Shown here: positions 1-64,000 of the stretch, piece after piece
Numbering within the stretch: the stretch's first letter is position 1
How the letters are laid out: every line of letters begins with the position of its first letter
NCBI GenBank assembly: GCA_964573695.1
Contig: CAZNKB010000004.1
Coordinates: forward strand, 14,214 to 78,213
Source: an uncultured Gammaproteobacteria bacterium
GTDB taxonomy: Bacteria > Patescibacteriota > Microgenomatia > UBA10105 > UBA927
Length of the DNA stretch: 64,000 nucleotides
Direction: 5' to 3'
Made by a program: the position numbers and the translations under genes
Notes under the pieces: model-generated
What the model was told of the DNA's origin: nothing
What the model saw: the letters and a program-made list of their open reading frames with translations, nothing else
Database searches by the model: none

Positions 1-162
1 TTCCTCTTTTCCTCTGGTGACCAAAAAAAACTTGAGGCCGCCCGTGGCACGGTGACACAAGCCATAATTGGCATCGTCGTCATGTCCCTTGCATACCTTA
101 TTATCCTCACCATAGAGACGTTTACCGGTGTGAAAGTAACGGATTTTACGATCACCCAATAG
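1..162 (+). CDS. 3' fragment of a hydrophobic protein (...AIIGIVVMSLAYLIILTIETFTG..., stop TAG 160-162). It may be a VirB2/TrbC-like pilin C-terminus, given the neighbouring T4SS-like genes. It is truncated by the window edge.
   Basis: Frame-1 translation runs from base 1 to a stop at 160-162 and ends in a transmembrane-like helix. It lies directly upstream of a VirB6-like gene. Confidence 0.3.
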   Translation, partial: FLFSSGDQKKLEAARGTVTQAIIGIVVMSLAYLIILTIETFTGVKVTDFTITQ

Positions 163-198
163 ATTGACTTTAGTAATTTTTCTCCAGATAATGATTGT

Positions 199-1794
199 AT
201 GCGTCGGATAATTTTATCTATCATGTCATTCATCCTTATCGGGATGATGCTTTTAGTACTCCCTCCCCAAGCCCAGGCGCAAGCCGCTGATCCGACAACC
301 GGTGCCGAATGCGATGATGCCACCTGGTATCTCGACCTAAACTGTGTCGTCGCGGGACTTATGAAGGCCTCCGAAGGGGCGCTCAACAAGCAGGCGGGCG
401 ACGTCGGCACTGCCACCATGAGCCAAGGGCAGCTTATTATCGGATTTCGCGGACTGTGCGACGCAGCTAACCCGGATTGCCCGATCGGATTAAGTTATCA
501 AAAAAGCGCGATGGCAGGGCTTGCCAAAAGCACGCTCGCGATGTATCAACATCCGCCTGCCCGAAGTAGCGAGTATATCGCGGACGTAGGACGCACGCTC
601 GGATTTATGCCCAAAAAAGTAGAGGCGCAGGGTATCGGGTTTTCCGGACTTCAAAGCATGCTCCCCTTATGGAAGGTCTTCCGCAATATCGCTTACGCGT
701 TACTTGCCGTTATTATCATCGTTGTCGGATTTATGGTGATGTTTCGGAAAAAAATCGACCCGAAAACTGTCGTTACCGTCCAAAATGCCATACCACGAAT
801 CGTTATCGCGTTGGGGCTCGTCACCTTTTCCTACGCGATCGTGGGAGCCATGATCGACCTTATGTATTTGGCTATCGTGTTATCCGCTTCGGCAGTCGAT
901 AGCGCTTCGGGCGGTAATTTAGGAAAACTATTAAGCCTTGCGACCACGCTTAATCTGGACATACTGCCCCCGAGTTTTACGGCTCCTACGACTTCAGCCC
1001 CGGTAGAAAACGCGACAAAACTTCTCCTAAATGGTGGTGTCAGCGGACTCCTTCGATTTTTCTTTGCAAGCGGCTTTCAGGCATACGACGATATCGGAAC
1101 CATGATTACTCAAAACGACCCGCTAAATATCGCCGCCTGGACCGTCGTTCCCGGAGTAATCGGTTATATGTTCGGACTAAGAGGCGCGCTATTGGGTCTT
1201 ACCACAGGACCGGTACTACTCGCCATTATATTTTTGATCATATTACTCTTTGGTGTGATCCGGCTTATTTTCATGCTACTGGACGCCTATATCAATATCA
1301 TCATTTCGCTGCTCACCGCCCCGTTCCAGCTGATGATGGAAGCAATTCCTGGAACCAATGCATTTAGCTCGTGGTTTAGGAATTTATTATCAAAAATTCT
1401 TGTATTTCCGATTACCGTACTCCTGCTGTTAGTCACGGCGGTACTCACCTCCCAGGACGTTTCAATGAGCATATGGGCTCCCCCGCTACTCTCCACGGGC
1501 GAGGGGACATATGGTATGGCTGGGCTCATCGGGCTCGGCATGCTTATGGTTATCCCAACGATTGTCCAAGGATTACAAAAAGGTCTTAAGGCAGAGCCCC
1601 TTGTCCCCGGAGGGGTTGGTCCTATCGTTGGGCCGCTGGGATCCGGTGTAGGTACGCTATTTAACCTTGGATACCAAGCGAGCTTTATAGCAAGCGCTTT
1701 CCGACACAAACCGGAAGCAAGATCCTCTATGCAGATTGCCCGCGAAGGAGCCGAAAAAGGATTAGGGTCAATTACCGGCGGCGGCGGTCACTAA
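199..1794 (+). CDS. Polytopic membrane protein with an N-terminal signal peptide and at least six transmembrane helices. VirB6/TrbL-like type IV secretion channel component (inference).
   Basis: 531 aa. The signal peptide MRRIILSIMSFILIGMMLLVLPPQAQA is followed by many long hydrophobic segments and a Gly-rich C-terminus. The gene sits beside VirB4- and VirD4-like ATPases. Confidence 0.45.
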   Translation: MRRIILSIMSFILIGMMLLVLPPQAQAQAADPTTGAECDDATWYLDLNCVVAGLMKASEGALNKQAGDVGTATMSQGQLIIGFRGLCDAANPDCPIGLSYQKSAMAGLAKSTLAMYQHPPARSSEYIADVGRTLGFMPKKVEAQGIGFSGLQSMLPLWKVFRNIAYALLAVIIIVVGFMVMFRKKIDPKTVVTVQNAIPRIVIALGLVTFSYAIVGAMIDLMYLAIVLSASAVDSASGGNLGKLLSLATTLNLDILPPSFTAPTTSAPVENATKLLLNGGVSGLLRFFFASGFQAYDDIGTMITQNDPLNIAAWTVVPGVIGYMFGLRGALLGLTTGPVLLAIIFLIILLFGVIRLIFMLLDAYINIIISLLTAPFQLMMEAIPGTNAFSSWFRNLLSKILVFPITVLLLLVTAVLTSQDVSMSIWAPPLLSTGEGTYGMAGLIGLGMLMVIPTIVQGLQKGLKAEPLVPGGVGPIVGPLGSGVGTLFNLGYQASFIASAFRHKPEARSSMQIAREGAEKGLGSITGGGGH

Positions 1795-1813
1795 TATTTT
1801 CTTCTTCTCGCTA

Positions 1814-4800
1814 TCAGTGGTGACTTCCCCCGCTTTCCTGTTCTTTGGTAGATTTTTCTATCGCTATGGCTAGCGTTGCTGCCAGCACAACCCACCAATA
1901 TTTCCGATATAACGCGGTCAACCGATACGGCAAGCCGGTCTTAAACTCTCGCCGCAGGTCCAGAATATATTCGGGATGGTTAATAAACAATCCCATGTCT
2001 TGAGCTGACACCAAAATCTCTTCCATTTTCGCTTCATCCCATGCGTTTGCGTGCGCACCGGTATAGCGTGAGGAATAAGATATCGCCTCCCCCACAGAAT
2101 GCGGCCAATGACTAATTTTTTCTTTTACCAGTTCTTTCCAACGGTCTTTTCCAAACACGAGCTGAAGAATTTTATTGTCCTTAAGCGGGCGCAGATCCAC
2201 CTCTGCCAAATACATCAGTCCGCGGGTCAATCCGGGAACCCAGCCAACTGTTTTTAGGCTTCTGTGTCTGTTCATTTCAAAAAAGACGCGCATCATTTCT
2301 TTTACCGTGTTTTCTGCGGCGTCAGGACCGGAATAATCAACGATCGCGGTTCTCACTTCCATCATTTTCTGAAGAGATTTGGTGTAATCATTGGGAGACA
2401 AAACCATCTCGTTATTTGAGAAAAACTCCAACATACCATTTCTCGCGTTCATTTGTGCTCCCACATCCCGGATTCTTCTGTGCATGGCGACGGTTCCCAG
2501 CTGATAAAAATTCGATTCTTTCCAATCAAAATCTGTCATGCTCATGGTAAGGGGTAATTTAAGCGCTGCGATAGCGTCCATTTTATTGTGAAATGTCCCC
2601 CCCGACGCTTCAACCGTACGCCCGCGGTAAATCTCAGCCTGCATATCGACAAGCACCTGTCGAAGATTTTCGCTCCGCGTTGGATCAAGCTTCAATATGT
2701 TTAAATACGGCACGACCAGGGCATCAAAATCCTTCTTTTCTGCCAAATCCACCCGGGCGAACTGCCAGTCTTTTTCGTGAGCCATTTTAAGCTCGGCAAG
2801 CGAGAGAGCTTCTTTAAATTTCTTCCATTCTTCATGAGTAACCTTGTTCTTCGTTAAGATTCGCTCTGTATCTTCTTCGAGTAATTCCAAAAACTTCGAG
2901 GGATTTCGTCGAAGCATGCGGTCCAATATCGGCTTGCGCTCTGCGGCGTTACCTGCGGTGAGCAATTGAATAGAAAGCGCCTGATTATCCAGTAATGCAG
3001 CGTTTTCCGGCAACTTTTTCATGCTCAAGAGCTTGCCCCGAAGTTCATCTGCTACTCCCTTTTCAAGTCTCCACGCGGTGCCGTCATAAAACCCTCCGCT
3101 TGCCATAAATCCTGGCCCCAAAAGTTCACTAAAGGATATTCCTGTCGCGTCTTCCGCAAATTCCCAGGCTTCCATGGAGGCCTGACGTTCTTTATCATGC
3201 TCATGGTGTTTCGCCTCGCGCCATTCCTTAGACTTGGTAATCTTAAACTTCTCACCCAGTTTCTCAACGGCTCCGCCGATTTTTTTGAACCACCCGGGCT
3301 CCTTCGGATTAATACCCTTGGTGTTTAGCAAATTTTTGCGGAATATACTCCGCGCGGTAATACCCATGTCACCACCGATATTAAATCTGCTCGCGAACGT
3401 TTCCGGATTAAATATGCGTTGGATATCTTCAAACGCAGGAGCTCTCATCACGTGCTTACCAGAAGCCGTACCGTACTCCACGGCTGGTGGAATCGACATC
3501 ATGGCTCCTATCATCGCCATGCGACCCGACCCGATCATGGCAGTCCGAGAGGCCCACAACGCCATACGCACTTCGTATTCGGCAGGTTTGTAATTAGGAT
3601 CTTCAGGATGCTGCGCCTGAAGATATTCAACGAGACGCTTACGGACCTCGATATCGACCGGCGAAAGTCCGCGCGTCTCTAACAGCTCCTGTGTAAAATT
3701 TTCGTTAAGCATTTCTTCCCGATGAGAATAGATCTGGTACAATCTGTCGACTTCTGCTAGCTGCTCGTTTTCCTTTTCTGTCAGCGCCGTTCCCTGGCTC
3801 TTTTTCTTGAGCAATTCCTCGCGATTATTCTTAAGCTTGGAAAGCGTGATGTGCAGCTCGGTATAACTTTGAACGTCGTCGTCCCACAACATGACACCTT
3901 CTGCTGCCAAATCATTCTGTTGCTGTATTTCGTGCATCAGGCGCTGATCTTCTATGGAAAGCGGGCTTTGGGTCTTGCCCTTTGCGGGATCAAATCCTTC
4001 TTGGCGCTGCTTCGCCCTGAGTTCTTTTAAGACATCTTCCCTCTTCATGTGCTTGCCGTTCCAGGAAATTTCTTCCTGCATGTACTTTATGGCTTCGCCG
4101 TATTTTGCGCGCTTGGTGGCCATAAGTTCAAATAACACATGTTCATAAAGACTGTATGCTTCGTTCGAATGATCGAAGTTCTTATAAAGGTGGTCCAAAT
4201 CAGCGCCCTGGAGGAGGCTCATAGCCTTGAGCCTATCCTTCACGTCTCCCGGGTTATACATAAGTCCTTTGACCGCATACTCATATTGTCCGCGGCTATC
4301 CCAATGTTTTTGGTACAGCTGAACCGCTAAGTGATACTCCCCGCCATATTTCCACACGAGATAATCCTTAAACTCCTGAAAGCGCTGATCCTGGGTAAGC
4401 GTCGGTCGAGTCTCTTCGCGTCCCATGGAATATATCTGGTCAATAAAGTCAAAATACCACCGCGCCTCCCCTTCGTCTCCTTGAATAAGCATCTCGACGT
4501 CAGCAGGAGGGATGTAACGGAAATCTGGAAAAACCTCGTCCGGCTTGTGAAGATCCGGGTTGGGAGCGTTCTGCATAATTTCTCCCCACGTTACGACCCT
4601 GCCTCCGCGGAGCTTCTCTTGGTGTTTTTGCATCCGCAAGTCAGTAAACCGCTCAAAATATCGCACGCGCTCTACGGCCTTTTGAACTAATTTTTCGTCG
4701 ACGCCCTCCCTACGGCCTTTTTCTACCATGCGCCGAACGGCGTCGTCGGTGAGTCGGTTGTCATATGCCGCTCCGGGATCTACCCGGAAGCGGTACTGAA

Positions 4801-5449
4801 GCTCCTGCAAATCAAAACCAAGCGGCGTGTCCTTTAAATCGGCGTCGACGGACTCATCGAAAAGTTTTTTGACTTCCTGAGACAACTCAGGATCCCTATC
4901 TGCATTCTCTTCACTTTCTCCTTGAGACGAGCCGTCTTCTACTCCTGATCCTCCGGCAATCACCGGCACCGCTTCAATCTGTAAGTCGGCAAGGCTGGGA
5001 TTTTCAGCGATAATTTTACGCAAATATTTCCTCGCTTCTACTGCTGTCGGACTGGTAAGCCCCGATTCCTTTGCCACCGCTACAAGCTGAAGGCCGATTC
5101 CGCGCATATACTCAGGATCTGCTAGCTGCGCTTCATCGGCGGTAAGAAGCGATTCGACGATGCTAAACACCCGCTCGTCTTTAGGAAATTCTCCGTCTCC
5201 CCCCAACATCCTTCGTTTAGCTGTTTCCGAGGCAACCTCGGCGCGTTTGGCAGCAAATGCCGTCAGGCGCTCCTTGCTTACTTCTTTTACGTCCTTCTTC
5301 ACTTCTTGCTCGAGCTTCACTTCCGGAGTTTCTGGAGAATAGGGGGGCTCTGGAGAAATCGGTGTTTCGGGTGACAAAGGTTGTCCCCCGCTTTGAGCGG
5401 CTTTTTTTGCCGCTTCGTTGAGCCTTTTAAATAACTCCTCATTTGCCAT
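1814..5449 (-). CDS. Large (1211 aa) cytoplasmic protein of unknown function, with a Pro/Glu-rich N-terminus and no signal peptide.
   Basis: Long uninterrupted ORF with no transmembrane segment and no recognisable catalytic motif. No relaxase 3-His motif was seen. It is embedded in the T4SS-like cluster. Confidence 0.6.
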   Translation of the reverse strand: MANEELFKRLNEAAKKAAQSGGQPLSPETPISPEPPYSPETPEVKLEQEVKKDVKEVSKERLTAFAAKRAEVASETAKRRMLGGDGEFPKDERVFSIVESLLTADEAQLADPEYMRGIGLQLVAVAKESGLTSPTAVEARKYLRKIIAENPSLADLQIEAVPVIAGGSGVEDGSSQGESEENADRDPELSQEVKKLFDESVDADLKDTPLGFDLQELQYRFRVDPGAAYDNRLTDDAVRRMVEKGRREGVDEKLVQKAVERVRYFERFTDLRMQKHQEKLRGGRVVTWGEIMQNAPNPDLHKPDEVFPDFRYIPPADVEMLIQGDEGEARWYFDFIDQIYSMGREETRPTLTQDQRFQEFKDYLVWKYGGEYHLAVQLYQKHWDSRGQYEYAVKGLMYNPGDVKDRLKAMSLLQGADLDHLYKNFDHSNEAYSLYEHVLFELMATKRAKYGEAIKYMQEEISWNGKHMKREDVLKELRAKQRQEGFDPAKGKTQSPLSIEDQRLMHEIQQQNDLAAEGVMLWDDDVQSYTELHITLSKLKNNREELLKKKSQGTALTEKENEQLAEVDRLYQIYSHREEMLNENFTQELLETRGLSPVDIEVRKRLVEYLQAQHPEDPNYKPAEYEVRMALWASRTAMIGSGRMAMIGAMMSIPPAVEYGTASGKHVMRAPAFEDIQRIFNPETFASRFNIGGDMGITARSIFRKNLLNTKGINPKEPGWFKKIGGAVEKLGEKFKITKSKEWREAKHHEHDKERQASMEAWEFAEDATGISFSELLGPGFMASGGFYDGTAWRLEKGVADELRGKLLSMKKLPENAALLDNQALSIQLLTAGNAAERKPILDRMLRRNPSKFLELLEEDTERILTKNKVTHEEWKKFKEALSLAELKMAHEKDWQFARVDLAEKKDFDALVVPYLNILKLDPTRSENLRQVLVDMQAEIYRGRTVEASGGTFHNKMDAIAALKLPLTMSMTDFDWKESNFYQLGTVAMHRRIRDVGAQMNARNGMLEFFSNNEMVLSPNDYTKSLQKMMEVRTAIVDYSGPDAAENTVKEMMRVFFEMNRHRSLKTVGWVPGLTRGLMYLAEVDLRPLKDNKILQLVFGKDRWKELVKEKISHWPHSVGEAISYSSRYTGAHANAWDEAKMEEILVSAQDMGLFINHPEYILDLRREFKTGLPYRLTALYRKYWWVVLAATLAIAIEKSTKEQESGGSHH

Positions 5450-5536
5450 ATAAAAAAATAAATAACGTGAAGCAACGCGCTATATTGACGCGCTTACTAT
5501 AATTCTAACGTGTCTCAACGAGAAGAACAAGGGAGC

Positions 5537-6091
5537 TTATCGATACAAATTGTTGATTTGTATATACGAGGCGACGGACGGCGGAACAAACTGATCAATG
5601 GGGAGGCCCTTACTCGCGCGTTGACGTATCTTTGTCGAAGATATATTTGTTCCGACCAGCAACTCGTGAGAGACTACCGTCATATTCGGGTGCAATGGCT
5701 CATTGGGGTACCCGTATCTGGGGAATACAACAAAAGGAATTTGCCGAATAAGTGTTTCCCACTCTCCCCACAGGTGAAGCGTCGGAAGCTGATCAGAGCC
5801 GATAATAAACCGGAACTCGTGTTCTCGCGGTAAATATGGCAGCAGATGTATGGTATCTCCGTCAAGCGCATGATCAATCTCAATAGACGAAACCTTTGTA
5901 TGGGCAAGGGTCAGCAGCTTTGTCATTGCCAGACGGTGCGTGACCTGAGCTACCGGCTTAGGAGGAATTTGACCATAATTTGGCAAAAACCACACCTCAT
6001 CGATGTCTGTAAAGTCTAAAATCTGCTGGGCGATCATGAGATGCCCGATATGAGGCGGGTTAAATGCGCCGCCCAATAACCCAATATTCAT
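5537..6091 (-). CDS. nadD: Nicotinate-nucleotide adenylyltransferase (NaMN adenylyltransferase)
   Basis: GGAFNPPHIGH (the HxGH nucleotidyltransferase motif) and a C-terminal ISSTKIR motif. 184 aa. Confidence 0.85.
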   Translation of the reverse strand: MNIGLLGGAFNPPHIGHLMIAQQILDFTDIDEVWFLPNYGQIPPKPVAQVTHRLAMTKLLTLAHTKVSSIEIDHALDGDTIHLLPYLPREHEFRFIIGSDQLPTLHLWGEWETLIRQIPFVVFPRYGYPNEPLHPNMTVVSHELLVGTNISSTKIRQRASKGLPIDQFVPPSVASYIQINNLYR

Positions 6092-6098
6092 GTCAGCG

Positions 6099-8282
6099 TT
6101 ATTGTACCTTTTTTGTATATCGCTCGCGAGAAACTCGTATAACCGTCTCTCGATGCTCGTTTTTGCTACGTGGAAGCGGCAACGTCATAGCAGAAAATGG
6201 AGTCGACGTTTGATTATCTATGGAAAGCTTCAGCACCACCTGGAAGTTCCCGAGCGCGACGAGTTCGGATTCTTCATATTTCTCGCCGAATTCACGGGTC
6301 AGCAACCTGGCGTCCGCCGCCCCGACCGCAAAGGAGATAATTGACCCTGCATTTCCAAAAATCGCCTTTTGCACATCTTCGTCGATTTGTCCTATATATT
6401 GATTCGCAAGCGTCAGGTTGAGCCTATATTTACGGGCCTCTGATAGAATCTTGATAAACGACTGAGTCGCAAAATTTTGGAACTCGTCGACATAGAGATA
6501 AAAATCGCGCCTGTTTTCTTCTGCTTTATATACCCTGTTCATGGCGGCAAGCTGCATTTTTGTGATAATCATCGCCCCAAGCAAAGCACTGCTATCCTCT
6601 CCTAATTTTCCTTGAGACAAGTTAACAATCACTATTTTCCCTTCGTTCATCATGTGCTCCAAATCCACCGTTGAGACAGGATGACCTACGATGTTGCGGA
6701 TCGTGCGTGACGAAAGAAACTGCCCGACTTTATTGAGGATCGGTGATATGGACTCGCTCCGCATCTGTGGGCTTAGCCGATTAAATTCGTTGAGCCAAAA
6801 ATTTTTGAGCACGCGGTCGTCAAGTTTTTCAACCACCTTCTCTCTATATTTATCATTGGTCAATAATTCCGGGATATCCAAAAAAGTTGATTGTGGTACG
6901 TGTGTGAGCGTGAGAATCGTATTTCTGAGGATATATTCCAATCTCGGCCCCCAACTCATGTGATACAGCTTATAAAAAATAGACACGATGCCCGAAGCCA
7001 CAAGCTCCCGGTATGCAGGATTTTTTACTTCCAGGGGGTTTAAATGAAACGGATGATCCATGTCGGCCGGATCCAAATACGCAACGTCGTTTGTTCTATG
7101 AGAAGGAACGTAATCAAGAAGGATGTCGCTTAGATCTCCGTGGGGGTCTATAACCGCCATACCTTCCCCATTTTTCATGTCGTTTATCGCCATGTTGGCG
7201 ATGAGCGTTGATTTTCCCGTTCCGGTTTTTCCGATAATATAGACGTGTTTCCGTCGGTCTTCCTTTTTCACTCCGAACGTGGTTTGTGTATTTTTGTATT
7301 CTGTTTTTGCAAAAAAGTTTATACGGCGCTTCTCCTCCTGATCCTCCGTCACTATGGGCAGGTTTGCCGGCGCCTCGCCCAAAAGATGCGCCCCCCAATG
7401 GATATTTTTTATCATGGAGAGCCCGATCCCAGGCGGATGCCACAACGATGCCAGCTCTGAGGCGCCCAACACTTGAAATCTCGGCCGTCCGTAATCTCCT
7501 CGGGAGACAAACGACTGTTCAAACTTTTTCTTCTGCCAAAACTGGGGAACTGATAGAGTCAAATTGTTTCCTTCTCCCAGCGTATACACCCCGAACGCTC
7601 CCCCTGTCGTTTGAAGGATGTGCTGAGCACGCTCGACACTCGGAGCAACAGCCAATAACCGAAGTGACGCAAAAAATCCAACCTGGTTCATCTTTGTCTC
7701 CATGATTCGTGCGTGCGGATGCGGCTTTGTCCGCCCGACAGTCGAGTTAGGATCAGGCACTCCGCGAGCGATAATAGACCCTATCGACTGCTGCCAGGAG
7801 CTTCCCGCAGGAGAAAGGCGTATTTGCAGAGCTATCGCTTCCTGAGGCGCAAGTTTAGCAAATTGTCCTGCTACCCCGGAAAGAATATCGAGATCTTTTA
7901 TGTCTTTGTATGTTTTTAGGGGTAAGTAAAAACTATTTCCATATACTAGTTGGCCAGAGGCATGAGGAAGCGAAAGAAAATGCTCGGCATAATCATCGGT
8001 TTTTGCAATTAAAACCCGCGGGTACTGCGCGGTCAACTGACTTTCCAAATACCCCCGAAGGGACTCGGTCGTTGCGACAAAAAAATGAATTCTGCTGTTT
8101 ACCGAAACCATCTCTAAACTGAAATACGGGGCCATATGTCCCGGGTGAAGCAGTCGGGAAATAATTCCCTGATGTCCTCCCCCGCTCCCTAACGCGGCAA
8201 AAACCTGCTCCATGGCAAGCGGTGTTTCTTCACTTTCCCTAGCGTTTTGAATTTCTAATACGGTAAGACCTGAACTGGTCAT
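6099..8282 (-). CDS. P-loop ATPase of the FtsK/HerA/VirD4 (TraG/TraD/TcpA-like) coupling-protein type. There is no N-terminal transmembrane anchor.
   Basis: Walker A motif IIGKTGTGKSTLIANM, followed by MAVIDPHGDLSDI (the DPHGD box typical of conjugative coupling ATPases and HerA) and a Walker B motif FYLYVDEFQNF. 727 aa. Confidence 0.55.
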   Translation of the reverse strand: MTSSGLTVLEIQNARESEETPLAMEQVFAALGSGGGHQGIISRLLHPGHMAPYFSLEMVSVNSRIHFFVATTESLRGYLESQLTAQYPRVLIAKTDDYAEHFLSLPHASGQLVYGNSFYLPLKTYKDIKDLDILSGVAGQFAKLAPQEAIALQIRLSPAGSSWQQSIGSIIARGVPDPNSTVGRTKPHPHARIMETKMNQVGFFASLRLLAVAPSVERAQHILQTTGGAFGVYTLGEGNNLTLSVPQFWQKKKFEQSFVSRGDYGRPRFQVLGASELASLWHPPGIGLSMIKNIHWGAHLLGEAPANLPIVTEDQEEKRRINFFAKTEYKNTQTTFGVKKEDRRKHVYIIGKTGTGKSTLIANMAINDMKNGEGMAVIDPHGDLSDILLDYVPSHRTNDVAYLDPADMDHPFHLNPLEVKNPAYRELVASGIVSIFYKLYHMSWGPRLEYILRNTILTLTHVPQSTFLDIPELLTNDKYREKVVEKLDDRVLKNFWLNEFNRLSPQMRSESISPILNKVGQFLSSRTIRNIVGHPVSTVDLEHMMNEGKIVIVNLSQGKLGEDSSALLGAMIITKMQLAAMNRVYKAEENRRDFYLYVDEFQNFATQSFIKILSEARKYRLNLTLANQYIGQIDEDVQKAIFGNAGSIISFAVGAADARLLTREFGEKYEESELVALGNFQVVLKLSIDNQTSTPFSAMTLPLPRSKNEHRETVIRVSRERYTKKVQ

Positions 8283-8404
8283 GAGGCTATCTTATCATAG
8301 ATATTTTTTTTCTTTCGTGAAAACTACAAAAGTGGAGTTTTCACGGTCCTGATGCGCTTTGTGCTATTGAACCCTATTATTTTTCCCTCTACAATGATTT
8401 ATGT

Positions 8405-9700
8405 ATGGAGCAACATCCGGTTCCTCAAAATGTCACCACGTTTCAGTTTCGGCTGATCGGTGACATGACAATTAAACAATTCGGATATTTATGCGCAGGG
8501 GCAATTTTGGCGTTTATCGCATACAAACTTCCCCTTCCTTTTATCATCACCTGGCCGCTTACCGGTGCTTTCGCGTTTTTGGGGGTCGGGTTTGCGTTTA
8601 TCCCAATAGAAGAGCGACCCATGGACGTGTGGGTGTTTTCTTTTTTTAAAAGCATCTATAGTCCGACACAATATATCTGGTCTCACGAAAGTACTACGCC
8701 AACTCCAAAAACACAGGCCGCCCCGAAAGCTGTACCAAGCCCGACAGTGGCTACCACCGCTGTGCCGGTTGCCACTCCAACACAACCGACCCCTCCCTCC
8801 GCCATACCGCCTCAAGCTCATCCACAAACGTCAAAAAGCGTTTTGTCGGGATTATTCCAAACCCCTACTCCAGCGACCCCACAACCCGCTCAACAGGACA
8901 GAGTGCGTGTTGCAAAACCGCATGTTTCTATTCTGGATGAAATCGCGCTATTTTTTCGCCCAAAACACACACCCTCCTCTGTTGCTGTCCAGTCCGATAC
9001 GCAACAGATTCCTCCCGTGACCGGAAAACACGCGGACATCGACCCAAAACCACAATCACCTCCCACATCAACGCTCGAAGCATCTCAGATGCAACAAAAA
9101 ATGAAACAACTGGAGGAAACCCTGGCGACGCTTGAAACCCGCCTGGCTACCAAATCCATGACCGAAGACCGCGTTCTGGAACTACAAAAACAACTCACCG
9201 ACGTCATGGTCGCAAAAAACAAAACTGAGGAAGAGCTTGTCACGCTTAAGCGAAAAATGACTCCGGACGCTCCTCCTGTCGCTTCACAAAACGCTCCGAC
9301 GCTCGGTCGCGGCACGGTCAACGTCATCACTACGCAGGAGGCGGCCGTAAAAGTTGGGCTTCCGAGATTAACCAATGTTCCCAACGTGATCACGGGGCTC
9401 GTGAAAGACGACGCCGGCAATCTCCTCCCCGGAATTCTCGTCACGGTAACAAATCATGAAGGTGTTCCTGTCCGCGCGCTAAAAACCAACAAGTTAGGAC
9501 AGTTTGCCGCGTCTACCCAACTTATGAGCGGCGTGTATTTTGTGGAAATCGAAGATCCAAGAGGAAGATTTTCGTTCACCAGAGTGCAAATCACCTTAAA
9601 CGGCTCTGTCGTGCCTGTGCTGGAGATTATCGCACGGAGCGAAAAAGCGTTGACTCGTGAAAAACTCGCACAGGAAATTTTCGGCAAAACATCAATATAA
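8405..9700 (+). CDS. Membrane protein with two N-terminal transmembrane helices (VirB3/PrgI-like?), a Pro/Thr/Ala-rich linker, a coiled-coil segment and a C-terminal prealbumin/CarboxypepD_reg-like beta domain.
   Basis: The N-terminal transmembrane hairpin is LCAGAILAFIAYKLPLPFIITWPLTGAFAFLGVGFAFIPI. The low-complexity PT-rich linker spans roughly residues 100-230. The coiled coil includes KMKQLEETLATLETRLATK. The C-terminus reads GLVKDDAGNLLPGILVTVTNHEGVPV...GVYFVEIEDPRGRF. Confidence 0.45.
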   Translation: MEQHPVPQNVTTFQFRLIGDMTIKQFGYLCAGAILAFIAYKLPLPFIITWPLTGAFAFLGVGFAFIPIEERPMDVWVFSFFKSIYSPTQYIWSHESTTPTPKTQAAPKAVPSPTVATTAVPVATPTQPTPPSAIPPQAHPQTSKSVLSGLFQTPTPATPQPAQQDRVRVAKPHVSILDEIALFFRPKHTPSSVAVQSDTQQIPPVTGKHADIDPKPQSPPTSTLEASQMQQKMKQLEETLATLETRLATKSMTEDRVLELQKQLTDVMVAKNKTEEELVTLKRKMTPDAPPVASQNAPTLGRGTVNVITTQEAAVKVGLPRLTNVPNVITGLVKDDAGNLLPGILVTVTNHEGVPVRALKTNKLGQFAASTQLMSGVYFVEIEDPRGRFSFTRVQITLNGSVVPVLEIIARSEKALTREKLAQEIFGKTSI

Positions 9701-9706
9701 CCATAT

Positions 9707-10360
9707 ATGGCAGACTCAATCGTACCAATACGCGCGTCAACTCAGATTTTTACCGAAATCGTTGACGTCGATCGTGATCTCGTCCTTTTTGCCGACGGCT
9801 CCGTGTCGCTTGTTATCGCCACAACCGCGGTGAACTTCGGTTTGTTATCCGAAAAAGAACAGGATGCCATAATTTACGCCTACGCCGGACTTCTGAACTC
9901 GCTCTCGTTCCCTATACAGATACTTATACAAACAAAACATAAGGATATTTCCGCATACCTAAAACTATTAGAGGATCAGGAAAAACGGCAGAAAAATCCA
10001 AAACTCACCAAGAGTATTCATGGATACCGCCTGTTCGTGGCTTCCATGGTCAAAGAAAAGGATGTCTTGGACAAAAAATTTTATATCGTGCTGCCTTTTT
10101 CAGCCATAGAACTCGGGGTTTCCTCAACCTTGCTGTTCGGGCCCAAAAAATCTGGGCTGCCATACGAAAAATCGTATATACTCGACAGGGCGCTCACCGT
10201 GTTGTTACCCAAAAAAGATCATCTTATTCGTCTGTTAGCCCGTGTCGGGCTTCACGCGACACAACTTAATTCAAGCGCCTTGGTAAAACTCTTTTTTAGC
10301 ATGTATAACCCTGGTAATCCGCCACCCGACGTCACAATGCTAAATCTTGGAAAGGAATAG
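9707..10360 (+). CDS. Hypothetical cytoplasmic protein (217 aa) immediately upstream of VirB4, with a near-overlap suggesting translational coupling.
   Basis: Clean ORF whose stop lies 3 nt before the VirB4 start. No motifs were recognised. Confidence 0.45.
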   Translation: MADSIVPIRASTQIFTEIVDVDRDLVLFADGSVSLVIATTAVNFGLLSEKEQDAIIYAYAGLLNSLSFPIQILIQTKHKDISAYLKLLEDQEKRQKNPKLTKSIHGYRLFVASMVKEKDVLDKKFYIVLPFSAIELGVSSTLLFGPKKSGLPYEKSYILDRALTVLLPKKDHLIRLLARVGLHATQLNSSALVKLFFSMYNPGNPPPDVTMLNLGKE

Positions 10361-10362
10361 TC

Positions 10363-12294
10363 ATGGCCGAACCTTCTAAACTTACCACATTGTTAAACTC
10401 AATTATGGGCTCGTCCGCCCAGTCAAAAATACACCCGTCAACGCCGTCACAGCAACCTCTTTCTGTAACAGATATCATAGCTCCTCCCGCTATAGAGGTA
10501 GATTTTGACCTTCTCAAAGTCGGTGACTGGTACTACCGGTCTCTCTTCGTGGCCGGATACCCTCGTTTCGTTGCGGCCAACTGGCTGGAACCGCTTGTTT
10601 CGTTTAATCATACCCTTGATATCTCGATGTATGTCTATCCCACCCGAAGCGAAGAGATACTCGAAAACCTGAAGCGCAAAGTAGGAGAAATGGAGGCCAC
10701 CATACAGTCAGACCTAAAGCGCGGCAGGGTTATAGAGCCCTCTGTTCAGGTAGCACTTGAAGACGCCCTCGCTCTCCAGCAGGAGCTTGCAAAAGGCTCA
10801 GAACGGTTTTTCCAGTTCGGGCTCTACGTCACGATTCCGGCAAAAACCAGGGAGGACCTCGATAAAACCACCAAACAAGTGGAGGCAACGCTCGGCTCGC
10901 TTCTTATCGTTACCAAAAAATCGATTCTCCAAATGGAAGAGGGCATGAAAACGACGCTCCCCATGGGCAAGGACAGGGTCCTTGTTACGCGCAACATGGA
11001 TACTACTTCGCTTGCAACAACATTTCCTTTTACCACAAGCGAGCTTACGGCAAACGAAGGGATTCTTTACGGCCTAAACGAGCACAATGATTCGCTTATT
11101 ATTTTCGATCGGTTCACGCTCGAAAATGCCAATTCTGTTGTATTTGGAAAATCAGGAGGGGGGAAGAGTTACATGGTGAAGCTTGAAATCATGCGAAGTC
11201 TCATGTTTGACACTGAGGTAATCGTTATTGATCCGGAAAATGAATATGAAAACCTCACACACACGCTTGGCGGAGAATATATCCGGTTTCGTTTCGGATC
11301 CCAAACCAAACTCAACCCGTTTGATTTGGCGCTTTTAGGGTCCGATCTTGATGACCAAAGCGAACTAAGTCAAAAAGTACTATCTTTGCACGGATTCTTC
11401 CGTGTGGTCATGGGAAAACTTACCCCCACGGAAGACGCGCTCTTAGACCGCGCCCTCATCCTAACCTACAAACAAAAAGGGATTACTCCTGACCCGTCGA
11501 CCCACAAAAAAGAGCCGCCACTCATGGAAGATCTCTACAAAACGCTCGTCGGCATGGAGGAGGTGCTGGCGAAAGGCCTGGCCGACCGTATAGAAAAATT
11601 TGTAAAAGGCAGCTTGGTGGGGATATTTGATCAGCAAACAAATGTGTCGATTAGAAACCAGTTGACCGTGTTCTCGATACGCGACCTTGAAGATGAACTC
11701 CGACCGATCGCTATGTATCTTATCCTCGATTTTATATGGAACAAAATCCGTCATGACAAAAAACGCCGGTTACTCATTGTTGATGAGGCCTGGTATATGA
11801 TGAAGTATCCGGACTCTGCCCAATTTCTCTATGGAATTGCCAAGCGGGCAAGAAAATATTACCTTGGTCTCACCACGATCACCCAAGATGTGGAGGATTT
11901 TATGGCAACGGAAATGGGCAAGGCTATCATCCAAAACAGCAGTATGCAGATACTACTCAAACAGTCTTCTGCGGCTATAGACACGATCGCACAGGTTTTT
12001 TATTTGTCTGAGGGAGAAAAACACCTGCTTCTTGCGGCTGATGTAGGACAGGGGTTATTTTTCGCGGGCCCCGCCCACGCAGCCATGAGGGTAATCGCAA
12101 GTCCGGAAGAGCATGAGGTGGCGACAACCCGACCCCAGGAAACGCTAAAAAATCAAGAGGCGCTCGCCCAACAGTCTCTGGACAAGCCCTTATCAACAAA
12201 CGTCCCTATTATTAAGGAAACGGCCCCCGTGCTTCCCAAATCAAATCGCCCTATATTCACCGTAGAAACGGTACAAAACAGTAAAACCGGGTAA
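10363..12294 (+). CDS. VirB4/TrbE/CagE-family type IV secretion ATPase
   Basis: Walker A motif FGKSGGGKSYMVK, followed by VIVIDPENEYENL and a Walker B motif LLIVDEAWYMM. 643 aa with a large N-terminal domain. Confidence 0.75.
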   Translation: MAEPSKLTTLLNSIMGSSAQSKIHPSTPSQQPLSVTDIIAPPAIEVDFDLLKVGDWYYRSLFVAGYPRFVAANWLEPLVSFNHTLDISMYVYPTRSEEILENLKRKVGEMEATIQSDLKRGRVIEPSVQVALEDALALQQELAKGSERFFQFGLYVTIPAKTREDLDKTTKQVEATLGSLLIVTKKSILQMEEGMKTTLPMGKDRVLVTRNMDTTSLATTFPFTTSELTANEGILYGLNEHNDSLIIFDRFTLENANSVVFGKSGGGKSYMVKLEIMRSLMFDTEVIVIDPENEYENLTHTLGGEYIRFRFGSQTKLNPFDLALLGSDLDDQSELSQKVLSLHGFFRVVMGKLTPTEDALLDRALILTYKQKGITPDPSTHKKEPPLMEDLYKTLVGMEEVLAKGLADRIEKFVKGSLVGIFDQQTNVSIRNQLTVFSIRDLEDELRPIAMYLILDFIWNKIRHDKKRRLLIVDEAWYMMKYPDSAQFLYGIAKRARKYYLGLTTITQDVEDFMATEMGKAIIQNSSMQILLKQSSAAIDTIAQVFYLSEGEKHLLLAADVGQGLFFAGPAHAAMRVIASPEEHEVATTRPQETLKNQEALAQQSLDKPLSTNVPIIKETAPVLPKSNRPIFTVETVQNSKTG

Positions 12295-12299
12295 AACGT

Positions 12300-14483
12300 A
12301 TGGCAAGTGACGCTCAGCCGCTTAAAGAATTTACAGAGAACCTGCTGTCTGACGTTTCTTTGGGAAACATTTCTGTTTATGAGGCCATTGCAGCAGCAAG
12401 TCAGTATGCATACCTTCGGGATCTGATTATTTCAGAAAAAGAAACGCTTGGACAGGCGGAGATCATGGGGGAAAAAGATCTCATCCGGGCATTCGAATCA
12501 ATCGTTTCCCGCGCATCCAAAAAACTTACGGAACTTCCGAATTTTCAAAACCAGTCTCCTGATCAACAACTGCGAGAAGATGACGTTCGGGCGCTTGCGG
12601 AAGTTCGTAAATATGCAGCAACCAGGATAAAGGAAGCCGCGCAAAACAACGTCAGAAACCAAAAGCCAGAGCGGCGCGCTTTTATTCACGATCTTGTTAA
12701 CAAATTCAGTTCAACCGTGCCGACACTTACCGACGAAAAAATTGGGGTTGCGGTTGACCACGCGCTTATCGCCGCAGCAGGAGAAGCCACACAGAAACAG
12801 ACCAGGGAACGTTTTGCCGAACTTCTTATGGCGTCAAGCGAGATATCAATGCCCGAGCTTACACCGCAACAGGCAAACAGTCTAAAAAAAGAAATTGAAA
12901 TGGCAACAAATACGAACGACTCGTATATTTCTGAAGTGACGAAACAGAATAAACGCAACAACCAGCTTGTTACCATGCTCTATGAAAAAACCGATATGCA
13001 GCGTCCGGACGTATTTATCGATATCGTATTAAATGCAAAAGATACCGAGCCCGTATCTTCCTTGTTCTTGCGCGCAGAAAAACTTGCGGAGGTTGCTCAG
13101 TCTCTGGAAAACCATCCCAAGCGGGACGGTGGATCGCTTCAGTTTTTTTCCGCTGGTGGAGCTCGTGGAGTGGCAAAGGGGCTACAACAAGGAGCCGACG
13201 GCGTCCTTTCTCTCGTCGGAGAACCCGTGAGAGAGATGATTATTCACGAAAAAGTCAATGGGACACTCCGGGCAATGCTCTCAAATACACAGCGGTTTGC
13301 CGACCGATTAGGTGAAAATTTCGTGCACAGCGCATTGTTTGCTCACGTTGCCCAGGACTTAACTCGCCAACTCTCGGAAAGACCAACAGGGGGACAGGTA
13401 AGAACTGTGTTTGATGACGTATTTTCCTCCGTATTCCGCGGCCCTTTTAATCCTGCCCTTGCGCGTGGGGCACAAGATCGGTTATTGGACTATTTCGAGC
13501 TTGCTCGGGCAAACGCACAATCTCCAAAAGGCAGGGCGTTTCTTCGTTCAGAAATGCGCCTTTGGGACGCGTTTCGCGTATTTGACCAGCAAAGAGCCGT
13601 CGAGACAACAAGGCGCTCCACCCGCGGCGCTTTCTGGCTCCCCTTTTTTGGATTTCGATCACTTAGCAACTTATTCGGGAACACCGTGGGAACATTGGTC
13701 GACAATACCACTTCGTTTCTATTAACAAACCCTTTTGTTCCACGACAATTATCCCGATCGAGAAGGGCGGCAGCAATTCCTACTCCCATAGGGGAGGATA
13801 TGCCCCTTTTGACTGCGCTTATTGTGGTGGGGGCAGTTGTACTACTTTTTGTCTTCCCGTCTCCACTAAATCTCTCTCAGCTTTCTCATAGTGCAAAAGT
13901 GAGCGCGATATTTGCGTCGCTCAGGCGCTACAAAGAAACTGTGCAAAACATAACAAGCGGCAACATCCAGGCAACAACGTTCGTGTGCACATGGAGCGGA
14001 TCATCTCCTGTTTCCCCTATTAGCACGTGTCCTGTCCGTGCGCCGATTACCCAGGGGCCATTTAGTCCGAGCGGGTCACACAAAACATTAAACGCATATG
14101 ATTTTGGCGCAAGCCAGGGAACCCCCGTCGTAGCCGCCCATGATGCATATGTCGCTTCGTATGTTAACTCGTATGCCCCATACCAGTATAAATACGGAAG
14201 TTATGGCAACAACGTCGTCCTGGTGGCCACTGACCCCTCAAGCAATCAACAATATTGCACGAATTACGCGCATTTATTGGATGTTTCTCCTCAGGTAGCA
14301 GCAAGTTCAGGAAAACCCACGTTGATACCCGCGGGTACGGTTATAGGGTACGTCGACACAACAGGATATACTTATGGGTGTATAGGTAATAAATGTGGCG
14401 AGGGGTATGGCACTCATCTCCACTGGGGGTACAAAGGGCCAAACCAATCAACGCCGTTCCCGCTTCCACCCGGGTGCCCATAA
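12300..14483 (+). CDS. Large protein (727 aa) with a helical N-terminal half, a central transmembrane segment and a C-terminal M23 (LytM-type) metallopeptidase domain. Probable T4SS-associated peptidoglycan hydrolase.
   Basis: The C-terminus reads IPAGTVIGYVDTTGYTYGCIGNKCGEGYGTHLHWGY, which matches the M23 HxH signature. The transmembrane helix is LLTALIVVGAVVLLFVF. The gene follows VirB4 directly. Confidence 0.6.
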   Translation: MASDAQPLKEFTENLLSDVSLGNISVYEAIAAASQYAYLRDLIISEKETLGQAEIMGEKDLIRAFESIVSRASKKLTELPNFQNQSPDQQLREDDVRALAEVRKYAATRIKEAAQNNVRNQKPERRAFIHDLVNKFSSTVPTLTDEKIGVAVDHALIAAAGEATQKQTRERFAELLMASSEISMPELTPQQANSLKKEIEMATNTNDSYISEVTKQNKRNNQLVTMLYEKTDMQRPDVFIDIVLNAKDTEPVSSLFLRAEKLAEVAQSLENHPKRDGGSLQFFSAGGARGVAKGLQQGADGVLSLVGEPVREMIIHEKVNGTLRAMLSNTQRFADRLGENFVHSALFAHVAQDLTRQLSERPTGGQVRTVFDDVFSSVFRGPFNPALARGAQDRLLDYFELARANAQSPKGRAFLRSEMRLWDAFRVFDQQRAVETTRRSTRGAFWLPFFGFRSLSNLFGNTVGTLVDNTTSFLLTNPFVPRQLSRSRRAAAIPTPIGEDMPLLTALIVVGAVVLLFVFPSPLNLSQLSHSAKVSAIFASLRRYKETVQNITSGNIQATTFVCTWSGSSPVSPISTCPVRAPITQGPFSPSGSHKTLNAYDFGASQGTPVVAAHDAYVASYVNSYAPYQYKYGSYGNNVVLVATDPSSNQQYCTNYAHLLDVSPQVAASSGKPTLIPAGTVIGYVDTTGYTYGCIGNKCGEGYGTHLHWGYKGPNQSTPFPLPPGCP

Positions 14484-14485
14484 TT

Positions 14486-15490
14486 ATGAATAGAACACAA
14501 ATCATAATCGTCTTTATTTTTGTTTTTGCATTGCTCACGTCCCTTTGGGTCGTATTCTCTAAAAAACCAAGACAGCAACAGACGCTCCCTCCTCAGCTGT
14601 TTGTAACCCCTGTTCCCATTCGTCCTTCGGCCATGCCTCAGTCAATATCCAATAGCCCGGTCACTTATTTGGGCGAACTGCTCTTCACTGCTCCAAAAAC
14701 TGTCCCGTATTATTCGATAAACAGACGAAGAGACTTTGAAACGGAGCGGGCAAGGCTTTTTGCGTTCTATAACATCGCTGCCCCACCAACAACAATCATC
14801 GGTGCTAGGGGGCGGTACGCAAGCTTCGTTCAGGGTGGAAAATCCGGCACGATATCAGAAAACCCTCTAACGTTTGTTGTTCGCGCTTCGGCAACCTCCA
14901 ACAAGACCATAACAAGCGACGCAAATGCTTACCTCTCGGGGGTTACAGGCGCCCTAACCGAGCTATCCTTGCTCCCCTCGTTGTTCGTCCCAACGATTAC
15001 CTCCCAACGATATTTTAAGTTCGATGAATCACACCCTACGGATTTAAAATCTCCAGAGGGAGCCTTGGTTACTCGGTTGGATCTCACTGCTTCGATTGAG
15101 GGGGCGCCTCTCTTTATTGGTGATGCCGATACCCCTGTCTTTTCCGCTAGCTTTAATGGGGATAATACGTTAGTTGAGCTTCGCAGCTCGATCCTACCTG
15201 ATATTACCCGCGAAAAAAACAGTGTCGAAATAATCTCGTACGACGAGGCGCTTCGTAGGCTCAAATCTAACACAGGAATTTTCTCTAGCGTCTCGCTGAC
15301 AAGCGCCGGTGACAAGGAATTCATGACGGGAGCTCTCCCGGACAACATAAAAATCGAGAGAGTAACGCTCGGATACTATTATTCAAATATCCAGGACTAT
15401 CTTATTCCGGTTTTTGTATTTTCCGGATCCGCTCAAGAACCAGGAGGGCCCGCCGTTCTTCGCACGACAACTGTCGTCTCTGCTTTATGA
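14486..15490 (+). CDS. Hypothetical membrane-anchored extracellular protein (N-terminal signal anchor).
   Basis: The internal Met MNRTQIIIVFIFVFALLTSLWVVF starts at 14486, immediately after the M23 protein stop. The ORF-track start at 14393 would overlap the upstream gene. Confidence 0.45.
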   Translation: MNRTQIIIVFIFVFALLTSLWVVFSKKPRQQQTLPPQLFVTPVPIRPSAMPQSISNSPVTYLGELLFTAPKTVPYYSINRRRDFETERARLFAFYNIAAPPTTIIGARGRYASFVQGGKSGTISENPLTFVVRASATSNKTITSDANAYLSGVTGALTELSLLPSLFVPTITSQRYFKFDESHPTDLKSPEGALVTRLDLTASIEGAPLFIGDADTPVFSASFNGDNTLVELRSSILPDITREKNSVEIISYDEALRRLKSNTGIFSSVSLTSAGDKEFMTGALPDNIKIERVTLGYYYSNIQDYLIPVFVFSGSAQEPGGPAVLRTTTVVSAL

Positions 15491-16591
15491 TGTCACTCGC
15501 ACCGGCATGATGATATGAAGATAAGAATCGTCTTTCGCGGGCTTGAACAAACCGGAGTTAAGAGATCCTGTCATTTCAAAAATAAATTCTTCTTCCTGAT
15601 AATTAGAAAGAAAATCAAGTAGGAACCGACTATTAAACGCGATTTCACCCCCGTCACCGTCTATTTTTGCTTGTAGCTCAATCGAGTTTTTTCCCACTTG
15701 TGCGGCGTTTGCGGAAACCACAATTTTTTGTTTATCAAGGTTTAGCCTAACAATGTTTGCGTTGTCCCTGGCAAAAATCGCGGCAGACCGAACAGCCCGC
15801 AGCAGCCCTTCTTTTTCGATCAGCGCCCTGGTTGTGAATGTTTTTGGGATAATCCGTTCAAAGTTTGGATATTCTCCTTCAAGCAACCTGGTAAGAAGCG
15901 TGGTTTCCCCCACAACGAATCCCACCTGGTTGTCTCCTGCTGGACCCACACGAATATCCTCGCTTGTTTTTTCTTCCCCCGACAACTTCACAACCTCAGC
16001 AAGGGCTTTGGCTGGAATAATCGCCTGAGAAAGATTTTTTGCTGAAAACGCCATTCTGTGAAGCGATAGTCGGTATCCGTCGGTTGCAACAAAAAGCGTT
16101 TTCTCCCCTTCATCAATGACTTTCACGCCTGTAAGCATCGGTCTCCCTTCATCTGTCGCGGCCGCAAACAAAACATTAGAGAGCGTCGAGATGAGCGCGC
16201 TTTTATTTATGCTCCCCGCGTCTTTTAATGAGAGCTGTGGCACGGGAGGAAATTCTGTCGCGGCTATGGTCGGTAACTCTGCCTCAAAGCCCGCGCTTGA
16301 AACAAACAGCCTCTCTTCCTTAACACACAAGTGGATCGTCTCAGGCGGAAGAGTTGCGACAAATTCGAAAAGCACCCTCGCTGAAACACATATTGCCCCC
16401 TCTTTCTCAACCTTGCCTCCCACCCAAACGGTTTCCGTCGTTTCCATGTTTGTTCCGGTGAGTTCTAACCCGTCTTTTGTAGCTGTAAGTCGAATATTCT
16501 GCAATACAGGAAGCTGCGGCTTCGTTGGTACTATCCGCGTGACGTGAGTAAGGGCTTTCTGAAGGTTTTCCTGTAAAAGCTTTATATTCAT
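15485..16591 (-). CDS. dnaN: DNA polymerase III beta sliding clamp
   Basis: 368 aa. N-terminus MNIKLLQENLQKAL. Three-domain clamp architecture. Located immediately downstream of dnaA. Confidence 0.85.
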   Translation of the reverse strand: MNIKLLQENLQKALTHVTRIVPTKPQLPVLQNIRLTATKDGLELTGTNMETTETVWVGGKVEKEGAICVSARVLFEFVATLPPETIHLCVKEERLFVSSAGFEAELPTIAATEFPPVPQLSLKDAGSINKSALISTLSNVLFAAATDEGRPMLTGVKVIDEGEKTLFVATDGYRLSLHRMAFSAKNLSQAIIPAKALAEVVKLSGEEKTSEDIRVGPAGDNQVGFVVGETTLLTRLLEGEYPNFERIIPKTFTTRALIEKEGLLRAVRSAAIFARDNANIVRLNLDKQKIVVSANAAQVGKNSIELQAKIDGDGGEIAFNSRFLLDFLSNYQEEEFIFEMTGSLNSGLFKPAKDDSYLHIIMPVRVTS

Positions 16592-16771
16592 ATAACTTAA
16601 TAAGCAGTAGTAATAAGAATTAGGCGTGGAAAAGTGTATGTTTTTTTGATTTACGTGTCAACGGCAAGACAAAACCATGAATTTGTTTGTGGATAAGTAA
16701 TGCCAAAAGCGGCAAAAACGGTGGAGAAATAAGTGGATAAAAGAGCTCGGTTTGTGGATAAGTGGAAAACA
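16592..16771. promoter_or_regulatory. dnaA-dnaN intergenic region carrying three consensus DnaA boxes (TTATCCACA on the minus strand). Candidate oriC or DnaA-regulatory module.
   Basis: TGTGGATAA at 16688-16696. AGTGGATAA at 16732-16740. TGTGGATAA at 16753-16761. Confidence 0.6.
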
Positions 16772-18139
16772 TCATAAAGCAGAGGCCCATAACTTTTGTT
16801 TTATCCCCGTTACGGCAGAACGCAGCGACTCATTTGTGGACAGTTCTTGGGTAATTGTCTCGACGCCGTGCATAATAGTCGTGTGGTCGCGCCCACCCAA
16901 GGACCCGCCGATGTCGTCGTACGTGAGTCCGAGCTCTGTCTTGGATAAATACATATACACTTGTCTGGGGCGCGCAATCGGGCGATCTCTTTTCGGGCCC
17001 TTAAGCAGTGTCGGTTTAATGTCGAAATACGTTGCAACCGCCTCCAAAAGCTCCTGTGAAGTAACGCGTTTTGCGGTTTTTGTGGGACCCATTGCCGACG
17101 ATTTTGTGTTAAGAAGGGACGAGACAAGCTCCGGTGTAATCGGTTGCGGCTTGGCGGCAAGCTCAGTGGTTAGTCGTCGCAAAAACCCCTCTATTGCTCT
17201 GGCATCCACAACATTTGCTGCGATAATTTGAGCTACGTCGTTGGGCACTGCAAGGCCCAAGGTCTTGGCTTTAATGTTTACAATTGCGGCTCGGAGTTCA
17301 AAGTCGGGCGGAGAGATGTCAACGATGAGCCCGCCCTCAAATCTGCTTCGGAGACGGTCTTCGAGGCGGGCAATTTCGTGTGGCGGCCGGTCGCTCGTCA
17401 ACAACACCTGTCCTCCTTCCCGTAGCACCGCGTTAAACGTATGGAAAAACTCCTCCTGCGCTGTTTGTTTTCCTGCTATAAATTGGACGTCGTCAACCAT
17501 GAGGAGCTCGGCTCCTCGGTATTTTTGTTTAAACTGGCGAGCTGTTTTTGTTTGGATTGCTTCTATTATCTCGTTTAAGAACTCCTCACCCATGCAATAC
17601 ACAACCCGAAGAGACGGCTTTGCAATCAAAAGGGAGTTGGCTATGGCGTACATAAGGTGGGTCTTTCCTACCCCGACCCCACCATAAAGAAACAGCGGAT
17701 TATAAGCATTTGCAATTGTTTTTGAAACCGCGGTTGCTGCTGCGTATGCCAGTTGATTTGTTGTAGAAACGGCGTAATTGTCAAACGTCAAATCAGGATT
17801 GATGTGTAGCTTACGAGCCCGAGAAACAGTGTTGGATTCCCCTTCGAGTACCTGAGCAAACAACGGGCCGGGGCTTCTTTCCTCTGAGTCTTTTTTGGGC
17901 AATACAAGAAAAACGAGGCTGACATTGTTGCCTGTTTTGTGATCAACAATACTTTTGATGAGGCTATAATATCTTGTCTCTGCGAGCGTGCGCATGATAG
18001 GGCTGGGGAATCCAACAGACGCAACGTCCCCGCTTAGGCTGACAAGCTCTGAGTGAGCAAAATGCGTGTGATAGGTGGCTTTAGAAACCGACAACTCAAT
18101 TTCTGCAAGCACCGATTTCCAGAGTCTGTTTAAGTCCAT
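16772..18139 (-). CDS. dnaA: Chromosomal replication initiator protein DnaA
   Basis: Walker A motif GGVGVGKTHLMYAIAN, followed by VDDVQFIAGKQTAQEEFFHTFN and a C-terminal DNA-binding helix-turn-helix. 455 aa. Confidence 0.9.
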   Translation of the reverse strand: MDLNRLWKSVLAEIELSVSKATYHTHFAHSELVSLSGDVASVGFPSPIMRTLAETRYYSLIKSIVDHKTGNNVSLVFLVLPKKDSEERSPGPLFAQVLEGESNTVSRARKLHINPDLTFDNYAVSTTNQLAYAAATAVSKTIANAYNPLFLYGGVGVGKTHLMYAIANSLLIAKPSLRVVYCMGEEFLNEIIEAIQTKTARQFKQKYRGAELLMVDDVQFIAGKQTAQEEFFHTFNAVLREGGQVLLTSDRPPHEIARLEDRLRSRFEGGLIVDISPPDFELRAAIVNIKAKTLGLAVPNDVAQIIAANVVDARAIEGFLRRLTTELAAKPQPITPELVSSLLNTKSSAMGPTKTAKRVTSQELLEAVATYFDIKPTLLKGPKRDRPIARPRQVYMYLSKTELGLTYDDIGGSLGGRDHTTIMHGVETITQELSTNESLRSAVTGIKQKLWASAL

Positions 18140-18247
18140 ATGTGGGGCAAGGAGCAGCGTGTGGATAAGTTGTCCACATAGTAATCACCACGCACTTTTT
18201 TGTCAAGTATCCCAAAGGACCGCGGTTGGCTATGATACACTAAATTC
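18140..18247. promoter_or_regulatory. Region upstream of dnaA with an inverted pair of DnaA boxes. Probable dnaA promoter and/or oriC element.
   Basis: TGTGGATAA at 18160-18168 and TTGTCCACA at 18170-18178 form a near-palindrome, TGTGGATAAgTTGTCCACA. Confidence 0.5.
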
Positions 18248-20257
18248 GTGAGAAGATACTTTATGGCAGTAGCAACGCGCTTACGAACAGCGCTCCCGAC
18301 AGACAGGTTTGTTTTGGTTTTTTTTGTTTTGTTGTTTTTGGCGCTTTTTTTTGGTGATGGAAAACAAGCCGTTGTTGAGGTTTATGGCGCCGCCGTTGTG
18401 TTGATGATTTGGTTTTTTCGTTTGTCACAGATTAACGCCCCTATTAGTAAGCTCCCCCGCCTGGTCGCCAATTCCTGGATTTTTGTGTTTATTGCGGCGA
18501 CACTATCAACACTAACGTCCGATAGTGTTGGATTTTCAATTTCTTGGGGCGTCCGGCTCCTAAGCGGTTTTCTCGTATATCAGGTGTTTTATGATTTGTC
18601 CTCGGCGCGTATTGAGACGGCCGTTTCCCGCAGTATGATTGCGGTCGCCGCCGCCGCGACCACCACCTCGTTGATTTTTGGTCTTTTTCCATGGTTTCAA
18701 TCGGTGCTCCCCTCCATGAACTTAATCAGCAGAAGTTACGGACACAGTCACCTGGCAGATCTTCTTGTTTTTGTTTTTCCCTTGGTGTGGGGAGCCGTTG
18801 TCTCACAACAGTTTTTTCGCGGTGCGGCAGTAATGCTTTTGTATTCGGGGGCGTTGTTGTTTACGCTGGCTCGAACAGCCTGGATTGTTGTTTTTGGAGG
18901 TGTTTTTGTGAGCGCGTTTTACCTGAGGAAAATTCAAATCAAAGCACTCCTTGTTCTCGCTCTTTGTTTTGGGATAGTTTTGTGCGTGGTGTTTTTTGGA
19001 AAATCATACCTGATAAAGAAAGGAACCCCTCTGCAATCCTACACAAGGCCAGAGTCGGTCGCTTTCCGGGTTGAATACTGGAACCAGGCGCTCAAGGGTT
19101 TTATGGAGCGTCCAATTACAGGAAACGGGCCGGGAACGTTTTCTCTCGTTTCCACCCGGTTTCAAAAACATCCACTCTCCGCCTCGTGGTTTGCGCATAG
19201 TCAGCCGCTTCAGTTGCTGGCGGAACAGGGAGCTGTTGGTTTTTTGGCGTTTGGCGGATTATTACTCTCTCATGTTTTGATTTGGTACAAAGAGAAATCG
19301 AAATTTAAAAAGGGCGCCACAACAGAAGCGCTTATTTTGGGGTGTGCTCTTGTTGTGGGGTATGGCCTTTTTGAATACGTTCTTGATTACTTTGTCATAT
19401 GGATCATGCTCTTTGCTGTGGCGGGGTTGATTACCGGGAGAATTGCAGAAAAAAAGGCGGAGCCCGGCGCAATTGGGGTCAAAATCGCACTTATCGTTAT
19501 CGGTGTGTACTATATTCTTTGGGTGAGCAGTAACGGAGCTGCGTTACTTTCGAAAAAATATGACGCCGCGTTTCTTCTCGCTCCTTTTGATGCCCCCCAA
19601 ACACTGCTTTATCTTGATAAAAACACAGGGAATCTAGGTCACACGACCCGGTCGTTGGCGTTGTTTTTTCACAAGAGAAACCCACAGATTCTTGACGCCC
19701 TGAGTAAGGATGCGCAAAAAACAGGAGATCACGACAAGTCGCTAGCGCTTGCTAAGCTCGCTTTGTACGCCGACCCACAAAACTTAGAATTACTATCGCG
19801 ATATTTTTCCTTGCATTCTTTGTCGGGAAGCGTATATACCGGGGAGGAAATGCTGGAGTTTTTGAAGTACGCGCTCCCCGACCGTTATGGATCCTATGCG
19901 GAGTCATTTTCACCGTATGTTAAAGAGATAAATGACGCAACACACGATATTTTTACAACACCCGAGCCGCTTCGCGAGGGGGTTGTGTCCCTTTTATATT
20001 TAATTGGACTAAAACAGCTGCATGATCGTCCCCATATCACACTTCTGTTTTGGAATCTGGCAAAAGACATAAGCCCGGATTACGCGGCCATGTATATAGA
20101 GTTGGCCATGTACTATCAACACATTGAGCACAACGATAAGAAAGCACAGGAGGTATTGCGTGAATGCGCAACTCGAGAGTCTCCTCGGGACCAGTGCCGC
20201 GCCTTTTTTGACACGGAGCTTCTTCCCCCGGGAGATTACTATGAGGCGATGAGGTAG
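18248..20257 (+). CDS. Wzy_C/O-antigen-ligase-family polytopic membrane protein with a C-terminal TPR-like soluble domain
   Basis: At least ten transmembrane helices. Contains HSQPLQLLAEQGAVGFLAF, a Wzy_C-like loop. The C-terminal ~230 aa are helical-repeat rich. Confidence 0.55.
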   Translation: MRRYFMAVATRLRTALPTDRFVLVFFVLLFLALFFGDGKQAVVEVYGAAVVLMIWFFRLSQINAPISKLPRLVANSWIFVFIAATLSTLTSDSVGFSISWGVRLLSGFLVYQVFYDLSSARIETAVSRSMIAVAAAATTTSLIFGLFPWFQSVLPSMNLISRSYGHSHLADLLVFVFPLVWGAVVSQQFFRGAAVMLLYSGALLFTLARTAWIVVFGGVFVSAFYLRKIQIKALLVLALCFGIVLCVVFFGKSYLIKKGTPLQSYTRPESVAFRVEYWNQALKGFMERPITGNGPGTFSLVSTRFQKHPLSASWFAHSQPLQLLAEQGAVGFLAFGGLLLSHVLIWYKEKSKFKKGATTEALILGCALVVGYGLFEYVLDYFVIWIMLFAVAGLITGRIAEKKAEPGAIGVKIALIVIGVYYILWVSSNGAALLSKKYDAAFLLAPFDAPQTLLYLDKNTGNLGHTTRSLALFFHKRNPQILDALSKDAQKTGDHDKSLALAKLALYADPQNLELLSRYFSLHSLSGSVYTGEEMLEFLKYALPDRYGSYAESFSPYVKEINDATHDIFTTPEPLREGVVSLLYLIGLKQLHDRPHITLLFWNLAKDISPDYAAMYIELAMYYQHIEHNDKKAQEVLRECATRESPRDQCRAFFDTELLPPGDYYEAMR

Positions 20258-20326
20258 CGCTTCTTGTTTTTGGCGCACCGTGTAAAATGGTAACGAATAT
20301 TGCCCGCGTGTGCTACACTTTACCGT

Positions 20327-21148
20327 ATGAAAATCGAACTCAAGTCATCCCGAAAGCCATTTATTACCAAAATAGACATTGTTATCTTGTTGTGCATCAT
20401 TGCTCTCCTGGCATCCGTCGGAGTTGCGGTAAAGCTTGTGCTTCAAAAAGACACATTTGTCACTGTTGAGTTATTGGCATCCGGCGGCGAATGGTGGTGG
20501 GGCGTTCCCCCTCCATATTACTGGAACGCAAAAAGCGTCGTGATCGGAGCGAAGGAGTACGATACATTCAAAAAACCAACCGCCGAAATAGTTGACTTGG
20601 TGAAATACGGTGAGGACGATCGGAAGTTTATGTGGATGAGGGTCCGTTTGCGCGCGAAATATAATTATCTTACAAAAGAGTACATTTTCCGTCAGGAGTC
20701 CCTGCAGATAGGTAAAACGATTCACATTGCCCCCAACAATGTCGCGCTGGTTGGGAACGTTGTTGGGATAGAGGGGGTGGGCACCCTGTGGGACACAGAA
20801 TATTTACAAATCACGGGCAAGGCGATACACATAAAAGATTGGGAGGCGGAAGCGATACAAATCGGAGTAAAAGCGGTCGATAGCAAGGGTGATGTTGTGG
20901 CGGAAATACTTGATAAATATACGGAACAAGAAGATATTACGACAACAACATGGACGGGAGAGCCTCTTCACAAAAAAGATCCGAATTTCAAAAATGTGAC
21001 GGTCACAATGAGAATCCGCGCGGTAAAAGACGGCACCATGCGTTATTTTAACTACAACCAGCCGATTTCAATAGGAAACAAAATACGCATACAATTTCCT
21101 ACGACCGCCGTAGAAGTGAATATTATGAGCGCTAGACCCGCACAATAG
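20327..21148 (+). CDS. Hypothetical protein with an N-terminal transmembrane anchor (extracytoplasmic beta-rich domain)
   Basis: ORF with the internal start MKIELKSSRKPFITKIDIVILLCIIALLASVGVAV. No motif was recognised. Confidence 0.4.
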   Translation: MKIELKSSRKPFITKIDIVILLCIIALLASVGVAVKLVLQKDTFVTVELLASGGEWWWGVPPPYYWNAKSVVIGAKEYDTFKKPTAEIVDLVKYGEDDRKFMWMRVRLRAKYNYLTKEYIFRQESLQIGKTIHIAPNNVALVGNVVGIEGVGTLWDTEYLQITGKAIHIKDWEAEAIQIGVKAVDSKGDVVAEILDKYTEQEDITTTTWTGEPLHKKDPNFKNVTVTMRIRAVKDGTMRYFNYNQPISIGNKIRIQFPTTAVEVNIMSARPAQ

Positions 21149-21932
21149 GCTTCTTTTGCGCAACAAAATAAACACTCCACGATGTCAGGCCGGCTTTCCG
21201 AAGTGGAACACCAAGCTCACCCCATGAAATAATCTGTAGCCCCACCCGAGACGCAAAAGCAGCTATTTCGGGAAAAAAATAATATCGAAGAACGTGATCC
21301 TCGCTCACCCGACGGACAGGTCCGTTCTTAGGCTGAATAGTTAGCGAGTGGTGCACGTGAACGGTGTTAGTCAGGCGAGTAAGCGAGGGGGTTTTTTTCC
21401 TGGTAATAGAAAATTCGGGAGTATTATATGATTGCGTCATATTTTTCGGTTTAGAAGAAAGGACCCCCGGGCCATGCCAGCAGTCGAAAATAAAGACTCC
21501 TCCCGGCCTGAGTTGTTTGGCAGCGGTTTTGAAAAAACGTGTCGCGTCGCGATCCGTTGTCATGTAGCTTAGTACGTCAAAAAGCGACACAACGCTATCA
21601 AACTGACCGGTTTTGTTATACGTGAGGATGTCAGAAACCACATAGGAGATCGCCGCCTTTGCCTTGTCTGCCTTTGTTCTGGCGATGTGTATCATGTTTG
21701 CCGATTTGTCGACGCCAGTTACCTCGTATCCAAGGCGTGCAAAGGCAAGAGCGTATGACCCTGTTCCGCAACCAAGATCAAGAAGTGTCGGGTGTTGGAT
21801 ATCGGGAAGAAGTTTTTGGAGCAATTTTGCCATGAGAAAAGTATTTTTCTTTATGTTACGGGAAGCGTATATTGCGTCATAGTATGGCGCTGTTTTCGTA
21901 AACACATTTTTGTTGGTATTTTGATGTTTCAT
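21132..21932 (-). CDS. Class I SAM-dependent methyltransferase
   Basis: LLDLGCGTGSYALAFARLGYEVTGVDKS, the motif I GxGxG. Confidence 0.7.
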   Translation of the reverse strand: MKHQNTNKNVFTKTAPYYDAIYASRNIKKNTFLMAKLLQKLLPDIQHPTLLDLGCGTGSYALAFARLGYEVTGVDKSANMIHIARTKADKAKAAISYVVSDILTYNKTGQFDSVVSLFDVLSYMTTDRDATRFFKTAAKQLRPGGVFIFDCWHGPGVLSSKPKNMTQSYNTPEFSITRKKTPSLTRLTNTVHVHHSLTIQPKNGPVRRVSEDHVLRYYFFPEIAAFASRVGLQIISWGELGVPLRKAGLTSWSVYFVAQKKPIVRV

Positions 21933-23107
21933 GTTTCAAGCGAGGAGATTGTCCGCACGAGGATTGAAGCGGTTGTGGTCCAGTCAAAGCGGGATTTTAT
22001 ATATTGCCTGGCTGCCAGCCTCATTTTTTGACTGGTAGCCGGCGGCAATCGGAAAGCAGAAGATAGCACATCGCCCGCCTGCGTATGGTTATGGGGATCA
22101 ATATAAAATCCGGTTTTCCCATGAAGTATTTCGCGGTCGTCTCCTCTGCTTCGTATTACCGGGGTGCCGCAGGACTGCGCTTCTAAGACCGAAAGACTTG
22201 CTGTAGATCCCCCTGCGCATTCGGGTGAGCCGGTATAAACAAAAAAATCGAGAGACCGATAGAATTTCGGCAAGTCCTGCTCCTTGATGTTCCCAATAAA
22301 CTTTACAAGTTTATCTATTCCGGCGCGCTTCATAAAACGCAGGTATTTTATTTTTACGTCTCGATCAGGGATGCTTTCTGATATTTTTGCTCGCACCGGT
22401 AAGCCCCGGGAATGGAGATCGGCTACGATGCCGAGAAAATCTTCGGTGCCCTTAAATATCGTGTAGTCCGTGCTGTGTCCCAAGAGAAACCTGCGGGTTT
22501 TTAAGCGATGAGACGGCGCGTACGAAAAAGCCGCACAGTCGACGCCGTTAGGAAGATACACGTCAGGCTTTCTTCCGTAGGTATCCATAATATATTGTTC
22601 GACGGACGGGCCAAGAGACGTAAGAATAGCAGAAGCGTTATATGCCCATTTGTCTAAGTGGGCATAGAAAAATTTTGCTACTGCGACACAAAATCGGGAA
22701 AACGGCGTTAAAGAAGATATTCTAATTGGGTCGTAAAAAATAGCGAGCGGCTCAAAACAATGACAAATCGCTTTGGAAGAAATAATGACAGACAAAAAAT
22801 TCATCGGGAAATTTGTTGCAAACAAAACATCACCCTGTTTTACCGTTTTTTTAAGTTGAAAGAAATTTACCATGAGCGTAAGCGGGAGAAGCAGCCAGAA
22901 TAATTTTGGCGGCGTCCATAAGAGCCTCACCTGCACACGCACGTCGTTGTAGCGCCTGCGCCAATACGGACTAATACGGTGAAGGTATAATGTAACATCA
23001 TGAGACTCTCTAACCCGCTTGAGCAGTTCAAAAAGGTATTTCTCCCCTCCTCTGGAATATATGCTTTCCGTGTGTAACACATGAAGGCGTCGCTTTGTCG
23101 AAATCAT
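21929..23107 (-). CDS. Glycosyltransferase family 4 (GT-B, retaining)
   Basis: C-terminal segment FVYTGSPECAGGSTASLSVLEAQSCGTPVI (the E-x7-E / GT1-GT4 motif). The start was moved to the internal Met MISTKRR at 23107 so that it abuts the upstream permease stop. Confidence 0.65.
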   Translation of the reverse strand: MISTKRRLHVLHTESIYSRGGEKYLFELLKRVRESHDVTLYLHRISPYWRRRYNDVRVQVRLLWTPPKLFWLLLPLTLMVNFFQLKKTVKQGDVLFATNFPMNFLSVIISSKAICHCFEPLAIFYDPIRISSLTPFSRFCVAVAKFFYAHLDKWAYNASAILTSLGPSVEQYIMDTYGRKPDVYLPNGVDCAAFSYAPSHRLKTRRFLLGHSTDYTIFKGTEDFLGIVADLHSRGLPVRAKISESIPDRDVKIKYLRFMKRAGIDKLVKFIGNIKEQDLPKFYRSLDFFVYTGSPECAGGSTASLSVLEAQSCGTPVIRSRGDDREILHGKTGFYIDPHNHTQAGDVLSSAFRLPPATSQKMRLAARQYIKSRFDWTTTASILVRTISSLET

Positions 23108-23886
23108 ATTTTTGTAAAAGTCCCGAAACGTTTCGCGACGCGAAACGCCAGGGAAACGGATATCGCTCCGGCGATTGTGTATCCTGCAATAAGCCACACC
23201 GCTTTATCGAGAGACAGATATTGCGCGGGGTATGATCGTATGGATTCGAATACATACGATGAGGGTACAGCATATGATATGTGCTGTAGCACCGGCGGCA
23301 GCGCCGTGCGTTCATAGAACACCAGCGAAAAAATTTGTAGAACAGTGCTCAATAACCAACCTATAAATCCTACCCGTTCTCCGAACAAGCAAATTGCCGC
23401 AATAGCATATAACGATAGCGAGATGCCAACCAATTCAAGCAGGATAATCCAGAGGAATACCTGCGGACCGAACGTGAGCACAAACGACGGATAAATAAGT
23501 ACTAGGATGAGGCCAAGCACCGTTAGAGAGATTATTATTTTTGTCAGCGAAGCGGCGGTAATTCCAGTAATGAGCTCCGTAAGACTTATCGGGGTTATGA
23601 GAAGGCTTTGAATATTTTTTGAAGCGAAGTCATCAATAAATTGGGCGGTCGTTTCCTGAATAATGCGGGCGGTGCAATTCCAGTAAACGATTCCAGTAAG
23701 AATGTTTAGGGTGATGGTCGCCCCCACTTGCGATTGATCAAGCTGCGAGGAGGCAAGAATGGCAAACAAGACGACTTCTATTCCCGGCCAGATCAGTATT
23801 TCAATGATTCGGGCGGGATTTCTCCTCATTGAATAGAGATAGTGCAGGTATAGCCCCAATAGTCTTTTGGGTGAAAAGTTAAACAT
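23104..23886 (-). CDS. ABC-2 type polysaccharide/teichoic-acid exporter permease (Wzm/TagG-like)
   Basis: Six transmembrane helices and ABC-2 topology. Located directly downstream of an ABC ATPase. Start taken at MFNFSP (23886). The longer start at 23913 is also possible. Confidence 0.65.
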   Translation of the reverse strand: MFNFSPKRLLGLYLHYLYSMRRNPARIIEILIWPGIEVVLFAILASSQLDQSQVGATITLNILTGIVYWNCTARIIQETTAQFIDDFASKNIQSLLITPISLTELITGITAASLTKIIISLTVLGLILVLIYPSFVLTFGPQVFLWIILLELVGISLSLYAIAAICLFGERVGFIGWLLSTVLQIFSLVFYERTALPPVLQHISYAVPSSYVFESIRSYPAQYLSLDKAVWLIAGYTIAGAISVSLAFRVAKRFGTFTKI

Positions 23887-24559
23887 AATATTGTCTCGCC
23901 TGAGAAGACACAAGCGGTTTTCCGTCGTAAACCAGTGAACCTTTCGACAGTATGATCATGCGCGTGCAAAACGACCGTATCTCATCGGGGTTTTGCGATA
24001 CGAGCATGGTTATTTTTGAGTGGGTATTTCTGTTTTTGAGATAGTCGTGTGTTTTGTGGGTAAGTATGGGATCCATGTGGGCGGTTATTTCATCGAGCAA
24101 CAATATTTTAGGATTGTTTATGAGGGATTTTGCCAGATTTACAAAAGAATTTTCTCCGGATGAAAGCCGGTAGACTTTTTTGTGAAAGAGCGATTCTTGC
24201 ATGCTGAAATGTTTCCAAAGTGAGATCAGGTACTTCCTTGTGTCCGCTCTATTGTATAGCAACCCATAAGTGGTGAGGTTTTCCATAACGGTAGCGTACC
24301 CGCTTAGCCGCTGGCTGGAAGATGCATAGTTGAGGAGTTGCAGAACTTGTTGGCGGTGCTGAGTCAGTGATAGGCCCGTGATCGAAACGAAGCCCTTGTC
24401 AGGATCCATGAGGCCACTCATGATGTGAAGCAGCGTTGATTTCCCTGCGCCGACTGATCCGGCTATTCCAACAATCTCGCCCGGACGCACGGAAAGTGAT
24501 ACATTTGATAAAATGAGTTTTCTGCCCAGTGTTTTTGCTACAGATGTAAGTTCAATCAT
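23879..24559 (-). CDS. ABC transporter ATP-binding protein (Wzt/TagH-like, short form without a C-terminal carbohydrate-binding domain)
   Basis: Walker A motif GIAGSVGAGKSTLLHIMSG. ABC signature LSSGENSFVNLAKSL. Walker B motif ILLLDEITAHMD. Confidence 0.8.
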   Translation of the reverse strand: MIELTSVAKTLGRKLILSNVSLSVRPGEIVGIAGSVGAGKSTLLHIMSGLMDPDKGFVSITGLSLTQHRQQVLQLLNYASSSQRLSGYATVMENLTTYGLLYNRADTRKYLISLWKHFSMQESLFHKKVYRLSSGENSFVNLAKSLINNPKILLLDEITAHMDPILTHKTHDYLKNRNTHSKITMLVSQNPDEIRSFCTRMIILSKGSLVYDGKPLVSSQARQYYV

Positions 24560-25934
24560 GAAACGAAAATATGCGGATTTTTTTCATGGCCTAGCCCGTA
24601 TCACGGATAGATTATATCTGAGGGCGTATTATCCGACAATAATGTATGGAGCCACATTCGCACTGACGGCGCTTTCGGTGCTTTTTGTCTTTTCGCTCCC
24701 TGCGCCTCTTCGACCGAAAACCAGCATCGGGCTCATGACGCTTATTTCAGCTACTGCGTTTGGGCTCATGATGTACATAAGGGGGCGCCGTTTGACATGG
24801 TTGCATCCAAAGATGTGGGAGCCGATTTATTATGCGGTGTTTAGTTATGTCACGGCAGTGTTGTTGTCTTTGGTGTTTACGAAAACTATTCAGGACACGA
24901 CGCCGCTTAAGCTGCTCTTGTCAGGAGTGGCACTTTTTTTGATCGCAGGAGAGCTTAAACCTACCGAACAGATGAAACGAACCGGCATACACGTCCTGGG
25001 ATTTGTGGCGGTTGGTATCGCCACGCTTGGATTGTTGCAAACGATATTTCCCGATTTCATGAATATGATTGCAAAAGGTTTTTTACAAGGAAGAAACGCT
25101 TACGGTATCGCAATTGAGTTCAATAGGGGTCGATTGCTTCATTGGGGAGCCCTTGTTTTCGTTTTTCCATTTTTTTATGCATCAGCGCTTCTTGTGTCGT
25201 GGAAAAAAGAGTTTTGGACAACAATCTATGTTGTATATGGATACGCAATCACTTTTATGGTTATGGCGGTGTCGAATTTTCGCTGGTTATTTGTTGTGTT
25301 TTTGGTGGTTTCAGTGGGATTCGGTTTATATGCAAAGCGAGCGAAACTCATATCGGGAAAAAAATTGTATTATATCGGGCTTGCGATCGCGCTTACGTTT
25401 GTAGCGGGAATGATCCTGGCGAACGCCGTATTCGGGTACAATCTTTTGGACCGATTCTTACTGAAGGACGCACACCGGGATGTTACAGAATCATTAGGGA
25501 GGGTTACTCTCTATAATCAGGCGCTTACCGTTTTTCAGGCGTACCCGGTTTTCGGCGCCGGGTATGGTAATTATTTTTCTGTGGTGTGGCCATTTCCTCA
25601 TATGCAGTATTTTTCCATTTTTGATCAATTCGAACCGTTCCCTGTGCCCATTGCCGCGCACAATGAGTTCTATACTGTGCTCGCTGAAACCGGTATTGTC
25701 GGATTTATCAGCTATTTATTGCTGGTGTATTTTATTGGTAAGCGCTTGTTTTTGCTCGTCTCAAACGTTTATTTAGGCCGGACGGATAAAGTTTTTGTCT
25801 TGGCGCTTGCATCCTCATATGTTGCCATTTGTCTCTATATACTGTTTGAAAATATGTACCCCCAAAACATTGCATACCTGTTGTTCGTGGGAATAGTTGC
25901 TCACCGGTGGATTACTCCGGATACAACGTCATGA
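24558..25934 (+). CDS. Wzy_C/O-antigen-ligase-family polytopic membrane protein
   Basis: About 11 transmembrane helices. Contains YNQALTVFQAYPVFGAGYGNYF, a Wzy_C-type periplasmic loop. Start chosen at MKRKYADFF. The ORF-track start at 24513 overlaps the divergent ATPase gene. Confidence 0.55.
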   Translation: MKRKYADFFHGLARITDRLYLRAYYPTIMYGATFALTALSVLFVFSLPAPLRPKTSIGLMTLISATAFGLMMYIRGRRLTWLHPKMWEPIYYAVFSYVTAVLLSLVFTKTIQDTTPLKLLLSGVALFLIAGELKPTEQMKRTGIHVLGFVAVGIATLGLLQTIFPDFMNMIAKGFLQGRNAYGIAIEFNRGRLLHWGALVFVFPFFYASALLVSWKKEFWTTIYVVYGYAITFMVMAVSNFRWLFVVFLVVSVGFGLYAKRAKLISGKKLYYIGLAIALTFVAGMILANAVFGYNLLDRFLLKDAHRDVTESLGRVTLYNQALTVFQAYPVFGAGYGNYFSVVWPFPHMQYFSIFDQFEPFPVPIAAHNEFYTVLAETGIVGFISYLLLVYFIGKRLFLLVSNVYLGRTDKVFVLALASSYVAICLYILFENMYPQNIAYLLFVGIVAHRWITPDTTS

Positions 25935-26917
25935 AACACATGGACAAAACCACGGTGACCGTTCAAATCGTAACCCACAATAATTCCAGCACAATTGGAG
26001 ATTGTATCCGATCGGTGCTGAAGCAGAGGTACAAAAATATATCATTTGTTGTGATAGACAATGCGTCCACTGACGGGACACAACAAATACTCCGCCGTTT
26101 TAGAGTTCAGACGATACTATTGACTCGAAATATCGGATACGCCGCGGCACACAATATAGCGTTGCGGCGTTTCACAGGAGAATATGTACTTACGCTAAAT
26201 CCCGATATTGTCATAGATAGGGATTTTGTTGGCGGGTTGGTACACGCGCTTGAACATGCGCCCTCAGACGTCGGGTCGGCGCAAGCGTTATTATATCGGG
26301 TGGAAAAATTGACAGCACGTTCTCAGACGATAGACAGCGCAGGTATATATATGAATGTGTTTCGTCGCCAGAATCTTCGTTTTGGGGGGACAAATAAAAA
26401 AACGCATATTTTTTTGAAGGAATATATTTTTGGTCCGGACGGGGCAGCCGCGTTTTATCGTCGCGCGATGCTTGTGGATATAGACCTCGGTAACGGCATA
26501 TTTGATGAAGATTATTTCATGCACAAAGAAGATGTTGATGTGAGTTGGCGCGCTCAGCTTCGCGGTTGGAGATCTCTATTTGTGCCTGAGGCGGTCGGAT
26601 ATCATATCCGGACATTCCGTCCCGGACAGCGGATTCATGTTTCTGCGGGGCTTCGGGCACACGCGTTACGGAATAGATATTACCTCATCACAAAAAACGA
26701 TTTGGCGTTATTATGGGTGCGAGACGCATTATGGATTAGTCTTTATGATGTGGGCATTTTTTTCTACACGATGCTTCGTGAGCGTGAGTCTCTGAAGGCA
26801 TATCGGGAAGTGTTGGGGGGTTTTGGGCGTTTACTTCGGAAGCGCAAACGCATACAAGCATCCCGTAAGGCGAGTACAAGATATATGTCTCAATGGTTTC
26901 GTTGGAGGCATATATGA
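25931..26917 (+). CDS. Glycosyltransferase family 2
   Basis: TVQIVTHNNSSTIGDCIRSVLKQRYKNISFVVIDNASTDGT (GT-A fold and DxD region). There is a 4-nt overlap with the upstream gene. Confidence 0.75.
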   Translation: MKHMDKTTVTVQIVTHNNSSTIGDCIRSVLKQRYKNISFVVIDNASTDGTQQILRRFRVQTILLTRNIGYAAAHNIALRRFTGEYVLTLNPDIVIDRDFVGGLVHALEHAPSDVGSAQALLYRVEKLTARSQTIDSAGIYMNVFRRQNLRFGGTNKKTHIFLKEYIFGPDGAAAFYRRAMLVDIDLGNGIFDEDYFMHKEDVDVSWRAQLRGWRSLFVPEAVGYHIRTFRPGQRIHVSAGLRAHALRNRYYLITKNDLALLWVRDALWISLYDVGIFFYTMLRERESLKAYREVLGGFGRLLRKRKRIQASRKASTRYMSQWFRWRHI

Positions 26918-27924
26918 CTCACAAAAAGTCAGTAGTTTATGTAGGGATTGTAACGTATAACAGCGCCCCACTGATCAGGCGCTGCCTAGAGGCCATATTG
27001 AAACAGCGACATGTCGATGTCCGTGTTACCGTACTTGATAATGATTCTCGGGATCATGTTGCCCGCGTCATACGAAAATATAAGCAGAGCGTCACATTCA
27101 TTCAAAGTTCCGTAAATGTAGGATTTGGCGGAGGACATAACGCCATTCTCAATTCTTTGCATCTTCGCAACACCGATTACTATATGGCGCTTAATCCAGA
27201 CGCAAGGCTTGAGCCGGATTGTCTCGCGCGGCTCGTTGCTGCATCCAAAAGGCGCCGCGCTTCGTGGGTGACCGGAAAGCTATATAGGGATTCAGCGCAT
27301 AAAGTATTGTACAGTGTCGGACACGCCCTGCTTCGGGATGGCTACGCATTCAATATAGGATTCGGAATGACTGACCACGGTCAATACGATACACCCAGAG
27401 AAGTGTTTGGTGCTCCCGGAGCTGCCGCACTTTATCAAGGTTCCATGATACACACACTTTCGGTCCGGGGGAATTTTTTTGATCCGTCACTGTTTATGTA
27501 TTACGAGGATGTCGATATAGACTGGCGTGCTCGCGTACGCGGGCTTCGTTGCTGGTATGAGCCTTCGGCAATCGTGGTGCATCCAGGAGGAAAGTTCCCC
27601 CGCACTCTAGAGGCCGAGGTACTTGCCAATCGTTTTCTGTCCGTTTGCAAAAATGCCCTGCCGAGAGATTTGTTTTTTTACAACCTGCCTGGCATCTGCA
27701 TTCATATAGCAATGCGCCTTGCCGTTACTCCCCGTGTTGGGATCCGAGTCCTCAAAAAATGTCTTAAAGAGGCCTTCCATGTCCTCGGCGCCCGGACAAA
27801 CACCCCGGTTTCCCGTGTAGTTATGCATGGTTGGTTTTTGTGGTCATCCAAAGAATTATCCCGCCAGCCCACTTCACTGACTGATCGCGTGAATGCGTTT
27901 GCGCGCCGTCTATTGCACGCATAA
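26914..27924 (+). CDS. Glycosyltransferase family 2 (paralog of the preceding gene)
   Basis: VVYVGIVTYNSAPLIRRCLEAILKQRHVDVRVTVLDNDSRD. Same architecture as the preceding gene, which suggests a tandem paralog. Confidence 0.75.
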   Translation: MTHKKSVVYVGIVTYNSAPLIRRCLEAILKQRHVDVRVTVLDNDSRDHVARVIRKYKQSVTFIQSSVNVGFGGGHNAILNSLHLRNTDYYMALNPDARLEPDCLARLVAASKRRRASWVTGKLYRDSAHKVLYSVGHALLRDGYAFNIGFGMTDHGQYDTPREVFGAPGAAALYQGSMIHTLSVRGNFFDPSLFMYYEDVDIDWRARVRGLRCWYEPSAIVVHPGGKFPRTLEAEVLANRFLSVCKNALPRDLFFYNLPGICIHIAMRLAVTPRVGIRVLKKCLKEAFHVLGARTNTPVSRVVMHGWFLWSSKELSRQPTSLTDRVNAFARRLLHA

Positions 27925-27945
27925 GGGACATCCGATACTATACTT

Positions 27946-28287
27946 TTGTATGTTTTCCTCGATAAAGCAACTCGGGACACTTATCACAAAATCAAAAAAA
28001 ATCTGGATTATTCCTATAATTCTTTTTGTTGTTATTGTGGCGCTCCTTATTATCAGCGCTCAGATTTCCCCCCTGCCGGTATTTTTGTACCCCATTTTAT
28101 GATCGCGTTTTTTAAACGGCTCAATGCCTGGTTTATTTCTGTTGTGCTTACGGTTGTCTATTTTATCGGTGTTGGCATTGCAAGACTTCTGTATGTCGTC
28201 GGAGCTCCCAAAGAGACCACAAAGGATTCGTATTGGACACCGGCCGATAAGACACGAACCTCTGATGAATTATTAACGCCGTACTAA
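27946..28287 (+). CDS. Small hypothetical membrane protein
   Basis: 113-aa ORF with two predicted transmembrane segments. Weak support. Confidence 0.3.
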   Translation: MYVFLDKATRDTYHKIKKNLDYSYNSFCCYCGAPYYQRSDFPPAGIFVPHFMIAFFKRLNAWFISVVLTVVYFIGVGIARLLYVVGAPKETTKDSYWTPADKTRTSDELLTPY

Positions 28288-28289
28288 CG

Positions 28290-29978
28290 ATGAAAATTCT
28301 TGGCATATCAGCTTTTTATCATGACAGCGCCGCTGTTTTGTATGTTGACGGAACACTGGTTTCGGCAATAGAGGAAGAGCGGTTTAGCAGAGTAAAGCAC
28401 GATAACGCGTTTCCGTTTAAGGCAATTCAATACTGCTTAAATTCAGTTGGTCTGACGATAGATGATATAGACGCGGTGGCATATTATGAGAAGCCGCTTC
28501 TTAAATTTGAGCGGTTGCTGGAAACATTTGTGGTGACTTACCCGTTTGCGCTCAAGCCGTTTTTGCAGGCCATCCCCGATTGGCTTGGCCAAAAAATAAA
28601 CGTTGAAGACATTATCAAAAACAAAGTCGGTTTTCACAAAAAGATTTATTATGTTCCTCATCATGTAAGTCACGCTGCTGCTGCATATTATTCCTCCCCG
28701 TATAGTTCAGCGGCCATTCTTACCATTGATGGTGTTGGTGAATACCAAACGACAGCGTTATGGAAGGGGGAAAAAGGAAAACTGACCCTTCTCGGGAGTA
28801 TTGATTTTCCACACTCGGCAGGACTTCTCTACTCTACGTTCACCGCGTATTTGGGTTTCAAGGTAAACGAAGATGAATATAAGGTTATGGGATTATCGGC
28901 ATACGGGTCACCGACGTATAAAGAGGATATATATCATCTTATCGACGTCAAGCCGGACGGTAGCTTCCGACTCAACATGGAGTATTTTTCTTACCGCGAA
29001 ACATTCAGGATGTTCAATAATAGATTTATTTCGCTTTTTGGGCCTCCCCGCAAGCCAGGAGAAAAAGTAGAAAAAAGGCATCGCGATATCGCGGCAAGCA
29101 TTCAGGCCGTCATGGAAGAACTCTTGTTTGCAATGCTTACCCACCTTCATGCTCTTACTAAATCCTCACATCTTTGCATGGGTGGCGGGGTAGCGCTCAA
29201 TGCTTTGGCAAACGGAAAGATATATACCAAAACACCATTTAAAAAAGTGCATATATTAGGTGCCGCCGGTGACAGCGGGGCCGCCATTGGGGCGGCGCTG
29301 TATGTCCAGCGGCAGATAGACAAAGGCGGCGGGCAGCAGCAAATTAAAGGACTGTATTTGGGATCGGCATACAGCAACGAGAGTATTGAGGCGGTATTGC
29401 TTTGTTATCCCAAATTAACGTACAGGAAATTTAGTGATGAAAGTGAGCTGCTACGATCCGTTGCAGCGCTGTTGTCCAAGGGAAAAACAGTTGGTTGGTT
29501 TTGGGGGCGTACGGAGTATGGCCCAAGGGCATTGGGTGCGCGCTCGATTCTATCCCGCCCCAGTCCGCGAAGCATGAAGGATGTCATGAATAAAATAAAA
29601 CGGCGGGAAGAGTTTCGTCCGTTTGCCGGATCAATCCTTCAGGATCATGTGCACGAATATTTTCATACTCCGGAAAAAAAGTATTACTCCCCCTTTATGA
29701 ACGTCTGTCTGGTGGTAAGGGAGAAGAAGCGCAAAGAATTGGCTGCGATTGTGCATGCGGATAACACATGCAGAATCCAAACAGTCAGCCCTGATAACGG
29801 CAGATACTACCGATTGATCAAAGAATTCTACAGGCAAACCGGCACACCGTGCGTTCTCAACACGAGCTTTAACGTCATGGGTGAACCGATTGTGGAGCAT
29901 CCGCGGCAGGCAATTGAGGATTTTCTCAATTCAAAAATGGACGCTCTTGTTATCGGTGATTTATTCATTCATAAATAG
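28290..29978 (+). CDS. Carbamoyltransferase of the NodU/CmcH/NovN family (O-carbamoylation of a sugar or hydroxyl acceptor)
   Basis: N-terminus MKILGISAFYHDSAAVLYVDGTLVSAIEEERFSRVKHD, an ASKHA/YrdC-like carbamoyltransferase N-terminal domain. 562 aa, which is the typical size. Confidence 0.8.
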   Translation: MKILGISAFYHDSAAVLYVDGTLVSAIEEERFSRVKHDNAFPFKAIQYCLNSVGLTIDDIDAVAYYEKPLLKFERLLETFVVTYPFALKPFLQAIPDWLGQKINVEDIIKNKVGFHKKIYYVPHHVSHAAAAYYSSPYSSAAILTIDGVGEYQTTALWKGEKGKLTLLGSIDFPHSAGLLYSTFTAYLGFKVNEDEYKVMGLSAYGSPTYKEDIYHLIDVKPDGSFRLNMEYFSYRETFRMFNNRFISLFGPPRKPGEKVEKRHRDIAASIQAVMEELLFAMLTHLHALTKSSHLCMGGGVALNALANGKIYTKTPFKKVHILGAAGDSGAAIGAALYVQRQIDKGGGQQQIKGLYLGSAYSNESIEAVLLCYPKLTYRKFSDESELLRSVAALLSKGKTVGWFWGRTEYGPRALGARSILSRPSPRSMKDVMNKIKRREEFRPFAGSILQDHVHEYFHTPEKKYYSPFMNVCLVVREKKRKELAAIVHADNTCRIQTVSPDNGRYYRLIKEFYRQTGTPCVLNTSFNVMGEPIVEHPRQAIEDFLNSKMDALVIGDLFIHK

Positions 29979-30301
29979 TGGTATAGGGATAATAGAGATG
30001 AAGAGAAGCAGTGCTTCTAATAATCGCTAGCATCTATTGTTGAGAATCTACGCACGGGATAAGTGATAAACGTTGTAAAATGTCAAATAGCTGAAAGGCC
30101 ATATCTTTGTGTTCCTTCGTGGACGGGTGATAATCATAGGGATGAAACGTTTCGGTGATTTCTATGGGAGCGTAACACGTATTTTCCGATGATTGTATAA
30201 ATTTGGTAATGAGATCTAGGAATCGACCAGGAATAGTCGTGTCTGTCGTTACGAGCATGGTGCCGGCGTACACTTTTCGCATATCAGATAGCGCGGAAGT
30301 C

Positions 30302-31039
30302 TCAAGAGAGAAGCTCCTCTTGTTGTTTAATAGTGGCGTGTTTAAAATCTTCGGTAATTTTTTTGTACGCGAGATCCGATGCTTCAAGCGAGATATCCAT
30401 TGGAGTTTTGGATTTTTGTGATTCGTTCGTTGCCTCAAGCTCGTTTCTGTATTGCATGCTTAAGTCGTGATACCGATCCGCATTGAGATATATATTTTCG
30501 TCTCGCATGAACCAAATAACAAGATCGGGGTTGTATTTAGCTCCCAAGTCTTTGTACCTCTCCAGGGCGTAGATCAAGTCAAAGCCCGGCACGCCAAGAT
30601 TGATAACTTCAAATTTTAAGTTATTTTTGCACAATGGGGCACTTTGTAGCTTATCCTCAAGCAATTCAGAAAAATTTTGTGACGTATTTACCCACATGCC
30701 ATACACGAATGAGTCGCCTAATGTAATTATTCTATAGGTGTTTGCTGGTTTGTCTGGCGTGTAGTCATATCGATCGTGCAAGCGATCTTTGTTAAATGAG
30801 TATGAAACGGGTTGTGAAAGCCACGCGACACGTTCTTCCTTTGTGGTGCCCGAAGGAAGGGTGTAATAATTTCGTAGACGTTCGTTTGGTGAAAGATGAA
30901 TTATTTCTGACGTGAGCGGGTTTATATTTAGTGGGGCGTCGCGATTTTGTGTTTTTGTCAATAAAATTGAGGTACTTATATATAAAATCGCACAGATTTC
31001 TATTACAATTAGGCCGCTAACGAATCGGTTTAATTTCAT
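30302..31039 (-). CDS. SGNH/GDSL hydrolase-family protein with an N-terminal signal anchor. It appears frame-disrupted near its 3' end (see findings).
   Basis: Transmembrane anchor LIVIEICAILYISTSILL. Block I motif IITLGDSFVYG. The conserved C-terminal DxxH block (YDYHPS) lies in a different frame, in ORF 30034-30438. Confidence 0.55.
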   Translation of the reverse strand: MKLNRFVSGLIVIEICAILYISTSILLTKTQNRDAPLNINPLTSEIIHLSPNERLRNYYTLPSGTTKEERVAWLSQPVSYSFNKDRLHDRYDYTPDKPANTYRIITLGDSFVYGMWVNTSQNFSELLEDKLQSAPLCKNNLKFEVINLGVPGFDLIYALERYKDLGAKYNPDLVIWFMRDENIYLNADRYHDLSMQYRNELEATNESQKSKTPMDISLEASDLAYKKITEDFKHATIKQQEELLS

Positions 31040-31093
31040 GCGTCGTAGTCAAAAGGTAATCAATGGGGCGTCATCATAGTAGCATATGTTTTT

Positions 31094-32881
31094 ATGAAGA
31101 CATTCAGGGTATTTGATCTTGCTTTTGTTTCCGGTTCTATATCGGAGGTCGTACAGCGTATCGCCCAATGGATTGATACGGATAAGCACGCGTACATATG
31201 TGTCACCGGAGCACATGGTGTCGTTGAGGCGAGCGGAAAACCACTCGTCAAAACGGCTCATAAAGAAGCGACTTTGATCGTGCCAGACGGCATGCCATTG
31301 GTTTGGATTGGGAGATTGTTGGGGGCCAAAAATACGCAGAGGATATATGGTCCTGACCTGTTTCTTGCTTTGTGTCGCCGGGCGCAAGAAGAAAAATGGA
31401 GTATATTTCTTTACGGATCATCGCCACACGTTCTGAAGAAACTTACGTCTGAGTTAATCCGTAGATTTCCGTTGTTACGGGTGGCGGGGCGTCTCGCTCC
31501 CCCATTCCGGCTATTAAGCAAAGCCGAAGACGAAAAATTTATCGACAGCATTAATGCAACGAAAGCGCAGATTGTGTTTGTTGGTCTGAGTACCCCCAAA
31601 CAAGAAATATGGATGTATGAGCACCGGTCGAGGCTTAACGTAAATGTGTTGATTGGGGTGGGTGCGGCATTTGATTTTGTCGCGCGTACGAAAAAACAGG
31701 CTCCGCGTTTTATACAACAGTCAGGTTTTGAGTGGTTGTTCAGGTTTTTGCAGGAGCCACGAAGGCTTTGGCGTCGGGCATTGGTTGTAAACGCGCGGTT
31801 CTTGATATTGACAGCGAAAGAAACATTATCTTTGGTGGCACACGTGCGCCGCAGAAACGTTTTGCGTACTATCCTGGTCAGCTTGTTACTGACGGGGCTG
31901 CTATTGGGGCTCGCAGAGCTGGCCTCACGAATGATGACTGATTTTGGATTTATTTCGTATTACCACCCGATAAAAATTCAGACTCTTATAGAGCCAAGCG
32001 CCCAAACAGAAGATTGGCGCCTGACTCATATATACCGTGATGAACAGTTTATGCCGGACTCGCTGCTTTTTTGGAAACCGAAGCCAGGAGCATGGCGGTA
32101 TAACAAAGACGGATTTGTCGGTAGTGTAAATCGGTCTGTGTTGCATGAAGCAAAAGAGCGCGGCGGGTGTAGTGTTTTGGCTATTGGAGATTCAAACACT
32201 CAGGGAATCGCAGAGTTTTCCTGGCCAGAGAGTTTGAATGAGCTTTTTGTAACAAACGGACTATCCACCAGAGTGGCCAACGCGGGAGTAGCAGGATACA
32301 GTTCATTTCAAGGTGAGTATTTATATAATCAATTGGCAGCGAGTCTACAGCCAACGGTAGTGGTTGTCAGTTTTGGCTGGAATGATATGACACCAGATAT
32401 GGGCATGCCGGACCGGAATTTTTCCCGTTTCTCCTTGCCAGCAAATAGCCTGCTAAGCAGATCTAAGTTATACTTGATAATCCAAAATATTTTTTCCCCG
32501 AAGGTAGAGAATGACGGAGAGTATCATCCCCGAGTGAGCGTATCTGAATACAAAGAAAACCTCAATGCTATTATTACTACTGCTCAACAACACAAGAGCA
32601 CGGTGCTGCTTCTAACAAGGCCGTATAATCCCGAGCATATGGTGTGGAATTCAGTGAGCCCGCTCCTCAAAGGGGGTTGGAGAAAATACGTCTATGATTA
32701 TAACGGTGTAGTCCGAGATGTTGCCCACAAGCGGTCAGTTCAACTCATAGACATGGAGGCGAAATTCAGTACAGATGCAGCCTATTTTCTTGATGATTCG
32801 CATTTCACACTGGAGGCAAGCAGGATTGCTGCAATGTTTATATATGAGCAGATGCGTCGTAATGACTTAGTATGTAAGTAA
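31094..32881 (+). CDS. Fusion protein: an N-terminal WecB/TagA/CpsF (GT26) glycosyltransferase, a transmembrane helix, and a C-terminal SGNH/GDSL hydrolase domain
   Basis: The N-terminus has the GT26-like segment IVPDGMPLVWIGRLLGAK...IFLYGSSPHV. The transmembrane helix is ILVSLLLTGLLLGLAELA. The C-terminal domain begins CSVLAIGDSNTQGI (the GDS block). Confidence 0.6.
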   Translation: MKTFRVFDLAFVSGSISEVVQRIAQWIDTDKHAYICVTGAHGVVEASGKPLVKTAHKEATLIVPDGMPLVWIGRLLGAKNTQRIYGPDLFLALCRRAQEEKWSIFLYGSSPHVLKKLTSELIRRFPLLRVAGRLAPPFRLLSKAEDEKFIDSINATKAQIVFVGLSTPKQEIWMYEHRSRLNVNVLIGVGAAFDFVARTKKQAPRFIQQSGFEWLFRFLQEPRRLWRRALVVNARFLILTAKETLSLVAHVRRRNVLRTILVSLLLTGLLLGLAELASRMMTDFGFISYYHPIKIQTLIEPSAQTEDWRLTHIYRDEQFMPDSLLFWKPKPGAWRYNKDGFVGSVNRSVLHEAKERGGCSVLAIGDSNTQGIAEFSWPESLNELFVTNGLSTRVANAGVAGYSSFQGEYLYNQLAASLQPTVVVVSFGWNDMTPDMGMPDRNFSRFSLPANSLLSRSKLYLIIQNIFSPKVENDGEYHPRVSVSEYKENLNAIITTAQQHKSTVLLLTRPYNPEHMVWNSVSPLLKGGWRKYVYDYNGVVRDVAHKRSVQLIDMEAKFSTDAAYFLDDSHFTLEASRIAAMFIYEQMRRNDLVCK

Positions 32882-32970
32882 ATATTTATAACGACACATA
32901 TGTGTATCGTCTAATTTTATCCCCCCCCGGTAAGTTATTCCTGGTGAAAAAAAGCATGAGTGCGGTGACT

Positions 32971-34074
32971 TTAACCCGAAAATGATTGTTGTATTGCGAG
33001 AGAGGTGTTTATGTATTCTTTTTTGCTGTTTCCCAACCCTGACGGGAGATAGAATCCTGTTTTTTCCAGTAAATCCGCGACCGGGAAATGCGTGTGTTGG
33101 TGCAGGCCAAGCTTTTTGAATGCCGTGCGCGGAGAATAAAAAAAGGTTCTTGTTTGGACGCCGTATTTTGTCATGAGCAGATCAATAAGCTTACTGCGTG
33201 ATACGTGAGCCTTCGGATCTACGCGTACGGCGTACATCCAATACACATTTGTCGCCCAGGATTTTTCCATTGGAAGGATAAGACCGGGTATGTCGGAAAG
33301 CTGGTTACGGTAAATTTTTGCCATCGCACGTTTCTTTTTCAGGGATGTGTTTATTTCTTCCAGACTGGCGAGGCCCACTGCCGCCTGCATGTTGCTCATG
33401 AGATAGGTGTACCCTACCCCCTCGTGAATAAATCGTTTTTTCGTGTGGTTAAGTGCTTTTACTCTATTGACTGTGTCGATGTATTTTTTGTTATTGGAGA
33501 CGACCATGCCGCCCTCCCCCGTTGTGACAATTTTATTTGCGTAAAAGCTAAAGATAGAGATATCTCCTATTGATCCGACCTTTTTGCCTTTGTACTCCGC
33601 CCCGTGTGCTTCTGCCGCATCCTCTAGCACTTTGAGTTTATGCTTTTTGGCCAGCTTCATAATGGGATCCATATCGCAAGGATGACCAAATAGATGAACA
33701 ACCATAATTACTTTGGTGCGTTTGGTTATGGCTTTTTCGATAAGGGAGGGATTAATGCAATAGGTTTCCGGATCTACATCTACGGGAACCGCGTTTGCTC
33801 CGGTATACCAAGCCGCGAAATAACACGAAGCTATCGTCATGGCAGGTACGATAACCTCGTCTCCCGGTCCAACGCCTAACGCAAGTAAGGCCAGATGAAG
33901 CGCGGCGGTGCCTGAACTTGTGGTCGCCGCGTGATTGACACCAAGGTATGAGGCAAACTCGCTTTCAAAGCGCTTCACAAATGGTCCTTCTGAGGAAAAC
34001 CAACCTGAGCGCACACATTGCGTTAGGTATTTTTGCGCATGTTTTGGAATAGCCGGTCGATTTACAGGAATCAT
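32971..34074 (-). CDS. DegT/DnrJ/EryC1/StrS-family PLP-dependent sugar aminotransferase
   Basis: IPVNRPAIPKHAQKYLTQCVRSGWFSSEGPFVKRFESEFASYLG. The fold-type-I AAT-like architecture is typical for NDP-sugar aminotransferases. Confidence 0.8.
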   Translation of the reverse strand: MIPVNRPAIPKHAQKYLTQCVRSGWFSSEGPFVKRFESEFASYLGVNHAATTSSGTAALHLALLALGVGPGDEVIVPAMTIASCYFAAWYTGANAVPVDVDPETYCINPSLIEKAITKRTKVIMVVHLFGHPCDMDPIMKLAKKHKLKVLEDAAEAHGAEYKGKKVGSIGDISIFSFYANKIVTTGEGGMVVSNNKKYIDTVNRVKALNHTKKRFIHEGVGYTYLMSNMQAAVGLASLEEINTSLKKKRAMAKIYRNQLSDIPGLILPMEKSWATNVYWMYAVRVDPKAHVSRSKLIDLLMTKYGVQTRTFFYSPRTAFKKLGLHQHTHFPVADLLEKTGFYLPSGLGNSKKEYINTSLAIQQSFSG

Positions 34075-35063
34075 GATATTTGTGCCCACTCGCGTTTTTT
34101 GGAAGATCTATATGCCGCCTCAATCATTTTGATGACGCTCGCGCCGTCATTGGCGTCCGGTTCCGGTTGACGATTGTTTCGTATGCACTCGGCCAAATAG
34201 AGTAGCTCCCTGTGGTAGGAGTCCTTCTGTTCATTCGAATAGTCATACGTTGCGCACACGCCTTCCTTTGCCCCAATCGTCACGGTGTCGTGCGTCGTGG
34301 AATCGATCAGAATATACCCTTTTTCTCCCCAAAGTTCGATATGGAGGTATCCCGCCCATTGTAGCCAGCTGGAAGTTATGACGGCCTGTCTCTTGTCCCG
34401 GGTGATATAAACGGCAGAACCTGTGTCCTCCACCTTTGCGTCTTTCCAAAGATTTGTCGTCATGACTGCGGTGCAACTGGTGAAATCCCCCATAAACATG
34501 CGGGCGATATCCAGCAAATGGCATCCGTTATCAATAAACGTCCCGCCTCCCGATACTGTTGGATTCCAAAACCATTTTTTGGATACTCTCGCGCCGTTGG
34601 TTCCTATGCTTCCTTTGAAAAAAAGTAGTTTTCCAATCTCGCCATTTTCATAGAGTTCCCTTGCTTTTTGGACGGTATGAAAAAAACGATGATTGGATCC
34701 CGTTTTGACTATCTTATGGTATTTTTTTGCGGCGGCCGCGATTTTTTTTGCGTCGGCAAGCGTTGTCGCGAGAGGTTTCTCACATAATATATGCATGCCA
34801 AGCTTCATGGCCTGAATACTCATAATTTTATGAAATCCGTTAGGGGTTGCGATTATTGCAAGGTCAGCGTCCCCGACAAGGTGAGTCAAGCTTGAGACAA
34901 CCGGCACGCCGAATTGTTTGGCGATCCGGTTACGTTGTTCCACAACCGGATCAACGACGGCGATTACGCGAAAATCATTTTTTAATGCCAAACACGCGCT
35001 TAATCGTTTCGTGCCGAAAAATCCCGCCCCGACAACAATAACTCGTATCGGTTTTTTTTCCAT
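34071..35063 (-). CDS. Gfo/Idh/MocA-family NAD(P)-dependent oxidoreductase (sugar dehydrogenase)
   Basis: Rossmann motif IRVIVVGAGFFGTKRL. The consensus EKP motif is present as CEKPLA. There is a 4-nt overlap with the downstream aminotransferase, which suggests an oxidase-aminotransferase pair making an amino sugar. Confidence 0.8.
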   Translation of the reverse strand: MEKKPIRVIVVGAGFFGTKRLSACLALKNDFRVIAVVDPVVEQRNRIAKQFGVPVVSSLTHLVGDADLAIIATPNGFHKIMSIQAMKLGMHILCEKPLATTLADAKKIAAAAKKYHKIVKTGSNHRFFHTVQKARELYENGEIGKLLFFKGSIGTNGARVSKKWFWNPTVSGGGTFIDNGCHLLDIARMFMGDFTSCTAVMTTNLWKDAKVEDTGSAVYITRDKRQAVITSSWLQWAGYLHIELWGEKGYILIDSTTHDTVTIGAKEGVCATYDYSNEQKDSYHRELLYLAECIRNNRQPEPDANDGASVIKMIEAAYRSSKKREWAQIS

Positions 35064-35112
35064 GCGCGGAAATTGTAACAGAGTGACCTTTTAATTTCAC
35101 GCGCTTGATATA

Positions 35113-36264
35113 ATGCCGATGATGAAACAAAGCCCGGTTATTTTTTTGTTTAACTCGCCGATTAGCAGTGGATGTGACTATGTTATGCAAACGATGAGAA
35201 TCGTTGCGCGACGTAATCCGGTGTATGGTATGTGTTTAGGGGATGTAATCTCCCTCCCTAACTATCTCGTGGGGAAAGACAAATGGATTGTCCGAAAGAT
35301 GCACGGAGCAACAATCATCCGGCCTGTAAGCGTGTTTCCTGGTTTGCGTTTCCGATTTGTTCGCCAGCTCACATACATATTGGCCGCCTTAGCGTTGCGC
35401 CTTTTTGTCGATATAAAACACCGGCCTTCACGCAAATTACTCTGGTATTTTGAGCCGTTTCATATCCCGGTACTTCGTGATCTGTTTTGGAAATATCAAA
35501 CTATATACGACTGTGTGGATTATTATCCCGGGTTTAGTGATGTTGCACGCAGGGAACATGCCGCGCTTATGCGTCAGTCGACGTACGTGTTTGCCAACTC
35601 AAAGGTGTTAGTCCGCGCATTGGAAAAGTTCCGTTCTGATGTGGTTTCGGTGCCTCAGGGATTTGCAAGCGATATGTTCCGCGGTCTTCCAATTCCTCCC
35701 GTTGCTCCCAACAAGCGGATTTTTACGGTTGGATATATAGGAAGTATTAGCGCCCGTATGGATTTTTCGTTACTTAAAAAAGTCATTCGTAAGCTGCCAG
35801 AAATTTCTTTCATTTTCGTCGGAGGCAGAGAATTCAACGTATTTGGTACACACGATGATGCACAGCAAGCCTTTCGTTCCCTGTGCCAGTACCCAAATGT
35901 TACGTGGGTGCCGGAGGTGGTGAAAGCGAGTATCCCAACGTATCTTTCCCGTTTTGATCTCGGGATCGTCCCGTACCGGACGGATATTGCTTTTAACCGG
36001 TACGCTTTTCCGATGAAAGTGCTTGAGTATTTCGCTTTGGGCCGACCCGTCATTTCAACAAATATCATGTCGCTGCGCGATTATGCCCGCGACGGTTTGT
36101 TGACACAAGCGATTACGGCAGACGCGGTTGTCCGTGCCATACGATACTACAGGAATCACGGGTGGAATAGTCGCAGTCAAAAACGTCAGGCGGCCGAGGC
36201 AAAGCGAAATGCCTGGGAGCATAAAGTCGATGAGATTATGACAACGATTTCTCGGGTAAGTTAA
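35113..36264 (+). CDS. Glycosyltransferase family 4-like (GT-B)
   Basis: C-terminal segment KVLEYFALGRPVISTNIMSLRDYARDG, the GT1/GT4 nucleotide-binding motif. Confidence 0.6.
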   Translation: MPMMKQSPVIFLFNSPISSGCDYVMQTMRIVARRNPVYGMCLGDVISLPNYLVGKDKWIVRKMHGATIIRPVSVFPGLRFRFVRQLTYILAALALRLFVDIKHRPSRKLLWYFEPFHIPVLRDLFWKYQTIYDCVDYYPGFSDVARREHAALMRQSTYVFANSKVLVRALEKFRSDVVSVPQGFASDMFRGLPIPPVAPNKRIFTVGYIGSISARMDFSLLKKVIRKLPEISFIFVGGREFNVFGTHDDAQQAFRSLCQYPNVTWVPEVVKASIPTYLSRFDLGIVPYRTDIAFNRYAFPMKVLEYFALGRPVISTNIMSLRDYARDGLLTQAITADAVVRAIRYYRNHGWNSRSQKRQAAEAKRNAWEHKVDEIMTTISRVS

Positions 36265-37186
36265 TGTTGGGTCTTTTTGCAACCGGATCGCGCCGCGCAT
36301 ACCAAAGCGCCACGACAAGTCCCCATATGGCGATTAGGAAGTGTCGCAATTCATGTGTTACCTGCTTGCCTGAGGTAATTTGCCGAATGATCGTAAGAAA
36401 ACTTGATTTGACGATTGGTACGGCAAACGAAAATCCTTGAAACGCGAAGTATCCGTAACACGCGGTTTCACCGCACGTATACGAACGAGTCTGTGCGGAC
36501 ATTTGATCTTTGGTGAGCCACCGGTTGTGAGATACGGTCATAGTAGGTTCATAAAGAATTGTGTGATGCTCAATGAGCAACCGAAGCGCCATTTCGGCAT
36601 CTTCGGCATTGCTGCCTATCGATCCCGGGCCAAGCCATGTTTTAAATAATCCAGAAGATTCGATAGCAGATTTTCTGATTGCCATGTTGTTTCCGAACCC
36701 TATCGATCGGAAATGAGGCGTTGGAACGGAAATGATCGTCCGTTTCGTACTCGTAAAAATTGAAGGGCAGATGCGTCCTTTATGGATATTGGGCTTATAC
36801 GGAACAGTACGTCCAAAAAAAGCAGATTGACGCCTATGTTTTTGGGCTATTTGGGAAATAACCGATAACCAGCGAGCGCTTACGATACAATCATCATCGG
36901 TGAACGCAAATAAACGCCCCCGCGCCTTACTCAAAGCGTGATTTAATGCGGAGCTTTTGCCTCCCGACGGCACAAACACATGTACAAGTTGTGGTAGATA
37001 CGGAAATTGTTTTGTATCAATGCTGTTTGGAACTGTGCTTTGATCCGCGACGATGACCTCAAAATTTTTGAACGTATTTCGTTCTAATGACCGCAAGACT
37101 CGGATAAGATCTTCTTGCCTGTTTTTGGTTGCGATAATAACGCTTATGAGCGGTGCCGCTAGTCTTTGAAAGCTATCCGGAGCCAT
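36236..37186 (-). CDS. Glycosyltransferase family 2
   Basis: LISVIIATKNRQEDLIRVLRSLERNTFKNFEVIVADQSTVP, followed by a DxD motif (TDDD). Confidence 0.7.
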   Translation of the reverse strand: MAPDSFQRLAAPLISVIIATKNRQEDLIRVLRSLERNTFKNFEVIVADQSTVPNSIDTKQFPYLPQLVHVFVPSGGKSSALNHALSKARGRLFAFTDDDCIVSARWLSVISQIAQKHRRQSAFFGRTVPYKPNIHKGRICPSIFTSTKRTIISVPTPHFRSIGFGNNMAIRKSAIESSGLFKTWLGPGSIGSNAEDAEMALRLLIEHHTILYEPTMTVSHNRWLTKDQMSAQTRSYTCGETACYGYFAFQGFSFAVPIVKSSFLTIIRQITSGKQVTHELRHFLIAIWGLVVALWYARRDPVAKRPNINLPEKSLS

Positions 37187-37190
37187 GATG

Positions 37191-37892
37191 TTATATGTCG
37201 ATAAAAAGCGCCTTTTTCTTGCGTTTTGTCAGAATTCCTAGCCCGATGTTTCCCGGCAGTTCTAGCGTGTTGTTGGGATGCGTGTGTTTAATTTCTGCCC
37301 ATAATTTGTGTACACCCAGGACGAGATCATTTATCCGTTTGACATGTATGTCATGAAAAGACATGGCACCGTCCGGAAGGAGTCTCGGCCAGAATGTGGT
37401 GAAGTCGAATTTTGCGCCTTTATACGAATGGTCCCCATCCACGTATATGTACCCCCAACGGTCTGATTTGTGCGCCGCCGCAAACTCCTTCGTGGTAGTA
37501 ACATGAAGTTTGATATGTTGTCCTGCTCCGAATTTTCCGAAATATTTTTTCGGATTAATTTTTTTCCACGTGCCTACTCCACCCCAGTTGTCCGGCTCAT
37601 TTGGGTCATTTTCGTCAAAACCCGCATCGACAAAATCCACAAATCCGCGACCATTATCTTTGCATGCGAGCGCGCAAATAATAGGTATATAGCCGTATCT
37701 GCTCCCTATGCACAAAACGCGTTCAGGACGTAGTGTCCGTATCATCGCATAGTGTATCCAGCCGTATCCTAAATTTCCTGTTGTAAGATCGATTTCGTGC
37801 CAGTTATGTTCTCTGGCATACGTTCGTATAAGGCCTCGTGCAATTTTTTTGTGGATCAATTCCGGAACGAGTGATATGGTAGGGATGATCAT
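37191..37892 (-). CDS. TylF/MycF/CmcI-like (Methyltransf_24) class I SAM-dependent O-methyltransferase
   Basis: RVLCIGSRYGYIPIICALAC...FVDFVDAGFD...YIYVDGDHSYKGAKFD. The YIDGDHxY motif is characteristic of macrocin-O-methyltransferase-like enzymes. Confidence 0.55.
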   Translation of the reverse strand: MIIPTISLVPELIHKKIARGLIRTYAREHNWHEIDLTTGNLGYGWIHYAMIRTLRPERVLCIGSRYGYIPIICALACKDNGRGFVDFVDAGFDENDPNEPDNWGGVGTWKKINPKKYFGKFGAGQHIKLHVTTTKEFAAAHKSDRWGYIYVDGDHSYKGAKFDFTTFWPRLLPDGAMSFHDIHVKRINDLVLGVHKLWAEIKHTHPNNTLELPGNIGLGILTKRKKKALFIDI

Positions 37893-38031
37893 AAGAGAAT
37901 TTGCGGCGCTTTCGAAATAGTTGTTCGATTATATCACTCCCCTCATTGATTTGATGAGCCGTAGTGGTATTACCGTTTGGTAATCCTATTAGTTTTTGCT
38001 GTGTATAGTTTCGTATCACCGAAGATGACAC

Positions 38032-38949
38032 GTGCTCGTTGTTGGGAGCACGATATGGGGCTTTTGTTGCGATACACGATCACGTATAATCCTATACGTT
38101 TGTGGTTTGCCCGATTGGATTTATATGTCTAACAAACGTACAAAAAATAACTTTATCCCCAGAACAAAAAAAATATTTAACAAACTTTTTCGGCGATATG
38201 TGGCGGTTCCGTTTTTATACGGGAATTTAGCAAAAAGCATGCCGGAATTGGGGTTTACCGATACCATTCGGATGCTACTGAGGCATTACGTACGCGTTCC
38301 CTGGTTCGGGCAAAAATATTTGTTCAACGTTCGGTTTAATCACGACATTATAGAATATTATGATGGTTATCTTCTTCAAAACACAAAATCATCAAAAGGA
38401 TTTTTAGGATTTGGACTTATGCATTATGCGTTGATTACGAATACGCGACCGAAACGCGTGCTTTGTATTGGCTCCAAAAAGGGATTCATTCCTGCAATGT
38501 GCGCTATGGCATGTCGTGACATGAAATACGGACACGTGGACTTTGTGGACGCGGGATACTCTGACGCCGATGAAAATAGTAACCAGCATTGGGGAGGCGT
38601 AGGATTATGGAGAAACGTGAATCCCAAACACCACTTTTCCTTCCTTGAGTTGTCGCCATATATCACAACACATGTGATGACAACAAAAGATTTTTTCCGG
38701 AAGAACAGGGAAAAATACCAATATATTTATATAGACGGAGATCATACATATGAAGGTGTGAAGCATGATTATCTTAAGGCATGGCCTCATCTTGAAGTAA
38801 ACGGCTACATGGTCTTTCACGATACTCGCGTGCAGCATATAAAAGATCAGCTCCCTTATGGAGTCGGGAAGTTATGGCAGGAGATAAAAAGTCATAACAA
38901 AATTACGTTTGATGTCGCTGCCGGCCTCGGAATAATACAAAAAAAATAA
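38032..38949 (+). CDS. TylF/CmcI-like class I SAM-dependent O-methyltransferase (divergent paralog of 37191-37892)
   Basis: RVLCIGSKKGFIPAMCAMAC...HVDFVDAGYSD...YIYIDGDHTYEGVKHD. The true start may be the internal Met at 38125 (MSNKRTKNN). Confidence 0.55.
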   Translation: MLVVGSTIWGFCCDTRSRIILYVCGLPDWIYMSNKRTKNNFIPRTKKIFNKLFRRYVAVPFLYGNLAKSMPELGFTDTIRMLLRHYVRVPWFGQKYLFNVRFNHDIIEYYDGYLLQNTKSSKGFLGFGLMHYALITNTRPKRVLCIGSKKGFIPAMCAMACRDMKYGHVDFVDAGYSDADENSNQHWGGVGLWRNVNPKHHFSFLELSPYITTHVMTTKDFFRKNREKYQYIYIDGDHTYEGVKHDYLKAWPHLEVNGYMVFHDTRVQHIKDQLPYGVGKLWQEIKSHNKITFDVAAGLGIIQKK

Positions 38950-38957
38950 TACAGACT

Positions 38958-40193
38958 ATGTTAAAAGGCGCCTTTTTTTATCTTACTCATCATCCAACGC
39001 TGGTAAGCGATGGTGTCGTTGATTTCTCCCATTTTCCTTCCGTGCACAGGCTTAGGTTGGCGACGCGGCGGTTTTCAATCGCAAGCCATACACCGGCGTT
39101 TGTTTTGGATATGGAGATCATGGCCCAGCGCTTAATGGTTGCAAAACGAAGCTTAAAAAAATACTGGAAATCATCAGCCGTCGCGTACTCGTTCAAGACA
39201 AACTATGCTCCCATTGCCAGACTTCGTCGTTATGGTGTTTATGCGGATGTTACATCCGATCGGGAGTTAGCGTATGCATTAAAGGAAGGATATCAAGGTA
39301 AACACATCATATTTAACGGTCCGAATAAAACCCGTGAAACTATACGCACCGCCTGGAAACACAACGTGCTCATACAAATTGATAATCGCGAGGAGCTTAT
39401 GATGATACACGCGATGTCTCGTTCCATGCGATTGCCTGTCCGCATCGGCTGTCGGTTGAATCCCACCGGGCACAGTATGGAATTCAGCCGATTCGGATTA
39501 CACCCAGACGAATTATTTGACCCAGAAATTTTGTCCATGTTGATACATAGCAAGAACCTGTTGTTTGAGGGTGTGCATTTTCATACTGGGTCCGATATAG
39601 ATGATCTTTCTATCTTTGAAAAAGCGGCGACAATGGCCGGGCAAGTCGTACAAAAATTTGCCCACTTAGGTGTCGCTGTTCGTTATGTGAACTGCGGCGG
39701 CGGCGTTAAATCTCACGGGATGAAACCCTACGACAAAAAAACGTGGCATCCGTATGAATTTGATACCTACGTCGAAACAATCTGGAGAGCTCTTAGAAGG
39801 CAGTATGCAAACGCTCAACATCTCACGATCATGATAGAGCCGGGAAGATATCTTGTGGATGATGCATCGGTGTTTATTGCGCGCGCTCGTAGGGTAAAGG
39901 CAGGTATAAAGCAATCTGTGTATACAGACGGTTCAACCGCAATGCTTCCCCTTTCTCAGTATCGTCCTCAAATCGTCCGCGCGTATTCTCCGCTCTTTTC
40001 GCCGCGCCAATCTGCTCCGAAGCCTACGATCGTATATGGCGCGACGCTTCGGGAAGAAGATATCTTGTATCGTGGCTGGCTGCCTGCACTTTCTCCCGAT
40101 GATTTTCTCATATTTTATAGTGTTGGCGCATACAATCAAGCCTTGGCCTCTGATTTTATTTACGAGAAACCCAAATCTTTCGTATTTGAGTAA
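38958..40193 (+). CDS. Fold-type-III PLP-dependent decarboxylase (Orn/DAP/Arg decarboxylase family 2, alanine-racemase-like TIM barrel)
   Basis: VHFHTGSDIDD (the HxHxGS box). Domain order matches diaminopimelate/ornithine decarboxylases. 411 aa. Confidence 0.6.
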   Translation: MLKGAFFYLTHHPTLVSDGVVDFSHFPSVHRLRLATRRFSIASHTPAFVLDMEIMAQRLMVAKRSLKKYWKSSAVAYSFKTNYAPIARLRRYGVYADVTSDRELAYALKEGYQGKHIIFNGPNKTRETIRTAWKHNVLIQIDNREELMMIHAMSRSMRLPVRIGCRLNPTGHSMEFSRFGLHPDELFDPEILSMLIHSKNLLFEGVHFHTGSDIDDLSIFEKAATMAGQVVQKFAHLGVAVRYVNCGGGVKSHGMKPYDKKTWHPYEFDTYVETIWRALRRQYANAQHLTIMIEPGRYLVDDASVFIARARRVKAGIKQSVYTDGSTAMLPLSQYRPQIVRAYSPLFSPRQSAPKPTIVYGATLREEDILYRGWLPALSPDDFLIFYSVGAYNQALASDFIYEKPKSFVFE

Positions 40194-40275
40194 TAAGCTC
40201 GTAGGATGTCATCCGTAAGGATCAGCTGCCGACCATGTAATTGGTTATATAAACGCTTATGCTACAATTCGTGCT

Positions 40276-41517
40276 ATGTTCTCCCAAATAACTCAAAGAA
40301 AATTACTGAGGCAACTTGAGCATTTAGAGGGTTTCGACCAGCAACTCCTAAATCTTACGGCAAATCAGAACACCTTGTCTCCGTTAGCTATGAGATTTTA
40401 CCGATCGCCCATGGGGCTTCGGTATGATTTCGGAAGAGGCGCGAAGGGGGTCATGACTGCAGACAACTTTGGAAACTTTTCTGCTATCACCTACCCCAAA
40501 ATGCATGACCTCCTAGACGATGCGCATCGCAAAGCGAAACAAATGCTTCACGCAAAGGAAGTAAACCTCAATTGTCTGTCAGGGGCCCATGCGATGTTAT
40601 GTGCCCTATTGGGTTCTACTAAGCCCGGCGACACGATCATGTCTGTTCGAGAGGAAGACGGTGGGCATTTCTGTACCAAACCTATTGTCGATAGCATTGG
40701 GAGAAAACACGTGTTTGCTGAATATGATGTAACACACCTAACCTTTGATGTGCAAAAGACTGCGGCGCGATTCCGTTCTTCCGGGGCTCGGGTGTTGTAT
40801 CTTGATACATCGGTGTTGTTGCGGCCGCATCCTCTGCGAGAGCTTCGACGCGCGATTCCTCAACACGCCATTATCATTTACGATGCAAGTCATACGTTGG
40901 GATTAATAATGGGCGGTGAATTTCAGGCGCCACTTTCCGAAGGGGCAGATGTTATTTCGGCAAATACCCATAAAACATTTCCCGGACCTCATAAAGGGAT
41001 ATTGGCATTTAGGAGTATGGAAATGGCGGATCGTATGCGTCCGGTTATACAAAATTTGTATTCGACGGTGCATACAAATAGTCTGTTGGCGCTCGCGGTG
41101 ACCATACTGGAAATGTCGACGTTTGGGCGGACATATGCAAAGCAAGTGATTCGAAACTCCAATGCTTTTGGTGATGCATTAGCTCGTGCGGGATTCCGTG
41201 TGCGAAAAGTGGACGATATGTACAGTCATAATCACCAGGCCCACGTGTTTATTGATAACACAGGTGATGCTGCAGTGGGGATGTTTCTCAAAAACGGCAT
41301 GTCTATCAACACCAGCGATGCATTGGGTGGAAAAACGTTTATCCGTTTTGGTATGCAGGAGATTACAAAACGCGGGATGAGTGAACAAGATGTGCAGAAG
41401 TTAGCTGTGTGTGTAGGGGGTGTTTTGAAGGGTAAATCGGTTTCGAAGGAAGTCGCGGCGCTGAATAAACGTTTTTCGGGAGTCAGTTACTGTTTTCCGT
41501 ACAGTAATAATTTTTGA
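40276..41517 (+). CDS. Serine hydroxymethyltransferase-like fold-type-I PLP enzyme (divergent SHMT/threonine-aldolase relative)
   Basis: ISANTHKTFPGPHKGIL aligns with the SHMT PLP-lysine box TTTHKTLRGPRGG. 413 aa. Confidence 0.5.
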   Translation: MFSQITQRKLLRQLEHLEGFDQQLLNLTANQNTLSPLAMRFYRSPMGLRYDFGRGAKGVMTADNFGNFSAITYPKMHDLLDDAHRKAKQMLHAKEVNLNCLSGAHAMLCALLGSTKPGDTIMSVREEDGGHFCTKPIVDSIGRKHVFAEYDVTHLTFDVQKTAARFRSSGARVLYLDTSVLLRPHPLRELRRAIPQHAIIIYDASHTLGLIMGGEFQAPLSEGADVISANTHKTFPGPHKGILAFRSMEMADRMRPVIQNLYSTVHTNSLLALAVTILEMSTFGRTYAKQVIRNSNAFGDALARAGFRVRKVDDMYSHNHQAHVFIDNTGDAAVGMFLKNGMSINTSDALGGKTFIRFGMQEITKRGMSEQDVQKLAVCVGGVLKGKSVSKEVAALNKRFSGVSYCFPYSNNF

Positions 41518-42833
41518 ACGTCGCAAAAGAAGTCTTCTACGCTTCGTTTGCGAACATGCGGAAGGAAAAAAAATTTATATAAGATAGCCTGTCTTATATA
41601 GTTACCGCTAAATCGATACTTTTTTTTCTTCGCATACAACCAATAGCGTTTTTCGATAAATTTAGACAAGGAAAAGTGTTTCTTTTTGTCAAATATGACG
41701 CCGCATGTAAGCCCTAACGGATCACTTATTATTTCTGCATGAGGAAAGAGTTGACGTATGCGTTCAATAAAAAATTCTTTCAGACGTAGCTGTTTATTGA
41801 TGACGAAACGAAACTGCGATTTACCATATTGATGAATGACCGCCCATATCGCTGCGGCTGTGGCTCCGGGTCGTGATCCGGAAATAGTATTGTCTCGCAT
41901 CGCGAATACCGGCACTTCTTTTTCTATGAGTGTACGTAGAGGCGTGCGATACAAAACAGCGCCGGCACCGTACGGGACTGCAGCAAATTTGGAGAAATCT
42001 ACGGAAAACGAATGAATATACGGGCTTGAAAAGGGTTTGTAGTCTTCGGTAATAAATGGAAGAATAAATCCGTTAAACGCCGCGTCAATTGCGATAGATA
42101 CGTGAATATGTTTGTGGATTTTTTGTAGGTCATAGACAAGTGTTGTGATTGCCTTTATGTCGTCGCTCGATCCTGTTTCCGTGTACCCAGCGGTTGCAGA
42201 AATCAGAAACCCGCGTGTGCCCTGCCTAATAAGACGGAGCATGGTAGATTTGAGCGCGTGAATATCCATGGTCCAAGAGCACGGATCAAGCGGTATAGAG
42301 GTATGTGCCAAAGAAAACATCGCACATGCTTTATCGATAGAATAGTGCGTGAGATCTGTTTCGAGCACATGTATCTGGTGTAACGCGGCGTATTGCAGAA
42401 GATATGCTTTTCCAATCCATACAGCATAGAGATTGCCTTCTGTCCCGCCCGACGTAACATAACCTTCGACGTGTTCTGATTTTGCTTTATACAGGTGGAT
42501 GAGTTTTTGGATGAGTTCGTATTCGAGTCGTTTCGTACCACCTTCGTGTGAAGCATTGCTCCAATTGCCAAGATTATTGGTGTTGCATCGGAGAAAATCT
42601 CCGTACACTTTGGCGGCGTATGGATTGGCTCGTGGAGCGAGCGCGCCTATGTTATGACTGATTCCGTATTTTTTGATGTCGTTTTCCGTCTGTGAAAGCC
42701 GTGCATTGATGCGGAATTTTGCATATGGGTGTTCAGGAAAAACTGTTTTCATGAGCGGGCCATACGCGATCGATGCGGGATTTCTTAGACGGGCGTACAT
42801 CTTGCGTATAAATGTTCGTAACGTGTTGTTCAT
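41487..42833 (-). CDS. Group II PLP-dependent amino-acid decarboxylase (MfnA / tyrosine- / glutamate-decarboxylase-like)
   Basis: VTSGGTEGNLYAVWIG (the group II decarboxylase SGGTEAN box). There is a downstream PLP-lysine region, with SVDFSKFAAVPYGAGAVLYR as the candidate. 448 aa. Confidence 0.6.
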   Translation of the reverse strand: MNNTLRTFIRKMYARLRNPASIAYGPLMKTVFPEHPYAKFRINARLSQTENDIKKYGISHNIGALAPRANPYAAKVYGDFLRCNTNNLGNWSNASHEGGTKRLEYELIQKLIHLYKAKSEHVEGYVTSGGTEGNLYAVWIGKAYLLQYAALHQIHVLETDLTHYSIDKACAMFSLAHTSIPLDPCSWTMDIHALKSTMLRLIRQGTRGFLISATAGYTETGSSDDIKAITTLVYDLQKIHKHIHVSIAIDAAFNGFILPFITEDYKPFSSPYIHSFSVDFSKFAAVPYGAGAVLYRTPLRTLIEKEVPVFAMRDNTISGSRPGATAAAIWAVIHQYGKSQFRFVINKQLRLKEFFIERIRQLFPHAEIISDPLGLTCGVIFDKKKHFSLSKFIEKRYWLYAKKKKYRFSGNYIRQAILYKFFFLPHVRKRSVEDFFCDVQKLLLYGKQ

Positions 42834-42849
42834 GGGGTAAGTGCGAGTT

Positions 42850-43833
42850 TTACCACCGGTCGTGTACGTACGGCTTTATGCGGCGGGTATATATAGCCCG
42901 GACGCCGTCCATTGTTGTCTTATCCAGTTTTGGCATGTCGCTGGCCCTGCTGTTTTCCATGATCTGGTTTGGCGATTTCCCACCCGCGATAACCGTTGAC
43001 ACGGCGTCTTGCATAAGGATCCAACGAAGGGCGAATTGTGCCATGGTAAATTCTTTGGGTGTGATTGCTCGTAAATCCCTCACCGCTTTGAGCCCGGCGC
43101 CAAAATCTACCCCAGCAAATGTTTCTCCAATATCAAAATACTGACCGCGCCTATTGAACGAGCGGTGGTCATTTTTGGGAAATCGGGAGATTATATGAAA
43201 TTTGCCCGTGAGAAGTCCGCTTGCTAACGGTACGCGAACAATCACGCCTACATTTCGACGTTTTGCTTCCCGAAAAAACAATTCCATTGGCCGTTGGCGG
43301 AACATGTTACAAATTATTTGTACCGATGAAACATTGGGGTACTCGATAGCCTTAAGTCCTTCCTCGACTTTTTCTACACTGACTCCGTAATATTTTATCC
43401 TGCCTTTTTTCACGAGTTCGTCAAGGAAGAAGAATATTTCTGGGCGATAAAATACTTGTGTGGGAGGCGTATGAAGCTGCACTAAATCCAAGCAGTCGGT
43501 TCGAAGATTTTTTCGGCACCGATCTACAAATGCGGCAATATTACTTTTTGTATACCCTTCTGCCACGTGCGGGGAGAGACGACGGCCGATTTTTGTCGCG
43601 ACGATTACTCGACGTCGGCACGATGCGGCATACTCTCCAATAAGACGCTCACTTCTCCCGTCGCCGTAGATATCCGCAGTGTCGATAAAATTGATCCCCG
43701 CACTATCCAGGCTTGCCAATGCCGTTCTCGCCTGTTCTTCAGTCACTGTTCCCCAATCAGATCCCAGCGACCAGCTACCGTAGCCGATTTCCGATACTTT
43801 GAATTTGGTTTTCCCTAAAAATCTGTATTTCAT
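42850..43833 (-). CDS. Aldo/keto reductase family oxidoreductase
   Basis: MKYRFLGKTKFKVSEIGYGSWSLG...GINFIDTADIYGDGRSERLIG, the canonical AKR N-terminus. 327 aa. Confidence 0.8.
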   Translation of the reverse strand: MKYRFLGKTKFKVSEIGYGSWSLGSDWGTVTEEQARTALASLDSAGINFIDTADIYGDGRSERLIGEYAASCRRRVIVATKIGRRLSPHVAEGYTKSNIAAFVDRCRKNLRTDCLDLVQLHTPPTQVFYRPEIFFFLDELVKKGRIKYYGVSVEKVEEGLKAIEYPNVSSVQIICNMFRQRPMELFFREAKRRNVGVIVRVPLASGLLTGKFHIISRFPKNDHRSFNRRGQYFDIGETFAGVDFGAGLKAVRDLRAITPKEFTMAQFALRWILMQDAVSTVIAGGKSPNQIMENSRASDMPKLDKTTMDGVRAIYTRRIKPYVHDRW

Positions 43834-43858
43834 AGATTCACAAATCCTTGCCGATTTT

Positions 43859-45229
43859 TTACGATCGATTATATATTTGGGCAGAAAAATTTAATACCGA
43901 ATATTTATACGGATGCAAAAAACGGTGTATTTTATGGACAAGCCGTCGCGGATACCTTGCGTTGACACGGATTATTTCTTGAGCATATGTATCCATCTCG
44001 AGCCGAAATTGTTTGCCTGCCATTCCGTCGCGCCGGTCGAGTAGATAGGCAGCTGTCTTTTGGCGTTTGGATAATATAGTATCAGATTCTTTTGTCTTCA
44101 CAAGATGACGTATGCGGGCGAAAAGCTGTTTGAAATCCGTAACCGTATACGAAAGTTTTTGTACCTCAGACAATTTCGGGAAGCGTTCTCCCCATAATCC
44201 CTGCGTTTGATCAGGATACAAATAGATAACCGGCTTGCCGAGAGAAAGAAATTCTCCCGATATACTTGATAAGTCGGTAACCATGATATCCGCTGCAATA
44301 AGAGAGTGATTTGGTCCCCAAAAAGAAGAGATGCTTGAATCGTCGAAACACACATTATCGAAATGATTCAGTACGCGAAGAATTTTTGGCTTTGCACCAT
44401 ACTGAAGAATAGATATGTGGTGAGGGCGGATGATGACATTTAGGTGCAATTTGCGTGCAATCGTACAAAATTCATAAAGATGTTTTTCATCTTCCTCCTC
44501 TCGCCCGATAGACCAAATCTTGAGTGATTCCCACGTCGGCGAATAGAGGAGAGTTTTTTTGCGCGGATCTAGGTTAAAGCGTTTGAGAATTTTATTCTTG
44601 TCGAGTTGCCCGGTATACAGCGTATCATCAAGCACTCTTCCAATTCGGCGCATCCGAGGATCATTGGGATCAAGTTCTCCGAATGTGACAAGTTCATCGT
44701 GTACGATTTTTCCAGAAAGCAGCAGGCGTCCGTACGTATGAAGCGACCGGATGTGATCGTCGCGTATATACGGCAATGGGCCGATTTGGAATAGCTCACC
44801 ATGAAAAACCTGTACAATATGGCCTCTCATTGGTTTTTCGATAATTGGCAACACCATGTCCAAAAGCCACATAACGGGGGTGACATAAAGAGAGGCAAGG
44901 AATCTGACGTGCAACGCAAATTTTCGCATCCACTCCTCGTGTGCAATGTGTTTATCGGGGGGAAGCGAGCAGTATGACGGCGAACATAAGTCTAGCGGGT
45001 GTGTTGCATACGGCATGTCAAAAAGAATTTTGTTTGATATGAATCGGGGTGCTTTTGTGAAGCTTTTGGTATTTGAATACACCATGACAGGAAGAATATA
45101 CGGTGAAGAGATTAAATTTTTGTAGTAAGCATCCATATTTCTCCCCGACCCCGCCGAGGAATCTATTGCCATAATGAAACAGGGTATTGTTGTGACAAGC
45201 GGTTTTATTGTTTTAGATGAATGATGCAT
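43859..45229 (-). CDS. CDP-glycerol/CDP-polyol:poly(polyol-phosphate) phosphotransferase (TagB/TagF/Glyphos_transf family)
   Basis: C-terminal half LHLNVIIRPHHISI...FDDSSISSFWGPNHSLIAADIMVTDLSSISGEFLSLGKPVIYLYPD resembles the TagF catalytic core (conserved His, then the SEF...KPV region). Confidence 0.55.
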   Translation of the reverse strand: MHHSSKTIKPLVTTIPCFIMAIDSSAGSGRNMDAYYKNLISSPYILPVMVYSNTKSFTKAPRFISNKILFDMPYATHPLDLCSPSYCSLPPDKHIAHEEWMRKFALHVRFLASLYVTPVMWLLDMVLPIIEKPMRGHIVQVFHGELFQIGPLPYIRDDHIRSLHTYGRLLLSGKIVHDELVTFGELDPNDPRMRRIGRVLDDTLYTGQLDKNKILKRFNLDPRKKTLLYSPTWESLKIWSIGREEEDEKHLYEFCTIARKLHLNVIIRPHHISILQYGAKPKILRVLNHFDNVCFDDSSISSFWGPNHSLIAADIMVTDLSSISGEFLSLGKPVIYLYPDQTQGLWGERFPKLSEVQKLSYTVTDFKQLFARIRHLVKTKESDTILSKRQKTAAYLLDRRDGMAGKQFRLEMDTYAQEIIRVNARYPRRLVHKIHRFLHPYKYSVLNFSAQIYNRS

Positions 45230-45341
45230 GGTGAAAGTTTGGGGTAGGCATCCGTTCGTTAGACAGAGCGATCGATTTATTCCGTCGATTGGTAATTTGT
45301 GGCTTTATCCGAAAAGATTTTTCAATTATATTCATGTATGT

Positions 45342-45354
45342 TTGACACTGTCAA
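45342..45354. promoter_or_regulatory. Perfect 13-nt palindrome TTGACACTGTCAA in the divergent intergenic region between the TagF-like operon and the kinase gene
   Basis: TTGACA-C-TGTCAA as seen directly in the sequence. It could be a -35 element embedded in an operator. Confidence 0.3.
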
Positions 45355-45420
45355 TTTAACCCTTTTTTATTTGGCGCGAGCTGTGGAGAGTTTCTCGCGG
45401 TAGAATATGGTTTATTTTGT

Positions 45421-46041
45421 ATGAAAATAGCATTTATCGGCATGTCGGGAAGCGGAAAGACATTCTGGTCAAAACAGTTGTCGGCGAGAGGATTTATATC
45501 CTGGTGCTGCGACGAGCTAATAGGACAAAAACTTGCGAACGAGCAGCATATATTTGGTTCCACGGGCACGAAAACCGTAGCAGAATGGATGGGTCAACCC
45601 TATGAAATACAGTATCAGGAGCGTAGTGCGCTGTATTTGGAGAAAGAGGCGTTGATGATGCAGGAAATTCTGACTTCTGTAGAACGCTCCCGAGCGGATG
45701 AGAACATAGTTATTGATACGACCGGTAGTCTGATTTACATCAACGAAAATATTATCCGGTCATTGAAACGTCAAGTAACTTTTGTATACTTGTGTCCTCC
45801 GGCATCGTATATAGATCGTATGATACAGCTGTATTTTGACGACCCGAAGCCGATAATTTGGGGTGATGCATACCATAGAAAATCCGGAGAAACACGCCTT
45901 CAGTCAATACGCCGATGTTACCCTGCGCTTCTTCAGTACAGAAGCACGCGGTACCAAATACTCGCGGACAAAACAGTGAACACAAGTGTGTTTACAAGGC
46001 CTGATTTTACGGTAGATACATTACTGCCGCTTCTTGTCTGA
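45421..46041 (+). CDS. P-loop small-molecule kinase (shikimate/gluconate-kinase-like, AAA_33-type)
   Basis: MKIAFIGMSGSGKTFWSKQL, a Walker A motif at the extreme N-terminus. 206 aa. This is the only plus-strand gene in a minus-strand biosynthetic operon. Confidence 0.5.
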   Translation: MKIAFIGMSGSGKTFWSKQLSARGFISWCCDELIGQKLANEQHIFGSTGTKTVAEWMGQPYEIQYQERSALYLEKEALMMQEILTSVERSRADENIVIDTTGSLIYINENIIRSLKRQVTFVYLCPPASYIDRMIQLYFDDPKPIIWGDAYHRKSGETRLQSIRRCYPALLQYRSTRYQILADKTVNTSVFTRPDFTVDTLLPLLV

Positions 46042-46062
46042 GAGTGAATTTTACGCGTTGTG

Positions 46063-46821
46063 CTATTTGCGGGATATAATTTTGTGGATGTGGGCATTGG
46101 CAAACGTTAAATCTTCTTTCGTGTCGACGTCACACCAGAAGTCCGTTTTTAGATTGTCTTGGTAATAAACATTGCCACCTTTTTGGGCAATGTGCTGGAA
46201 TGCGTATTCAGGATATTCCTGGGTCAGATTATTATTGATGATAATCTCAAGCGAAGTGCAGACTTCCTCAGACGCATCTTTTGGGACGTAGTCGATTCCC
46301 TGCGCTACACCGTACGATGCTTCCCAGGGAATTTGTTTCCCGTACTCGATAACGGTGCCCGTTTTTTGATTCACCCGTATGGAGAATTCTTCCGCACTCT
46401 CCCTCTTTTTCGGTTCGACGGCTGAGGTAATTCCTTTTGCATTGCGGGTTAAGCGTTCCGGAATTTCTTTGTTGTATAGGAGATCACCTGCCAGCCGCAA
46501 AAAATTGGTATTCCGTATGTGTTTTCGTGCCAAAAAGAACGAATATATACTATTTTTTTCTTCATACGCGTTGTTGTATATAAATGTACTATGCAGATTT
46601 GGAAAAAATTCCCGTACAAAGTGTCTGATCATGGATGCTTTATGTCCGACAACGAATATGATGTCTGAGACGCCGATTGCGCAAAGATTGGAAATCGAAT
46701 ACCAAAGAAGCGGTTTGCCGCCCACCGGAAGTAGACACTTTGGCATTGTATAAGTTACTGGCTGAAGCCTCCCGCCATCTCCTGCGACCAGGATTAGAGC
46801 TTTGATATTTTTTTTCTTCAT
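46063..46821 (-). CDS. Sugar-phosphate / phospho-alcohol nucleotidyltransferase (LicC/GlmU-N-like NTP_transferase fold)
   Basis: KALILVAGDGGRLQPVTYTMPKCLLPVGGKPLLWYSISNL, the G-x-G-x-R-(L) pyrophosphorylase motif. Start taken at MKKKNIKAL (46821), which gives a 4-nt overlap with the upstream methyltransferase. Confidence 0.7.
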   Translation of the reverse strand: MKKKNIKALILVAGDGGRLQPVTYTMPKCLLPVGGKPLLWYSISNLCAIGVSDIIFVVGHKASMIRHFVREFFPNLHSTFIYNNAYEEKNSIYSFFLARKHIRNTNFLRLAGDLLYNKEIPERLTRNAKGITSAVEPKKRESAEEFSIRVNQKTGTVIEYGKQIPWEASYGVAQGIDYVPKDASEEVCTSLEIIINNNLTQEYPEYAFQHIAQKGGNVYYQDNLKTDFWCDVDTKEDLTFANAHIHKIISRK

Positions 46822-47705
46822 ATGATTCCTTCGGGCCATCGGCGCAGTACAGAAAAATTGATAAACTGTTTTAGGGTATTTATGTCTGCGACGCCGGTTG
46901 TGGGCTTGGTGCATACGAGTATGGTCCGCCAGCTGTTTTTCATCCAGTGGGCATTGGAGTATTCTCCAAAGAGATTTTCGATGCGGAAACCTACGCGTTC
47001 CAGCATGTCTTTGTATTGACCAAGAGTATATTGGTACATGTAGTAGTTAAACGATCCTTTCCGGTTATTTTTGCTCCATTTTCTGTGATAGGAATCGAGC
47101 TGCGATGTTTCGAAATAAATGTTGGTATCAATGAGCTTATATCCGTCGACGGCGCCATGTTTCGTAAACTGATAGACGCCTTTTCTGAGTTTTTTTCCGT
47201 GAGACCGTATATACGCAACATGTGCATGGGCATTGATGATGTCTATCATGAATTTTCCTCCTGGTTTGAGTGCTCGGAAAACACGGCGTAATACGTCTAC
47301 ATTTTCATCATGGGGGAAATATCCGAATGCCGAATACATAGAGATGATGACGTCATATCGGTTGCGCATATGCATGTGTCTCATATCCTGTTTGACAAAT
47401 TTGACCGGTATACGGGCGTTTTGTGCGTCACGACGCGCAATGCCGAGAAAATAGTCCGAATAGTCGAGTCCCGTGACGCGGAATCCACATTTGGCTAGTT
47501 CGATGGTGTGCCTGCCGTGTCCGCAGCCTAAATCAAGAATATTCATGTGGCGAGAAATCCCCAACGCCCGGATGATAAACTGCGCTTCCGCTTTGGCTCG
47601 CTGACCAGATATAATCGGATTATAGAGATTGAAATACGTGGCCCCGAATTCTTTTTTCCACCAGTATTTAGGGGCATGGGATAAGCGATCGTAGGATGGG
47701 ATCAT
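46818..47705 (-). CDS. Class I SAM-dependent methyltransferase
   Basis: ILDLGCGHGRHTIELAKCGFRVTGLDYSD (motif I). There are 4-nt overlaps on both sides. Confidence 0.75.
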   Translation of the reverse strand: MIPSYDRLSHAPKYWWKKEFGATYFNLYNPIISGQRAKAEAQFIIRALGISRHMNILDLGCGHGRHTIELAKCGFRVTGLDYSDYFLGIARRDAQNARIPVKFVKQDMRHMHMRNRYDVIISMYSAFGYFPHDENVDVLRRVFRALKPGGKFMIDIINAHAHVAYIRSHGKKLRKGVYQFTKHGAVDGYKLIDTNIYFETSQLDSYHRKWSKNNRKGSFNYYMYQYTLGQYKDMLERVGFRIENLFGEYSNAHWMKNSWRTILVCTKPTTGVADINTLKQFINFSVLRRWPEGII

Positions 47706-49015
47706 AAACTATATACCTCCGGAATTTGCATGATCCAGTTCTGCGCAATAGCATACGTGAGCGCACCCTGATTTGGAATAAGTATTTTATCGCCAATTTG
47801 TATGTCTTGGGCAAAACAAGAATATCCCCAAAGATCTCGTGTGGTGCAAAGTTTGCCGTACAGAGTCATGGGGATGCTGGTGTGTGATGGTCTGGTTAAG
47901 TTTATGACCGGAAAATACTCGTACATATACCTTTGCCATCCGACCATATTAATCCCGCCATCAACGATGCACACGCCGTTGTCTTTTATGTCTACTACCG
48001 TTAGCACGATGTGCATCGCGTTGTTGCATATGATGCGTCCTGGTTCGGCAAAGTATTGTGCTAGTACTAACGGAGCAAGATACGTTCGTATGGCGTTCCC
48101 GATATTTTGGGCATACGCAGTAAGCGGTATGGCATCCCTGACTTTGAAATTGCTCGAAAATCTTCGTTTGACGTCATCGTATGAACTGTCGGAGTGTTCC
48201 GATGCATCGCGCGAAAATTCGTACGGATAGTACCCCTCGGTCTCAAACGCCTCAAATCCGCCTCCGATGTCTATGTATTTGATTTCTTTCCGTTCCGATT
48301 TGGTAAAATGCGTCGAAAGATACGCGGCAAGTTCCTTAATACTGTTTTGGTATGGGGTGGCGTTTTTGTTTCGGGAAGCGTGAAAATGTATGCCTTCGAT
48401 TCTAATCCATGGATATTTTTTTGCTGTTCTCCAGAATGTCGCAAGGTTAGCAATACCGATACCGAATTTTGCCCACTGGGGCATGGCGCTTAAATGGAGA
48501 CGCACGCCAATTCGGACGAGTTTGTTACGTTTTTTGGTAATGCGACCGATTCGCTCGAGTTCCTGAAAACTATCGACGTGTATCCGCACCTTTTTGTTGT
48601 TATTTACGGCCAACTCGATTTCTTCGTCGGTTTTGCCGGGGCTGTAATAAACAATGTCCGTACAACCTAAATGAAGTGATTGAGACAACTCCCAGCCACT
48701 TGCCACATCCAGACCGTAACCCGCCTTGATTGTTTCTCGGATTAGTTTGGGGTACGGATTGATTTTGAACGCGTAATACGGGGAAAAATTCGGTATTGAT
48801 GAGCTCATTGTCGTCTGAAACTCCCTGATGTCGTGAATAAGCGACCGTCTGTCATATAGGTAAAACGGCGTGTTGTGTTTTTTGGTCACTGCCAGCATGG
48901 AAGTTCGTTTTTTCAGTTGGTCAATAACGATATGTACTAACCCGTTCGTATCTGAATGACGCTGCAGGCCAGACGGAGTATGTTTCGCTTTCAGAGTGTG
49001 GGGCGCCTGTCTCAT
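47702..49015 (-). CDS. Fold-type-III PLP-dependent decarboxylase (Orn/DAP/Arg decarboxylase family 2). This is the second copy in the island.
   Basis: TPFYLYDRRSLIHDIREFQ...YAFKINPYPKLIRETIKAGYGLDVASGWELSQSL (YAxKxN PLP-lysine box and DVxSxxEL). Confidence 0.65.
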   Translation of the reverse strand: MRQAPHTLKAKHTPSGLQRHSDTNGLVHIVIDQLKKRTSMLAVTKKHNTPFYLYDRRSLIHDIREFQTTMSSSIPNFSPYYAFKINPYPKLIRETIKAGYGLDVASGWELSQSLHLGCTDIVYYSPGKTDEEIELAVNNNKKVRIHVDSFQELERIGRITKKRNKLVRIGVRLHLSAMPQWAKFGIGIANLATFWRTAKKYPWIRIEGIHFHASRNKNATPYQNSIKELAAYLSTHFTKSERKEIKYIDIGGGFEAFETEGYYPYEFSRDASEHSDSSYDDVKRRFSSNFKVRDAIPLTAYAQNIGNAIRTYLAPLVLAQYFAEPGRIICNNAMHIVLTVVDIKDNGVCIVDGGINMVGWQRYMYEYFPVINLTRPSHTSIPMTLYGKLCTTRDLWGYSCFAQDIQIGDKILIPNQGALTYAIAQNWIMQIPEVYSL

Positions 49016-49767
49016 AATGGGTCGGTGAATTCCTGATTTTTGGCCTGCATAGATTTATAGAATTCATCTACCAGGCGTTTTGAACCGTTGTGTGATACAC
49101 GGCCATGGTCTAACACGATGATCCGGTCGCAATTGTTTTTGACGTAAGAAAGCCAGTGCGTGACGATTAAGATCGTTGTCCCTAGCTTGTAGAATTTTTC
49201 TATGGTTTTGAGCGCCTTGTCTTGAAATTTTTGATCGCCGACATACATGCTTTCATCCAGGATAAGAATATCGGGTTTTGTATGTATCGTTATGGAAAAT
49301 CCCAATTTGAGTTTCATGCCGTCGGAATAAGTAAACACCGGCGCGTCAATAAACCGTCCGATGTCAGCATATTCGGTAATCGCATTTAATTTTGAATCAA
49401 TTTCGCTTTTGCTCATGTTTAGCAGCATGCCGTTAAGATAAATATTTTGAATGCCGCTTAGCTCAGGAAGAAACCCGGCTTCAAGGTTGATAAGAGACAC
49501 CACGCGGCCGTGTGTGGTGACGGATCCTAACGTGGGCGTTGTGATTCCGGAGATGATTTTAAGCAGCGTCGTTTTTCCTGAACCATTGGGTCCGATGATG
49601 CCAACCCGCTCCCCCTTTTTTATCGTCAGGTTGATATCCCGAAGGGCCCAGAATACTTCGTTTTTACCTTTGATGATCGTTTCGACCAGCGTGGGTTTTT
49701 CATGGTGAATTTCGTATTTTTTGCCGATATTATTAAGCGCAATGGCGGTTGACGTGTTTTTTTTCAT
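49012..49767 (-). CDS. ABC transporter ATP-binding protein (TagH/Wzt-like, short)
   Basis: GIIGPNGSGKTTLLKIISG. ABC signature YSDGMKLKLGFS. Walker B motif ILILDES. Confidence 0.8.
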   Translation of the reverse strand: MKKNTSTAIALNNIGKKYEIHHEKPTLVETIIKGKNEVFWALRDINLTIKKGERVGIIGPNGSGKTTLLKIISGITTPTLGSVTTHGRVVSLINLEAGFLPELSGIQNIYLNGMLLNMSKSEIDSKLNAITEYADIGRFIDAPVFTYSDGMKLKLGFSITIHTKPDILILDESMYVGDQKFQDKALKTIEKFYKLGTTILIVTHWLSYVKNNCDRIIVLDHGRVSHNGSKRLVDEFYKSMQAKNQEFTDPL

Positions 49768-50543
49768 ACCCAGTCATCAAAGTTTTTACTTTCTTTCTGA
49801 AACGTGACAATACCGAGCGCCGTAATGATACCAATTGCCGCTATATTGCTTATGAGCATGCCGGGTCCTGGCAAGGCCGCTCCGATAAGCGCATGCTGCA
49901 TGAGTTGAACGATTGAAGTAAGCGGGTTAAGGCGCCACAACCAAAGCAGCTCTCTGGGTATTTGCGAGAGTGAGTAGATAATCGGCGTGGCATAAAACCA
50001 CACGATGAGAATTGCCTGCACAAAAAAGTTGACGTCACGGTATCTCACATTGAGGGCGGTTGTAAGCAAACTGATGCCAATGGTAAAACATGCAAGCATG
50101 GTAAATGCCGCCAGGAAGTAGACGGGAGACAGCAAGGTAAACTCGCCAAGAAATGATACCGGGATAAGAAATAGGAGTAGCGCCACAAAATAGTTTATGA
50201 GATTGGATAAAATGATAGAAACCGGAATGACCGCGCGCGGAAACGCGGCTTTTTTGATAAGTGTACGTTCATTGAGTATCGACGGGGTCGTTTTTGTAAA
50301 TGAAAGGGAAAAAAAATTCCATGTGATAAGGCCGGTAAAGAGATGAAAATAATAATTTTCGACCGGATCTTTGATAAATAATGTGAAAATAAATCCGATA
50401 ACGATCATCTGGATCATCGGATTGATGACAAGCCACAAAAAACCAAACACGGTGTTTTTGTACCGGGCGCGCAGTTCTTTTTCGGTCATTCCCCATAACA
50501 GTTCAAAAAAATGACCAGGGGCTCTGTGTTTCATGCACCACAT
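49764..50543 (-). CDS. ABC-2 type exporter permease (TagG/Wzm-like)
   Basis: Six transmembrane helices. N-terminus MTEKELRARYKNTVFGFLWLVINPMIQM, the ABC-2 conserved N-terminal motif. There is a 4-nt overlap with the ATPase. Confidence 0.7.
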   Translation of the reverse strand: MWCMKHRAPGHFFELLWGMTEKELRARYKNTVFGFLWLVINPMIQMIVIGFIFTLFIKDPVENYYFHLFTGLITWNFFSLSFTKTTPSILNERTLIKKAAFPRAVIPVSIILSNLINYFVALLLFLIPVSFLGEFTLLSPVYFLAAFTMLACFTIGISLLTTALNVRYRDVNFFVQAILIVWFYATPIIYSLSQIPRELLWLWRLNPLTSIVQLMQHALIGAALPGPGMLISNIAAIGIITALGIVTFQKESKNFDDWV

Positions 50544-50669
50544 TATACGATATACGCTTGTCTGCTTCTATGAGATCGACAAGGGGTATGCTGAGAAGAG
50601 CGAAGACGAAATACTTGTGCGGCGGGACGTTTCTCGCATATTATATCTGGTATCCGCCCGCAACTTGTT

Positions 50670-51263
50670 ATGGGAATTATCTATTTGGTACTCACCGGCT
50701 GTTTGTATATCGTTTCCCTTCCTATCCAGGTTATTATCGCTGTCGCAATTTTTTGTAGTTCCGGTTGGCCGGTATTATTTGTGCAGCAGCGGATAGGCAA
50801 AGGTGGTAAGCGATTTATGATGTATAAGTTCCGGACCATGACCAACGGGGCTCATCTCGAGCAAAAAAAGTACTTGAAGATAAATGAGTCGAAAGGCCCG
50901 GTATTTAAGATCCGCAATGACCCGCGGTTTACCAACATCGGAAGGTTTTTGAGTCATACAGGGCTTGACGAACTGCCGCAGCTTTATAATGTCATTCGGG
51001 GCGATATGGCGTTTATCGGCCCCCGCCCGTTGCCCGTTTCCGAGGTGAAAGCACTGGAGCCTTGGATGCGCGTACGGCATACGATTCTGCCCGGCATAAT
51101 ATCCCCCGCCATTCTCACCGGAAAATATCACAAAAATTTTGACTGGTGGATGAAAAGTGATGTCGAATACGCCCAGCAAAAATCGGTACAAGGTGATATT
51201 CGCCTGGTCTTTCACTTTTTGACGTTTATCCTGAGATTGCTATGGAAAGAGTTGTTCCTGTGA
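50670..51263 (+). CDS. Initiating polyprenyl-phosphate phosphoglycosyl transferase (bacterial sugar transferase, PglC/WbaP C-terminal-domain type)
   Basis: WPVLFVQQRIGKGGKRFMMYKFRTMTNGA...GLDELPQLYNVIRGDMAFIGPRP, the hallmark KFRTM and DELPQ motifs. Confidence 0.8.
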   Translation: MGIIYLVLTGCLYIVSLPIQVIIAVAIFCSSGWPVLFVQQRIGKGGKRFMMYKFRTMTNGAHLEQKKYLKINESKGPVFKIRNDPRFTNIGRFLSHTGLDELPQLYNVIRGDMAFIGPRPLPVSEVKALEPWMRVRHTILPGIISPAILTGKYHKNFDWWMKSDVEYAQQKSVQGDIRLVFHFLTFILRLLWKELFL

Positions 51264-51370
51264 GCCTGCCGCTTGACAGAAAGCCGGTGAAACAGCCTAT
51301 ACTATATATAATGTATGAACGTAAGCACATATGCCAATATGCGGACGTAACAGTATAGAGATGTTTATCC

Positions 51371-51393
51371 CCCGGTTTACAACCGGGTTTTTT
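51371..51393 (+). terminator. Rho-independent terminator hairpin (CCCGGTT-TAC-AACCGGG) followed by TTTTTT
   Basis: 7-bp GC-rich stem, 3-nt loop and 6-T run, as seen in the sequence. It lies 108 nt downstream of the sugar transferase gene. Confidence 0.5.
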
Positions 51394-51456
51394 ACAGCTA
51401 TTTGGACTTGACAGAGCTGAATAAAGAATGTTACTATAGGTTAGTATTTTTCACCT

Positions 51457-53640
51457 ATGAGTTTTGAAAGTAACAAGGCACGGTTTAATATCAAGAACGC
51501 TGTCAAGCACGGCGTGATTACCGGTCTTATGGGTTGGGCGGCAATCGAAGGGGTACAGGCGTATCAGCCCAACGCACATCAGGTTTTTGCGGAGCGAGGC
51601 GCTCATACCCAGTTTTACTCCGGTGATGTTGGTTTCGGAACGCATACTGACCGCCCGAACACTATTGATGTGACATATCGCGGAAGATCGGTCGCCGCTA
51701 TCCCCTCCAGTTCATTTGGTCAACCCCAACAAAGCGCAGAGCGCGTCGTCAGACGTGGTGACGGGAGGGCGCATAGGACATCCGACACGAGAAGAACTCA
51801 AGAAACAGCTCAAAACAGTGCCCCCTCGTATGTTCGATTAGAATCCATGCCAAGTTTGGCGGAGGACGTAGTAAATCAAACGACATTGAAAGCGACTCCT
51901 GTTCAGGCACAAATTCCGCCCTGGGTTCCCTTGGTGGTCATGGCGCCGGAAATGATCTATGGCGTTGGAACAACGTTAAACAAAACGCTTATTCATAGCA
52001 GCGCATTACAAAGGCGACTCAATGTGTTCGAAATGAGTTCGTTAGAAGCACGGCTGATTGCAGCTTGCGCGGTACCACTAACGACGATTGCCTCCCCCAC
52101 AGAAAGCCCGGCTCCTATAGCCGTAACGGTGGCTCCTGAAGTAACCGGAACACCGCTCGTAAACGAAGTGTTAACAAGTACTCCGGCACCACGAATAGAA
52201 ACCCTTGTGGCGATAGACGGCTCATATCCTACAAAGGTGTCTCTCGTGGAGTCCCCGAAGGTCTATAGTTACGGAGGACCAGAGGGGCGGGAAAATATGG
52301 ACGAGGTTACGCGCGCGATGTTTGACCGCTATATCGCGGAACTCGCCCGCGAAGGCTTGATCCAAGGATCCAATCCTGAAGCATTGTATCTCGACTTTGA
52401 CAAGAAATTTGATTTTAAGATGTACGTAACTGATCAAATGCTGACCCGGATTATCCAGTATAAATCCGGCGGCGCTTTTTTGGTGCCGGATAACATGGTA
52501 GGTCAGGTGTATCGGGAGCTACAACTTTCGTACAACGATCTGTTTCAGGGAGGGGCTCCTATTGACGTAGGTACAGACAACTTCGGCTTTCGGCAGTTTC
52601 AGGCTGACCGAGTTGGCGGTGTTGGCGCATGGCCTGTGCTTGTGAATGTGGACGAGCAAAGCATACCCGTTTCATGGCTCAATATGGATCGTGGAGGCGC
52701 GGTGACGCCCCTAGAAAGTTCGGTAGCTGTCGTGACTCCTGGCGTAACCCAAGTTCCGCAAGGGGTCGAATCACCCCAGCCTGCTGTCACAGAGCCCGGA
52801 GCGACTCGGGTCGTCACGGAAAACGGGCATGACTATGTCTATACCTACACGAAGCTGGGAGAAACCGAGACTGGCGAAGAACTGTGGGGATACGTGCGGG
52901 AGGCCGGCACGATCATATTATTCGACGGGCCTATAAGAAATTATTTACCATTCCAAATTTTGGTTTCCCAAAATGTCCAAAACGAACGAAATTTCGTTTC
53001 TGTTAATTACACAGATCAAACAGATATTAATAGTCCGAACCCTTGGTTAACCCGCACGCTTAGTCCAGAACTACAAAAGAGGTACTTTGCGGAAGACCCA
53101 AGGAAAGGCACGATGACAGACATGGAAGGATCAAGAGTATTACAAATGGAAATGCTTGGATTAGGAGAAGGTGACCATAAACAAGCTTATTTGGATATCA
53201 TTGTCGCAAACGGTACGCCGGAAGGCGAAGTGAAACGGGTAAAACTGAGCGAAACCACAGGGATTATTCTGACAATCATGACGCCTGAAGATATCGCCAA
53301 GCTCGGAGGTGAGAATGTTATTGAGTTACATGCGCAGGACGGAGACCGTAATTACACGTATTATGTACAGGTATATGACGTGGATGAAAAAGGCAACGAA
53401 CTAGCTAGAGTAGCCTTTAAAGATCCGCTGAACGAAATTCCGGAAGCAGTGTTGCGGAAGGTATTGTTTTCCATACCCGGGAATATGATAGATCACAAAG
53501 ATCAGCGTGAGCAAGGGTTCACCAACGTAGCTCAGATATTTGCGCAATACTCCGCAAAAACAAACGAAACAACGGGTAAGCCGGAAGTTGAGATAGAACT
53601 TTTACCAGATATACCCGTACTTACCACCCCAACTCCGTAG
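51457..53640 (+). CDS. Large hypothetical protein (727 aa). It may be extracytoplasmic, and no catalytic motif was recognised.
   Basis: Long ORF preceded by a TTGACA-N18-TACTAT promoter-like element (51407-51436). Confidence 0.5.
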   Translation: MSFESNKARFNIKNAVKHGVITGLMGWAAIEGVQAYQPNAHQVFAERGAHTQFYSGDVGFGTHTDRPNTIDVTYRGRSVAAIPSSSFGQPQQSAERVVRRGDGRAHRTSDTRRTQETAQNSAPSYVRLESMPSLAEDVVNQTTLKATPVQAQIPPWVPLVVMAPEMIYGVGTTLNKTLIHSSALQRRLNVFEMSSLEARLIAACAVPLTTIASPTESPAPIAVTVAPEVTGTPLVNEVLTSTPAPRIETLVAIDGSYPTKVSLVESPKVYSYGGPEGRENMDEVTRAMFDRYIAELAREGLIQGSNPEALYLDFDKKFDFKMYVTDQMLTRIIQYKSGGAFLVPDNMVGQVYRELQLSYNDLFQGGAPIDVGTDNFGFRQFQADRVGGVGAWPVLVNVDEQSIPVSWLNMDRGGAVTPLESSVAVVTPGVTQVPQGVESPQPAVTEPGATRVVTENGHDYVYTYTKLGETETGEELWGYVREAGTIILFDGPIRNYLPFQILVSQNVQNERNFVSVNYTDQTDINSPNPWLTRTLSPELQKRYFAEDPRKGTMTDMEGSRVLQMEMLGLGEGDHKQAYLDIIVANGTPEGEVKRVKLSETTGIILTIMTPEDIAKLGGENVIELHAQDGDRNYTYYVQVYDVDEKGNELARVAFKDPLNEIPEAVLRKVLFSIPGNMIDHKDQREQGFTNVAQIFAQYSAKTNETTGKPEVEIELLPDIPVLTTPTP

Positions 53641-53694
53641 GTGCTTGTAATTTCCCTTTCACTCCCCTATCCTAACATTAGGGCTATTTATTCT

Positions 53695-54339
53695 ATGAGG
53701 CGCGTGATTATTGTTGTCATCGTTATCATTGTGGTGATCCCTCTTGTGTTTGTTGCCTATAGAAATTGGGATGCTTTACAGGAGGCCGCTTTTAAAGCGA
53801 AATTTCTAACGCGACGAGCTTCCGTACCTAGTCAGAAATATTCTGCCTCAACCAAAACTCCGGAGGCAAGTATCGCGCTCGTCGACACGGCGTTTTTGGA
53901 CTACATTACAGAAACACTGCACGTATATGACGTCGACGCCATTGCCGACCCTGAGCGATATATGGATAAGAAGACAAGCGTTGTTCGTCACACCGTTTCA
54001 CGGCTTACGTTTGAGCTCGTTCCTACGCTTGATCGATATATCGTAGCTCTTGGCGGAAGTGCTGATTTTGCCGGACGCGGCATGTACGCAGTCGAGGGTG
54101 ACACACTTGTAGTCCGGGTATCGCTTAATGAGGCAGAGCTTATAAAAAGCAATGGTCCGGTAAAATTTAATATGGAGGATATGTATCTCGATACTGCACT
54201 TCAAACGCTTCTTTATGCGACTGTTAAACCCGGAGCATCCATACGTCCTGACGAGCTTGCCAAAGTACAAAAAGCAATAAAAGACAATATTACTAGCGGG
54301 ATATTTGTTCGTCCGGTGAAGATAGAAACACAAAAATAA
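53695..54339 (+). CDS. Hypothetical protein with an N-terminal transmembrane anchor
   Basis: The internal start gives MRRVIIVVIVIIVVIPLVFVAY. The ORF-track start at 53641 abuts the upstream stop and is equally possible. Confidence 0.4.
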   Translation: MRRVIIVVIVIIVVIPLVFVAYRNWDALQEAAFKAKFLTRRASVPSQKYSASTKTPEASIALVDTAFLDYITETLHVYDVDAIADPERYMDKKTSVVRHTVSRLTFELVPTLDRYIVALGGSADFAGRGMYAVEGDTLVVRVSLNEAELIKSNGPVKFNMEDMYLDTALQTLLYATVKPGASIRPDELAKVQKAIKDNITSGIFVRPVKIETQK

Positions 54340-54341
54340 CT

Positions 54342-55859
54342 ATGCCACGATTTACCCTTAGGCTTGCTCTCTGTGTCTTCGCGGTGCTGCTTGGAGTTAT
54401 CCTCACCAGGCCGCAGCCGGTGTATGCCAATAGTGTGTGTACGGATAATCCCGTTGCATGCGTCATGATGTGGATTCCCTGGACGCACACGATCGAGTCT
54501 ACGCAGGGTTGCACTACTGATGCGTATGGCATTAGAACATGTCCTACCATACAGGTAACAGACATGGTCGAACGGTGTACTATTCCACAAGCCGGCGGCG
54601 GATCATGCCAGTGTTGTTATGAGACCGGGTGTTATCTGGATTGCGGTAATATTCCTGGTACCGGTGGCGGTGGCGGTGGTAACACAGATCCTCCGCCTGA
54701 TCCTGGCGTGACCCTGACCCCAACTCCCACTCCTGCTCCAGGAACGATCAATATCGTCGCACGTGAGGTGACTAACGACACAACCTGTACTGCTATATCC
54801 AATTCTATAGACCCCGTGGTAGGGACGATATTTGGCTTTACTCCGTCGTCGGCTTCCAGCCCAAGTCCACAGACGCAATTGGACAATACTCCTGTTTCTT
54901 TTACGAATCTACCTATCGGATCATATACGATTACCTATACTCCGCCTGCACCAGAATGGATACTGGCTAACGCGTGTATATATAGAAATGGCGTACTTAC
55001 AGCATACGGACAAAACGCAGACCTTTTTAGCGGAAACACGTTGGAGTGGAGAATAGGGTTTACGAGAGGATCTGCCTGGGTGCAGACTTCGGGAGGAGAC
55101 GTGTATGCAGCGTCCAGCGTCCGCTCGTATATCCCCAATGTCAGCCCGCGAGTATTTAACGCCAATGGTTCAAATGGGTATCCGGGAGTCGTGACGTATG
55201 GCACAAGTTATGATTTTGATCCAGACTGGACACTGACGGGTAGTACATACGTGTCATCGAGTAATTGGATAGTACAGGAAACACAAGCGCCTGTTGATTA
55301 TTATGACTTTTTTTATCGCCGATACGGATCCCCCACTATTCCGACGACAAATTCGGCTTTTGGAAACCTCCTTGCGGTCACGAAGCCTGCAACTAGCGTG
55401 ACGCCCTACTACGTGCTCGGGGATATGACGACAAGCGGAAACTGGATCGTGGGAAGTAATGAATCTATCGTTATTCTTGTGGACGGAAATCTGACCATTG
55501 GTGGAAATATCAATATTACCGGAAACGGGTTCATCGCGTTTATCGTCAATGGGGATATCACCATTTCGGATGCCATAGGGACGACCGTTTCGTCCGTGGC
55601 GCCGGTTGTTGAGGGTGTATACATCACCAACACTACAGGAACATTTGCGACCGGCGCGTCCTTAGCGGCAAGCACCGCAAAATTTGTGGGCAACGGTATG
55701 TTTGTGGCGGGCAACTTTCTGCTCGAGCGCGACCTTGAGATTTCGGGGGGCAACACAACGTATCCTGCAGCGCTTTTTACTTTTGATCCACAACTACTCC
55801 TCACGATGCCCGACTCAATGAAAGACTTGCCAGTCACATGGCAGGAAGTCGCACCGTGA
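54342..55859 (+). CDS. Secreted protein with a signal peptide, a Cys-rich N-terminal region, a Gly/Pro linker and a C-terminal domain with beta-helix-like repeats
   Basis: Signal peptide MPRFTLRLALCVFAVLLGVILT. Linker PGTGGGGGGNTDPPPDPGVTLTPTPTPAPG. Repeat-like strands GNWIVGSNESIVILVDGNLTIGGNINITGNGFIAFIVNGDITISD. Confidence 0.5.
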   Translation: MPRFTLRLALCVFAVLLGVILTRPQPVYANSVCTDNPVACVMMWIPWTHTIESTQGCTTDAYGIRTCPTIQVTDMVERCTIPQAGGGSCQCCYETGCYLDCGNIPGTGGGGGGNTDPPPDPGVTLTPTPTPAPGTINIVAREVTNDTTCTAISNSIDPVVGTIFGFTPSSASSPSPQTQLDNTPVSFTNLPIGSYTITYTPPAPEWILANACIYRNGVLTAYGQNADLFSGNTLEWRIGFTRGSAWVQTSGGDVYAASSVRSYIPNVSPRVFNANGSNGYPGVVTYGTSYDFDPDWTLTGSTYVSSSNWIVQETQAPVDYYDFFYRRYGSPTIPTTNSAFGNLLAVTKPATSVTPYYVLGDMTTSGNWIVGSNESIVILVDGNLTIGGNINITGNGFIAFIVNGDITISDAIGTTVSSVAPVVEGVYITNTTGTFATGASLAASTAKFVGNGMFVAGNFLLERDLEISGGNTTYPAALFTFDPQLLLTMPDSMKDLPVTWQEVAP

Positions 55860-55903
55860 TCCTTTATACGAGTTAAATCCCTAATTTTGGTACAATAAGG
55901 GTC

Positions 55904-57313
55904 ATGACGTTTGAACAACTCCGGCTGAAACATCCCAGGCTTACGTATACCAGATACCGCGTCACCAGAGGAGATTCTTCGCTTGTTATTTCGTACGAAT
56001 TTTTGCTTGAGCCCGATATCAGTCTGCAGTCAGTGGTCACCGTTCCCTTTTCCGGGGTTGTGACGGATACAATATTGGAACCGTTCGTTTTCAATCTCGG
56101 GCTTATCGAAGCGATAAGTTACTGGAAGCTCGCGTGTCCCAGGGAATTTGTGGTCGAAGCCGGTCATCTGACCTCGGAACAAGTCAGGTTCTGGTACGAC
56201 CTATTTATTCACGGACTTGGTGAGTTTTATTATCAAAATCAGATAGATTTCACGATGCCTGATTTTTTGCATATCCGATCATCTGATGCGATTGGGCAGC
56301 ATAACGTATGGGATCAGTCGTTGGGCCAACGGGCGGTGAATAACTCGTCTTTCCCTACGACTCATCAAGCGGCTGATTTGGTTTTGGTAGGTGGCGGCAA
56401 GGATTCAGCTGTAACGTTAGGAATGATGAAACAGGGCGATAGAACGCTCCAAACTATTGTTTTGAATCCCACCAAAGCGGCCAGTGATGTCATAAGGAGT
56501 TCTGGTTTCCCCGCCCCCCTGATAGTGAAGCGTACGTTGGATCCAAAGCTTCTTGACTTAAATGGTGCGGGATATCTTAACGGGCATACTCCTTTTTCTG
56601 CCTACATAGCTTTTTTGGGTGTGTTGGTGTCGTCACTCACGGGTAGTGAAAACGTCATCGTCTCAAACGAAAGAAGCGCCAATGAGGGGAACGTGTCCTA
56701 CCGTGGCATGGAGGTAAATCACCAGTATTCCAAAAGTTTCCGGTTTGAAACAATGTTTCGACAGTATTGTATAGACACATTTGAACAGTGCGGTTCATAT
56801 TTCAGTCTGCTCCGTCCTCTCAATGATATGCAGATAGCGGCAATCTTTGCGACGTATCCTCAGTTTTTTACCACATTTAGGAGCTGTAATAAGGGAGCGA
56901 AGACCGGTGTTTGGTGCGGGGCCTGCGCAAAATGTGCGTTTACGTATCTTACCCTGTCCCCCTATATGTCCCACGAACAGATGCGAATTAGTTTTGGAGC
57001 GGATTTATTTGCCAGTACTGCAATTATCGAACATATCCGAGCGCTGGTCGGGCTCGTTCCGGTAAAGCCGTTTGAATGCGTCGGCACCCGCGATGAGGCA
57101 AAGCTCGCTGTTATATTGGTAGTGGAAAAATATCTCGAAGAACATAGGGAGGTCCCTGAAGGGTTACTCAAGATAAAAAGCGATTTGTTTCTGAGTCGCC
57201 AGGATATTGTGGAATTACGGCGCCTCGTGCTGGACACTTGGGGTGACACATATAATTTACCGCCGGAGTACGTGTCGCTTCTTCGTGCAGTCTGGCAGAC
57301 TATCAGTAGATAG
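55904..57313 (+). CDS. PP-loop ATP-pyrophosphatase-superfamily protein with a C-terminal Cys cluster. Possible MurL-like glycopeptidyl-glutamate epimerase (inference).
   Basis: LVLVGGGKDSAVTLGMM (SGGxDS PP-loop) at about residue 165. The C-terminus has CNKGAKTGVWCGACAKC. The gene is immediately upstream of murD. Confidence 0.5.
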   Translation: MTFEQLRLKHPRLTYTRYRVTRGDSSLVISYEFLLEPDISLQSVVTVPFSGVVTDTILEPFVFNLGLIEAISYWKLACPREFVVEAGHLTSEQVRFWYDLFIHGLGEFYYQNQIDFTMPDFLHIRSSDAIGQHNVWDQSLGQRAVNNSSFPTTHQAADLVLVGGGKDSAVTLGMMKQGDRTLQTIVLNPTKAASDVIRSSGFPAPLIVKRTLDPKLLDLNGAGYLNGHTPFSAYIAFLGVLVSSLTGSENVIVSNERSANEGNVSYRGMEVNHQYSKSFRFETMFRQYCIDTFEQCGSYFSLLRPLNDMQIAAIFATYPQFFTTFRSCNKGAKTGVWCGACAKCAFTYLTLSPYMSHEQMRISFGADLFASTAIIEHIRALVGLVPVKPFECVGTRDEAKLAVILVVEKYLEEHREVPEGLLKIKSDLFLSRQDIVELRRLVLDTWGDTYNLPPEYVSLLRAVWQTISR

Positions 57314-57321
57314 ATAAACAT

Positions 57322-58710
57322 ATGCAAAGCAATGAAATTCACGGAAATTCCGTGTTGATTTTGGGATATGGCCGGGAGGGAAAAAGCATCCATGCCTGGC
57401 TACAAAAGTATCATCCGTCTCTTCGAGTGGGTATTGCTGATAAACACGCAAAGACGGAGCTTATGTCGGGGGAAACATACAAAGGAGCTACCGTCTATAA
57501 CGGTGAAGGATATCTTTTTCATTTGTCTGAGTACGATACGATTATCAGAAGCCCCGGTATTTCTCCGTATACATCTGAAATTTCAGATTTTTTGAAAAAA
57601 GGCGGAGTCATGACGTCAGCGACCAACATATTCTTCTCTCTCGTTCCTGGTATCACAGTCGGAGTGACCGGAACGAAAGGAAAAAGTACGACGTCGAGTT
57701 TGATAGCGCATATTCTTTCGTCTCATTTTGATGATGTGCGTCTGGCTGGCAATATTGGTGTTCCCATGCTTGATAGTTTGGCGGCTGCTACGGAGCGAAC
57801 GATTTTTGTGTTGGAGTTGTCTAGTCACCAGTTATATGACTGTCGATATAGTCCGCATATTGGGGTTGTGCTGGGAATCGTATCTGAGCATTTGGATTAT
57901 TATCCTGACTTGATGAGTTACGCCAAGGCAAAATCGAATATCGCCAACAGACAAACCGTCAAAGATTTTCTGATTTATAACCCGATGCATACCGTGGTGC
58001 GTGAGTTGGTGCGATTGAGCCCGGCTACACACGTACTTTATCAGGCGCAAGAGGAAGAAAAAATTCATACATTTCTTCGAAATGGTGAGATCATGGTGAA
58101 GGACAATGGCGAAGCGATACCTGTTATCAAAATGGCAGACGTGCCACTACTGGGGAACGAGGAGAATACTTTGGCGGCAGTAACCGTTGCTCATCTTATG
58201 CGTGTTCCCGTAAAGACTATAGCATCGGCGATTGCTCCGTTTAAGTCTCTCCCTCACCGGTTGGAATTTGTCGGGGAGTACAGAAAAATCCGATTTTATA
58301 ATGACTCGTTAGCCACTATTCCTCAGGCAACAATCCATGCATTAGAGGCATTAGGATCGGATGTGACAACACTTATTGTCGGAGGATATGACCGCGGGAT
58401 CGATTATAGAGAGCTAGGTACATATTTGCGCGGTCACCCAGTGCAAACACTTATCTTATTGCCTGATACCGGCGAGAAAATTTGGGAAGCAATTGGCATG
58501 CCTATTACGGAGACAAAGGCGTCCTCTATTATGAAACCATATCGGGTGGATTCTATGGAAGAAGCGTTGAAGGTAAGCTTTGCGCGTACGCAACAAGGGA
58601 AAATATGCCTTCTCTCCCCTGGGAGCGCGAGTTATAATATGTTCCGTGATTATGCTGATCGGGGTGAGCAGTTCGCTGCATGGGTGAGAAAGATTGGGTC
58701 AGGCGTATAA
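57322..58710 (+). CDS. murD: UDP-N-acetylmuramoyl-L-alanine--glutamate ligase (MurD, or the MurD2 L-Glu-adding variant)
   Basis: Rossmann motif ILGYGREGKS. Mur-ligase P-loop VGVTGTKGKSTTSSLIAHIL, followed by VLELSSHQL. 462 aa. Confidence 0.8.
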   Translation: MQSNEIHGNSVLILGYGREGKSIHAWLQKYHPSLRVGIADKHAKTELMSGETYKGATVYNGEGYLFHLSEYDTIIRSPGISPYTSEISDFLKKGGVMTSATNIFFSLVPGITVGVTGTKGKSTTSSLIAHILSSHFDDVRLAGNIGVPMLDSLAAATERTIFVLELSSHQLYDCRYSPHIGVVLGIVSEHLDYYPDLMSYAKAKSNIANRQTVKDFLIYNPMHTVVRELVRLSPATHVLYQAQEEEKIHTFLRNGEIMVKDNGEAIPVIKMADVPLLGNEENTLAAVTVAHLMRVPVKTIASAIAPFKSLPHRLEFVGEYRKIRFYNDSLATIPQATIHALEALGSDVTTLIVGGYDRGIDYRELGTYLRGHPVQTLILLPDTGEKIWEAIGMPITETKASSIMKPYRVDSMEEALKVSFARTQQGKICLLSPGSASYNMFRDYADRGEQFAAWVRKIGSGV

Positions 58711-58779
58711 ATACGGCATAACACGGGAATTTCTCCTGCCTCCCTTGCGCGAAAAATTGGAATTGAGTATACTTAGGGC

Positions 58780-58917
58780 ATGCCGAAACGAACATATCAA
58801 CCGAAAAAACTGAAAAGAAAACGTGTCCACGGATTCCGAGAGCGCATGAAAAGCGTCAAGGGGCGTTTGGTACTCAAGCGCCGTAGGGCAACAGGACGGA
58901 AAAAATTAACCGTCTAA
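58780..58917 (+). CDS. rpmH: 50S ribosomal protein L34. It is absent from the ORF track because it is only 45 aa long.
   Basis: Translation [45 protein letters not shown] matches the L34 consensus, with a stop at 58915-58917. Confidence 0.85.
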
Positions 58918-58924
58918 ACAGCGC

Positions 58925-59317
58925 ATGTTTTCTCCTTCCAATAGACTTCTCTCCAAGGATATTCCCTTTGTTATGAAAACAGGTTTTCATATACGCGCAG
59001 TGGGCATAGAAGTTGTCTATCTTATGCGTCAGGCCGACCCGCGTTTTGTCCCGCAAAACGGGACTCCACTCTCAGAGCCTCGTTTCGCCATAATTGTTTC
59101 TTCGAAAGTAGATAAACGGGCAACTCGACGGAATCGGATGAAACGGCTTGTACGTGAGGCGTTGCAGGATTTACTGCCTTTCATAACGAAGGGGTTTTGC
59201 GCAGTTTTTGTCGTGCGTTCTCGATTGCCAGATACAGAAGAGGAAGTGCGTGAATTGATACACAACACGCTCAACACACTCAACACACATTGGATATTGA
59301 AGGGATCAACGACATGA
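58925..59317 (+). CDS. rnpA: Ribonuclease P protein component
   Basis: [18 protein letters not shown] (RNR-box). 130 aa. Canonical position after rpmH. Confidence 0.8.
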
Positions 59318-59559
59318 AGCACCTAATACTGCGTGCCATACGGTTCTATCAGAGATATCTTTCGCCAGATACCGGCGTGTTTCGAGCGCTTTGGCTCGTG
59401 GATAGCGCGTGCCGTTTTTACCCGACGTGCAGTGAGTATACGTATCAAGCGGTCGATCACTATGGTATAATGCGAGGACTGTATATGGGATTGAGGCGAA
59501 TTCTCCGTTGTCATCCCTGGTCAAAAGGTGGAGTTGATCCTGTGCCGAGCGAATCATAA
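59314..59559 (+). CDS. yidD: Membrane protein insertion efficiency factor YidD
   Basis: YQRYLSP...[15 protein letters not shown]...[12 protein letters not shown]. Start taken at MKHLIL, which gives an ATGA overlap with rnpA. Confidence 0.8.
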
Positions 59560-59565
59560 CGACGT

Positions 59566-60369
59566 ATGACAAACCCAACACTTTGGAACCAATTATTTGT
59601 ATGGCCGATTGTCAATCTGCTAGTCGGATTTTACAAATTATTTGAGTGGCTCAGCGTGCCGGGGGCATTGGGATTTGCCGTTATCGCTCTTACGGTAGTT
59701 ATCCGCTTGCTTCTTTATCCTCTTATGGCGGCTCAAATGAAGTCCGCAAAAAAAATGCAGAAGCTAAAGCCTCATCTTGATGCGCTCAACATAAAACACA
59801 AAGATGACAAAAAAGCGCTGCAACAAGCGCAGCTGGATTTATATAAAACGCATGGAGTAAATCCCGCGGCAGGGTGTCTCCCCCTTCTTATTCAGATGCC
59901 GGTACTCATCGCTCTTTACAACGTGTTTTATCAAGTGCTTCAAAACGGTAATGCGGCGAAATTGGTTTCGGACCTTAACGCTATTTTATATATTCCAGTA
60001 CTTCATCTAACGAGTCTTGATTTGTCATTTTTCGGTACGAATCTTGGTGTGAAACCAAGCTCATGGCAGACGGACGGTTGGTGGTTGCTTCTCATTCCCG
60101 TCATTACTGCGGGATTACAGTGGTACCAAAGCAAGCTTATGTTGCCGCAGGCCGGTTTGTCTGATAATGGGCAGAAAGCGCAAGTCACCAAGACTGATGA
60201 GAAGAAGCCTGAAGATACCGCAGCGGAAATGCAGAAGCAAATGGCCATGATTACGCCTGTTATGTTCGGTATGTTTGCCTATCAATTTCCATTGGGACTT
60301 GCTCTCTACTGGAACGTTTTCGGGCTTTTTGGTATCATGCAGCAACTCCGAATAAACGCGGAGAAATAA
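59566..60369 (+). CDS. yidC: YidC/Oxa1 membrane protein insertase (short Gram-positive/CPR-type form)
   Basis: IRLLLYPLMAAQMKSAKKMQKLKPHLDAL...GVNPAAGCLPLLIQMPVLIALY. 267 aa. Confidence 0.85.
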   Translation: MTNPTLWNQLFVWPIVNLLVGFYKLFEWLSVPGALGFAVIALTVVIRLLLYPLMAAQMKSAKKMQKLKPHLDALNIKHKDDKKALQQAQLDLYKTHGVNPAAGCLPLLIQMPVLIALYNVFYQVLQNGNAAKLVSDLNAILYIPVLHLTSLDLSFFGTNLGVKPSSWQTDGWWLLLIPVITAGLQWYQSKLMLPQAGLSDNGQKAQVTKTDEKKPEDTAAEMQKQMAMITPVMFGMFAYQFPLGLALYWNVFGLFGIMQQLRINAEK

Positions 60370-60377
60370 TAATTACT

Positions 60378-60827
60378 ATGGAAGATACACAAACAGTGGC
60401 GCATATCGTAGAAGAGGTCTTGGGTAAACTCGAAATAGTAGGCTCTGTTTCGGTTTCCACAGACGAGACGGGAGCATTTCGTGTGGGTATTGAAACGGAA
60501 GAAACGGGATTACTCATCGGACACCACGGAAAAACTCTCGAAAGTCTCCAGCTTATTCTGGGTATTATAGTTTCCAAATCGCTTGGTCGGTGGGTAAAAG
60601 CATATGTGAATGTCGGCGATTATCGTGAGAAACGAGAAGAGACTCTTATGCATATGGCTCAGCGTGCGGCAGATCGCGCGCTCGCACTTGGTAGGCCGGT
60701 AGAATTAGCAAGGTTGACTCCCGCTGAAAGAAGAATTATTCATCTTACGCTTTCCGGTGACGATCGCATCGAGACCGAGTCGATTGGTGAGGGCGACGAT
60801 CGCACTCTACTCGTAAAACCCAAATAA
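60378..60827 (+). CDS. jag: Jag/KhpB-like protein with KH and R3H RNA-binding domains
   Basis: C-terminal R3H segment AERRIIHLTLSGDDRIETESIGEGDDRTLLVKP. Canonical position after yidC. Confidence 0.7.
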   Translation: MEDTQTVAHIVEEVLGKLEIVGSVSVSTDETGAFRVGIETEETGLLIGHHGKTLESLQLILGIIVSKSLGRWVKAYVNVGDYREKREETLMHMAQRAADRALALGRPVELARLTPAERRIIHLTLSGDDRIETESIGEGDDRTLLVKPK

Positions 60828-60856
60828 CCCTCGTATCAAGGGGTATAATAGAAACA

Positions 60857-62188
60857 ATGGCGTTTCATAAGCGATTGTTTTTTTTGCTTCTTGTATTGCT
60901 TCCCACCCAGTTAGGTTTGCATTATTGGCCTGTGTGGGCGGTAGTTCTCGGTAGAAAAATTGATTATCTCTCCCCCACTGTTTATGTAACGGACGTGCTC
61001 GTTGTTTCTTTGTTGCTTTCTTTTGTGGTGCAATACTGGCGAGATGTCAAAAACGCATTTCTCCGCTTATGTTCTCACCGGGTTATACTGGGCGCCGTTG
61101 TTTTTTTGTTGTTTGTTCTCGTAAACATATGGATCGCGCGTGCGCCGGCGGTTTCTATATATAAGTGGCTAAAATTTTTGGAGTATATCGCTCTCGCTTG
61201 GTATATCGTGTATACGAAACCATCGCTTATTTATATGGCCAAGGCCATATCAATAGGAATTTTTTACACGTCGGTACTCACGGTTTTTCAATTTGTGTTA
61301 CAACATTCCGTTGGGGGCCTGCTGTGGTATTTGGGAGAGCGCACGTTTACGCTCGATACGCCGGGAATAGCACGATTTAGTTATTGTTCCCCTTTTGTTT
61401 CAGAATGCCGGCTTATTTTGCGGCCATATGCTACATTCCCCCACCCTAACGTATTGGGTGGGTTTTTGGCAACAGCTCTCCCGTTCCACATTTTTGGGTT
61501 ACCGTTTTGGATTGGAGGTAGAAAATCGTTTTTTCGCATAGTGTATTATTGGGGAACGCTTGTTTTGGGAAGCGTTGCTTTGATTTTAACTTTTAGCCGT
61601 GGAGCGTGGTTTGCCACTGCGGGCATATTATCCGTTTCATTATTTGTATTTTTTTGGGATAAGTTCAAAAAACATACTCTCATCGGAATGTCCGCAAAAG
61701 TTACCGCGGGTATTTTGAGTGCGGCCTTCGTCGTATTTTTCACATTTGTCGCCGTCTTTCGTCCGGGTATCGCGGACGAGAGTGTCGTCCGAAGAATTGA
61801 ACTGAACAAAACAGCAATTAATTTGTGGAGATCATCGCCGGTTTTTGGGATAGGGTTGGGAAATTTTCTTACGGAATTACCAGGGCAAACTCCCGGGAGA
61901 CAAATTAATTTTTTGCAGCCTGTTCATAATATTTACCTTCTCATGCTCTCTGAGGTTGGTTTACTGGGATTAGCAGCATTTATATTGGTACACGCTGTTG
62001 TGTTACGCCGTGCTATATTTGGCCTGCTGGCTAGCCGGATCGTCCCTCGCCAAGCAGGACTTATCTATGTGTTGTCCTGGGGTTTTCTGCTTATGTTAGG
62101 CAACATAGATCACTTCCTTCTTACCTTACAGCAGGGACAACTATGGCTTCTTGTTCTTTTCTCGCTTGTTTGGCAGAGCGAAAAATAA
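60857..62188 (+). CDS. Wzy_C/O-antigen-ligase-family polytopic membrane protein
   Basis: ILTFSRGAWFATAG (the SRGxW Wzy_C motif). At least ten transmembrane helices. Confidence 0.6.
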   Translation: MAFHKRLFFLLLVLLPTQLGLHYWPVWAVVLGRKIDYLSPTVYVTDVLVVSLLLSFVVQYWRDVKNAFLRLCSHRVILGAVVFLLFVLVNIWIARAPAVSIYKWLKFLEYIALAWYIVYTKPSLIYMAKAISIGIFYTSVLTVFQFVLQHSVGGLLWYLGERTFTLDTPGIARFSYCSPFVSECRLILRPYATFPHPNVLGGFLATALPFHIFGLPFWIGGRKSFFRIVYYWGTLVLGSVALILTFSRGAWFATAGILSVSLFVFFWDKFKKHTLIGMSAKVTAGILSAAFVVFFTFVAVFRPGIADESVVRRIELNKTAINLWRSSPVFGIGLGNFLTELPGQTPGRQINFLQPVHNIYLLMLSEVGLLGLAAFILVHAVVLRRAIFGLLASRIVPRQAGLIYVLSWGFLLMLGNIDHFLLTLQQGQLWLLVLFSLVWQSEK

Positions 62189-62201
62189 CGAACGTGCTAC
62201 A

Positions 62202-63509
62202 ATGAACCCTATGTTTACCGATTGGTTTCCTAATGGCTCGCTTCGTAGAATCGTGGCAGGAAACACGATAAGCCAGCTCATTGGCCGGGCCGTGAGTTCC
62301 GTGGCGATCGTTGTCGTCAGCTTATTGATCGCAAAACGATATGGTCCCGAGGGGTACGGAGATTTTGTAAAAATCACAACGTACGTTGGATTTTTTTACT
62401 TGGTTGCTGATTTTGGACTAAACGCAGTGTATCTTCAGCGGACAATCGGTAGTGCTAAAGCGAAGGCTCAAGCATCGGCAAAGCCGTGGAGATTATTATT
62501 GGGGCTTCGTTTGGTTGTAAGCATGATATTGGTGGTAGTCGCTCTGGGAATTTTGTCCTTTATGCCGTCCGGTGTCAGTCAGGGGTATACAACACTTGTA
62601 CGAACAGGCATAATTCTGTTCGTCCCTGTTATCGTAGCCCAGGCAGTAACGACCACGACGAATGCTTTTTTTCAGCAGATTCTTCGATACGACCTGTCGA
62701 CGGTTGCCCAAAATATCGGATCGGTTTCCATGCTGCTTGCCGCGGTGGGGCTATCATTTTTCACCCCCGTGGCGGGCCCCTTTCTCGGAATTATTTCTGT
62801 CATTACGGGTAGCGTCGTCACCGCACTTCTCTCCCTTTCTTTGGTGCGTCGACGTTTGGGTATGATCAGGCCGGTAGTTTTGTTGCCTGAATTTGTCACC
62901 TATTTGCGTCATAGCACTCCTCTCGGATTGGCACTCATATTTAACCTCATATATTTTCATTCAGATAGCATTGTGTTGACGTTGACCCGATCGACCCGTG
63001 AAGTGGGTATGTATGGTTTGGCATATAAAATATTTGAGCTGCCCTTGGTGATCCCGATTTTTTTTATGAATTCGGTATATCCTCTGTTGCTCCAAAAAAG
63101 TGATCGTGCAAAGGGAGGCCAGGAACAAATCTTCGGTAGCTCATTTAAATTTTTGCTTGGTAGCTCTGTCGTTATGATGTTTGTGCTGTGGATTGCGGCC
63201 CCTCTGGTGGCGTGGGTGCGGCCTGATTTTGCGGGAGCCCAGGAGCCTTTGCGCATTCTTATTTTGGGGTTGCCTGTTTTTTTTGTCTCTGCGTTATTTA
63301 TGTGGTTTCTTATCGCGCGCAAACAACAGGGGACCCTACTTATGATTCATGGTGCCGCGATGGTGGGAAATATTGTCTGTAATATTGTGTTTATTCCACA
63401 GTATGGTATGTTTGCTGCGGCATGGATAACCATATTGTCGGAGATTTTTGTTTTATTATGTTCTGCCATTGCCGCGACAAGGAATCGCGCGAATTTATTG
63501 ATTTCTTAA
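62202..63509 (+). CDS. MOP-superfamily flippase (Wzx / MurJ-like polysaccharide-lipid flippase)
   Basis: About 12-14 transmembrane helices. N-terminus NTISQLIGRAVSSVAIVVVSLLIAKRYGPEGYGDF, typical of Wzx/MurJ. Start taken at MNPMFTD, after the upstream stop. Confidence 0.6.
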   Translation: MNPMFTDWFPNGSLRRIVAGNTISQLIGRAVSSVAIVVVSLLIAKRYGPEGYGDFVKITTYVGFFYLVADFGLNAVYLQRTIGSAKAKAQASAKPWRLLLGLRLVVSMILVVVALGILSFMPSGVSQGYTTLVRTGIILFVPVIVAQAVTTTTNAFFQQILRYDLSTVAQNIGSVSMLLAAVGLSFFTPVAGPFLGIISVITGSVVTALLSLSLVRRRLGMIRPVVLLPEFVTYLRHSTPLGLALIFNLIYFHSDSIVLTLTRSTREVGMYGLAYKIFELPLVIPIFFMNSVYPLLLQKSDRAKGGQEQIFGSSFKFLLGSSVVMMFVLWIAAPLVAWVRPDFAGAQEPLRILILGLPVFFVSALFMWFLIARKQQGTLLMIHGAAMVGNIVCNIVFIPQYGMFAAAWITILSEIFVLLCSAIAATRNRANLLIS

Positions 63510-63510
63510 T

Positions 63511-63948
63511 ATGAAATACGTCATCCATACAGACGGGGGAGCCAGAGGAAATCCCGGTCCGGCTGCGATCGGAGTAGTTATTGAATTAGTTACCGGTAAC
63601 GAAGATAGTAACGCACAAGTGATCGCGGAGTTTGGTAAGAAGATAGGGGAGACTACAAACAACACGGCCGAGTATACGGCAGTGGTAGAAGCCTTGAAAT
63701 ACTTCAGTAAGGGCGACGTAACACATCGACCGGGGAAGTCTGACGAAGTGGATTTTTATTTAGATTCGACGTTGGTAGTCAATCAATTGAACGGTCTATA
63801 TAGAGTGAAGGAGCCACATCTTCGTACGCTGCTTTTCACTGTTCGTATGCTTGAGTCGGAGTTAAATTCCCCCATACGATATATATCTGTGCCAAGGGAG
63901 CAGAATCAACGTGCGGATTATTTCGTGAACCGAGCCCTCGATTCATAA
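63511..63948 (+). CDS. rnhA: Ribonuclease HI
   Basis: MKYVIHTDGGARGNPGPAAIGVVI...NNTAEYTAVVEAL (DEDD catalytic core: D, E in TAEY, D). 145 aa. Confidence 0.7.
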   Translation: MKYVIHTDGGARGNPGPAAIGVVIELVTGNEDSNAQVIAEFGKKIGETTNNTAEYTAVVEALKYFSKGDVTHRPGKSDEVDFYLDSTLVVNQLNGLYRVKEPHLRTLLFTVRMLESELNSPIRYISVPREQNQRADYFVNRALDS

Positions 63949-64000
63949 CCTGCTCATGTCCGATACTCCTGTTTGTACCTAACGCGCTTCTTTTGTTTGT

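Follow-up and report, generated by a model that had tools for sequence, protein, structure and literature searches.

The first 15,490 nucleotides (1-15490) of the window, as we call the whole 64,000-nucleotide stretch of DNA that was analysed, most probably hold the core chromosomal type IV secretion system (T4SS) of the source organism, placed within the Patescibacteria lineage of Gram-positive-type (MPF_FATA) T4SSs. The probability of this reading was put at roughly 0.85. The block combines the end of a VirB2-like pilin gene with genes for a VirB6-like protein, a VirD4/T4CP-like ATPase, a PrgI/VirB3-like fusion, a split VirB4 and an M23 peptidase (Table 1). Its plus-strand operon runs from the prgI/virB3-like fusion through trsD, virB4 and the M23 peptidoglycan hydrolase to a YycI-like anchored protein, and a VirB2-like pilin array and the VirB6-like membrane protein gene lie upstream of it. 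A divergent minus-strand string is made up of the T4CP-like ATPase gene, nadD and the gene of a 1211-aa orphan. An initial annotation had described the genes as co-oriented and mostly on the plus strand, which holds for the operon but not for this string.

We assign the source organism to Candidatus Gottesmanbacteria (Microgenomatia, Patescibacteria/CPR). The nearest VirB4 relatives, with 74-90% amino acid identity, came from Candidatus Gottesmanbacteria or other Patescibacteria MAGs, and the named sources of the 236 tblastn-confirmed relatives were Gottesman-, Woese-, Curtiss-, Beckwith-, Levy-, Davies- and Shapirobacteria or 'Patescibacteria group'.

Table 1. Features of the T4SS cluster and of the adjoining replication origin (positions in the window)
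Feature	Position	Strand	Evidence
VirB2-like T4SS pilin gene, 3' end (53 codons)	1..162	+	PF18895, E 0.0094, weak alone
VirB6-like polytopic membrane protein (candidate), 531 aa	199..1794	+	Fold, topology and gene position only
'BIG', lineage-restricted orphan, 1211 aa	1814..5449	-	Predicted soluble; weak C-terminal hydrophobic segment, then Gly/Ser/His tail
nadD (nicotinate-nucleotide adenylyltransferase)	5537..6091	-	TIGR00482, E 1.3e-37, above cutoff
VirD4/T4CP-like P-loop ATPase, 727 aa	6099..8282	-	TrwB_AAD_bind, TraG-D_C and DUF87 matches
PrgI/VirB3-like fusion, 431 aa	8405..9700	+	PrgI, E 1.5e-5; CarboxypepD_reg, E 6.8e-6 / 2.1e-6
TrsD-like protein, 217 aa	9707..10360	+	NF045975 VirB4_plasma and NF041427 TrsD, both below cutoff
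VirB4 ATPase, 643 aa	10363..12294	+	NF045971, E 3e-119 (399 bits, cutoff 325)
Membrane-anchored M23 metallopeptidase, 727 aa	12300..14483	+	Peptidase_M23, 33.8 bits (cutoff 28.7), residues 598-712
N-terminally anchored extracytoplasmic protein, YycI/YycH-like fold, 334 aa	14486..15490	+	AF2 and Foldseek; start from homologue alignment
dnaN (DNA polymerase III beta clamp)	15485..16591	-	Three DNA_pol3_beta domains, E 1e-22 to 1e-25
dnaN-dnaA spacer, DnaA-box cluster, one half of oriC	16592..16771		Boxes and GC-skew minimum
dnaA	16772..18139	-	Bac_DnaA, E 1.5e-60; Bac_DnaA_C, E 1.7e-21
Region upstream of dnaA, DnaA boxes, other half of oriC	18140..18247		Perfect box at 18160, one-mismatch box at 18170

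Pilin array and VirB6-like candidate

The region left of the window is known only from the sister strain L083 (91.2% nucleotide identity over window 1-11790). In this strain, a tandem array of six pilin genes (103-122 aa) occupies positions 7708-9940, and its sixth and last member is the orthologue of the fragment at the left edge of the window (98% amino acid identity). PF18895 was the best family for all six products (E 1.7e-10 to 2.8e-4), which share 21-45% identity with each other, and the possible pilin fragment of the initial annotation can be regarded as VirB2-like.

The next gene encodes a protein with a signal-like N-terminus and about 5-6 hydrophobic helices, which is a VirB6-like candidate at the level of the fold only. 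Foldseek comparison of its AF2 model (pLDDT 67.6) with the PDB returned R388 TrwI/VirB6 chains at ranks 1-5, 7-9 and 11, i.e. nine of the top 11, the best match being 8rt9_F with an E-value of 6.7e-3 and a low TM (0.27/0.43). Pfam and NCBIfam profile searches gave no match for this protein, no Pfam domain was present in the 120 homologues listed of the 500 found, and hhalign against PrgH and TrwI was not significant. The earlier VirB6/TrbL-like assignment is in agreement with fold, topology and gene position, but is not backed by the profile searches. Purifying selection on this gene is strong (dN/dS 0.009).

The plus-strand operon

The PrgI fusion consists of a two-helix membrane hairpin (transmembrane segments: 26-64), a Pro/Thr/Gln-rich linker, a coiled-coil-like stretch and a CarboxypepD_reg-like beta-sandwich. 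Its N-terminal PrgI match (25.9 bits) lies just below the cutoff of 27, as the C-terminal CarboxypepD_reg match lies below its own, and the VirB3-like fusion proposed beforehand is retained. Orthologues of about 130-1015 aa were found in 81 loci, almost always immediately before trsD, and the dN/dS of this gene (0.105) was the maximum of the cluster.

The TrsD-like gene had been missed in the initial annotation. Its product matched NF045975 VirB4_plasma (positions 130-233, E 1.8e-5) and NF041427 TrsD (E 1e-4), with a faint PF26593 TraC-like match, and the family was found in 84 of the 84 sources searched. It corresponds to the N-terminal domain of a full-length VirB4, so that VirB4 is split here; in the alignment with PrgJ, the product of the gene that follows begins to match at residue 242. 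This latter product, already recognised as a VirB4 ATPase, is the motor that marks a T4SS and belongs to the Gram-positive MPF_FATA type (CD1110 family). Besides NF045971, it matched P-loop_TraG (E 2.3e-25), 4ag5 (E 4e-47) and pCF10 PrgJ (27% identity over 539 aligned positions, E 8e-45), and its dN/dS was as low as 0.004.

The M23 protein, previously listed as a cell-wall hydrolase and scoring above the family cutoff, combines an N-terminal part of about 500 aa without assignment, a transmembrane segment (501-519) and a C-terminal M23 domain. The catalytic His and Asp residues are conserved, with H594, D601, H658, H706 and H708 each kept in 27-32 of 34-35 relatives. Its gene holds the position of PrgK in pCF10, and the enzyme would be the functional analogue of VirB1/PrgK.

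For the last protein of the operon, the AF2 model (pLDDT 72.5, pTM 0.66) gave YycI (2o3o, E 1.2e-5) and YycH (E 5.3e-4) as top Foldseek matches. A VirB8 fold, considered for this protein in the PrgL position, was rejected, with no VirB8, TcpC, TraM or PrgL among the Foldseek top 50. Likewise, hhalign against PrgL was not significant, and no VirB8-like component was found in the cluster. Homologues begin at the ATG at 14486, and the single apparent overlap, due to a start at 14393, is an artefact of the longest ORF. The operon genes are therefore packed 2-6 nt apart and the sole real overlap is one of 6 nt with the convergent dnaN, so that the initial description of several overlaps is not upheld.

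The minus-strand string

The T4CP-like gene is transcribed divergently from the prgI-virB4 operon, with a shared region of 122 bp between them, and has a dN/dS of 0.018. Intact Walker A (GKTGTGKS) and Walker B (YVDEF) motifs are readable in the protein, which also has an N-terminal domain of about 330 aa without family assignment. The T4CP-specific families TrwB_AAD_bind (32.1 bits, cutoff 20.5) and TraG-D_C (25.4, cutoff 22) were both above their Pfam cutoffs, TraD, CD1115 and CedD were matched in NCBIfam, and the best solved relatives were TrwB (1.3e-5) and DotL (1.2e-3), whereas HerA was not significant (0.61). The assignment as a VirD4-like coupling ATPase is upheld by these data, with affinities to T4CP families and TrwB/DotL rather than to FtsK/SpoIIIE or HerA, although the ATPase core is generic and also matches PADLOC mad8.

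This ATPase may nevertheless lie outside the secretion machine, because no transmembrane segment was predicted in it, the usual N-terminal membrane anchor being absent, because its best single profile is PADLOC mad8 (E 3e-17, stronger than any T4CP model), followed by DUF87 'HerA central domain' (1.2e-10), and because the T4CP homologue of S. epibionticum is not essential (PMC12102498). It is possible, although we consider it unlikely, that the whole string is an unrelated HerA/FtsK-superfamily ATPase module between two T4SS blocks. The housekeeping gene nadD, which is embedded in the cluster without being part of the T4SS, fits such a module, as does its adjacency to the T4CP-like gene, common to Gottesmanbacteria-level loci and restricted to them. 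Additionally, T4CP homologues number about two per Patescibacteria genome and are mostly distant from virB4 (PMC12102498). Against this, besides the T4CP families and structures mentioned above, no other MADS/defence gene was matched among the six cluster proteins tested. A membrane domain is also not known from some Gram-positive T4CPs, such as TraJ of pIP501.

The 1211-aa orphan bears on the same question. Its gene closes the string and converges on the VirB6-like gene. Most of the other loci with a detected VirB6-like gene also have a minus-strand gene of 940-1470 aa after it, including those of Curtissbacteria, which have no adjacent T4CP; the orphan is therefore tied to VirB6 and not to the ATPase. 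Homologues amounted to 41 in a word-indexed search and to 108 representatives among 1.84 billion proteins; they have no Pfam family in common, and sequence comparison with the PDB gave no match. The C-terminal hydrophobic segment and G/S/H tail recur in most Gottesmanbacteria analogues, and the dN/dS of the gene is 0.034.

Proposed function and direction of transport

By analogy with T4SS structures and with the Tn-seq data on Southlakia epibionticum, the membrane translocon would be formed by VirB4 together with TrsD, both sitting on the hairpin of the VirB3-like fusion and on the VirB6-like protein. The M23 enzyme may open the cell wall locally, and the variable VirB2-like pilins may build an extracellular filament towards the host cell. 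The machine would move proteins or other macromolecules between epibiont and host instead of serving the conjugation of DNA. Such a role in host interaction may be proposed on the basis of Tn-seq in a different class, Saccharimonadia, rather than of the present sequence.

An inward-working machine appears unlikely. It would be an uptake system derived from a T4SS, comparable to archaeal Ced or Helicobacter ComB, and would feed an organism without nucleotide biosynthesis by importing nucleic acids or other macromolecules of the host. VirB4 bears a weak but real resemblance to CedB (1.3e-13), as the T4CP-like ATPase does to CedD (1.1e-9), a relaxase is absent, and pilus-mediated uptake has been speculated upon (PMC12857230); a recent preprint reports that a parasite among the Patescibacteria feeds on RNA of its host and shows tubular structures, which may be T4SS pili (10.64898/2026.06.21.733656). 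However, these similarities are far weaker than that to conjugative VirB4 (3e-119) and concern shared ATPase cores only, and the NCBIfam Ced models other than CedB and CedD were unmatched by any cluster protein. Moreover, loss of comEC in S. epibionticum abolished competence but not viability, so that ComEC-dependent DNA uptake does not account for essentiality (PMC12857230). Which way the transport goes is as such not readable from sequence.

Position at the replication origin and inheritance

The core secretion system adjoins the chromosomal origin, as had been proposed: its end at dnaN lies 1.1 kb from the DnaA boxes flanking dnaA, and the cumulative GC skew is lowest at 15-17 kb. The 64-kb window contains three perfect TTATCCACA boxes in total, two of them in the dnaN-dnaA spacer (16688 and 16753, with a one-mismatch box at 16732) and the third upstream of dnaA (18160). 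This adjacency is probably a long-standing linkage, possibly with a gene-dosage benefit.

The genes prgI-trsD-virB4 were detected in essentially every related locus compared, and dnaN(-) and dnaA(-) were downstream of and convergent with them in 57 of the 57 related loci in which both were detected. This synteny is kept across several candidate phyla of Microgenomatia. Comparison with a strain at dS 0.35-0.64 gave dN/dS values of 0.004-0.105 over the cluster, indicating strong purifying selection, and the divergence of the cluster tracks that of the organism's other genes. The shared prgI-trsD-virB4 ... dnaN-dnaA order across Microgenomatia and these dN/dS values, together with the searches described next, mark the cluster as a functional core system passed on vertically and not as an ICE.

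Searches for mobile-element genes were in line with the initial annotation of a chromosomal type IV system, free of relaxase and integrase, rather than a recent ICE. No relaxase, integrase or transposase family was found in the 51 ORFs scanned across the 64-kb window, nor any excisionase there, and none of these was on record in the precomputed Pfam matches covering 10 kb upstream in L083. Flanking direct repeats did not exceed chance, and GC content (0.46-0.50) is continuous from the cluster into its flanks without a compositional break. An integrated conjugative element or remnant beside oriC, transferring DNA by conjugation, might be evoked by the prgI-virB4-hydrolase-small anchored protein order that mirrors prgI-prgJ-prgK-prgL of pCF10, by the conjugative CD1110 type of VirB4 and by an adjacent T4CP-like ATPase, uncommon for Patescibacteria (148/5,713; PMC12102498), but it is largely refuted by the gene searches, composition, synteny and selection described above, and we hold it to be highly improbable.

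Comparison with known systems

The YycI-like protein shares an N-terminal membrane anchor and an extracytoplasmic alpha/beta domain with the WalK regulators YycI and YycH of Bacillus subtilis, YycI being the best fold match. It differs from them by the absence of a walRK operon context, by a TM of only 0.36/0.47 and by a faint Pfam YycI match (E 0.069).

With the MPF_T systems (R388 Trw, Agrobacterium VirB-type), the cluster has in common VirB2-type pilins, a VirB6-like fold with TrwI chains as best PDB matches, and homology to VirB4 (TrwK, E 5.5e-7) and T4CP (TrwB). Here, however, VirB5, VirB7, VirB9, VirB10, VirB11 and a relaxase are lacking, the envelope is monoderm and VirB4 is split.

The Prg/Pcf system of Enterococcus faecalis pCF10, the MPF_FATA prototype, shows the same order of VirB6-like protein, PrgI, VirB4 (PrgJ), hydrolase (PrgK) and small anchored protein (PrgL), and likewise has no outer-membrane core components. 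No significant pairwise or profile similarity was found between PrgH, PrgL, PrgI or PcfC and the cluster proteins. Unlike the present cluster, pCF10 has the relaxase PcfG, accessory relaxosome proteins and the surface adhesins PrgA/B/C but lacks pilins; VirB4 is made there as one polypeptide, the T4CP PcfC is anchored in the membrane, and PrgK is annotated as lysozyme-type in the pCF10 record, whereas the hydrolase here is an M23 peptidase.

The closest counterparts are the T4SSs of Patescibacteria. Quinonero-Coronel et al. (2025; PMC12102498) reported a Patescibacteria VirB4 clade inside MPF_FATA, accompanied by TrsD, PrgI and arrays of VirB2, with relaxases being few and, in Microgenomatia, a location near dnaA/dnaN; epibiotic growth of Southlakia epibionticum requires the Saccharibacteria counterpart, SEML1_0006-0019 (Wang et al. 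2023; PMC10633639), and the Patescibacteria T4SS has been reviewed (PMC12857230). Given the agreement with these reports, the core claim, a relaxase-free chromosomal T4SS cluster by the origin that is typical of ultrasmall Patescibacteria, is already known (published 2023-2025), and the initial remark that such clusters occur beside dnaA in ultrasmall episymbionts was well founded. Shared features are the MPF_FATA ancestry of VirB4, the separate TrsD-like gene with a PrgI/VirB3-like gene immediately upstream, the array of divergent pilins (six genes in both L083 and S. epibionticum, with a mean identity of 29% in L083 and of about 25% in the survey), the peptidase-type cell-wall hydrolase directly downstream of virB4, the lack of a relaxase and of a recognisable VirB8, and the dnaN/dnaA adjacency that the survey makes explicit for Microgenomatia (PMC12102498).

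The differences define what the present locus, otherwise a clean extra example, can add. A T4CP-like ATPase adjoins the virB4 operon divergently, as against 148 of 5,713 T4CP homologues near virB4 in the survey and none recognised in the S. epibionticum cluster, and nadD and a 1211-aa lineage-specific orphan are embedded here. The new details are small: a fold-level VirB6 candidate after the pilin array, in a class where VirB6 was 'scarce' by HMM; a PrgL position, after the hydrolase, filled by an anchored protein of YycI-like rather than VirB8-like fold; a lineage-restricted orphan that is paired with VirB6 and whose C-terminal hydrophobic segment is weak; and an orientation of the T4SS operon head-on to replication that is conserved.

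Composition and packing of the cluster

The cluster was identified as the core type IV secretion system (T4SS) of the Patescibacteria rather than a conjugation apparatus, a reading to which a probability of about 0.85 was assigned. The gene map, derived from a mechanical ORF listing and family scans, agreed with the coordinates and gene calls of the initial annotation apart from three adjustments. The genes named there were all recovered, to which a previously omitted TrsD-like gene was added; the mostly plus-strand orientation held for most genes, three being on the minus strand; and the gene overlaps that had been claimed disappeared, the one at 14393-14483 (91 nt) being a longest-ORF artefact, with homologues all beginning at the ATG at 14486. 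Gaps between plus-strand genes were 2-6 nt, with no overlap among them. Neither the Rfam scan nor the tRNA scan gave any match in the window.

Genes of the cluster, dnaN, dnaA and the usual neighbours of dnaA, with window coordinates. dN/dS was computed against the sister strain L083 (dS 0.35-0.64).
Gene or product	Coordinates	Strand	Family match	dN/dS
Pilin C-terminus, gene fragment	1-162	+		
Polytopic membrane protein, VirB6-like candidate, 531 aa	199-1794	+		0.009
Orphan protein without family, 1211 aa	1814-5449	-		0.034
nadD	5537-6091	-	TIGR00482, 1.3e-37	0.078
P-loop ATPase, T4CP-like, 727 aa	6099-8282	-		0.018
PrgI-like fusion, 431 aa	8405-9700	+		0.105
TrsD-like protein, 217 aa	9707-10360	+		0.012
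VirB4, 643 aa	10363-12294	+		0.004
Protein with C-terminal M23 peptidase domain, 727 aa	12300-14483	+		
Anchored protein, YycI-like, 334 aa	14486-15490	+		
dnaN	15485-16591	-		
dnaA	16772-18139	-		
rpmH	58780-58917			
rnpA	58925-59317			
yidD	59290-59559			
yidC	59566-60369			
jag/KhpB-like gene	60378-60827			

Identification of the secretion components

A VirB4-family ATPase is the one universal signature of T4SSs. On its sequence, the VirB4 assignment can be regarded as secure: the protein scored 399 bits with NF045971 (cutoff 325, E 3e-119), matched 4ag5 (E 4e-47) and shared 27% identity with residues 242-772 of PrgJ from Enterococcus faecalis pCF10 (E 8e-45). VirB4 is split here, the part that it lacks at its N-terminus corresponding to the preceding 217-aa gene: this gene matched TrsD (NF041427, E 1e-4) and also a Mycoplasma-type VirB4 model in its N-terminal region (NF045975, E 1.8e-5), in both cases below curated cutoffs. 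The TrsD-like family was found in 84 of 84 sources, and its member in the window immediately precedes virB4; pairwise BLASTP between PrgJ and the TrsD-like protein was not significant. Two related loci (L013 and L018) displayed a single long VirB4 ORF (735 and 820 aa, respectively) and no separate TrsD. The two proteins may be fused there, which would fit TrsD as a detached N-terminal domain of VirB4.

The PrgI-like fusion matched PF12666 with an E-value of 1.5e-5 (25.9 bits, slightly short of the cutoff of 27). Two adjacent hydrophobic helices make up a tight hairpin, beyond which come a Pro/Thr/Gln-rich linker, a coiled-coil-like stretch and a CarboxypepD_reg-like beta-sandwich. This gene was found in 81 loci, upstream of trsD in nearly all of them, with product lengths from about 130 to 1015 aa; pairwise BLASTP with pCF10 PrgI was not significant. 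The operon also includes a dedicated cell-wall hydrolase, a VirB1 analogue, in the form of the M23 protein, whose C-terminal Peptidase_M23 domain reached 33.8 bits (cutoff 28.7). It has one transmembrane segment (residues 501-519), and the catalytic His/Asp residues His594, Asp601, His658, His706 and His708 are conserved among its relatives.

The minus-strand ATPase, initially described as VirD4/FtsK/HerA-like, resembles coupling proteins (T4CPs) more closely than FtsK/SpoIIIE or HerA proteins. Its Walker A and Walker B motifs are intact, TrwB_AAD_bind and TraG-D_C exceeded their Pfam cutoffs, and NCBIfam models ranked TraD (1.7e-11) and CD1115 (1.2e-10) ahead of HerA (0.0059). The best relatives among PDB sequences were TrwB of R388 (1.3e-5) and DotL, with HerA at E 0.61, and family scans gave no FtsK_SpoIIIE match. 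A DUF87 match (E 1.2e-10) carries the HerA name, and the VirB4 of the cluster matches DUF87 too. No transmembrane segment was predicted, the first 335 residues had no family match, and pairwise BLASTP between the protein and pCF10 PcfC was not significant. In loci at the level of Gottesmanbacteria, T4CP-nadD lies directly upstream of prgI-trsD-virB4. The best overall profile was PADLOC mad8 (3e-17); with six cluster proteins tested and no further defence family matched by any of them, a defence-system identity was rejected and the match was attributed to the ATPase core that both have in common.

A VirB6 signal for the 531-aa protein came from the fold search alone, all sequence-level tests being negative: no Pfam or NCBIfam family matched, no Pfam family appeared among the homologues listed, a profile search against PDB sequences was empty, and hhalign against pCF10 PrgH and R388 TrwI gave probabilities below 1%. 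With an AF2 model (pLDDT 67.6), Foldseek retrieved TrwI/VirB6 chains of R388 at ranks 1-5, 7-9 and 11 (best E 6.7e-3, TM-scores 0.27/0.43), and DotA at rank 6. The matched R388 chains comprised 188-272 residues (272 for the top match), and those longer than 226 aa must be TrwI, given that VirB5 (TrwJ) is 226 aa long. Owing to the low TM-scores, the protein is best described as a fold-level VirB6 candidate rather than a demonstrated member.

The window starts with the last 53 codons of a pilin gene. The contig of L083, which is 91.2% identical at the nucleotide level, overlaps window positions 1-11790 and reaches 9.8 kb further left, was used as a stand-in for the sequence left of the window. 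There, the fragment closes the last gene of a tandem array of six (103-122 aa each), such VirB2-like arrays being peculiar to the Patescibacteria systems; T4SS_pilin (PF18895) was the best family in 6/6, the VirB2 two-helix hairpin was common to all, and the paralogues shared 21-45% mutual identity (mean 29%). Directly upstream of this array and divergent from it, at L083 6189-7639 within the 10 kb to its left, are genes for a 179-aa sigma factor of the ECF type, for a small membrane protein of 78 aa that has a hydrophobic stretch and may be an anti-sigma factor, and for a membrane protein of the Yip1 family; a mevalonate-pathway operon comes next. Expression of the pilin-VirB6 genes could be under the control of this sigma/anti-sigma pair.

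A VirB8-like (NTF2-fold) bitopic protein was not found in the cluster. The sole candidate was the 334-aa protein, which in gene order matches the VirB8-like PrgL of pCF10 and whose size, anchor and position suggested a TcpC/PrgL-like VirB8. This identity was rejected: its model (pLDDT 72.5) matched YycI (1.2e-5) and YycH (5.3e-4), no VirB8, TcpC, TraM or PrgL occurred among the best 50 fold matches, and hhalign with PrgL was not significant. The Patescibacteria literature likewise describes VirB8 as generally undetectable.

Inherited core system or mobile element

A VirB4 protein scan (one genome per species) yielded 236 confirmed relatives. The closest (74-90% amino acid identity) were titled Candidatus Gottesmanbacteria or 'Patescibacteria group', and remoter ones came from Woese-, Curtiss-, Beckwith-, Levy-, Davies- and Shapirobacteria, all Microgenomatia. 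The 80 relatives retained were all located on environmental MAG contigs and every informative title named a Patescibacteria lineage; many records bear the generic title 'uncultured Gammaproteobacteria', which is clearly the default of the submission. Two short Logan contigs also encode exactly this VirB4 protein.

The initial annotation had noticed no relaxase, integrase or oriT-like repeat and had argued against a recent integrative conjugative element; the observation was confirmed and the interpretation was supported. No relaxase, integrase, transposase or excisionase family was found among 51 ORFs scanned across the 64 kb, and no relaxase among the precomputed matches for the upstream genes of L083. 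Within the window, no oriT-like inverted repeat rose above chance, direct and inverted repeats were short and at chance level, flanking att direct repeats were absent and GC content remained at 0.46-0.50 without a break. Comparison of 83 related loci by tblastn and clustering detected prgI, trsD and virB4 in essentially every locus, with dnaN and dnaA, both on the minus strand, downstream in 57 of the 57 loci having both detected; this synteny was kept across a class-level radiation. As judged from these sequence comparisons and from the dN/dS values, the cluster genes are maintained, functional and vertically inherited, and the cluster is not a mobile element.

The operation of such a system can be outlined by analogy with T4SS structural biology and with work on Saccharibacteria, starting from the parts, order and conservation observed here and from the lack of DNA-processing genes. 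The translocon in the cytoplasmic membrane would arise from VirB4/TrsD hexamers docked on two partners, the VirB3-like hairpin and the VirB6-like protein, the M23 enzyme would open the peptidoglycan and the divergent VirB2-like pilins would form an extracellular filament. Concerning the direction of transport, the system may export proteins (PMC10633639, Wang et al. 2023) or may take up host molecules (PMC12857230 and preprint 10.64898/2026.06.21.733656); this import variant of the same core system was considered rather improbable here. As for import of the Ced/ComB type, shared ATPase cores alone gave matches (CedB 1.3e-13, CedD 1.1e-9).

Position and orientation relative to the origin

The claim that the cluster abuts the chromosomal origin was borne out. 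Plus-strand GC skew was negative to about 16 kb and positive beyond, with its cumulative minimum at 15-17 kb; a perfect DnaA box (TTATCCACA) occurs only three times in the 64 kb, at 16688, 16753 and 18160, and one-mismatch boxes lie at 16732 and 18170. Since these indicators agree, oriC flanks dnaA on both sides, 1.1 kb from the last T4SS gene. The pilin and VirB6 genes and the prgI-to-14486 operon, which read towards the origin, are therefore head-on to the leftward fork, and dnaN, dnaA and the T4CP-nadD-orphan genes are co-directional with it. Convergence of virB4 with dnaN and dnaA was seen in every related locus having both detected, and thus, given the origin position in the window, a head-on orientation to replication.

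Identity to one related locus (L003) was 93% for TrsD, 86% for VirB4, 66% for the M23 protein, 65% for the PrgI fusion and 53% for the YycI-like protein. The fastest-diverging genes, namely the PrgI extension, the M23 protein and the YycI-like protein, encode the most exposed products. Under a hypothesis of replication-transcription conflict, head-on orientation would speed the evolution of such exposed components.

A perfect 16-nt inverted repeat (CTCTGCTTTATGATGT) at 15478-15493 and 16769-16784 brackets dnaN exactly and spans the 3'-terminal codons of dnaA and of the gene for the 334-aa protein, the products of both having SAL as their final residues. The chance expectation for repeats of this kind is about 0.05 per 20 kb. 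An inversion or att signature was rejected, and the repeat is probably fortuitous or strain-specific, because it was absent from 56 related loci.

To the right of dnaA, its usual neighbours (rpmH to the jag/KhpB-like gene) are displaced by 40.6 kb. In many other Microgenomatia loci, dnaA is directly followed by gene clusters whose sizes correspond to these neighbours (about 110, 73, 269 and 162 aa). Region 18248-58710 is mostly a surface-glycan biosynthesis island, and resembles an insertion that the closest relatives have in common. Its genes encode two Wzy_C proteins (a third starts shortly after the region, at 60857), two ABC-2 exporters and numerous glycosyltransferases, together with PLP decarboxylases, a carbamoyltransferase, a glycerophosphotransferase and a WecG/TagA-GDSL fusion. 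Between sugar-transferase and Mur-ligase-like genes, four plus-strand genes (727, 232, 505 and 469 aa; 51457-57313) had no assignable family, matches being limited to DUF7305, which was weak (6.2e-5), and DUF6395, which was marginal (0.0073).

The giant orphan protein

The 1211-aa protein had 108 representatives among 1.84 billion clusters, all of about 1000-1600 aa, and no relative was detected outside the lineage. It matched no family in Pfam, NCBIfam or PADLOC and no PDB sequence, and 34 diverse relatives had no Pfam family in common. A very large, fast-diverging minus-strand gene (about 940-1470 aa) lay convergent after the VirB6-like gene in most Microgenomatia loci with that gene detected, and a local HMM of the orphan reached such positional analogues at the noise edge only (E 2.4e-4 and 0.024). 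In Gottesmanbacteria, the orphan belongs to one gene string with the soluble T4CP-like ATPase and is under strong purifying selection.

Most Gottesmanbacteria versions end with a C-terminal hydrophobic segment and a Gly/Ser/His tail. The tails of analogues in five loci (L011, L023, L029, L035 and L036) came right after this segment, for instance GGGGGHS, GGGGGGAHH and HGHGH; in the window, the orphan ends in ...ESGGSHH and the VirB6-like protein in ...ITGGGGH. Such tails may be a shared C-terminal signal or a metal-binding tail.

The orphan could be part of the structure of the Patescibacteria T4SS that has so far been overlooked, or else its adaptor or main substrate, the adjacent ATPase being its dedicated partner. 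A joint reading, in which the orphan takes one of these parts and head-on orientation accelerates the exposed components, was judged unlikely. The available portions of the published Patescibacteria T4SS descriptions make no mention of either the head-on orientation or the giant orphan.

Comparison with known systems

The core of the finding is already known, since a survey, essentiality work in Saccharibacteria and a review have been published. PMC12102498 (Quinonero-Coronel et al.) reports on 3,035 Patescibacteria genomes, with a monophyletic VirB4 clade inside MPF_FATA, TrsD, PrgI, VirB2 arrays, rare relaxases and an explicit statement that virB4 is near dnaA and dnaN in Microgenomatia and Paceibacteria. 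The Saccharibacteria system was found to be essential (PMC10633639, Wang et al. 2023), and a 2025 FEMS review (PMC12857230) summarises both lines of work. No type IV system before that of the Patescibacteria had been shown to be essential for the growth of its owner, which makes it a major lead on how ultrasmall epibionts exploit their hosts. The window leaves that picture unchanged and adds a well-resolved Gottesmanbacteria example, useful for a fold-level VirB6 candidate in Microgenomatia and for the physical linkage of a coupling-ATPase homologue with the secretion genes; the conserved giant orphan and the YycI-like protein are candidates for missing components.

The split VirB4 is a feature reported for the Patescibacteria T4SS as well. 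In pCF10, PrgL occupies the position held here by the YycI-like protein. According to the survey, only 148 of 5,713 T4CP homologues were near virB4, whereas the T4CP-like gene is adjacent here, an adjacency that is conserved in Gottesmanbacteria; likewise, VirB6 is termed 'scarce' in Microgenomatia by the survey, whereas the 531-aa family that follows the pilin array here offers a candidate at the level of fold.

Follow-up and report, generated by a model that had tools for sequence, protein, structure and literature searches.

A large, lineage-restricted helical protein encoded with the coupling ATPase from the chromosomal type IV secretion locus of a Patescibacterium

[quoted passage not shown] It is encoded together with the ATPase that acts as substrate receptor, contains no recognised domain or known fold and ends in a conserved, targeting-like C-terminal module, and it offers a concrete candidate for either a T4SS cargo or an adaptor of the coupling protein (T4CP). 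The reading that we prefer, tentatively and at somewhat short of an even chance, is that BIG is the dedicated, T4CP-coupled cargo protein of a chromosomal T4SS that is of monoderm type (MPF-FATA-like) and lacks a relaxase, in a Gottesmanbacteria-type Patescibacterium. Two recent papers describe the T4SS as among the few machines that are conserved throughout the Patescibacteria, required by the one species tested for its epibiotic growth, with a role that is "completely unknown" and no substrate identified (PMC11665869, PMC12102498). The former, a 2024 perspective, applies the quoted words to the Saccharibacterial T4SS and mentions speculation on effector delivery (PMC11665869).

An intact gene family confined to one lineage

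In the window, the 64,000-nucleotide stretch of DNA analysed here, BIG is encoded on the minus strand at 1814..5449 (ORF list and translation), with its stop codon at 1814-1816; the product computed from the translation has 139 kDa, a pI of 5.7 and no cysteine. A first-pass annotation of the same DNA had singled it out as the largest gene in the window, which it is: the 1211-aa frame runs from ATG to stop, and the runners-up reach 727 aa. BIG is a real, intact gene under strong purifying selection. It is not a chance ORF, since the start MANEEL is kept among the homologues, 35 synonymous and 9 non-synonymous differences separate it from its counterpart in a 99%-identical strain (dN/dS 0.068), and each related locus with enough sequence holds an intact, full-length copy; disruption of the frame in related strains, which the annotation had named as a refuting outcome, did not appear. 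The label "orphan" given at that stage has to be dropped. Homologues form 41 full-length clusters (45-99% identity), and an exhaustive profile search yielded about 107 family representatives, all of them Patescibacteria of Gottesman-/Woesebacteria type and, among the sequences searched, from one Microgenomatia-type lineage only.

The family is lineage-restricted and without a known domain or fold match. BIG itself matched nothing in Pfam or NCBIfam (E<=0.01), and the same databases gave no recurrent match at E<=1 for BIG and 35 divergent relatives (36 members). Housekeeping proteins such as a tRNA-synthetase paralogue or a chromosome-partition protein, the other refuting outcome named at first pass, were rejected on the lack of any Pfam or NCBIfam match, and an anti-phage defence or phage protein on the lack of any match in PADLOC, PHROGs or phage records. 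Searches of PDB sequences and plasmids were also negative. No Pfam/NCBIfam profile of the T4SS structural families (VirB1-11; Prg, Trs, Tcp, Con) matched BIG, whereas identical searches do match its neighbours to the PrgI, TrsD, CD1110 VirB4 and VirD4 families; no paralogy between BIG and other cluster proteins was found.

The proposal that BIG might be a relaxase or primase is not upheld by these data. According to PMC12857230, the hallmarks of HUH relaxases are a motif III with three metal-coordinating histidines and a motif I with the catalytic tyrosine. The absence of such a 3-His/Tyr motif, already remarked at first pass, extends to the family: no His or Tyr is invariant in the alignments of 36 and 52 members, the sole HxH (HEH749) lies in a variable loop, and no profile matched, which speaks against the MOBF/P/Q/V types. 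MOBH HD-hydrolases, MOBT Rep_trans proteins, MOBC nucleases, MOBM tyrosine recombinases and primases were rejected in the absence of a domain, sequence or fold match, including TOPRIM and primase domains. P-loop NTPases (VirB4, VirD4, VirB11, helicase) were rejected as well, the Walker A expression [AG]xxxxGK[ST] being negative, as the annotation had also found for a P-loop, and no AAA/P-loop Pfam family matching. A role of BIG as relaxase, primase or NTPase is not supported, and we consider it very improbable that BIG processes DNA as a new kind of enzyme, analogous to a relaxase or primase, and supplies the relaxase function that Patescibacteria T4SSs lack. For the invariant R678, R794, R991, D995 and E674, contacts with phosphate or nucleic acid are conceivable, and the neighbourhood of the T4CP is a frequent site of relaxase genes (PMC12102498), but the family has no invariant Tyr or His, 36 of its members show no HUH, HD, Rep_trans, tyrosine-recombinase, TOPRIM or P-loop signature, the all-helical model matches no solved nuclease or relaxase, and the cluster is chromosomal and origin-proximal without mobile-element signs.

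The T4SS locus around BIG

BIG is the last gene of a same-strand (minus) T4CP-nadD-BIG unit. The unit opens with a VirD4-like T4CP of 727 aa (6099..8282, minus; matches to DUF87, TrwB_AAD_bind, TraG-D_C, NF045973 and SXT_TraD), followed after 7 nt by nadD (5537..6091, minus), which encodes a housekeeping nicotinate-nucleotide adenylyltransferase (TIGR00482, 1.3e-37, above cutoff), and after a further 87 nt by BIG. The T4CP has no transmembrane (TM) segment (maximum 19-residue Kyte-Doolittle hydropathy, KD, of 1.28, and 1.0-1.56 in five orthologues); its N-terminal ~330 aa form a domain without assigned function, and PF26449 (DUF8128) is recorded on its orthologues. On the other side, convergent with BIG across a 19-nt gap, lies the gene of a VirB6-like polytopic membrane protein (199..1794, plus), which had no match in Pfam and was recognised in a hydrophobicity scan by a signal peptide and six more hydrophobic segments. 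This gene closes a pilin-array operon that begins left of the window, and in relatives six T4SS_pilin (PF18895) genes lie upstream of it. The earlier description of BIG as antisense to its neighbours thus applies to the VirB6-like gene and fails for the coupling ATPase and nadD, which share its strand, and its placement between the VirB6-like gene and the ATPase needs the qualification that nadD intervenes on the ATPase side.

Divergent from the unit runs a T4SS operon (8405..15490, plus; Pfam/NCBIfam matches and TM scan) that encodes a PrgI/VirB3-like protein with a CarboxypepD_reg domain (8405-9700), a TrsD/TraC-like protein (9707-10360), a VirB4 ATPase of CD1110 type (10363-12294), a membrane M23 peptidase (12300-14483) and a 365-aa bitopic protein (14393-15490), all on the plus strand. 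The cluster is chromosomal and origin-proximal, adjoining dnaA/dnaN; no signs of a mobile element were found around it and no relaxase within it. In PMC12102498, the chromosomal T4SS of Patescibacteria is described as MPF-FATA-like, usually without a relaxase, near dnaA and equipped with VirB2-like pilin arrays. The window cluster fits this description with its CD1110-type VirB4, TrsD-like and PrgI-like proteins, M23 hydrolase, T4CP and adjacent dnaN/dnaA, and so does the pilin array beside it in relatives. Only 148 of 5,713 T4CP homologues in that survey lie near virB4 (PMC12102498), and the T4CP of the window, adjoining the divergent virB4 operon, is unlike most of them. The gene-repertoire section of the same paper makes no mention of a large helical cluster protein.

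In 23 of the 23 loci with enough flank, from 93% down to ~21% identity, BIG has the T4CP on one side and the convergent VirB6-like/pilin operon on the other, always as a single gene of constant length in the same place. The genes around it vary: nadD is missing in L048 and L026, where the T4CP is directly followed by BIG, it is inverted in L030, and nadE or 2-3 additional genes are inserted in L044, L049, L052, L027 and L032. That the adjacency of BIG to the T4CP survives such loss, inversion and insertion speaks for a T4CP-coupled cargo, as does the presence of a T4CP in a cluster without a relaxase, the T4CP being the substrate receptor in T4SSs. Most Patescibacteria T4SS clusters likewise have no relaxase, and a non-conjugative role has been suggested for them (PMC12102498).

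The same persistence bears on whether BIG belongs to the secretion system at all. It could instead be a lineage-specific membrane-associated protein unrelated to secretion, for example of the envelope, cell division or defence, that sits in the cluster by inheritance of an oriC-proximal block. The region from dnaN to the mevalonate genes is syntenic in all loci examined, so that the conserved position of BIG could reflect descent only, and two housekeeping genes, nadD and in relatives also nadE, keep a stable place between BIG and the T4CP gene; therefore position alone is no proof of a T4SS function, which counts against a cargo as well. There is also no sequence or fold link of BIG to any T4SS component. 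We nevertheless judge an unrelated function unlikely: intervening genes come and go, yet the BIG-T4CP and BIG-VirB6-like adjacencies persist, the pilin/VirB6 operon lies beside BIG in all 23 longer loci, and BIG matches nothing in PADLOC or PHROGs.

Predicted fold and C-terminal module

The AlphaFold model of BIG (AF2; the models omit residues 1-85) is nearly all-helical, with a pLDDT of 83 and a pTM of 0.75, and adds a large, confidently modelled fold without a PDB or BFVD counterpart. Foldseek on the predicted structure, a check proposed at first pass, returned no significant match in either database. The best PDB rows were talin rod and long helical proteins (E = 0.03, probability 0.23, TM-score 0.11), MukBEF and cohesin were non-significant (E about 1-2, TM 0.06), and the top BFVD row had E = 3e-3 and TM 0.09. 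Talin rod and long helical-bundle or solenoid proteins are, like BIG, all-alpha and multi-bundle, a generic helical resemblance only.

Residues 1-85 (5195..5449, minus strand as for all parts of BIG) begin with MANEEL and continue, by translation and a consensus of mostly "x", as a variable, low-complexity and probably disordered region; the hydrophilic N-terminus has no signal peptide, and the PE-rich stretch SPETPISPEPPYSPETPE occupies residues 26-43 (5321-5374), both as annotated before. An N-terminal helical bundle (residues 86-163; 4961..5194; AF2 model 2, helices only, block pLDDT 81-93) is followed by a disordered acidic Gly/Ser-rich linker (residues 164-184; 4898..4960; pLDDT <50 at model residues 79-99) with 34% gaps in distant members. 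The helical N-terminal half (residues 185-585; 3695..4897; AF2 secondary structure) includes a small beta-hairpin subdomain at about residues 460-525, at the end of which stands a near-invariant GV.LWD.DV motif; in the alignment G518 is invariant and D523 near-invariant. This half is the most variable of the family (block identity 0.15-0.27 in distant members), and it contains, at residues 336-435, the top-conserved block inside the window's subclade (0.87-0.92 identity). A helical core conserved family-wide (residues 586-1172; 1934..3694), recognised by invariant columns, block identities and pLDDT (mostly 85-95), holds most invariant residues, among them M668, E674, R678, F689, G696, G785, R794, R991, D995, P1072 and S1124 in the 36- and 52-sequence alignments. 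Its block identity is 0.25-0.36 in distant members, the farthest HMM matches cover this half only, and residues 718-746 form a variable, basic loop that breaks it (pLDDT <50, model residues 633-661).

The protein ends in a single long helix with a conserved module (residues 1173-1211; 1817..1933; AF2 helix, model residues 1088-1121), in which basic residues and YWW (RK-YWW) lead into a hydrophobic run of ~15, then into an acidic stretch of EEEKK type and often into glycines with a final His. The hydrophobic run of BIG is YWWVVLAATLAIAI (residues 1184-1197; 1859-1900). An uncharged run is present in all 52 members compared, with a mean length of 15 (range 13-19), a further 6-19 residues after it and a mean net charge of +2.3 before it and -0.8 in the following 12 residues. 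W1185/W1186 are near invariant; the C-terminal block is the best conserved in distant members (0.41 identity), and over the final ~10 residues, proteins with ~20-43% identity elsewhere agree at 86-100%. The first-pass statement that BIG has no TM segment holds in that no 19-residue window attains a KD of 1.6, but the conserved uncharged run at residues 1184-1197 makes it doubtful. From its sequence, the module resembles either a tail anchor or a targeting signal placed at the C-terminus: the tail-anchor layout, a single hydrophobic run at most ~30 residues from the C-terminal end, flanked in the positive-inside sense, and no signal peptide, occurs in 52 of 52 members, with the run of BIG at a 19-residue KD of 1.28, below the classical threshold of 1.6. 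A sortase or exosortase signal (LPXTG, PEP-CTERM, GlyGly-CTERM), which pairs an N-terminal signal peptide with a C-terminal order of motif, TM helix and basic cluster, was rejected, since BIG lacks a signal peptide and has its basic residues ahead of the helix and an acidic tail behind it. The positively charged C-terminal T4SS signal that had been proposed for checking is absent: the last 30 residues hold 4 K/R against 3 D/E, and the family consensus turns acidic after the run, which excludes a classical VirB/D4-type signal (positive, Arg-rich last ~20-30 residues) and weighs against a cargo.

Translocated cargo or membrane-bound adaptor

Two evolutionary regimes are seen. In the window's subclade the rate for BIG is as low as that for VirB4 (dN 0.077 for BIG, 0.062 for VirB4, 0.057 for T4CP and 0.141 for nadD). 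In a sister subclade BIG diverges far more than any other gene of the locus, with 43% identity against 87-97% for VirB4, 90% for T4CP, 81-90% for the six pilins and 70-74% for the VirB6-like protein, and at 22-26% where VirB4 keeps 85-94% and the pilins 80-93%. Translocated effector and scaffold, both raised at first pass, stay viable and are now better grounded, by the fixed place in the T4SS cluster, the C-terminal module and this unusual evolutionary regime.

For the cargo we infer the following route. BIG would be synthesised in the cytoplasm from the last gene of the T4CP-nadD-BIG unit, its C-terminal module would be recognised by the soluble, TM-less VirD4-like ATPase, it would pass through the VirB4/VirB3/VirB6 channel and pilus apparatus into the host cell, and there the short C-terminal helix would anchor the large helical body to a membrane. 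The most conserved element of BIG is its extreme C-terminus, where T4SS signals usually reside. Its outlier divergence without a signal peptide is easier to reconcile with a translocated protein that faces the host than with a part inside the machine, and since there is no signal peptide, any export would have to be Sec-independent. BIG, being large, all-helical, confidently modelled and unmatched in fold, also recalls some known T4SS cargo, CagA being likewise large, helical and without a fold match. Against the cargo, BIG is constrained like the ATPases in the window's subclade, resembling a machine part, and is single-copy, of fixed position and constant length as structural components are, whereas T4SS effectors are often multiple and scattered. 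The positive-inside charges at the run would equally suit insertion into the producer's own membrane, and, with the family limited to one Microgenomatia-type lineage, other Patescibacteria must use something else if BIG is cargo.

Several of these points would fit an adaptor or scaffold of the apparatus that a tail anchor holds in the inner membrane, the producer's own, with its N-terminus in and C-terminus out, a possibility that we regard as real but doubtful. Its ~1,170-residue helical body would dock the TM-less T4CP, and possibly VirB4, on the cytoplasmic face to the VirB6/VirB3 channel. TM segments are absent from the T4CP and from five orthologues, whose genes run in the same direction as BIG or lie right beside it, the C-terminus has a textbook tail-anchor layout (run of ~15, charges +2.3/-0.8, 6-19 residues after, no signal peptide), and the single copy, fixed place, constant size and VirB4- and T4CP-like constraint in the window's subclade are as expected of such a part. 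A precedent for a separate membrane anchor exists in pIP501, where the small membrane protein TraI is proposed to anchor the T4CP TraJ (PMC12857230). Both cases concern a monoderm MPF-FATA-type system with a separate membrane protein for the T4CP, a role that for BIG is a proposal by analogy, prompted by its co-directional encoding with a TM-less T4CP and its C-terminal anchor-like helix. TraI, however, is small with two predicted TM helices, and BIG has 1211 aa (139 kDa), one short C-terminal run and no homology to it. The run is moreover only moderately hydrophobic (19-residue KD 1.28 against the usual 1.6), and a scaffold touching conserved ATPases is not expected to fall to 22-43% identity while the ATPases keep 85-97% and the pilins 80-93%.

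Among translocated proteins, the C-terminal modules of Xanthomonas X-Tfe (XVIPCD), Bartonella (BID) and Legionella ("E-block") effectors offer a parallel (compare PMC8740702): the C-terminus is conserved while the rest diverges, a Glu-rich acidic stretch lies near the end and the gene adjoins a VirD4-type receptor. They belong to diderm VirB/D4 or Dot/Icm machines, BIG shows no sequence match to these domains, and it differs in a conserved region of ~600 residues and a terminal module with a hydrophobic helix.

The closest likeness of the preferred cargo reading is to CagA of the Helicobacter pylori cag T4SS. BIG shares with it the size class (~120-145 kDa), the largely alpha-helical build, the narrow lineage, the lack of a signal peptide and the single dedicated gene inside a T4SS locus. 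To our knowledge, CagA has no homologues outside a narrow lineage, and its fold had no relatives when first solved. Delivery of CagA uses C-terminal information and the protein is membrane-associated afterwards, features that for BIG are proposed by analogy. No sequence or Foldseek similarity links the two; CagA has a basic C-terminal signal, no hydrophobic C-terminal helix and a diderm VirB-type machine, and the secretion of BIG is putative. A more specific form of the cargo reading, which we think distinctly unlikely, would make BIG, at 139 kDa and with a new fold, a tail-anchored protein delivered by the epibiont through its monoderm-type T4SS into the host membrane, where it would serve for docking or as a conduit by which host material is extracted. 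If so, the bursts of divergence of BIG (22-43% against 70-97% for the rest of the locus) would track host switches.

The gene and its family

The open reading frame that runs from ATG to stop at 1814..5449 (-) encodes a protein of 1211 residues (hereafter BIG) with a mass of 139 kDa and an acidic pI of 5.7, in which no internal repeats were found. It is, as the first-pass annotation had observed, the largest gene of the window, being the longest ORF in 64 kb (the runners-up are of 727 aa). The ORF is clearly a gene, because its start, MANEEL, is kept in homologues, the comparison with L050, a related locus of a 99%-identical strain, yields 35 synonymous and 9 non-synonymous differences (dN/dS 0.068), and an intact full-length copy is present on every sufficiently long related contig. 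Promoter and terminator scans of the regions flanking the gene performed no better than on shuffled sequence.

The earlier description of BIG as an orphan did not survive the homology searches. A word-indexed search identified 41 full-length clusters with 45-99% identity, and the same 41 proteins were recovered in the second and third such searches, run with alignments; when 1.84 billion representatives were searched exhaustively with a HMMER profile, the family grew to 107 members (78 at E<=1e-30), mostly of 1150-1600 aa and aligned end to end. The genome-collection matches that carry BIG are MAGs that bear the label Candidatus Gottesmanbacteria, Woesebacteria or 'Patescibacteria group', and these searches did not find the family outside a single uncultured lineage of the Microgenomatia type. 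Seven MAG records with this Patescibacteria T4SS locus (L005, L006, L008, L010, L013, L015 and L016) are titled 'uncultured Gammaproteobacteria bacterium'; such titles, which several identical loci bear, are probably wrong.

The window protein had no matches in Pfam, NCBIfam, PHROGs or PADLOC. Pfam searches with six long or distant members returned nothing meaningful, the match of P0136 being rejected as a repetitive false positive, and at E<=1 no Pfam family was matched by more than one of all 36 divergent members of alignment A4. Single-sequence and profile searches against PDB sequences gave nothing significant, tblastn against plasmid and phage records produced no match, and comparison with the other proteins of the T4SS cluster revealed no paralogy.

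The suggestion that BIG could be a relaxase or primase, like the reading as an NTPase, fails on each defining feature amenable to testing. The Walker A motif is absent, in agreement with the initial failure to recognize a P-loop, and the remark that neither a 3-His nor a Tyr motif of relaxases is visible likewise holds: the sole HxH, HEH749, sits in a loop without family-wide conservation, no His or Tyr is invariant among family members, and HExxH, looked for in the sequence, is absent. We consider it highly improbable that BIG is a novel DNA-processing enzyme.

The secretion cluster and its gene order

The neighbors of BIG form a monoderm-type T4SS, the members of which are a PrgI/VirB3-like protein, a TrsD/TraC-like protein, VirB4, an M23 peptidase, a 365-aa bitopic protein, a VirD4-like coupling ATPase (T4CP) and a VirB6-like polytopic membrane protein. 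The T4CP gene (6099-8282, -), nadD (5537-6091, -) and BIG comprise a same-strand unit in which nadD is separated by 7 nt from the T4CP gene and by 87 nt from BIG, the last gene. The VirB6-like gene (199-1794, +) converges on BIG, with the stop codons 19 nt apart, so the claim that BIG lies antisense to its neighbors is correct for this gene only, and not for the T4CP gene, which shares the minus strand with BIG. Given that dnaN (15485-16591, -) and dnaA (16772-18139, -) adjoin the cluster and that the cumulative GC skew is lowest at ~14-16 kb, the window spans the chromosomal replication origin region; it is chromosomal, and the T4SS is origin-proximal, as is described for Microgenomatia in PMC12102498. 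After dnaA, a surface-polysaccharide-type gene set (18248-27924) encodes two Wzy_C (O-antigen-ligase-like) membrane proteins, a methyltransferase, GT1 and GT2 glycosyltransferases and an ABC-2 transporter pair. Neither tRNA genes (ARAGORN) nor Rfam families at the gathering threshold were found in the whole 64-kb window.

The VirB4 of the cluster is of the CD1110 type (NF045971, 3e-119) and is split: a 217-aa TrsD/TraC-like protein (9707-10360, +) aligns with VirB4 models over their N-terminal part, and the 643-aa ATPase encoded 3 nt after it (10363-12294, +) matches positions 162-730 of the CD1110 model. The PrgI/VirB3-like protein (8405-9700, +) has 431 aa, with two TM helices (residues 26-64) and a C-terminally fused CarboxypepD_reg (Ig-like) domain, and is thus much larger than the PrgI of 117 residues mentioned in a T4SS review. 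The M23 peptidase protein (12300-14483, +; 727 aa) lacks a signal peptide, contains one TM helix (residues 501-519) and shows no domain match in its 500-residue N-terminal part; its M23 region weakly matches a phage tape-measure PHROG. The 365-aa ORF (14393-15490, +) overlaps the M23 gene by 91 nt, and its real start is probably Met32, because the alignments with homologues do not begin before about residue 47 and residues 37-55 form a strong TM helix. The bitopic product is a candidate VirB8-like component, a component that, according to a published survey (PMC12102498), is rarely detected in Patescibacteria.

The T4CP contains no TM segment (maximum KD19 1.28), nor do five orthologues, the maxima for the whole set being 1.0-1.56. 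All have a ~330-residue N-terminal domain, which in precomputed Pfam matches of the orthologues is PF26449 (DUF8128); the corresponding ~330 residues of the T4CP of the window had no match in the Pfam search. In every relative, the VirB6-like gene comes after an array of six small genes (~100-135 aa), several of which match PF18895 (T4SS_pilin); the array, at 6341-8572 in L050, 15312-17540 in L011 and 15190-17539 in L044, corresponds to the region just beyond the left edge of the window (position 1). Cysteine is missing from T4CP, VirB4, the TrsD-like protein, NadD, the 365-aa protein and BIG; its mean share is 0.82% in the remaining ORFs of the window and 0.07% in the BIG family. The lack of cysteine among the 1211 residues of BIG (P ~5e-5 at the 0.82% of the window) was rejected as a sign of export, since the cytoplasmic VirB4, T4CP and TrsD-like proteins are cysteine-free as well.

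The T4SS cluster itself is of a known, recently described kind: it agrees with the Patescibacteria systems that are characterized in PMC12102498 as MPF-FATA-like, usually devoid of a relaxase, equipped with pilin arrays and located near dnaA. Neither the gene-repertoire section of that paper nor term searches of its text turned up a BIG-like protein.

Gene order was compared across 23 loci long enough to include both flanks or a substantial part of them. The order is constant: the M23, VirB4, TrsD/TraC-like and PrgI-like genes are divergent from a unit consisting of the T4CP gene, optional genes and BIG, on which the VirB6-like gene and the six pilin genes converge; sigma-factor, Yip1 and mevalonate-pathway genes lie beyond the latter. 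The cluster, elsewhere rigid, varies between the T4CP gene and BIG, where an 'insertion slot' is occupied by nadD alone in the window, by nadD and nadE (NAD synthase) in L044, L049 and L052, by nadD together with two or three small ORFs in L027 and L032, and by an inverted nadD in L030; the slot is empty in L048 and L026, where BIG directly follows the T4CP gene; L016 has no T4CP gene at the usual position. The optional genes vary, and therefore the adjacency of BIG to the T4CP and VirB6-like genes outlasts local rearrangement. This linkage to the T4SS is suggestive and falls short of proof, because the whole region is syntenic by descent and a housekeeping gene, nadD, lives inside the cluster. 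On another reading, with which the synteny is compatible, BIG would be a passenger gene unrelated to secretion; we regard this as unlikely. Toxin-antitoxin pairs adjoin the locus in two distant relatives: Polbeta/HepT upstream of the BIG gene in L041 (446-1301), and HicA/HicB beyond the VirB6-like gene in L053 (6073-6547), at the place of the pilin array of other relatives.

Predicted structure and the C-terminal module

A first AF2 run with the 41 close homologues was poor (pLDDT 62, pTM 0.36), and this model was left out of the fold search. With the distant members added, a second run modelled residues 86-1211 with confidence (mean pLDDT 83.2, pTM 0.75); the model is nearly all helical, with small beta hairpins near residues 460-525 and 946-953 and low-confidence linkers at residues 164-184, 576-583 and 718-746. 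The Foldseek check suggested at first pass, run on this model, gave no significant match in the PDB (top hit talin, E = 0.03, TM 0.11) or in BFVD (top E = 3e-3, TM 0.09). BIG is an undescribed, lineage-restricted component of the cluster; it contains no known domain, and Foldseek gave no match for its confidently predicted structure.

The variable, low-complexity N-terminus (residues 1-85) includes the PE-rich stretch reported initially (residues 26-43, SPETPISPEPPYSPETPE) and starts with the hydrophilic MANEELFKRLNEAAKK..., which bears out the absence of a signal peptide. It is followed by a helical bundle (residues 86-163), an acidic linker (164-184), the half with the greatest variation among family members (185-585), a conserved core (586-1172) and a long C-terminal helix with a conserved terminal module (1173-1211), the end of the chain being modelled as a single 34-residue helix. 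The core holds nearly all invariant positions, those within it being M668, E674, R678, F689, G696, G785, R794, R991, D995, P1072 and S1124.

The terminal module is found in 52 of 52 aligned members. It starts with [RK][RK]-Y-W-W, continues with a run of 13-19 uncharged residues (mean 15) and an acidic or mixed stretch (consensus EEEKK), and often ends with a Gly run and a terminal His. The net charge is +2.3 over the 8 residues before the uncharged run and -0.8 over the 12 after it, and only 6-19 residues remain after the run. This block is the best conserved part of BIG among distant members (0.41 identity), the last ~10 residues being 86-100% identical between proteins only 20-43% identical overall. 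The statement that BIG has no TM segment holds only by the classical 19-residue criterion (maximum KD 1.28) and overlooks a conserved C-terminal hydrophobic element. The layout of the module fits a tail anchor (N-terminus in, C-terminus out) or, equally, a targeting signal at the C-terminus whose helix is moderately hydrophobic.

Unequal divergence and candidate roles

Within the subclade of the window, the constraint on BIG equals that on the ATPases: dN relative to L011 is 0.077 for BIG, 0.062 for VirB4, 0.057 for T4CP, 0.141 for nadD and 0.187 for M23, and the amino acid identities of this pair, with the pilins left out, are 89% (BIG), 91% (VirB4), 92% (T4CP), 80% (nadD) and 90% (VirB6-like). 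In the sister subclade (L027, L032, L034 and L052), BIG is the outlier of the locus, with 22-43% identity, the divergence being even along the chain except at the C-terminal end; the rate of change thus differs sharply between the two subclades. For the representative pair L027/L032, BIG is 43% identical, compared with 87-97% for VirB4, 90% for T4CP, 76% for nadD, 70-74% for the VirB6-like protein and 81-90% for the pilins; for L032/L052, the respective values are 22-26%, 85-94%, 85%, 62%, 56-60% and 80-93%. Family-wide, identity drops to 21-23% for BIG but remains at ~75% for VirB4, 64-68% for T4CP and 59-62% for nadD.

The strong constraint in the subclade of the window, the C-terminal layout and the single-copy, fixed position of BIG fit a tail-anchored adaptor that would hold the TM-less T4CP at the membrane, for which the TraI-TraJ pair of pIP501, as proposed in PMC12857230, offers a precedent. 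We see this as possible but rather doubtful. The outlier divergence of BIG in one subclade does not sit easily with its being a cytoplasmic part of the machine; such divergence is typical of host-facing proteins. Partly for this reason, we tentatively rank first the reading of BIG as cargo coupled to the T4CP, given also that the T4SS possesses a receptor ATPase without a relaxase and that BIG is encoded alongside that ATPase, that its conservation is highest at the extreme C-terminus, and that a signal peptide is absent. As cargo, BIG would be recognized by the T4CP, translocated and inserted in a membrane, all three steps being ones that we infer. What the Patescibacteria T4SS does and what it transports is a standing question in the field (PMC11665869), to which BIG brings a concrete candidate.

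Among the other products of the cluster, the M23 peptidase protein is one of the fastest evolving, with 24-75% identity.

Follow-up and report, generated by a model that had tools for sequence, protein, structure and literature searches.

A Variable Block of Glycan Genes Separates dnaA From rpmH in Candidatus Gottesmanbacteria

Gene Order and Gene Content

The DNA analyzed here, a stretch of 64 kb referred to below as the window, comes from a genome of Candidatus Gottesmanbacteria (CPR). On its minus strand dnaN, encoding the DNA polymerase III beta clamp (15485-16591; 3/3 beta-clamp domains found by Pfam), is adjacent to dnaA (16772-18139; Pfam Bac_DnaA, Bac_DnaA_C and DnaA_N), and several of the DnaA homologues listed, which reach down to 69% identity, are labelled DnaA of Candidatus Gottesmanbacteria. 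On the plus strand the operon rpmH-rnpA-yidD-yidC-jag (58780-60827) has the canonical order, which is kept in all relatives; rpmH (58780-58917), rnpA (58925-59317), yidC (59566-60369) and jag/KhpB (60378-60827) were identified by Pfam, and the ORF at 59290-59559 was named yidD from its position and from tblastn matches in relatives. Canonically, rpmH and dnaA are divergent and separated by a spacer of a few hundred bp. Here the orientation is kept but not the distance: the start codons of dnaA (18139) and rpmH (58780) are 40,641 bp apart, in agreement with the about 40.6 kb noted in an earlier, sequence-only reading of this DNA, and the gap holds 36 ORFs.

Both flanks of this arrangement are conserved. 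Downstream of dnaN, Pfam matches delineate a T4SS-like cluster (6099-14483) with genes for VirD4-like (6099-8282, minus strand), PrgI-like (8405-9700), TraC-like (9707-10360) and VirB4-like (10363-12294) proteins and an M23 peptidase (12300-14483); it is kept in nearly all relatives, and a T4SS-like cluster close to dnaA has already been published for Microgenomatia (PMC12102498). On the other side, a Wzy_C gene (443 aa), a Polysacc_synt flippase gene and an RNase H-like gene (60857-63948, plus strand; Pfam) follow 3' of jag, a set kept across Microgenomates.

What fills the gap? By Pfam, module A (18248-28287), which lies next to dnaA, encodes a Wzy_C protein of 669 aa, a DUF4330-like protein, a methyltransferase, a GT4, an ABC-2 permease and ATPase, a Wzy_C protein of 473 aa, two GT2 and a small ORF. 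Module B (28290-37892; Pfam) contains genes for a carbamoyltransferase, a GDSL protein, a WecG/TagA-GDSL fusion, a DegT aminotransferase, a GFO/IDH oxidoreductase, a GT4, a GT2 and a methyltransferase. Module C (38032-50543; Pfam) starts with a methyltransferase, an Orn/DAP-type decarboxylase, an SHMT-like protein, a PLP decarboxylase and an aldo-keto reductase, continues with a TagF-like glycerophosphotransferase, a P-loop protein, a nucleotidyltransferase and a methyltransferase, and ends with a second Orn/DAP-type decarboxylase and an ABC-2 transporter pair. Towards rpmH there follow, all on the plus strand, the gene of a Bac_transf initiating sugar-phosphate transferase (50670-51263; Pfam), found at the rpmH-proximal block end in relatives too, three genes without known function for proteins of 727, 232 and 505 aa (51457-55859), a murL-like epimerase gene (55904-57313; NCBIfam NF041275, E = 9e-66, below the equivalog cutoff) and murD (57322-58710; TIGR01087, 334 bits, above the cutoff). 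The 505-aa protein has a weak DUF7305 match and its homologues adjoin murL or rpmH in many relatives; the segment 51457-55859 shows the most deviant tetranucleotide usage of the whole window. Orthologues of the murL-like gene in relatives carry precomputed MurL Pfam matches. Genes for glycan synthesis, modification and export thus dominate the block, with two Wzy_C, three GT2, two GT4, WecG, TagF-like and Bac_transf proteins, two ABC-2 pairs, DegT, carbamoyltransferase and methyltransferases; they lie on both strands, with 59% of the coding bases on the plus strand. The sequence-only reading had described the filling as a glycan island plus murD and a PP-loop gene. Its glycan genes and murD stand, but the supposed PP-loop gene is the homologue of a MurL-like UDP-MurNAc-L-Ala-L-Glu epimerase, the three genes without known function had been omitted, and the glycan genes are not restricted to the gap, since the Wzy_C and flippase genes after jag (60857-63509) lie outside it.

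Origin Signals and Promoters

Perfect DnaA boxes (TTATCCACA) occur three times in the whole 64 kb, at 16688, 16753 and 18160, and all three lie in the spacers flanking dnaA, which make up 0.45% of the window (chance P about 9e-8). One-mismatch boxes at 16732 and 18170 add to this cluster, so that 5 of the 28 boxes with at most one mismatch are within the 288 bp flanking dnaA, against about 0.13 of 28 expected by chance; the cluster is thus well above chance, as expected of a DnaA-dependent oriC. A scan of the 64 kb for perfect and one-mismatch boxes found none near rpmH, which bears out what had been read from the sequence before. The best oriC candidate is the dnaA-dnaN spacer (16592-16771), with boxes at 16688-16696, 16732-16740 (one mismatch) and 16753-16761 and an AT content of 64%, rising to 74% at 16592-16625, compared with 53% for the window. 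This spacer also contains a promoter-like site (16661 to 16633) that could drive dnaN. In relatives the dnaA-dnaN spacer is likewise rich in boxes and AT, and the bipartite box layout recurs in the approximately 80 related loci scored.

The strand composition changes at the same place. Within the 64-kb window the cumulative GC skew has its minimum at 16-17 kb, and the GC skew at third codon positions switches sign between dnaN and dnaA: read on the plus strand, each of the 10 genes to the left of dnaA has a negative value, and dnaA itself and 27 of the 31 block genes have positive ones. Among relatives, 42 of 55 loci have negative skew upstream of dnaA and positive skew downstream of dnaN; a simple sign change is absent at the other 13. 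Judged within the 64-kb window, these data support that the replication origin stays with dnaA, as had been proposed.

Promoter and operator halves are kept at both ends of the block. The motif and box scan placed the dnaA promoter and operator at 18140-18247 (minus strand), with a -35 element TTGACA (18206-18201), a 17-nt spacer and a -10 element TACTAT (18183-18178). An inverted pair of DnaA boxes (18160-18168 and 18170-18178) overlaps the -10 region, and every Gottesmanbacteria sequence aligned has this promoter-operator motif, whether its locus is split or compact. The pair looks more like an autoregulatory operator than like a second half of the origin. At the other end, the rpmH-proximal spacer (58711-58779, plus strand) has a conserved -10-like box (GGTATACT/TATACT) about 7-10 nt 5' of the ATG; this spacer contained no DnaA box, and no terminator was found 3' of murD.

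Gap Size and Content in Related Genomes

Of 52 informative species genomes of non-Gottesman Microgenomates, 42 have the start of yidC within 1.5 kb of dnaA. Judging from these gene orders, adjacency of rpmH and dnaA is the ancestral Microgenomates state, which reads RNaseH-flippase-Wzy-jag-yidC-yidD-rnpA-rpmH, then, divergently, dnaA-dnaN and onwards to VirB4, rpmH and dnaA lying about 0.1-0.3 kb apart. Since adjacency is ancestral, DNA has accumulated in the spacer, and to this extent the suggestion of the sequence-only reading that an island was inserted at the origin holds as a historical statement. Among Gottesman-like genomes, one has the genes adjacent, six have a gap of 1.5-10 kb and nine have no yidC within at least 9 kb. 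The rpmH-dnaA gap in Gottesmanbacteria thus ranges from 0.1 kb over 2.8-8.4 kb (intermediate distances of 2.8, 3.7, 4.6, 5.0 and 8.4 kb) to 40-46 kb. The contents are nested: the 2.8-kb gap of L011 holds the murL-murD pair only, then an unknown gene is added, then Wzy669 and Bac_transf, and finally at least 40 kb. The split recurs on single contigs of three relatives, whose DnaA identities are 96, 93 and 85%; among them, gaps of 46.2, about 44.6 and more than 41 kb were measured, which supports the idea of an unusual organization of this lineage. Every Gottesmanbacteria locus examined has the site bordered by dnaA at one end and by rpmH-yidC, where present preceded by murL-murD, at the other; the orientation and order of the flanks are unchanged in every genome examined, so that blocks occupy the same site between the same flanks across the lineage.

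How stable is the block itself? Blocks of relatives were read as 10-kb flanks, and the central 20-27 kb in the 96% relative only. The dnaA-proximal 10 kb are collinear down to 81% DnaA identity, and module A has its orthologues in matching order in the relatives at 96, 93, 88, 83 and 81%. Its DNA identity to the closest relative (81-88%) equals that of dnaA and dnaN, and the dnaA-proximal module is vertically inherited at this shared level of divergence. In the 96% relative part of module B is collinear, with indels of single genes; in the 85% and 83% relatives the module is placed differently or missing. The PLP decarboxylase gene of module C is shared by the source contig and the contig of the 96% relative only (83% identity) and was not found on the contigs of the 93, 88, 85 and 83% relatives. 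In addition, the 85% relative has a different gene order beside dnaA, and the DnaA tree groups a compact genome with large-gap ones. Gene content thus differs between related genomes, and in the middle modules genes are gained, lost and exchanged even among closest relatives. The identity of the 669-aa Wzy_C protein is 83% at 96% DnaA identity and 45% at 93%, an abrupt drop that would fit allele replacement or fast evolution alike. Independent large-gap lineages also hold Wzy_C and GT4 genes at the rpmH-dnaA site; exceptions to the glycan content are L021, with sulfatase and phosphodiesterase genes, and L017, with unknowns.

How Did rpmH and dnaA Become Separated?

We consider it likely, with a probability of roughly three in four, that a cell-envelope glycan locus specific to this lineage grew in the promoter spacer, has long resided there and is still flexible; on this view the 40.6 kb that separate rpmH from dnaA are due to a variable set of surface-sugar genes that expanded between them over a long time. 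The starting point would have been a short spacer with back-to-back rpmH and dnaA promoters. Among today's Gottesmanbacteria its content ranges from nothing over murL-murD (2.8 kb) to a block of 40-46 kb that encodes glycosyltransferases, Wzy-type proteins, ABC-2 exporters and enzymes of sugar modification. What has stayed with dnaA is the origin machinery, which consists of the box-rich, AT-rich spacer towards dnaN and of the dnaA promoter, overlapped by the pair of DnaA boxes. The rpmH operon has kept its own -10 box and its co-orientation with replication, now 40 kb into the right replichore. The site may tolerate insertions since DNA that enters between divergent promoters breaks up no operon. 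Furthermore, the conserved flanks, dnaA at one end and murD-rpmH-yidC at the other, could anchor homologous recombination and so allow cassettes to be exchanged, as at O-antigen and capsule loci and in HVR2 of SAR11, and proximity to the origin may bring a gene-dosage benefit.

A different history, in which mainly one or a few inversions or translocations, rather than insertion into the spacer, displaced the rpmH operon or imported a pre-assembled glycan cluster from elsewhere in the genome, followed by no more than local turnover, has a small but real chance of being correct. Local inversions do occur at the site, as murL-murD is inverted in L025 relative to other genomes, and the DnaA tree places the compact genome L006 next to the large-gap L010, which would fit movement of the whole block in or out, albeit this single-gene neighbor-joining tree has no support values and leaves the count and direction of expansions and contractions uncertain. 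Native composition and skew would also be expected of an intragenomic source. Against it speak the graded gap sizes with nested content, the constancy of both flanks and the skew of the minus-strand block genes, which in 17 of 17 cases is that of their present replichore, a pattern that would have been lost if the origin had recently been spanned by an inversion. That the block is instead a recent horizontal island beside the origin, an integrative element or similar, is very unlikely. Its content is of an accessory type (glycosyltransferases, transporters), its genes lie on both strands, middle modules are missing in several relatives and its GC content of 45.3% is 2-3 points lower than that of the left flank (48.4%), which weighs against long residence. 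Yet no integrase, transposase or recombinase Pfam domain was found in the block, no tRNA and no Rfam match was found, and repeats at its borders, flanking or direct, are short and at chance level. The tetranucleotide correlation between block and flanks is 0.90, compared with 0.84 between the left and right flanks, 27 of 31 genes have an equilibrated replication skew, and there is no compositional break, the GC content being only those 2-3 points lower. Moreover, the 40-46 kb block is present in relatives at 85-96% DnaA identity, and the arrangement is shared with relatives at a core-DNA identity of only about 74-87%; a single continuous blastn match of 21.4 kb at 86.7% identity crosses the junction of dnaA and block, and the 1-kb identity profile against the closest relative is flat through it. 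Shared arrangement in relatives and continuous composition were what the sequence-only reading had named as refuting an island; by that yardstick the island does not hold up in this clade, and a discrete, recently acquired island is not supported.

Could the split be unrelated to the origin? Some bacteria, E. coli among them, have their oriC away from dnaA, the available sequence covers 64 kb only, and the 13 of 55 related loci that deviate in skew would agree with an origin elsewhere. The sharp third-position switch exactly between dnaN and dnaA, the restriction of perfect boxes to the flanks of dnaA, the AT-rich spacer and the layout kept in relatives make this hardly credible. Finally, the window stems from a metagenome-assembled genome and might be a chimeric contig, the chance of which is close to negligible: independent assemblies of other samples repeat the junctions, L001 being collinear for 21 kb from dnaA into the block and L173 being 100% identical over 33206-43617, and on all the contigs from JGI, NCBI and Logan the distance from dnaA to rpmH exceeds 41 kb, being 44.6-46.2 kb wherever the two ends could be placed.

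Comparison With Known Systems

The glycan block can be compared with several known arrangements. The canonical rnpA-rpmH-dnaA-dnaN region, for example of Bacillus subtilis, has DnaA-box clusters up- and downstream of dnaA. The window shares with it the divergent dnaA and rpmH, the adjacent dnaA-dnaN, the order rpmH-rnpA-yidD-yidC-jag, boxes on both sides of dnaA and an AT-rich stretch in the dnaA-dnaN spacer; it differs in that rpmH is 40.6 kb off and the upstream boxes are one inverted pair at the dnaA -10 element. In E. coli rpmH and dnaA are adjacent and oriC lies elsewhere. There too origin synteny is broken over about 40 kb, but here the origin signals remain at dnaA and rpmH is the displaced partner. 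O-antigen and capsule loci are likewise bounded by core genes, such as galF-gnd in E. coli and the dexB-aliA cps locus in S. pneumoniae. They resemble the block in their Wzy-type proteins, flippase or ABC-2 exporters, initiating Bac_transf, GT2/GT4 and sugar-modifying enzymes and in conserved flanks around a content that varies among relatives. Recombination through the flanks is documented for them, whereas for the block it is conjectural; moreover, the hosts here are CPR bacteria, and since two ABC-2 exporter systems and Wzy-type genes appear combined, the block probably serves more than one polymer.

The closest published analogue is HVR2 of SAR11 (Pelagibacterales), a glycosyltransferase-rich variable block that splits 23S and 5S rRNA (PMC3448164). 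Similarities are that 1) about 50 genes are stated for both, with 36 ORFs in the gap here; 2) glycosyltransferases, methyltransferases and membrane proteins dominate both; 3) both occupy a fixed site among highly conserved genes and split a conserved arrangement (23S-5S versus rpmH-dnaA); 4) both occur in small, streamlined genomes; and 5) content is common to the closest strains and differs in more distant ones. HVR2, however, lies in an rRNA operon and the block in a divergent promoter spacer beside oriC; the variability described here is one between related genomes, that of HVR2 one at population level (a metagenomic recruitment gap); the dnaA-proximal 10 kb of the block are stable over species-level or greater DNA divergence; and some Gottesmanbacteria have no block.

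It could be imagined that the spacer beside oriC is a selected, recombination-serviced hot spot for glycan diversification throughout Gottesmanbacteria, with the flanks anchoring exchange. This proposal is tentative and we regard it as rather doubtful; the only hint of cassette exchange by flank recombination would be the abrupt drop in identity of the 669-aa Wzy_C protein. If true, the spacer would be the CPR counterpart of SAR11 HVR2, with origin proximity supplying gene dosage, and diversification would be driven by phage pressure or by partner or host recognition in these presumed episymbionts.

Gene content of the dnaA-rpmH interval

Pfam scans identified dnaN (15485-16591) and dnaA (16772-18139) on the minus strand and rpmH (58780-58917) on the plus strand, together with rnpA (58925-59317), yidC (59566-60369) and jag/KhpB (60378-60827), and the ORF at 59290-59559 was named yidD from its position and from tblastn matches in relatives. 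All genes of the dnaA-dnaN pair and of the rpmH operon named in the sequence-only reading are thus confirmed, as is its claim that dnaA and rpmH are divergent and lie far apart, the start codons being separated by 40,641 bp with 36 ORFs in between.

What fills this gap? The region from 18.2 to 51.3 kb is densely packed with glycan genes, for which Pfam indicates two Wzy_C proteins, three GT2 and two GT4 proteins, a WecG/TagA-GDSL fusion and a TagF-like transferase, a Bac_transf initiating transferase and two ABC-2 exporter pairs, as well as a carbamoyltransferase, a DegT protein, a GFO/IDH oxidoreductase, several methyltransferases, a group of PLP decarboxylases and a nucleotidyltransferase. 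Within this region, the module at 38032-50543 combines three PLP decarboxylases, an SHMT-like enzyme, an aldo-keto reductase and a P-loop protein with the nucleotidyltransferase, methyltransferases, TagF-like transferase and an ABC-2 exporter, and its product might be a teichoic-acid-like polymer bearing an amino-alcohol phosphate. A search with the mid-block PLP decarboxylase gave only 95 matches at E <= 1e-20, so the family is rare.

The gap had been described as a glycan island plus murD and a PP-loop gene. The glycan genes and murD stand, and three genes without known function (727, 232 and 505 aa; 51457-55859, ~50% GC) have to be added. The tetranucleotide usage of this stretch is the most deviant of the whole window, and the 505-aa protein, which has a weak DUF7305 match, has homologues that often adjoin rpmH or murL in relatives. 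The supposed PP-loop gene (55904-57313) instead encodes a MurL-like epimerase homologue, whose match to NCBIfam NF041275 (E = 9e-66) stays below the equivalog cutoff. Next to it, on the rpmH side, is murD, which scores above the equivalog threshold, the pair spanning 55904-58710. No terminator was found between murD and rpmH. The MurD2/MurL route provides D-glutamate in peptidoglycan precursors (PMC8788868), and the side-by-side position of the two genes suggests that this alternative route is used here.

Glycan genes also occur outside the gap, as Pfam shows another Wzy_C gene, the third, with a Polysacc_synt flippase gene and an RNase H-like gene directly after jag at 60857-63948. This trio is kept across Microgenomates at a position that is occupied by mnmE-mnmG in many bacteria. 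The genes left of dnaN include a T4SS-like cluster (VirD4, PrgI, TraC-like, VirB4 and M23 peptidase by Pfam; 6099-14483), which has the same position downstream of dnaN in nearly all Microgenomates loci examined. T4SS genes near the origin and dnaA have already been published for Microgenomatia, together with a gene-dosage argument (PMC12102498).

Origin signals remain with dnaA

Within the 64-kb window the cumulative GC skew has its minimum at 16-17 kb. The plus-strand GC skew at third codon positions is negative in all ten genes left of dnaA, irrespective of the coding strand, and positive in dnaA and, between 18.2 and 51.3 kb, in 27 of 31 genes, so that the sign switches between dnaN and dnaA. 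Only three perfect DnaA boxes occur in the 64 kb, two of them (16688 and 16753) in the dnaA-dnaN spacer and the third (18160) upstream of dnaA, and boxes with one mismatch are found at 16732 and 18170. Since the two spacers make up only 0.45% of the window, this placement is far beyond chance. The box search across the window found none near rpmH, in agreement with the earlier observation of boxes on both sides of dnaA and none beside rpmH. In addition, the AT content is 64% in the dnaA-dnaN spacer and 74% in the stretch 16592-16625, as compared to 53% for the window overall. Taken from sequence features, and with skew evidence that spans just these 64 kb, the dnaA-dnaN spacer is likely oriC.

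The two upstream boxes are inverted relative to each other and directly abut or overlap the -10 element of a strong promoter-like site of dnaA detected by the promoter scan (TTGACA-17-TACTAT, 18206->18178). Promoter-like site and directly following box pair (18160-18206) are kept in all Gottesmanbacteria examined. The pair could constitute the second half of a bipartite origin; as the boxes overlap the dnaA -10 region, this is less likely than a role as autoregulatory operator of dnaA, which we infer from their arrangement. A DnaA-trio-like reading of the AT-rich sequence at 16601-16620 (CAG TAG TAA TAA GAA) is speculation, as the nearest good DnaA box is ~65 bp off.

The ancestral order and its opening in Gottesmanbacteria

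DnaA homologues place the window in Candidatus Gottesmanbacteria (Microgenomates, CPR/Patescibacteria), and 80 species-representative dnaA loci were scored with the window proteins. Many of the records are titled "uncultured Gammaproteobacteria bacterium" (L011, L012, L016, L020 and others among the compared loci); these titles look mislabelled, as the loci clearly encode Microgenomates-type dnaA neighbourhoods. In Microgenomates with 42-53% DnaA identity, yidC starts at most 1.5 kb from dnaA in 42 of 52 informative loci and the rpmH-dnaA distance is typically 0.1-0.3 kb, the order being RNaseH-flippase-Wzy-jag-yidC-yidD-rnpA-rpmH beside dnaA, with VirB4 downstream of dnaN. Adjacency of rpmH/yidC and dnaA is the ancestral Microgenomates state.

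Among Gottesmanbacteria-like genomes (DnaA identity at least 64%), one is adjacent, six show a gap of 1.5-10 kb and in nine yidC is absent from the nearest 9 kb or more. The rpmH-dnaA distance is 2.8 kb in L011, where murL-murD is the sole content, 3.7 kb in L012, 4.6 kb in L009, 5.0 kb in L015 and 8.4 kb in L024, which carries a 669-aa Wzy_C protein (Wzy669), Bac_transf, murL and murD; in L025 the gap measures 2.5 kb and murL-murD is inverted. When metagenome contigs were scanned around yidC, more adjacent Gottesmanbacteria (L099, L105, L147) and more split ones came to light. Contigs that carry both dnaA and yidC demonstrate gaps of 46.2 kb in Ga0172375_10000028 (93% DnaA identity), ~44.6 kb in JBFOMQ010000003.1 (85%) and >41 kb in ERR13763444_4011 (96%). 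These relatives are not close strains, the core DNA identity to the window being ~87% for the nearest and ~74% for the next. In the 85% relative, a gene with a bAvd/23S_rRNA_IVP domain lies between jag and Wzy_C (11364-11753 of L170) and may belong to a diversity-generating retroelement as an accessory gene.

Recent island or long-term resident?

Two explanations had been offered for the split, an island inserted at the origin or an unusual origin organization of the lineage. An assembly error is excluded by the relatives' single contigs and by an independent 10.4-kb contig, assembled from another run, whose sequence matches 33206-43617 at 100% identity. A recent insertion is unsupported: Pfam scans of the window genes detected no integrase or transposase domains, a tRNA search no tRNA genes, an Rfam scan no RNA genes, and a repeat search only short matches at chance level that mark no island borders. 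Moreover, the window aligns to its nearest relative in one unbroken match of 21.4 kb with 86.7% identity, which spans T4SS-like genes, dnaN, dnaA and part of the block; in steps of one kb, dnaN/dnaA are 85-86% and the block 81-88% identical, without a break at the junction. The proposed comparison with the flanks yielded no compositional break either, as tetranucleotide usage of the block correlates better with the flanks (0.90) than the left flank does with the right (0.84); GC content is 45.3% in the block, 48.4% in the left and 46.5% in the right flank. In all 17 minus-strand genes of the block, the third-position skew agrees with the replichore and orientation in which they now lie, which requires long residence or else a donor locus of the same position and orientation. 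The large gaps in the relatives support the second explanation, an organization specific to the lineage.

Where was the ancestral neighbourhood opened? Upstream of dnaA, all Gottesmanbacteria genomes in the alignment, split or compact, carry CTTGACAA-N17-TACTAT and then TGTGGACAACTTATCCACA. The rpmH -10 box, GGTATACT-like, is always retained 7-10 nt ahead of the ATG; it is defined by conservation in the alignment, and the promoter scan called no rpmH promoter at its thresholds. In the window the -10-like box is TATACT (58760-58782), ending about 6-7 nt before the ATG with the same spacing in relatives, and the -10-to-ATG spacing suggests a transcript that is leaderless or has a very short leader. 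In compact genomes the two promoters stand back to back with overlapping -35 hexamers, TTGTCAAG on one strand being CTTGACAA on the other, and the extra DNA thus sits between both -35 regions. Insertion at this point interrupts no operon.

A modular block

The dnaA-proximal module (18248-28287) is collinear and orthologous in relatives with 96, 93, 88, 83 and 81% DnaA identity, and the rpmH-proximal end (Bac_transf, the unknowns, murL and murD) is likewise common to relatives. The mid-block PLP decarboxylase (41487-42833) has an 83% match on the contig of the 96% relative and none on the contigs of the 93, 88, 85 and 83% relatives. Gene content also differs between the window and the 96% relative: a P-loop protein and one additional Orn/DAP-type decarboxylase occur only in the window, an additional aminotransferase and a protein of 426 aa only in the relative. 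In the 85% relative the dnaA-side order differs (carbamoyltransferase, Wzy_C, GT4, WecG). Wzy_C and GT4 genes also adjoin dnaA in the large-gap lineages L018, L022, L016 and L007 but not in L021 and L017. Identity of Wzy669 (18248-20257) is 83% in the 96% relative, 45% in the 93% and 43% in the 88% relative, and that of its neighbours falls off gradually over the same relatives; such a steep fall is compatible with allele replacement as well as with very fast evolution. In a neighbour-joining tree built from DnaA alone and lacking support values, large gaps are spread over several subclades and the compact L006 (4.6 kb) stands beside the large-gap L010, which suggests both gains and secondary losses.

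Interpretation and significance

The block is best read as an old, vertically inherited, modular cell-envelope glycan locus. It would have expanded inside the rpmH-dnaA spacer within Gottesmanbacteria, the origin signals remaining with dnaA and the rpmH operon being displaced by 40 kb into the right replichore. Cassettes could be exchanged by recombination in the conserved flanks, and nearness to the origin may confer a gene-dosage benefit. O-antigen and capsule loci, which are bounded by core genes, are functional analogues. The closest published analogue is HVR2 of SAR11, where ~50 genes (glycosyltransferases, methyltransferases, membrane proteins) split the rRNA operon at a fixed site of a streamlined genome (PMC3448164), as the block here splits rpmH and dnaA. 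Our literature search found no paper on an rpmH/dnaA split in Patescibacteria.

As the phenomenon is of a known type, its general significance is modest. The rpmH-dnaA neighbourhood, among the most conserved in bacteria, was opened repeatedly in one CPR lineage with the origin signals unmoved, and a natural graded series of intermediates exists (0.1, 2.8, 4.6, 8.4 and 40-46 kb). For Gottesmanbacteria genomes this advises caution, since rpmH is not a safe origin marker and an accessory-looking block next to dnaA is not necessarily contamination or a recent island. For CPR biology, the locus points to a fixed, easily found site where cell-surface glycan genes pile up and vary, which bears on how these tiny, probably host-dependent bacteria appear to partners and phages.
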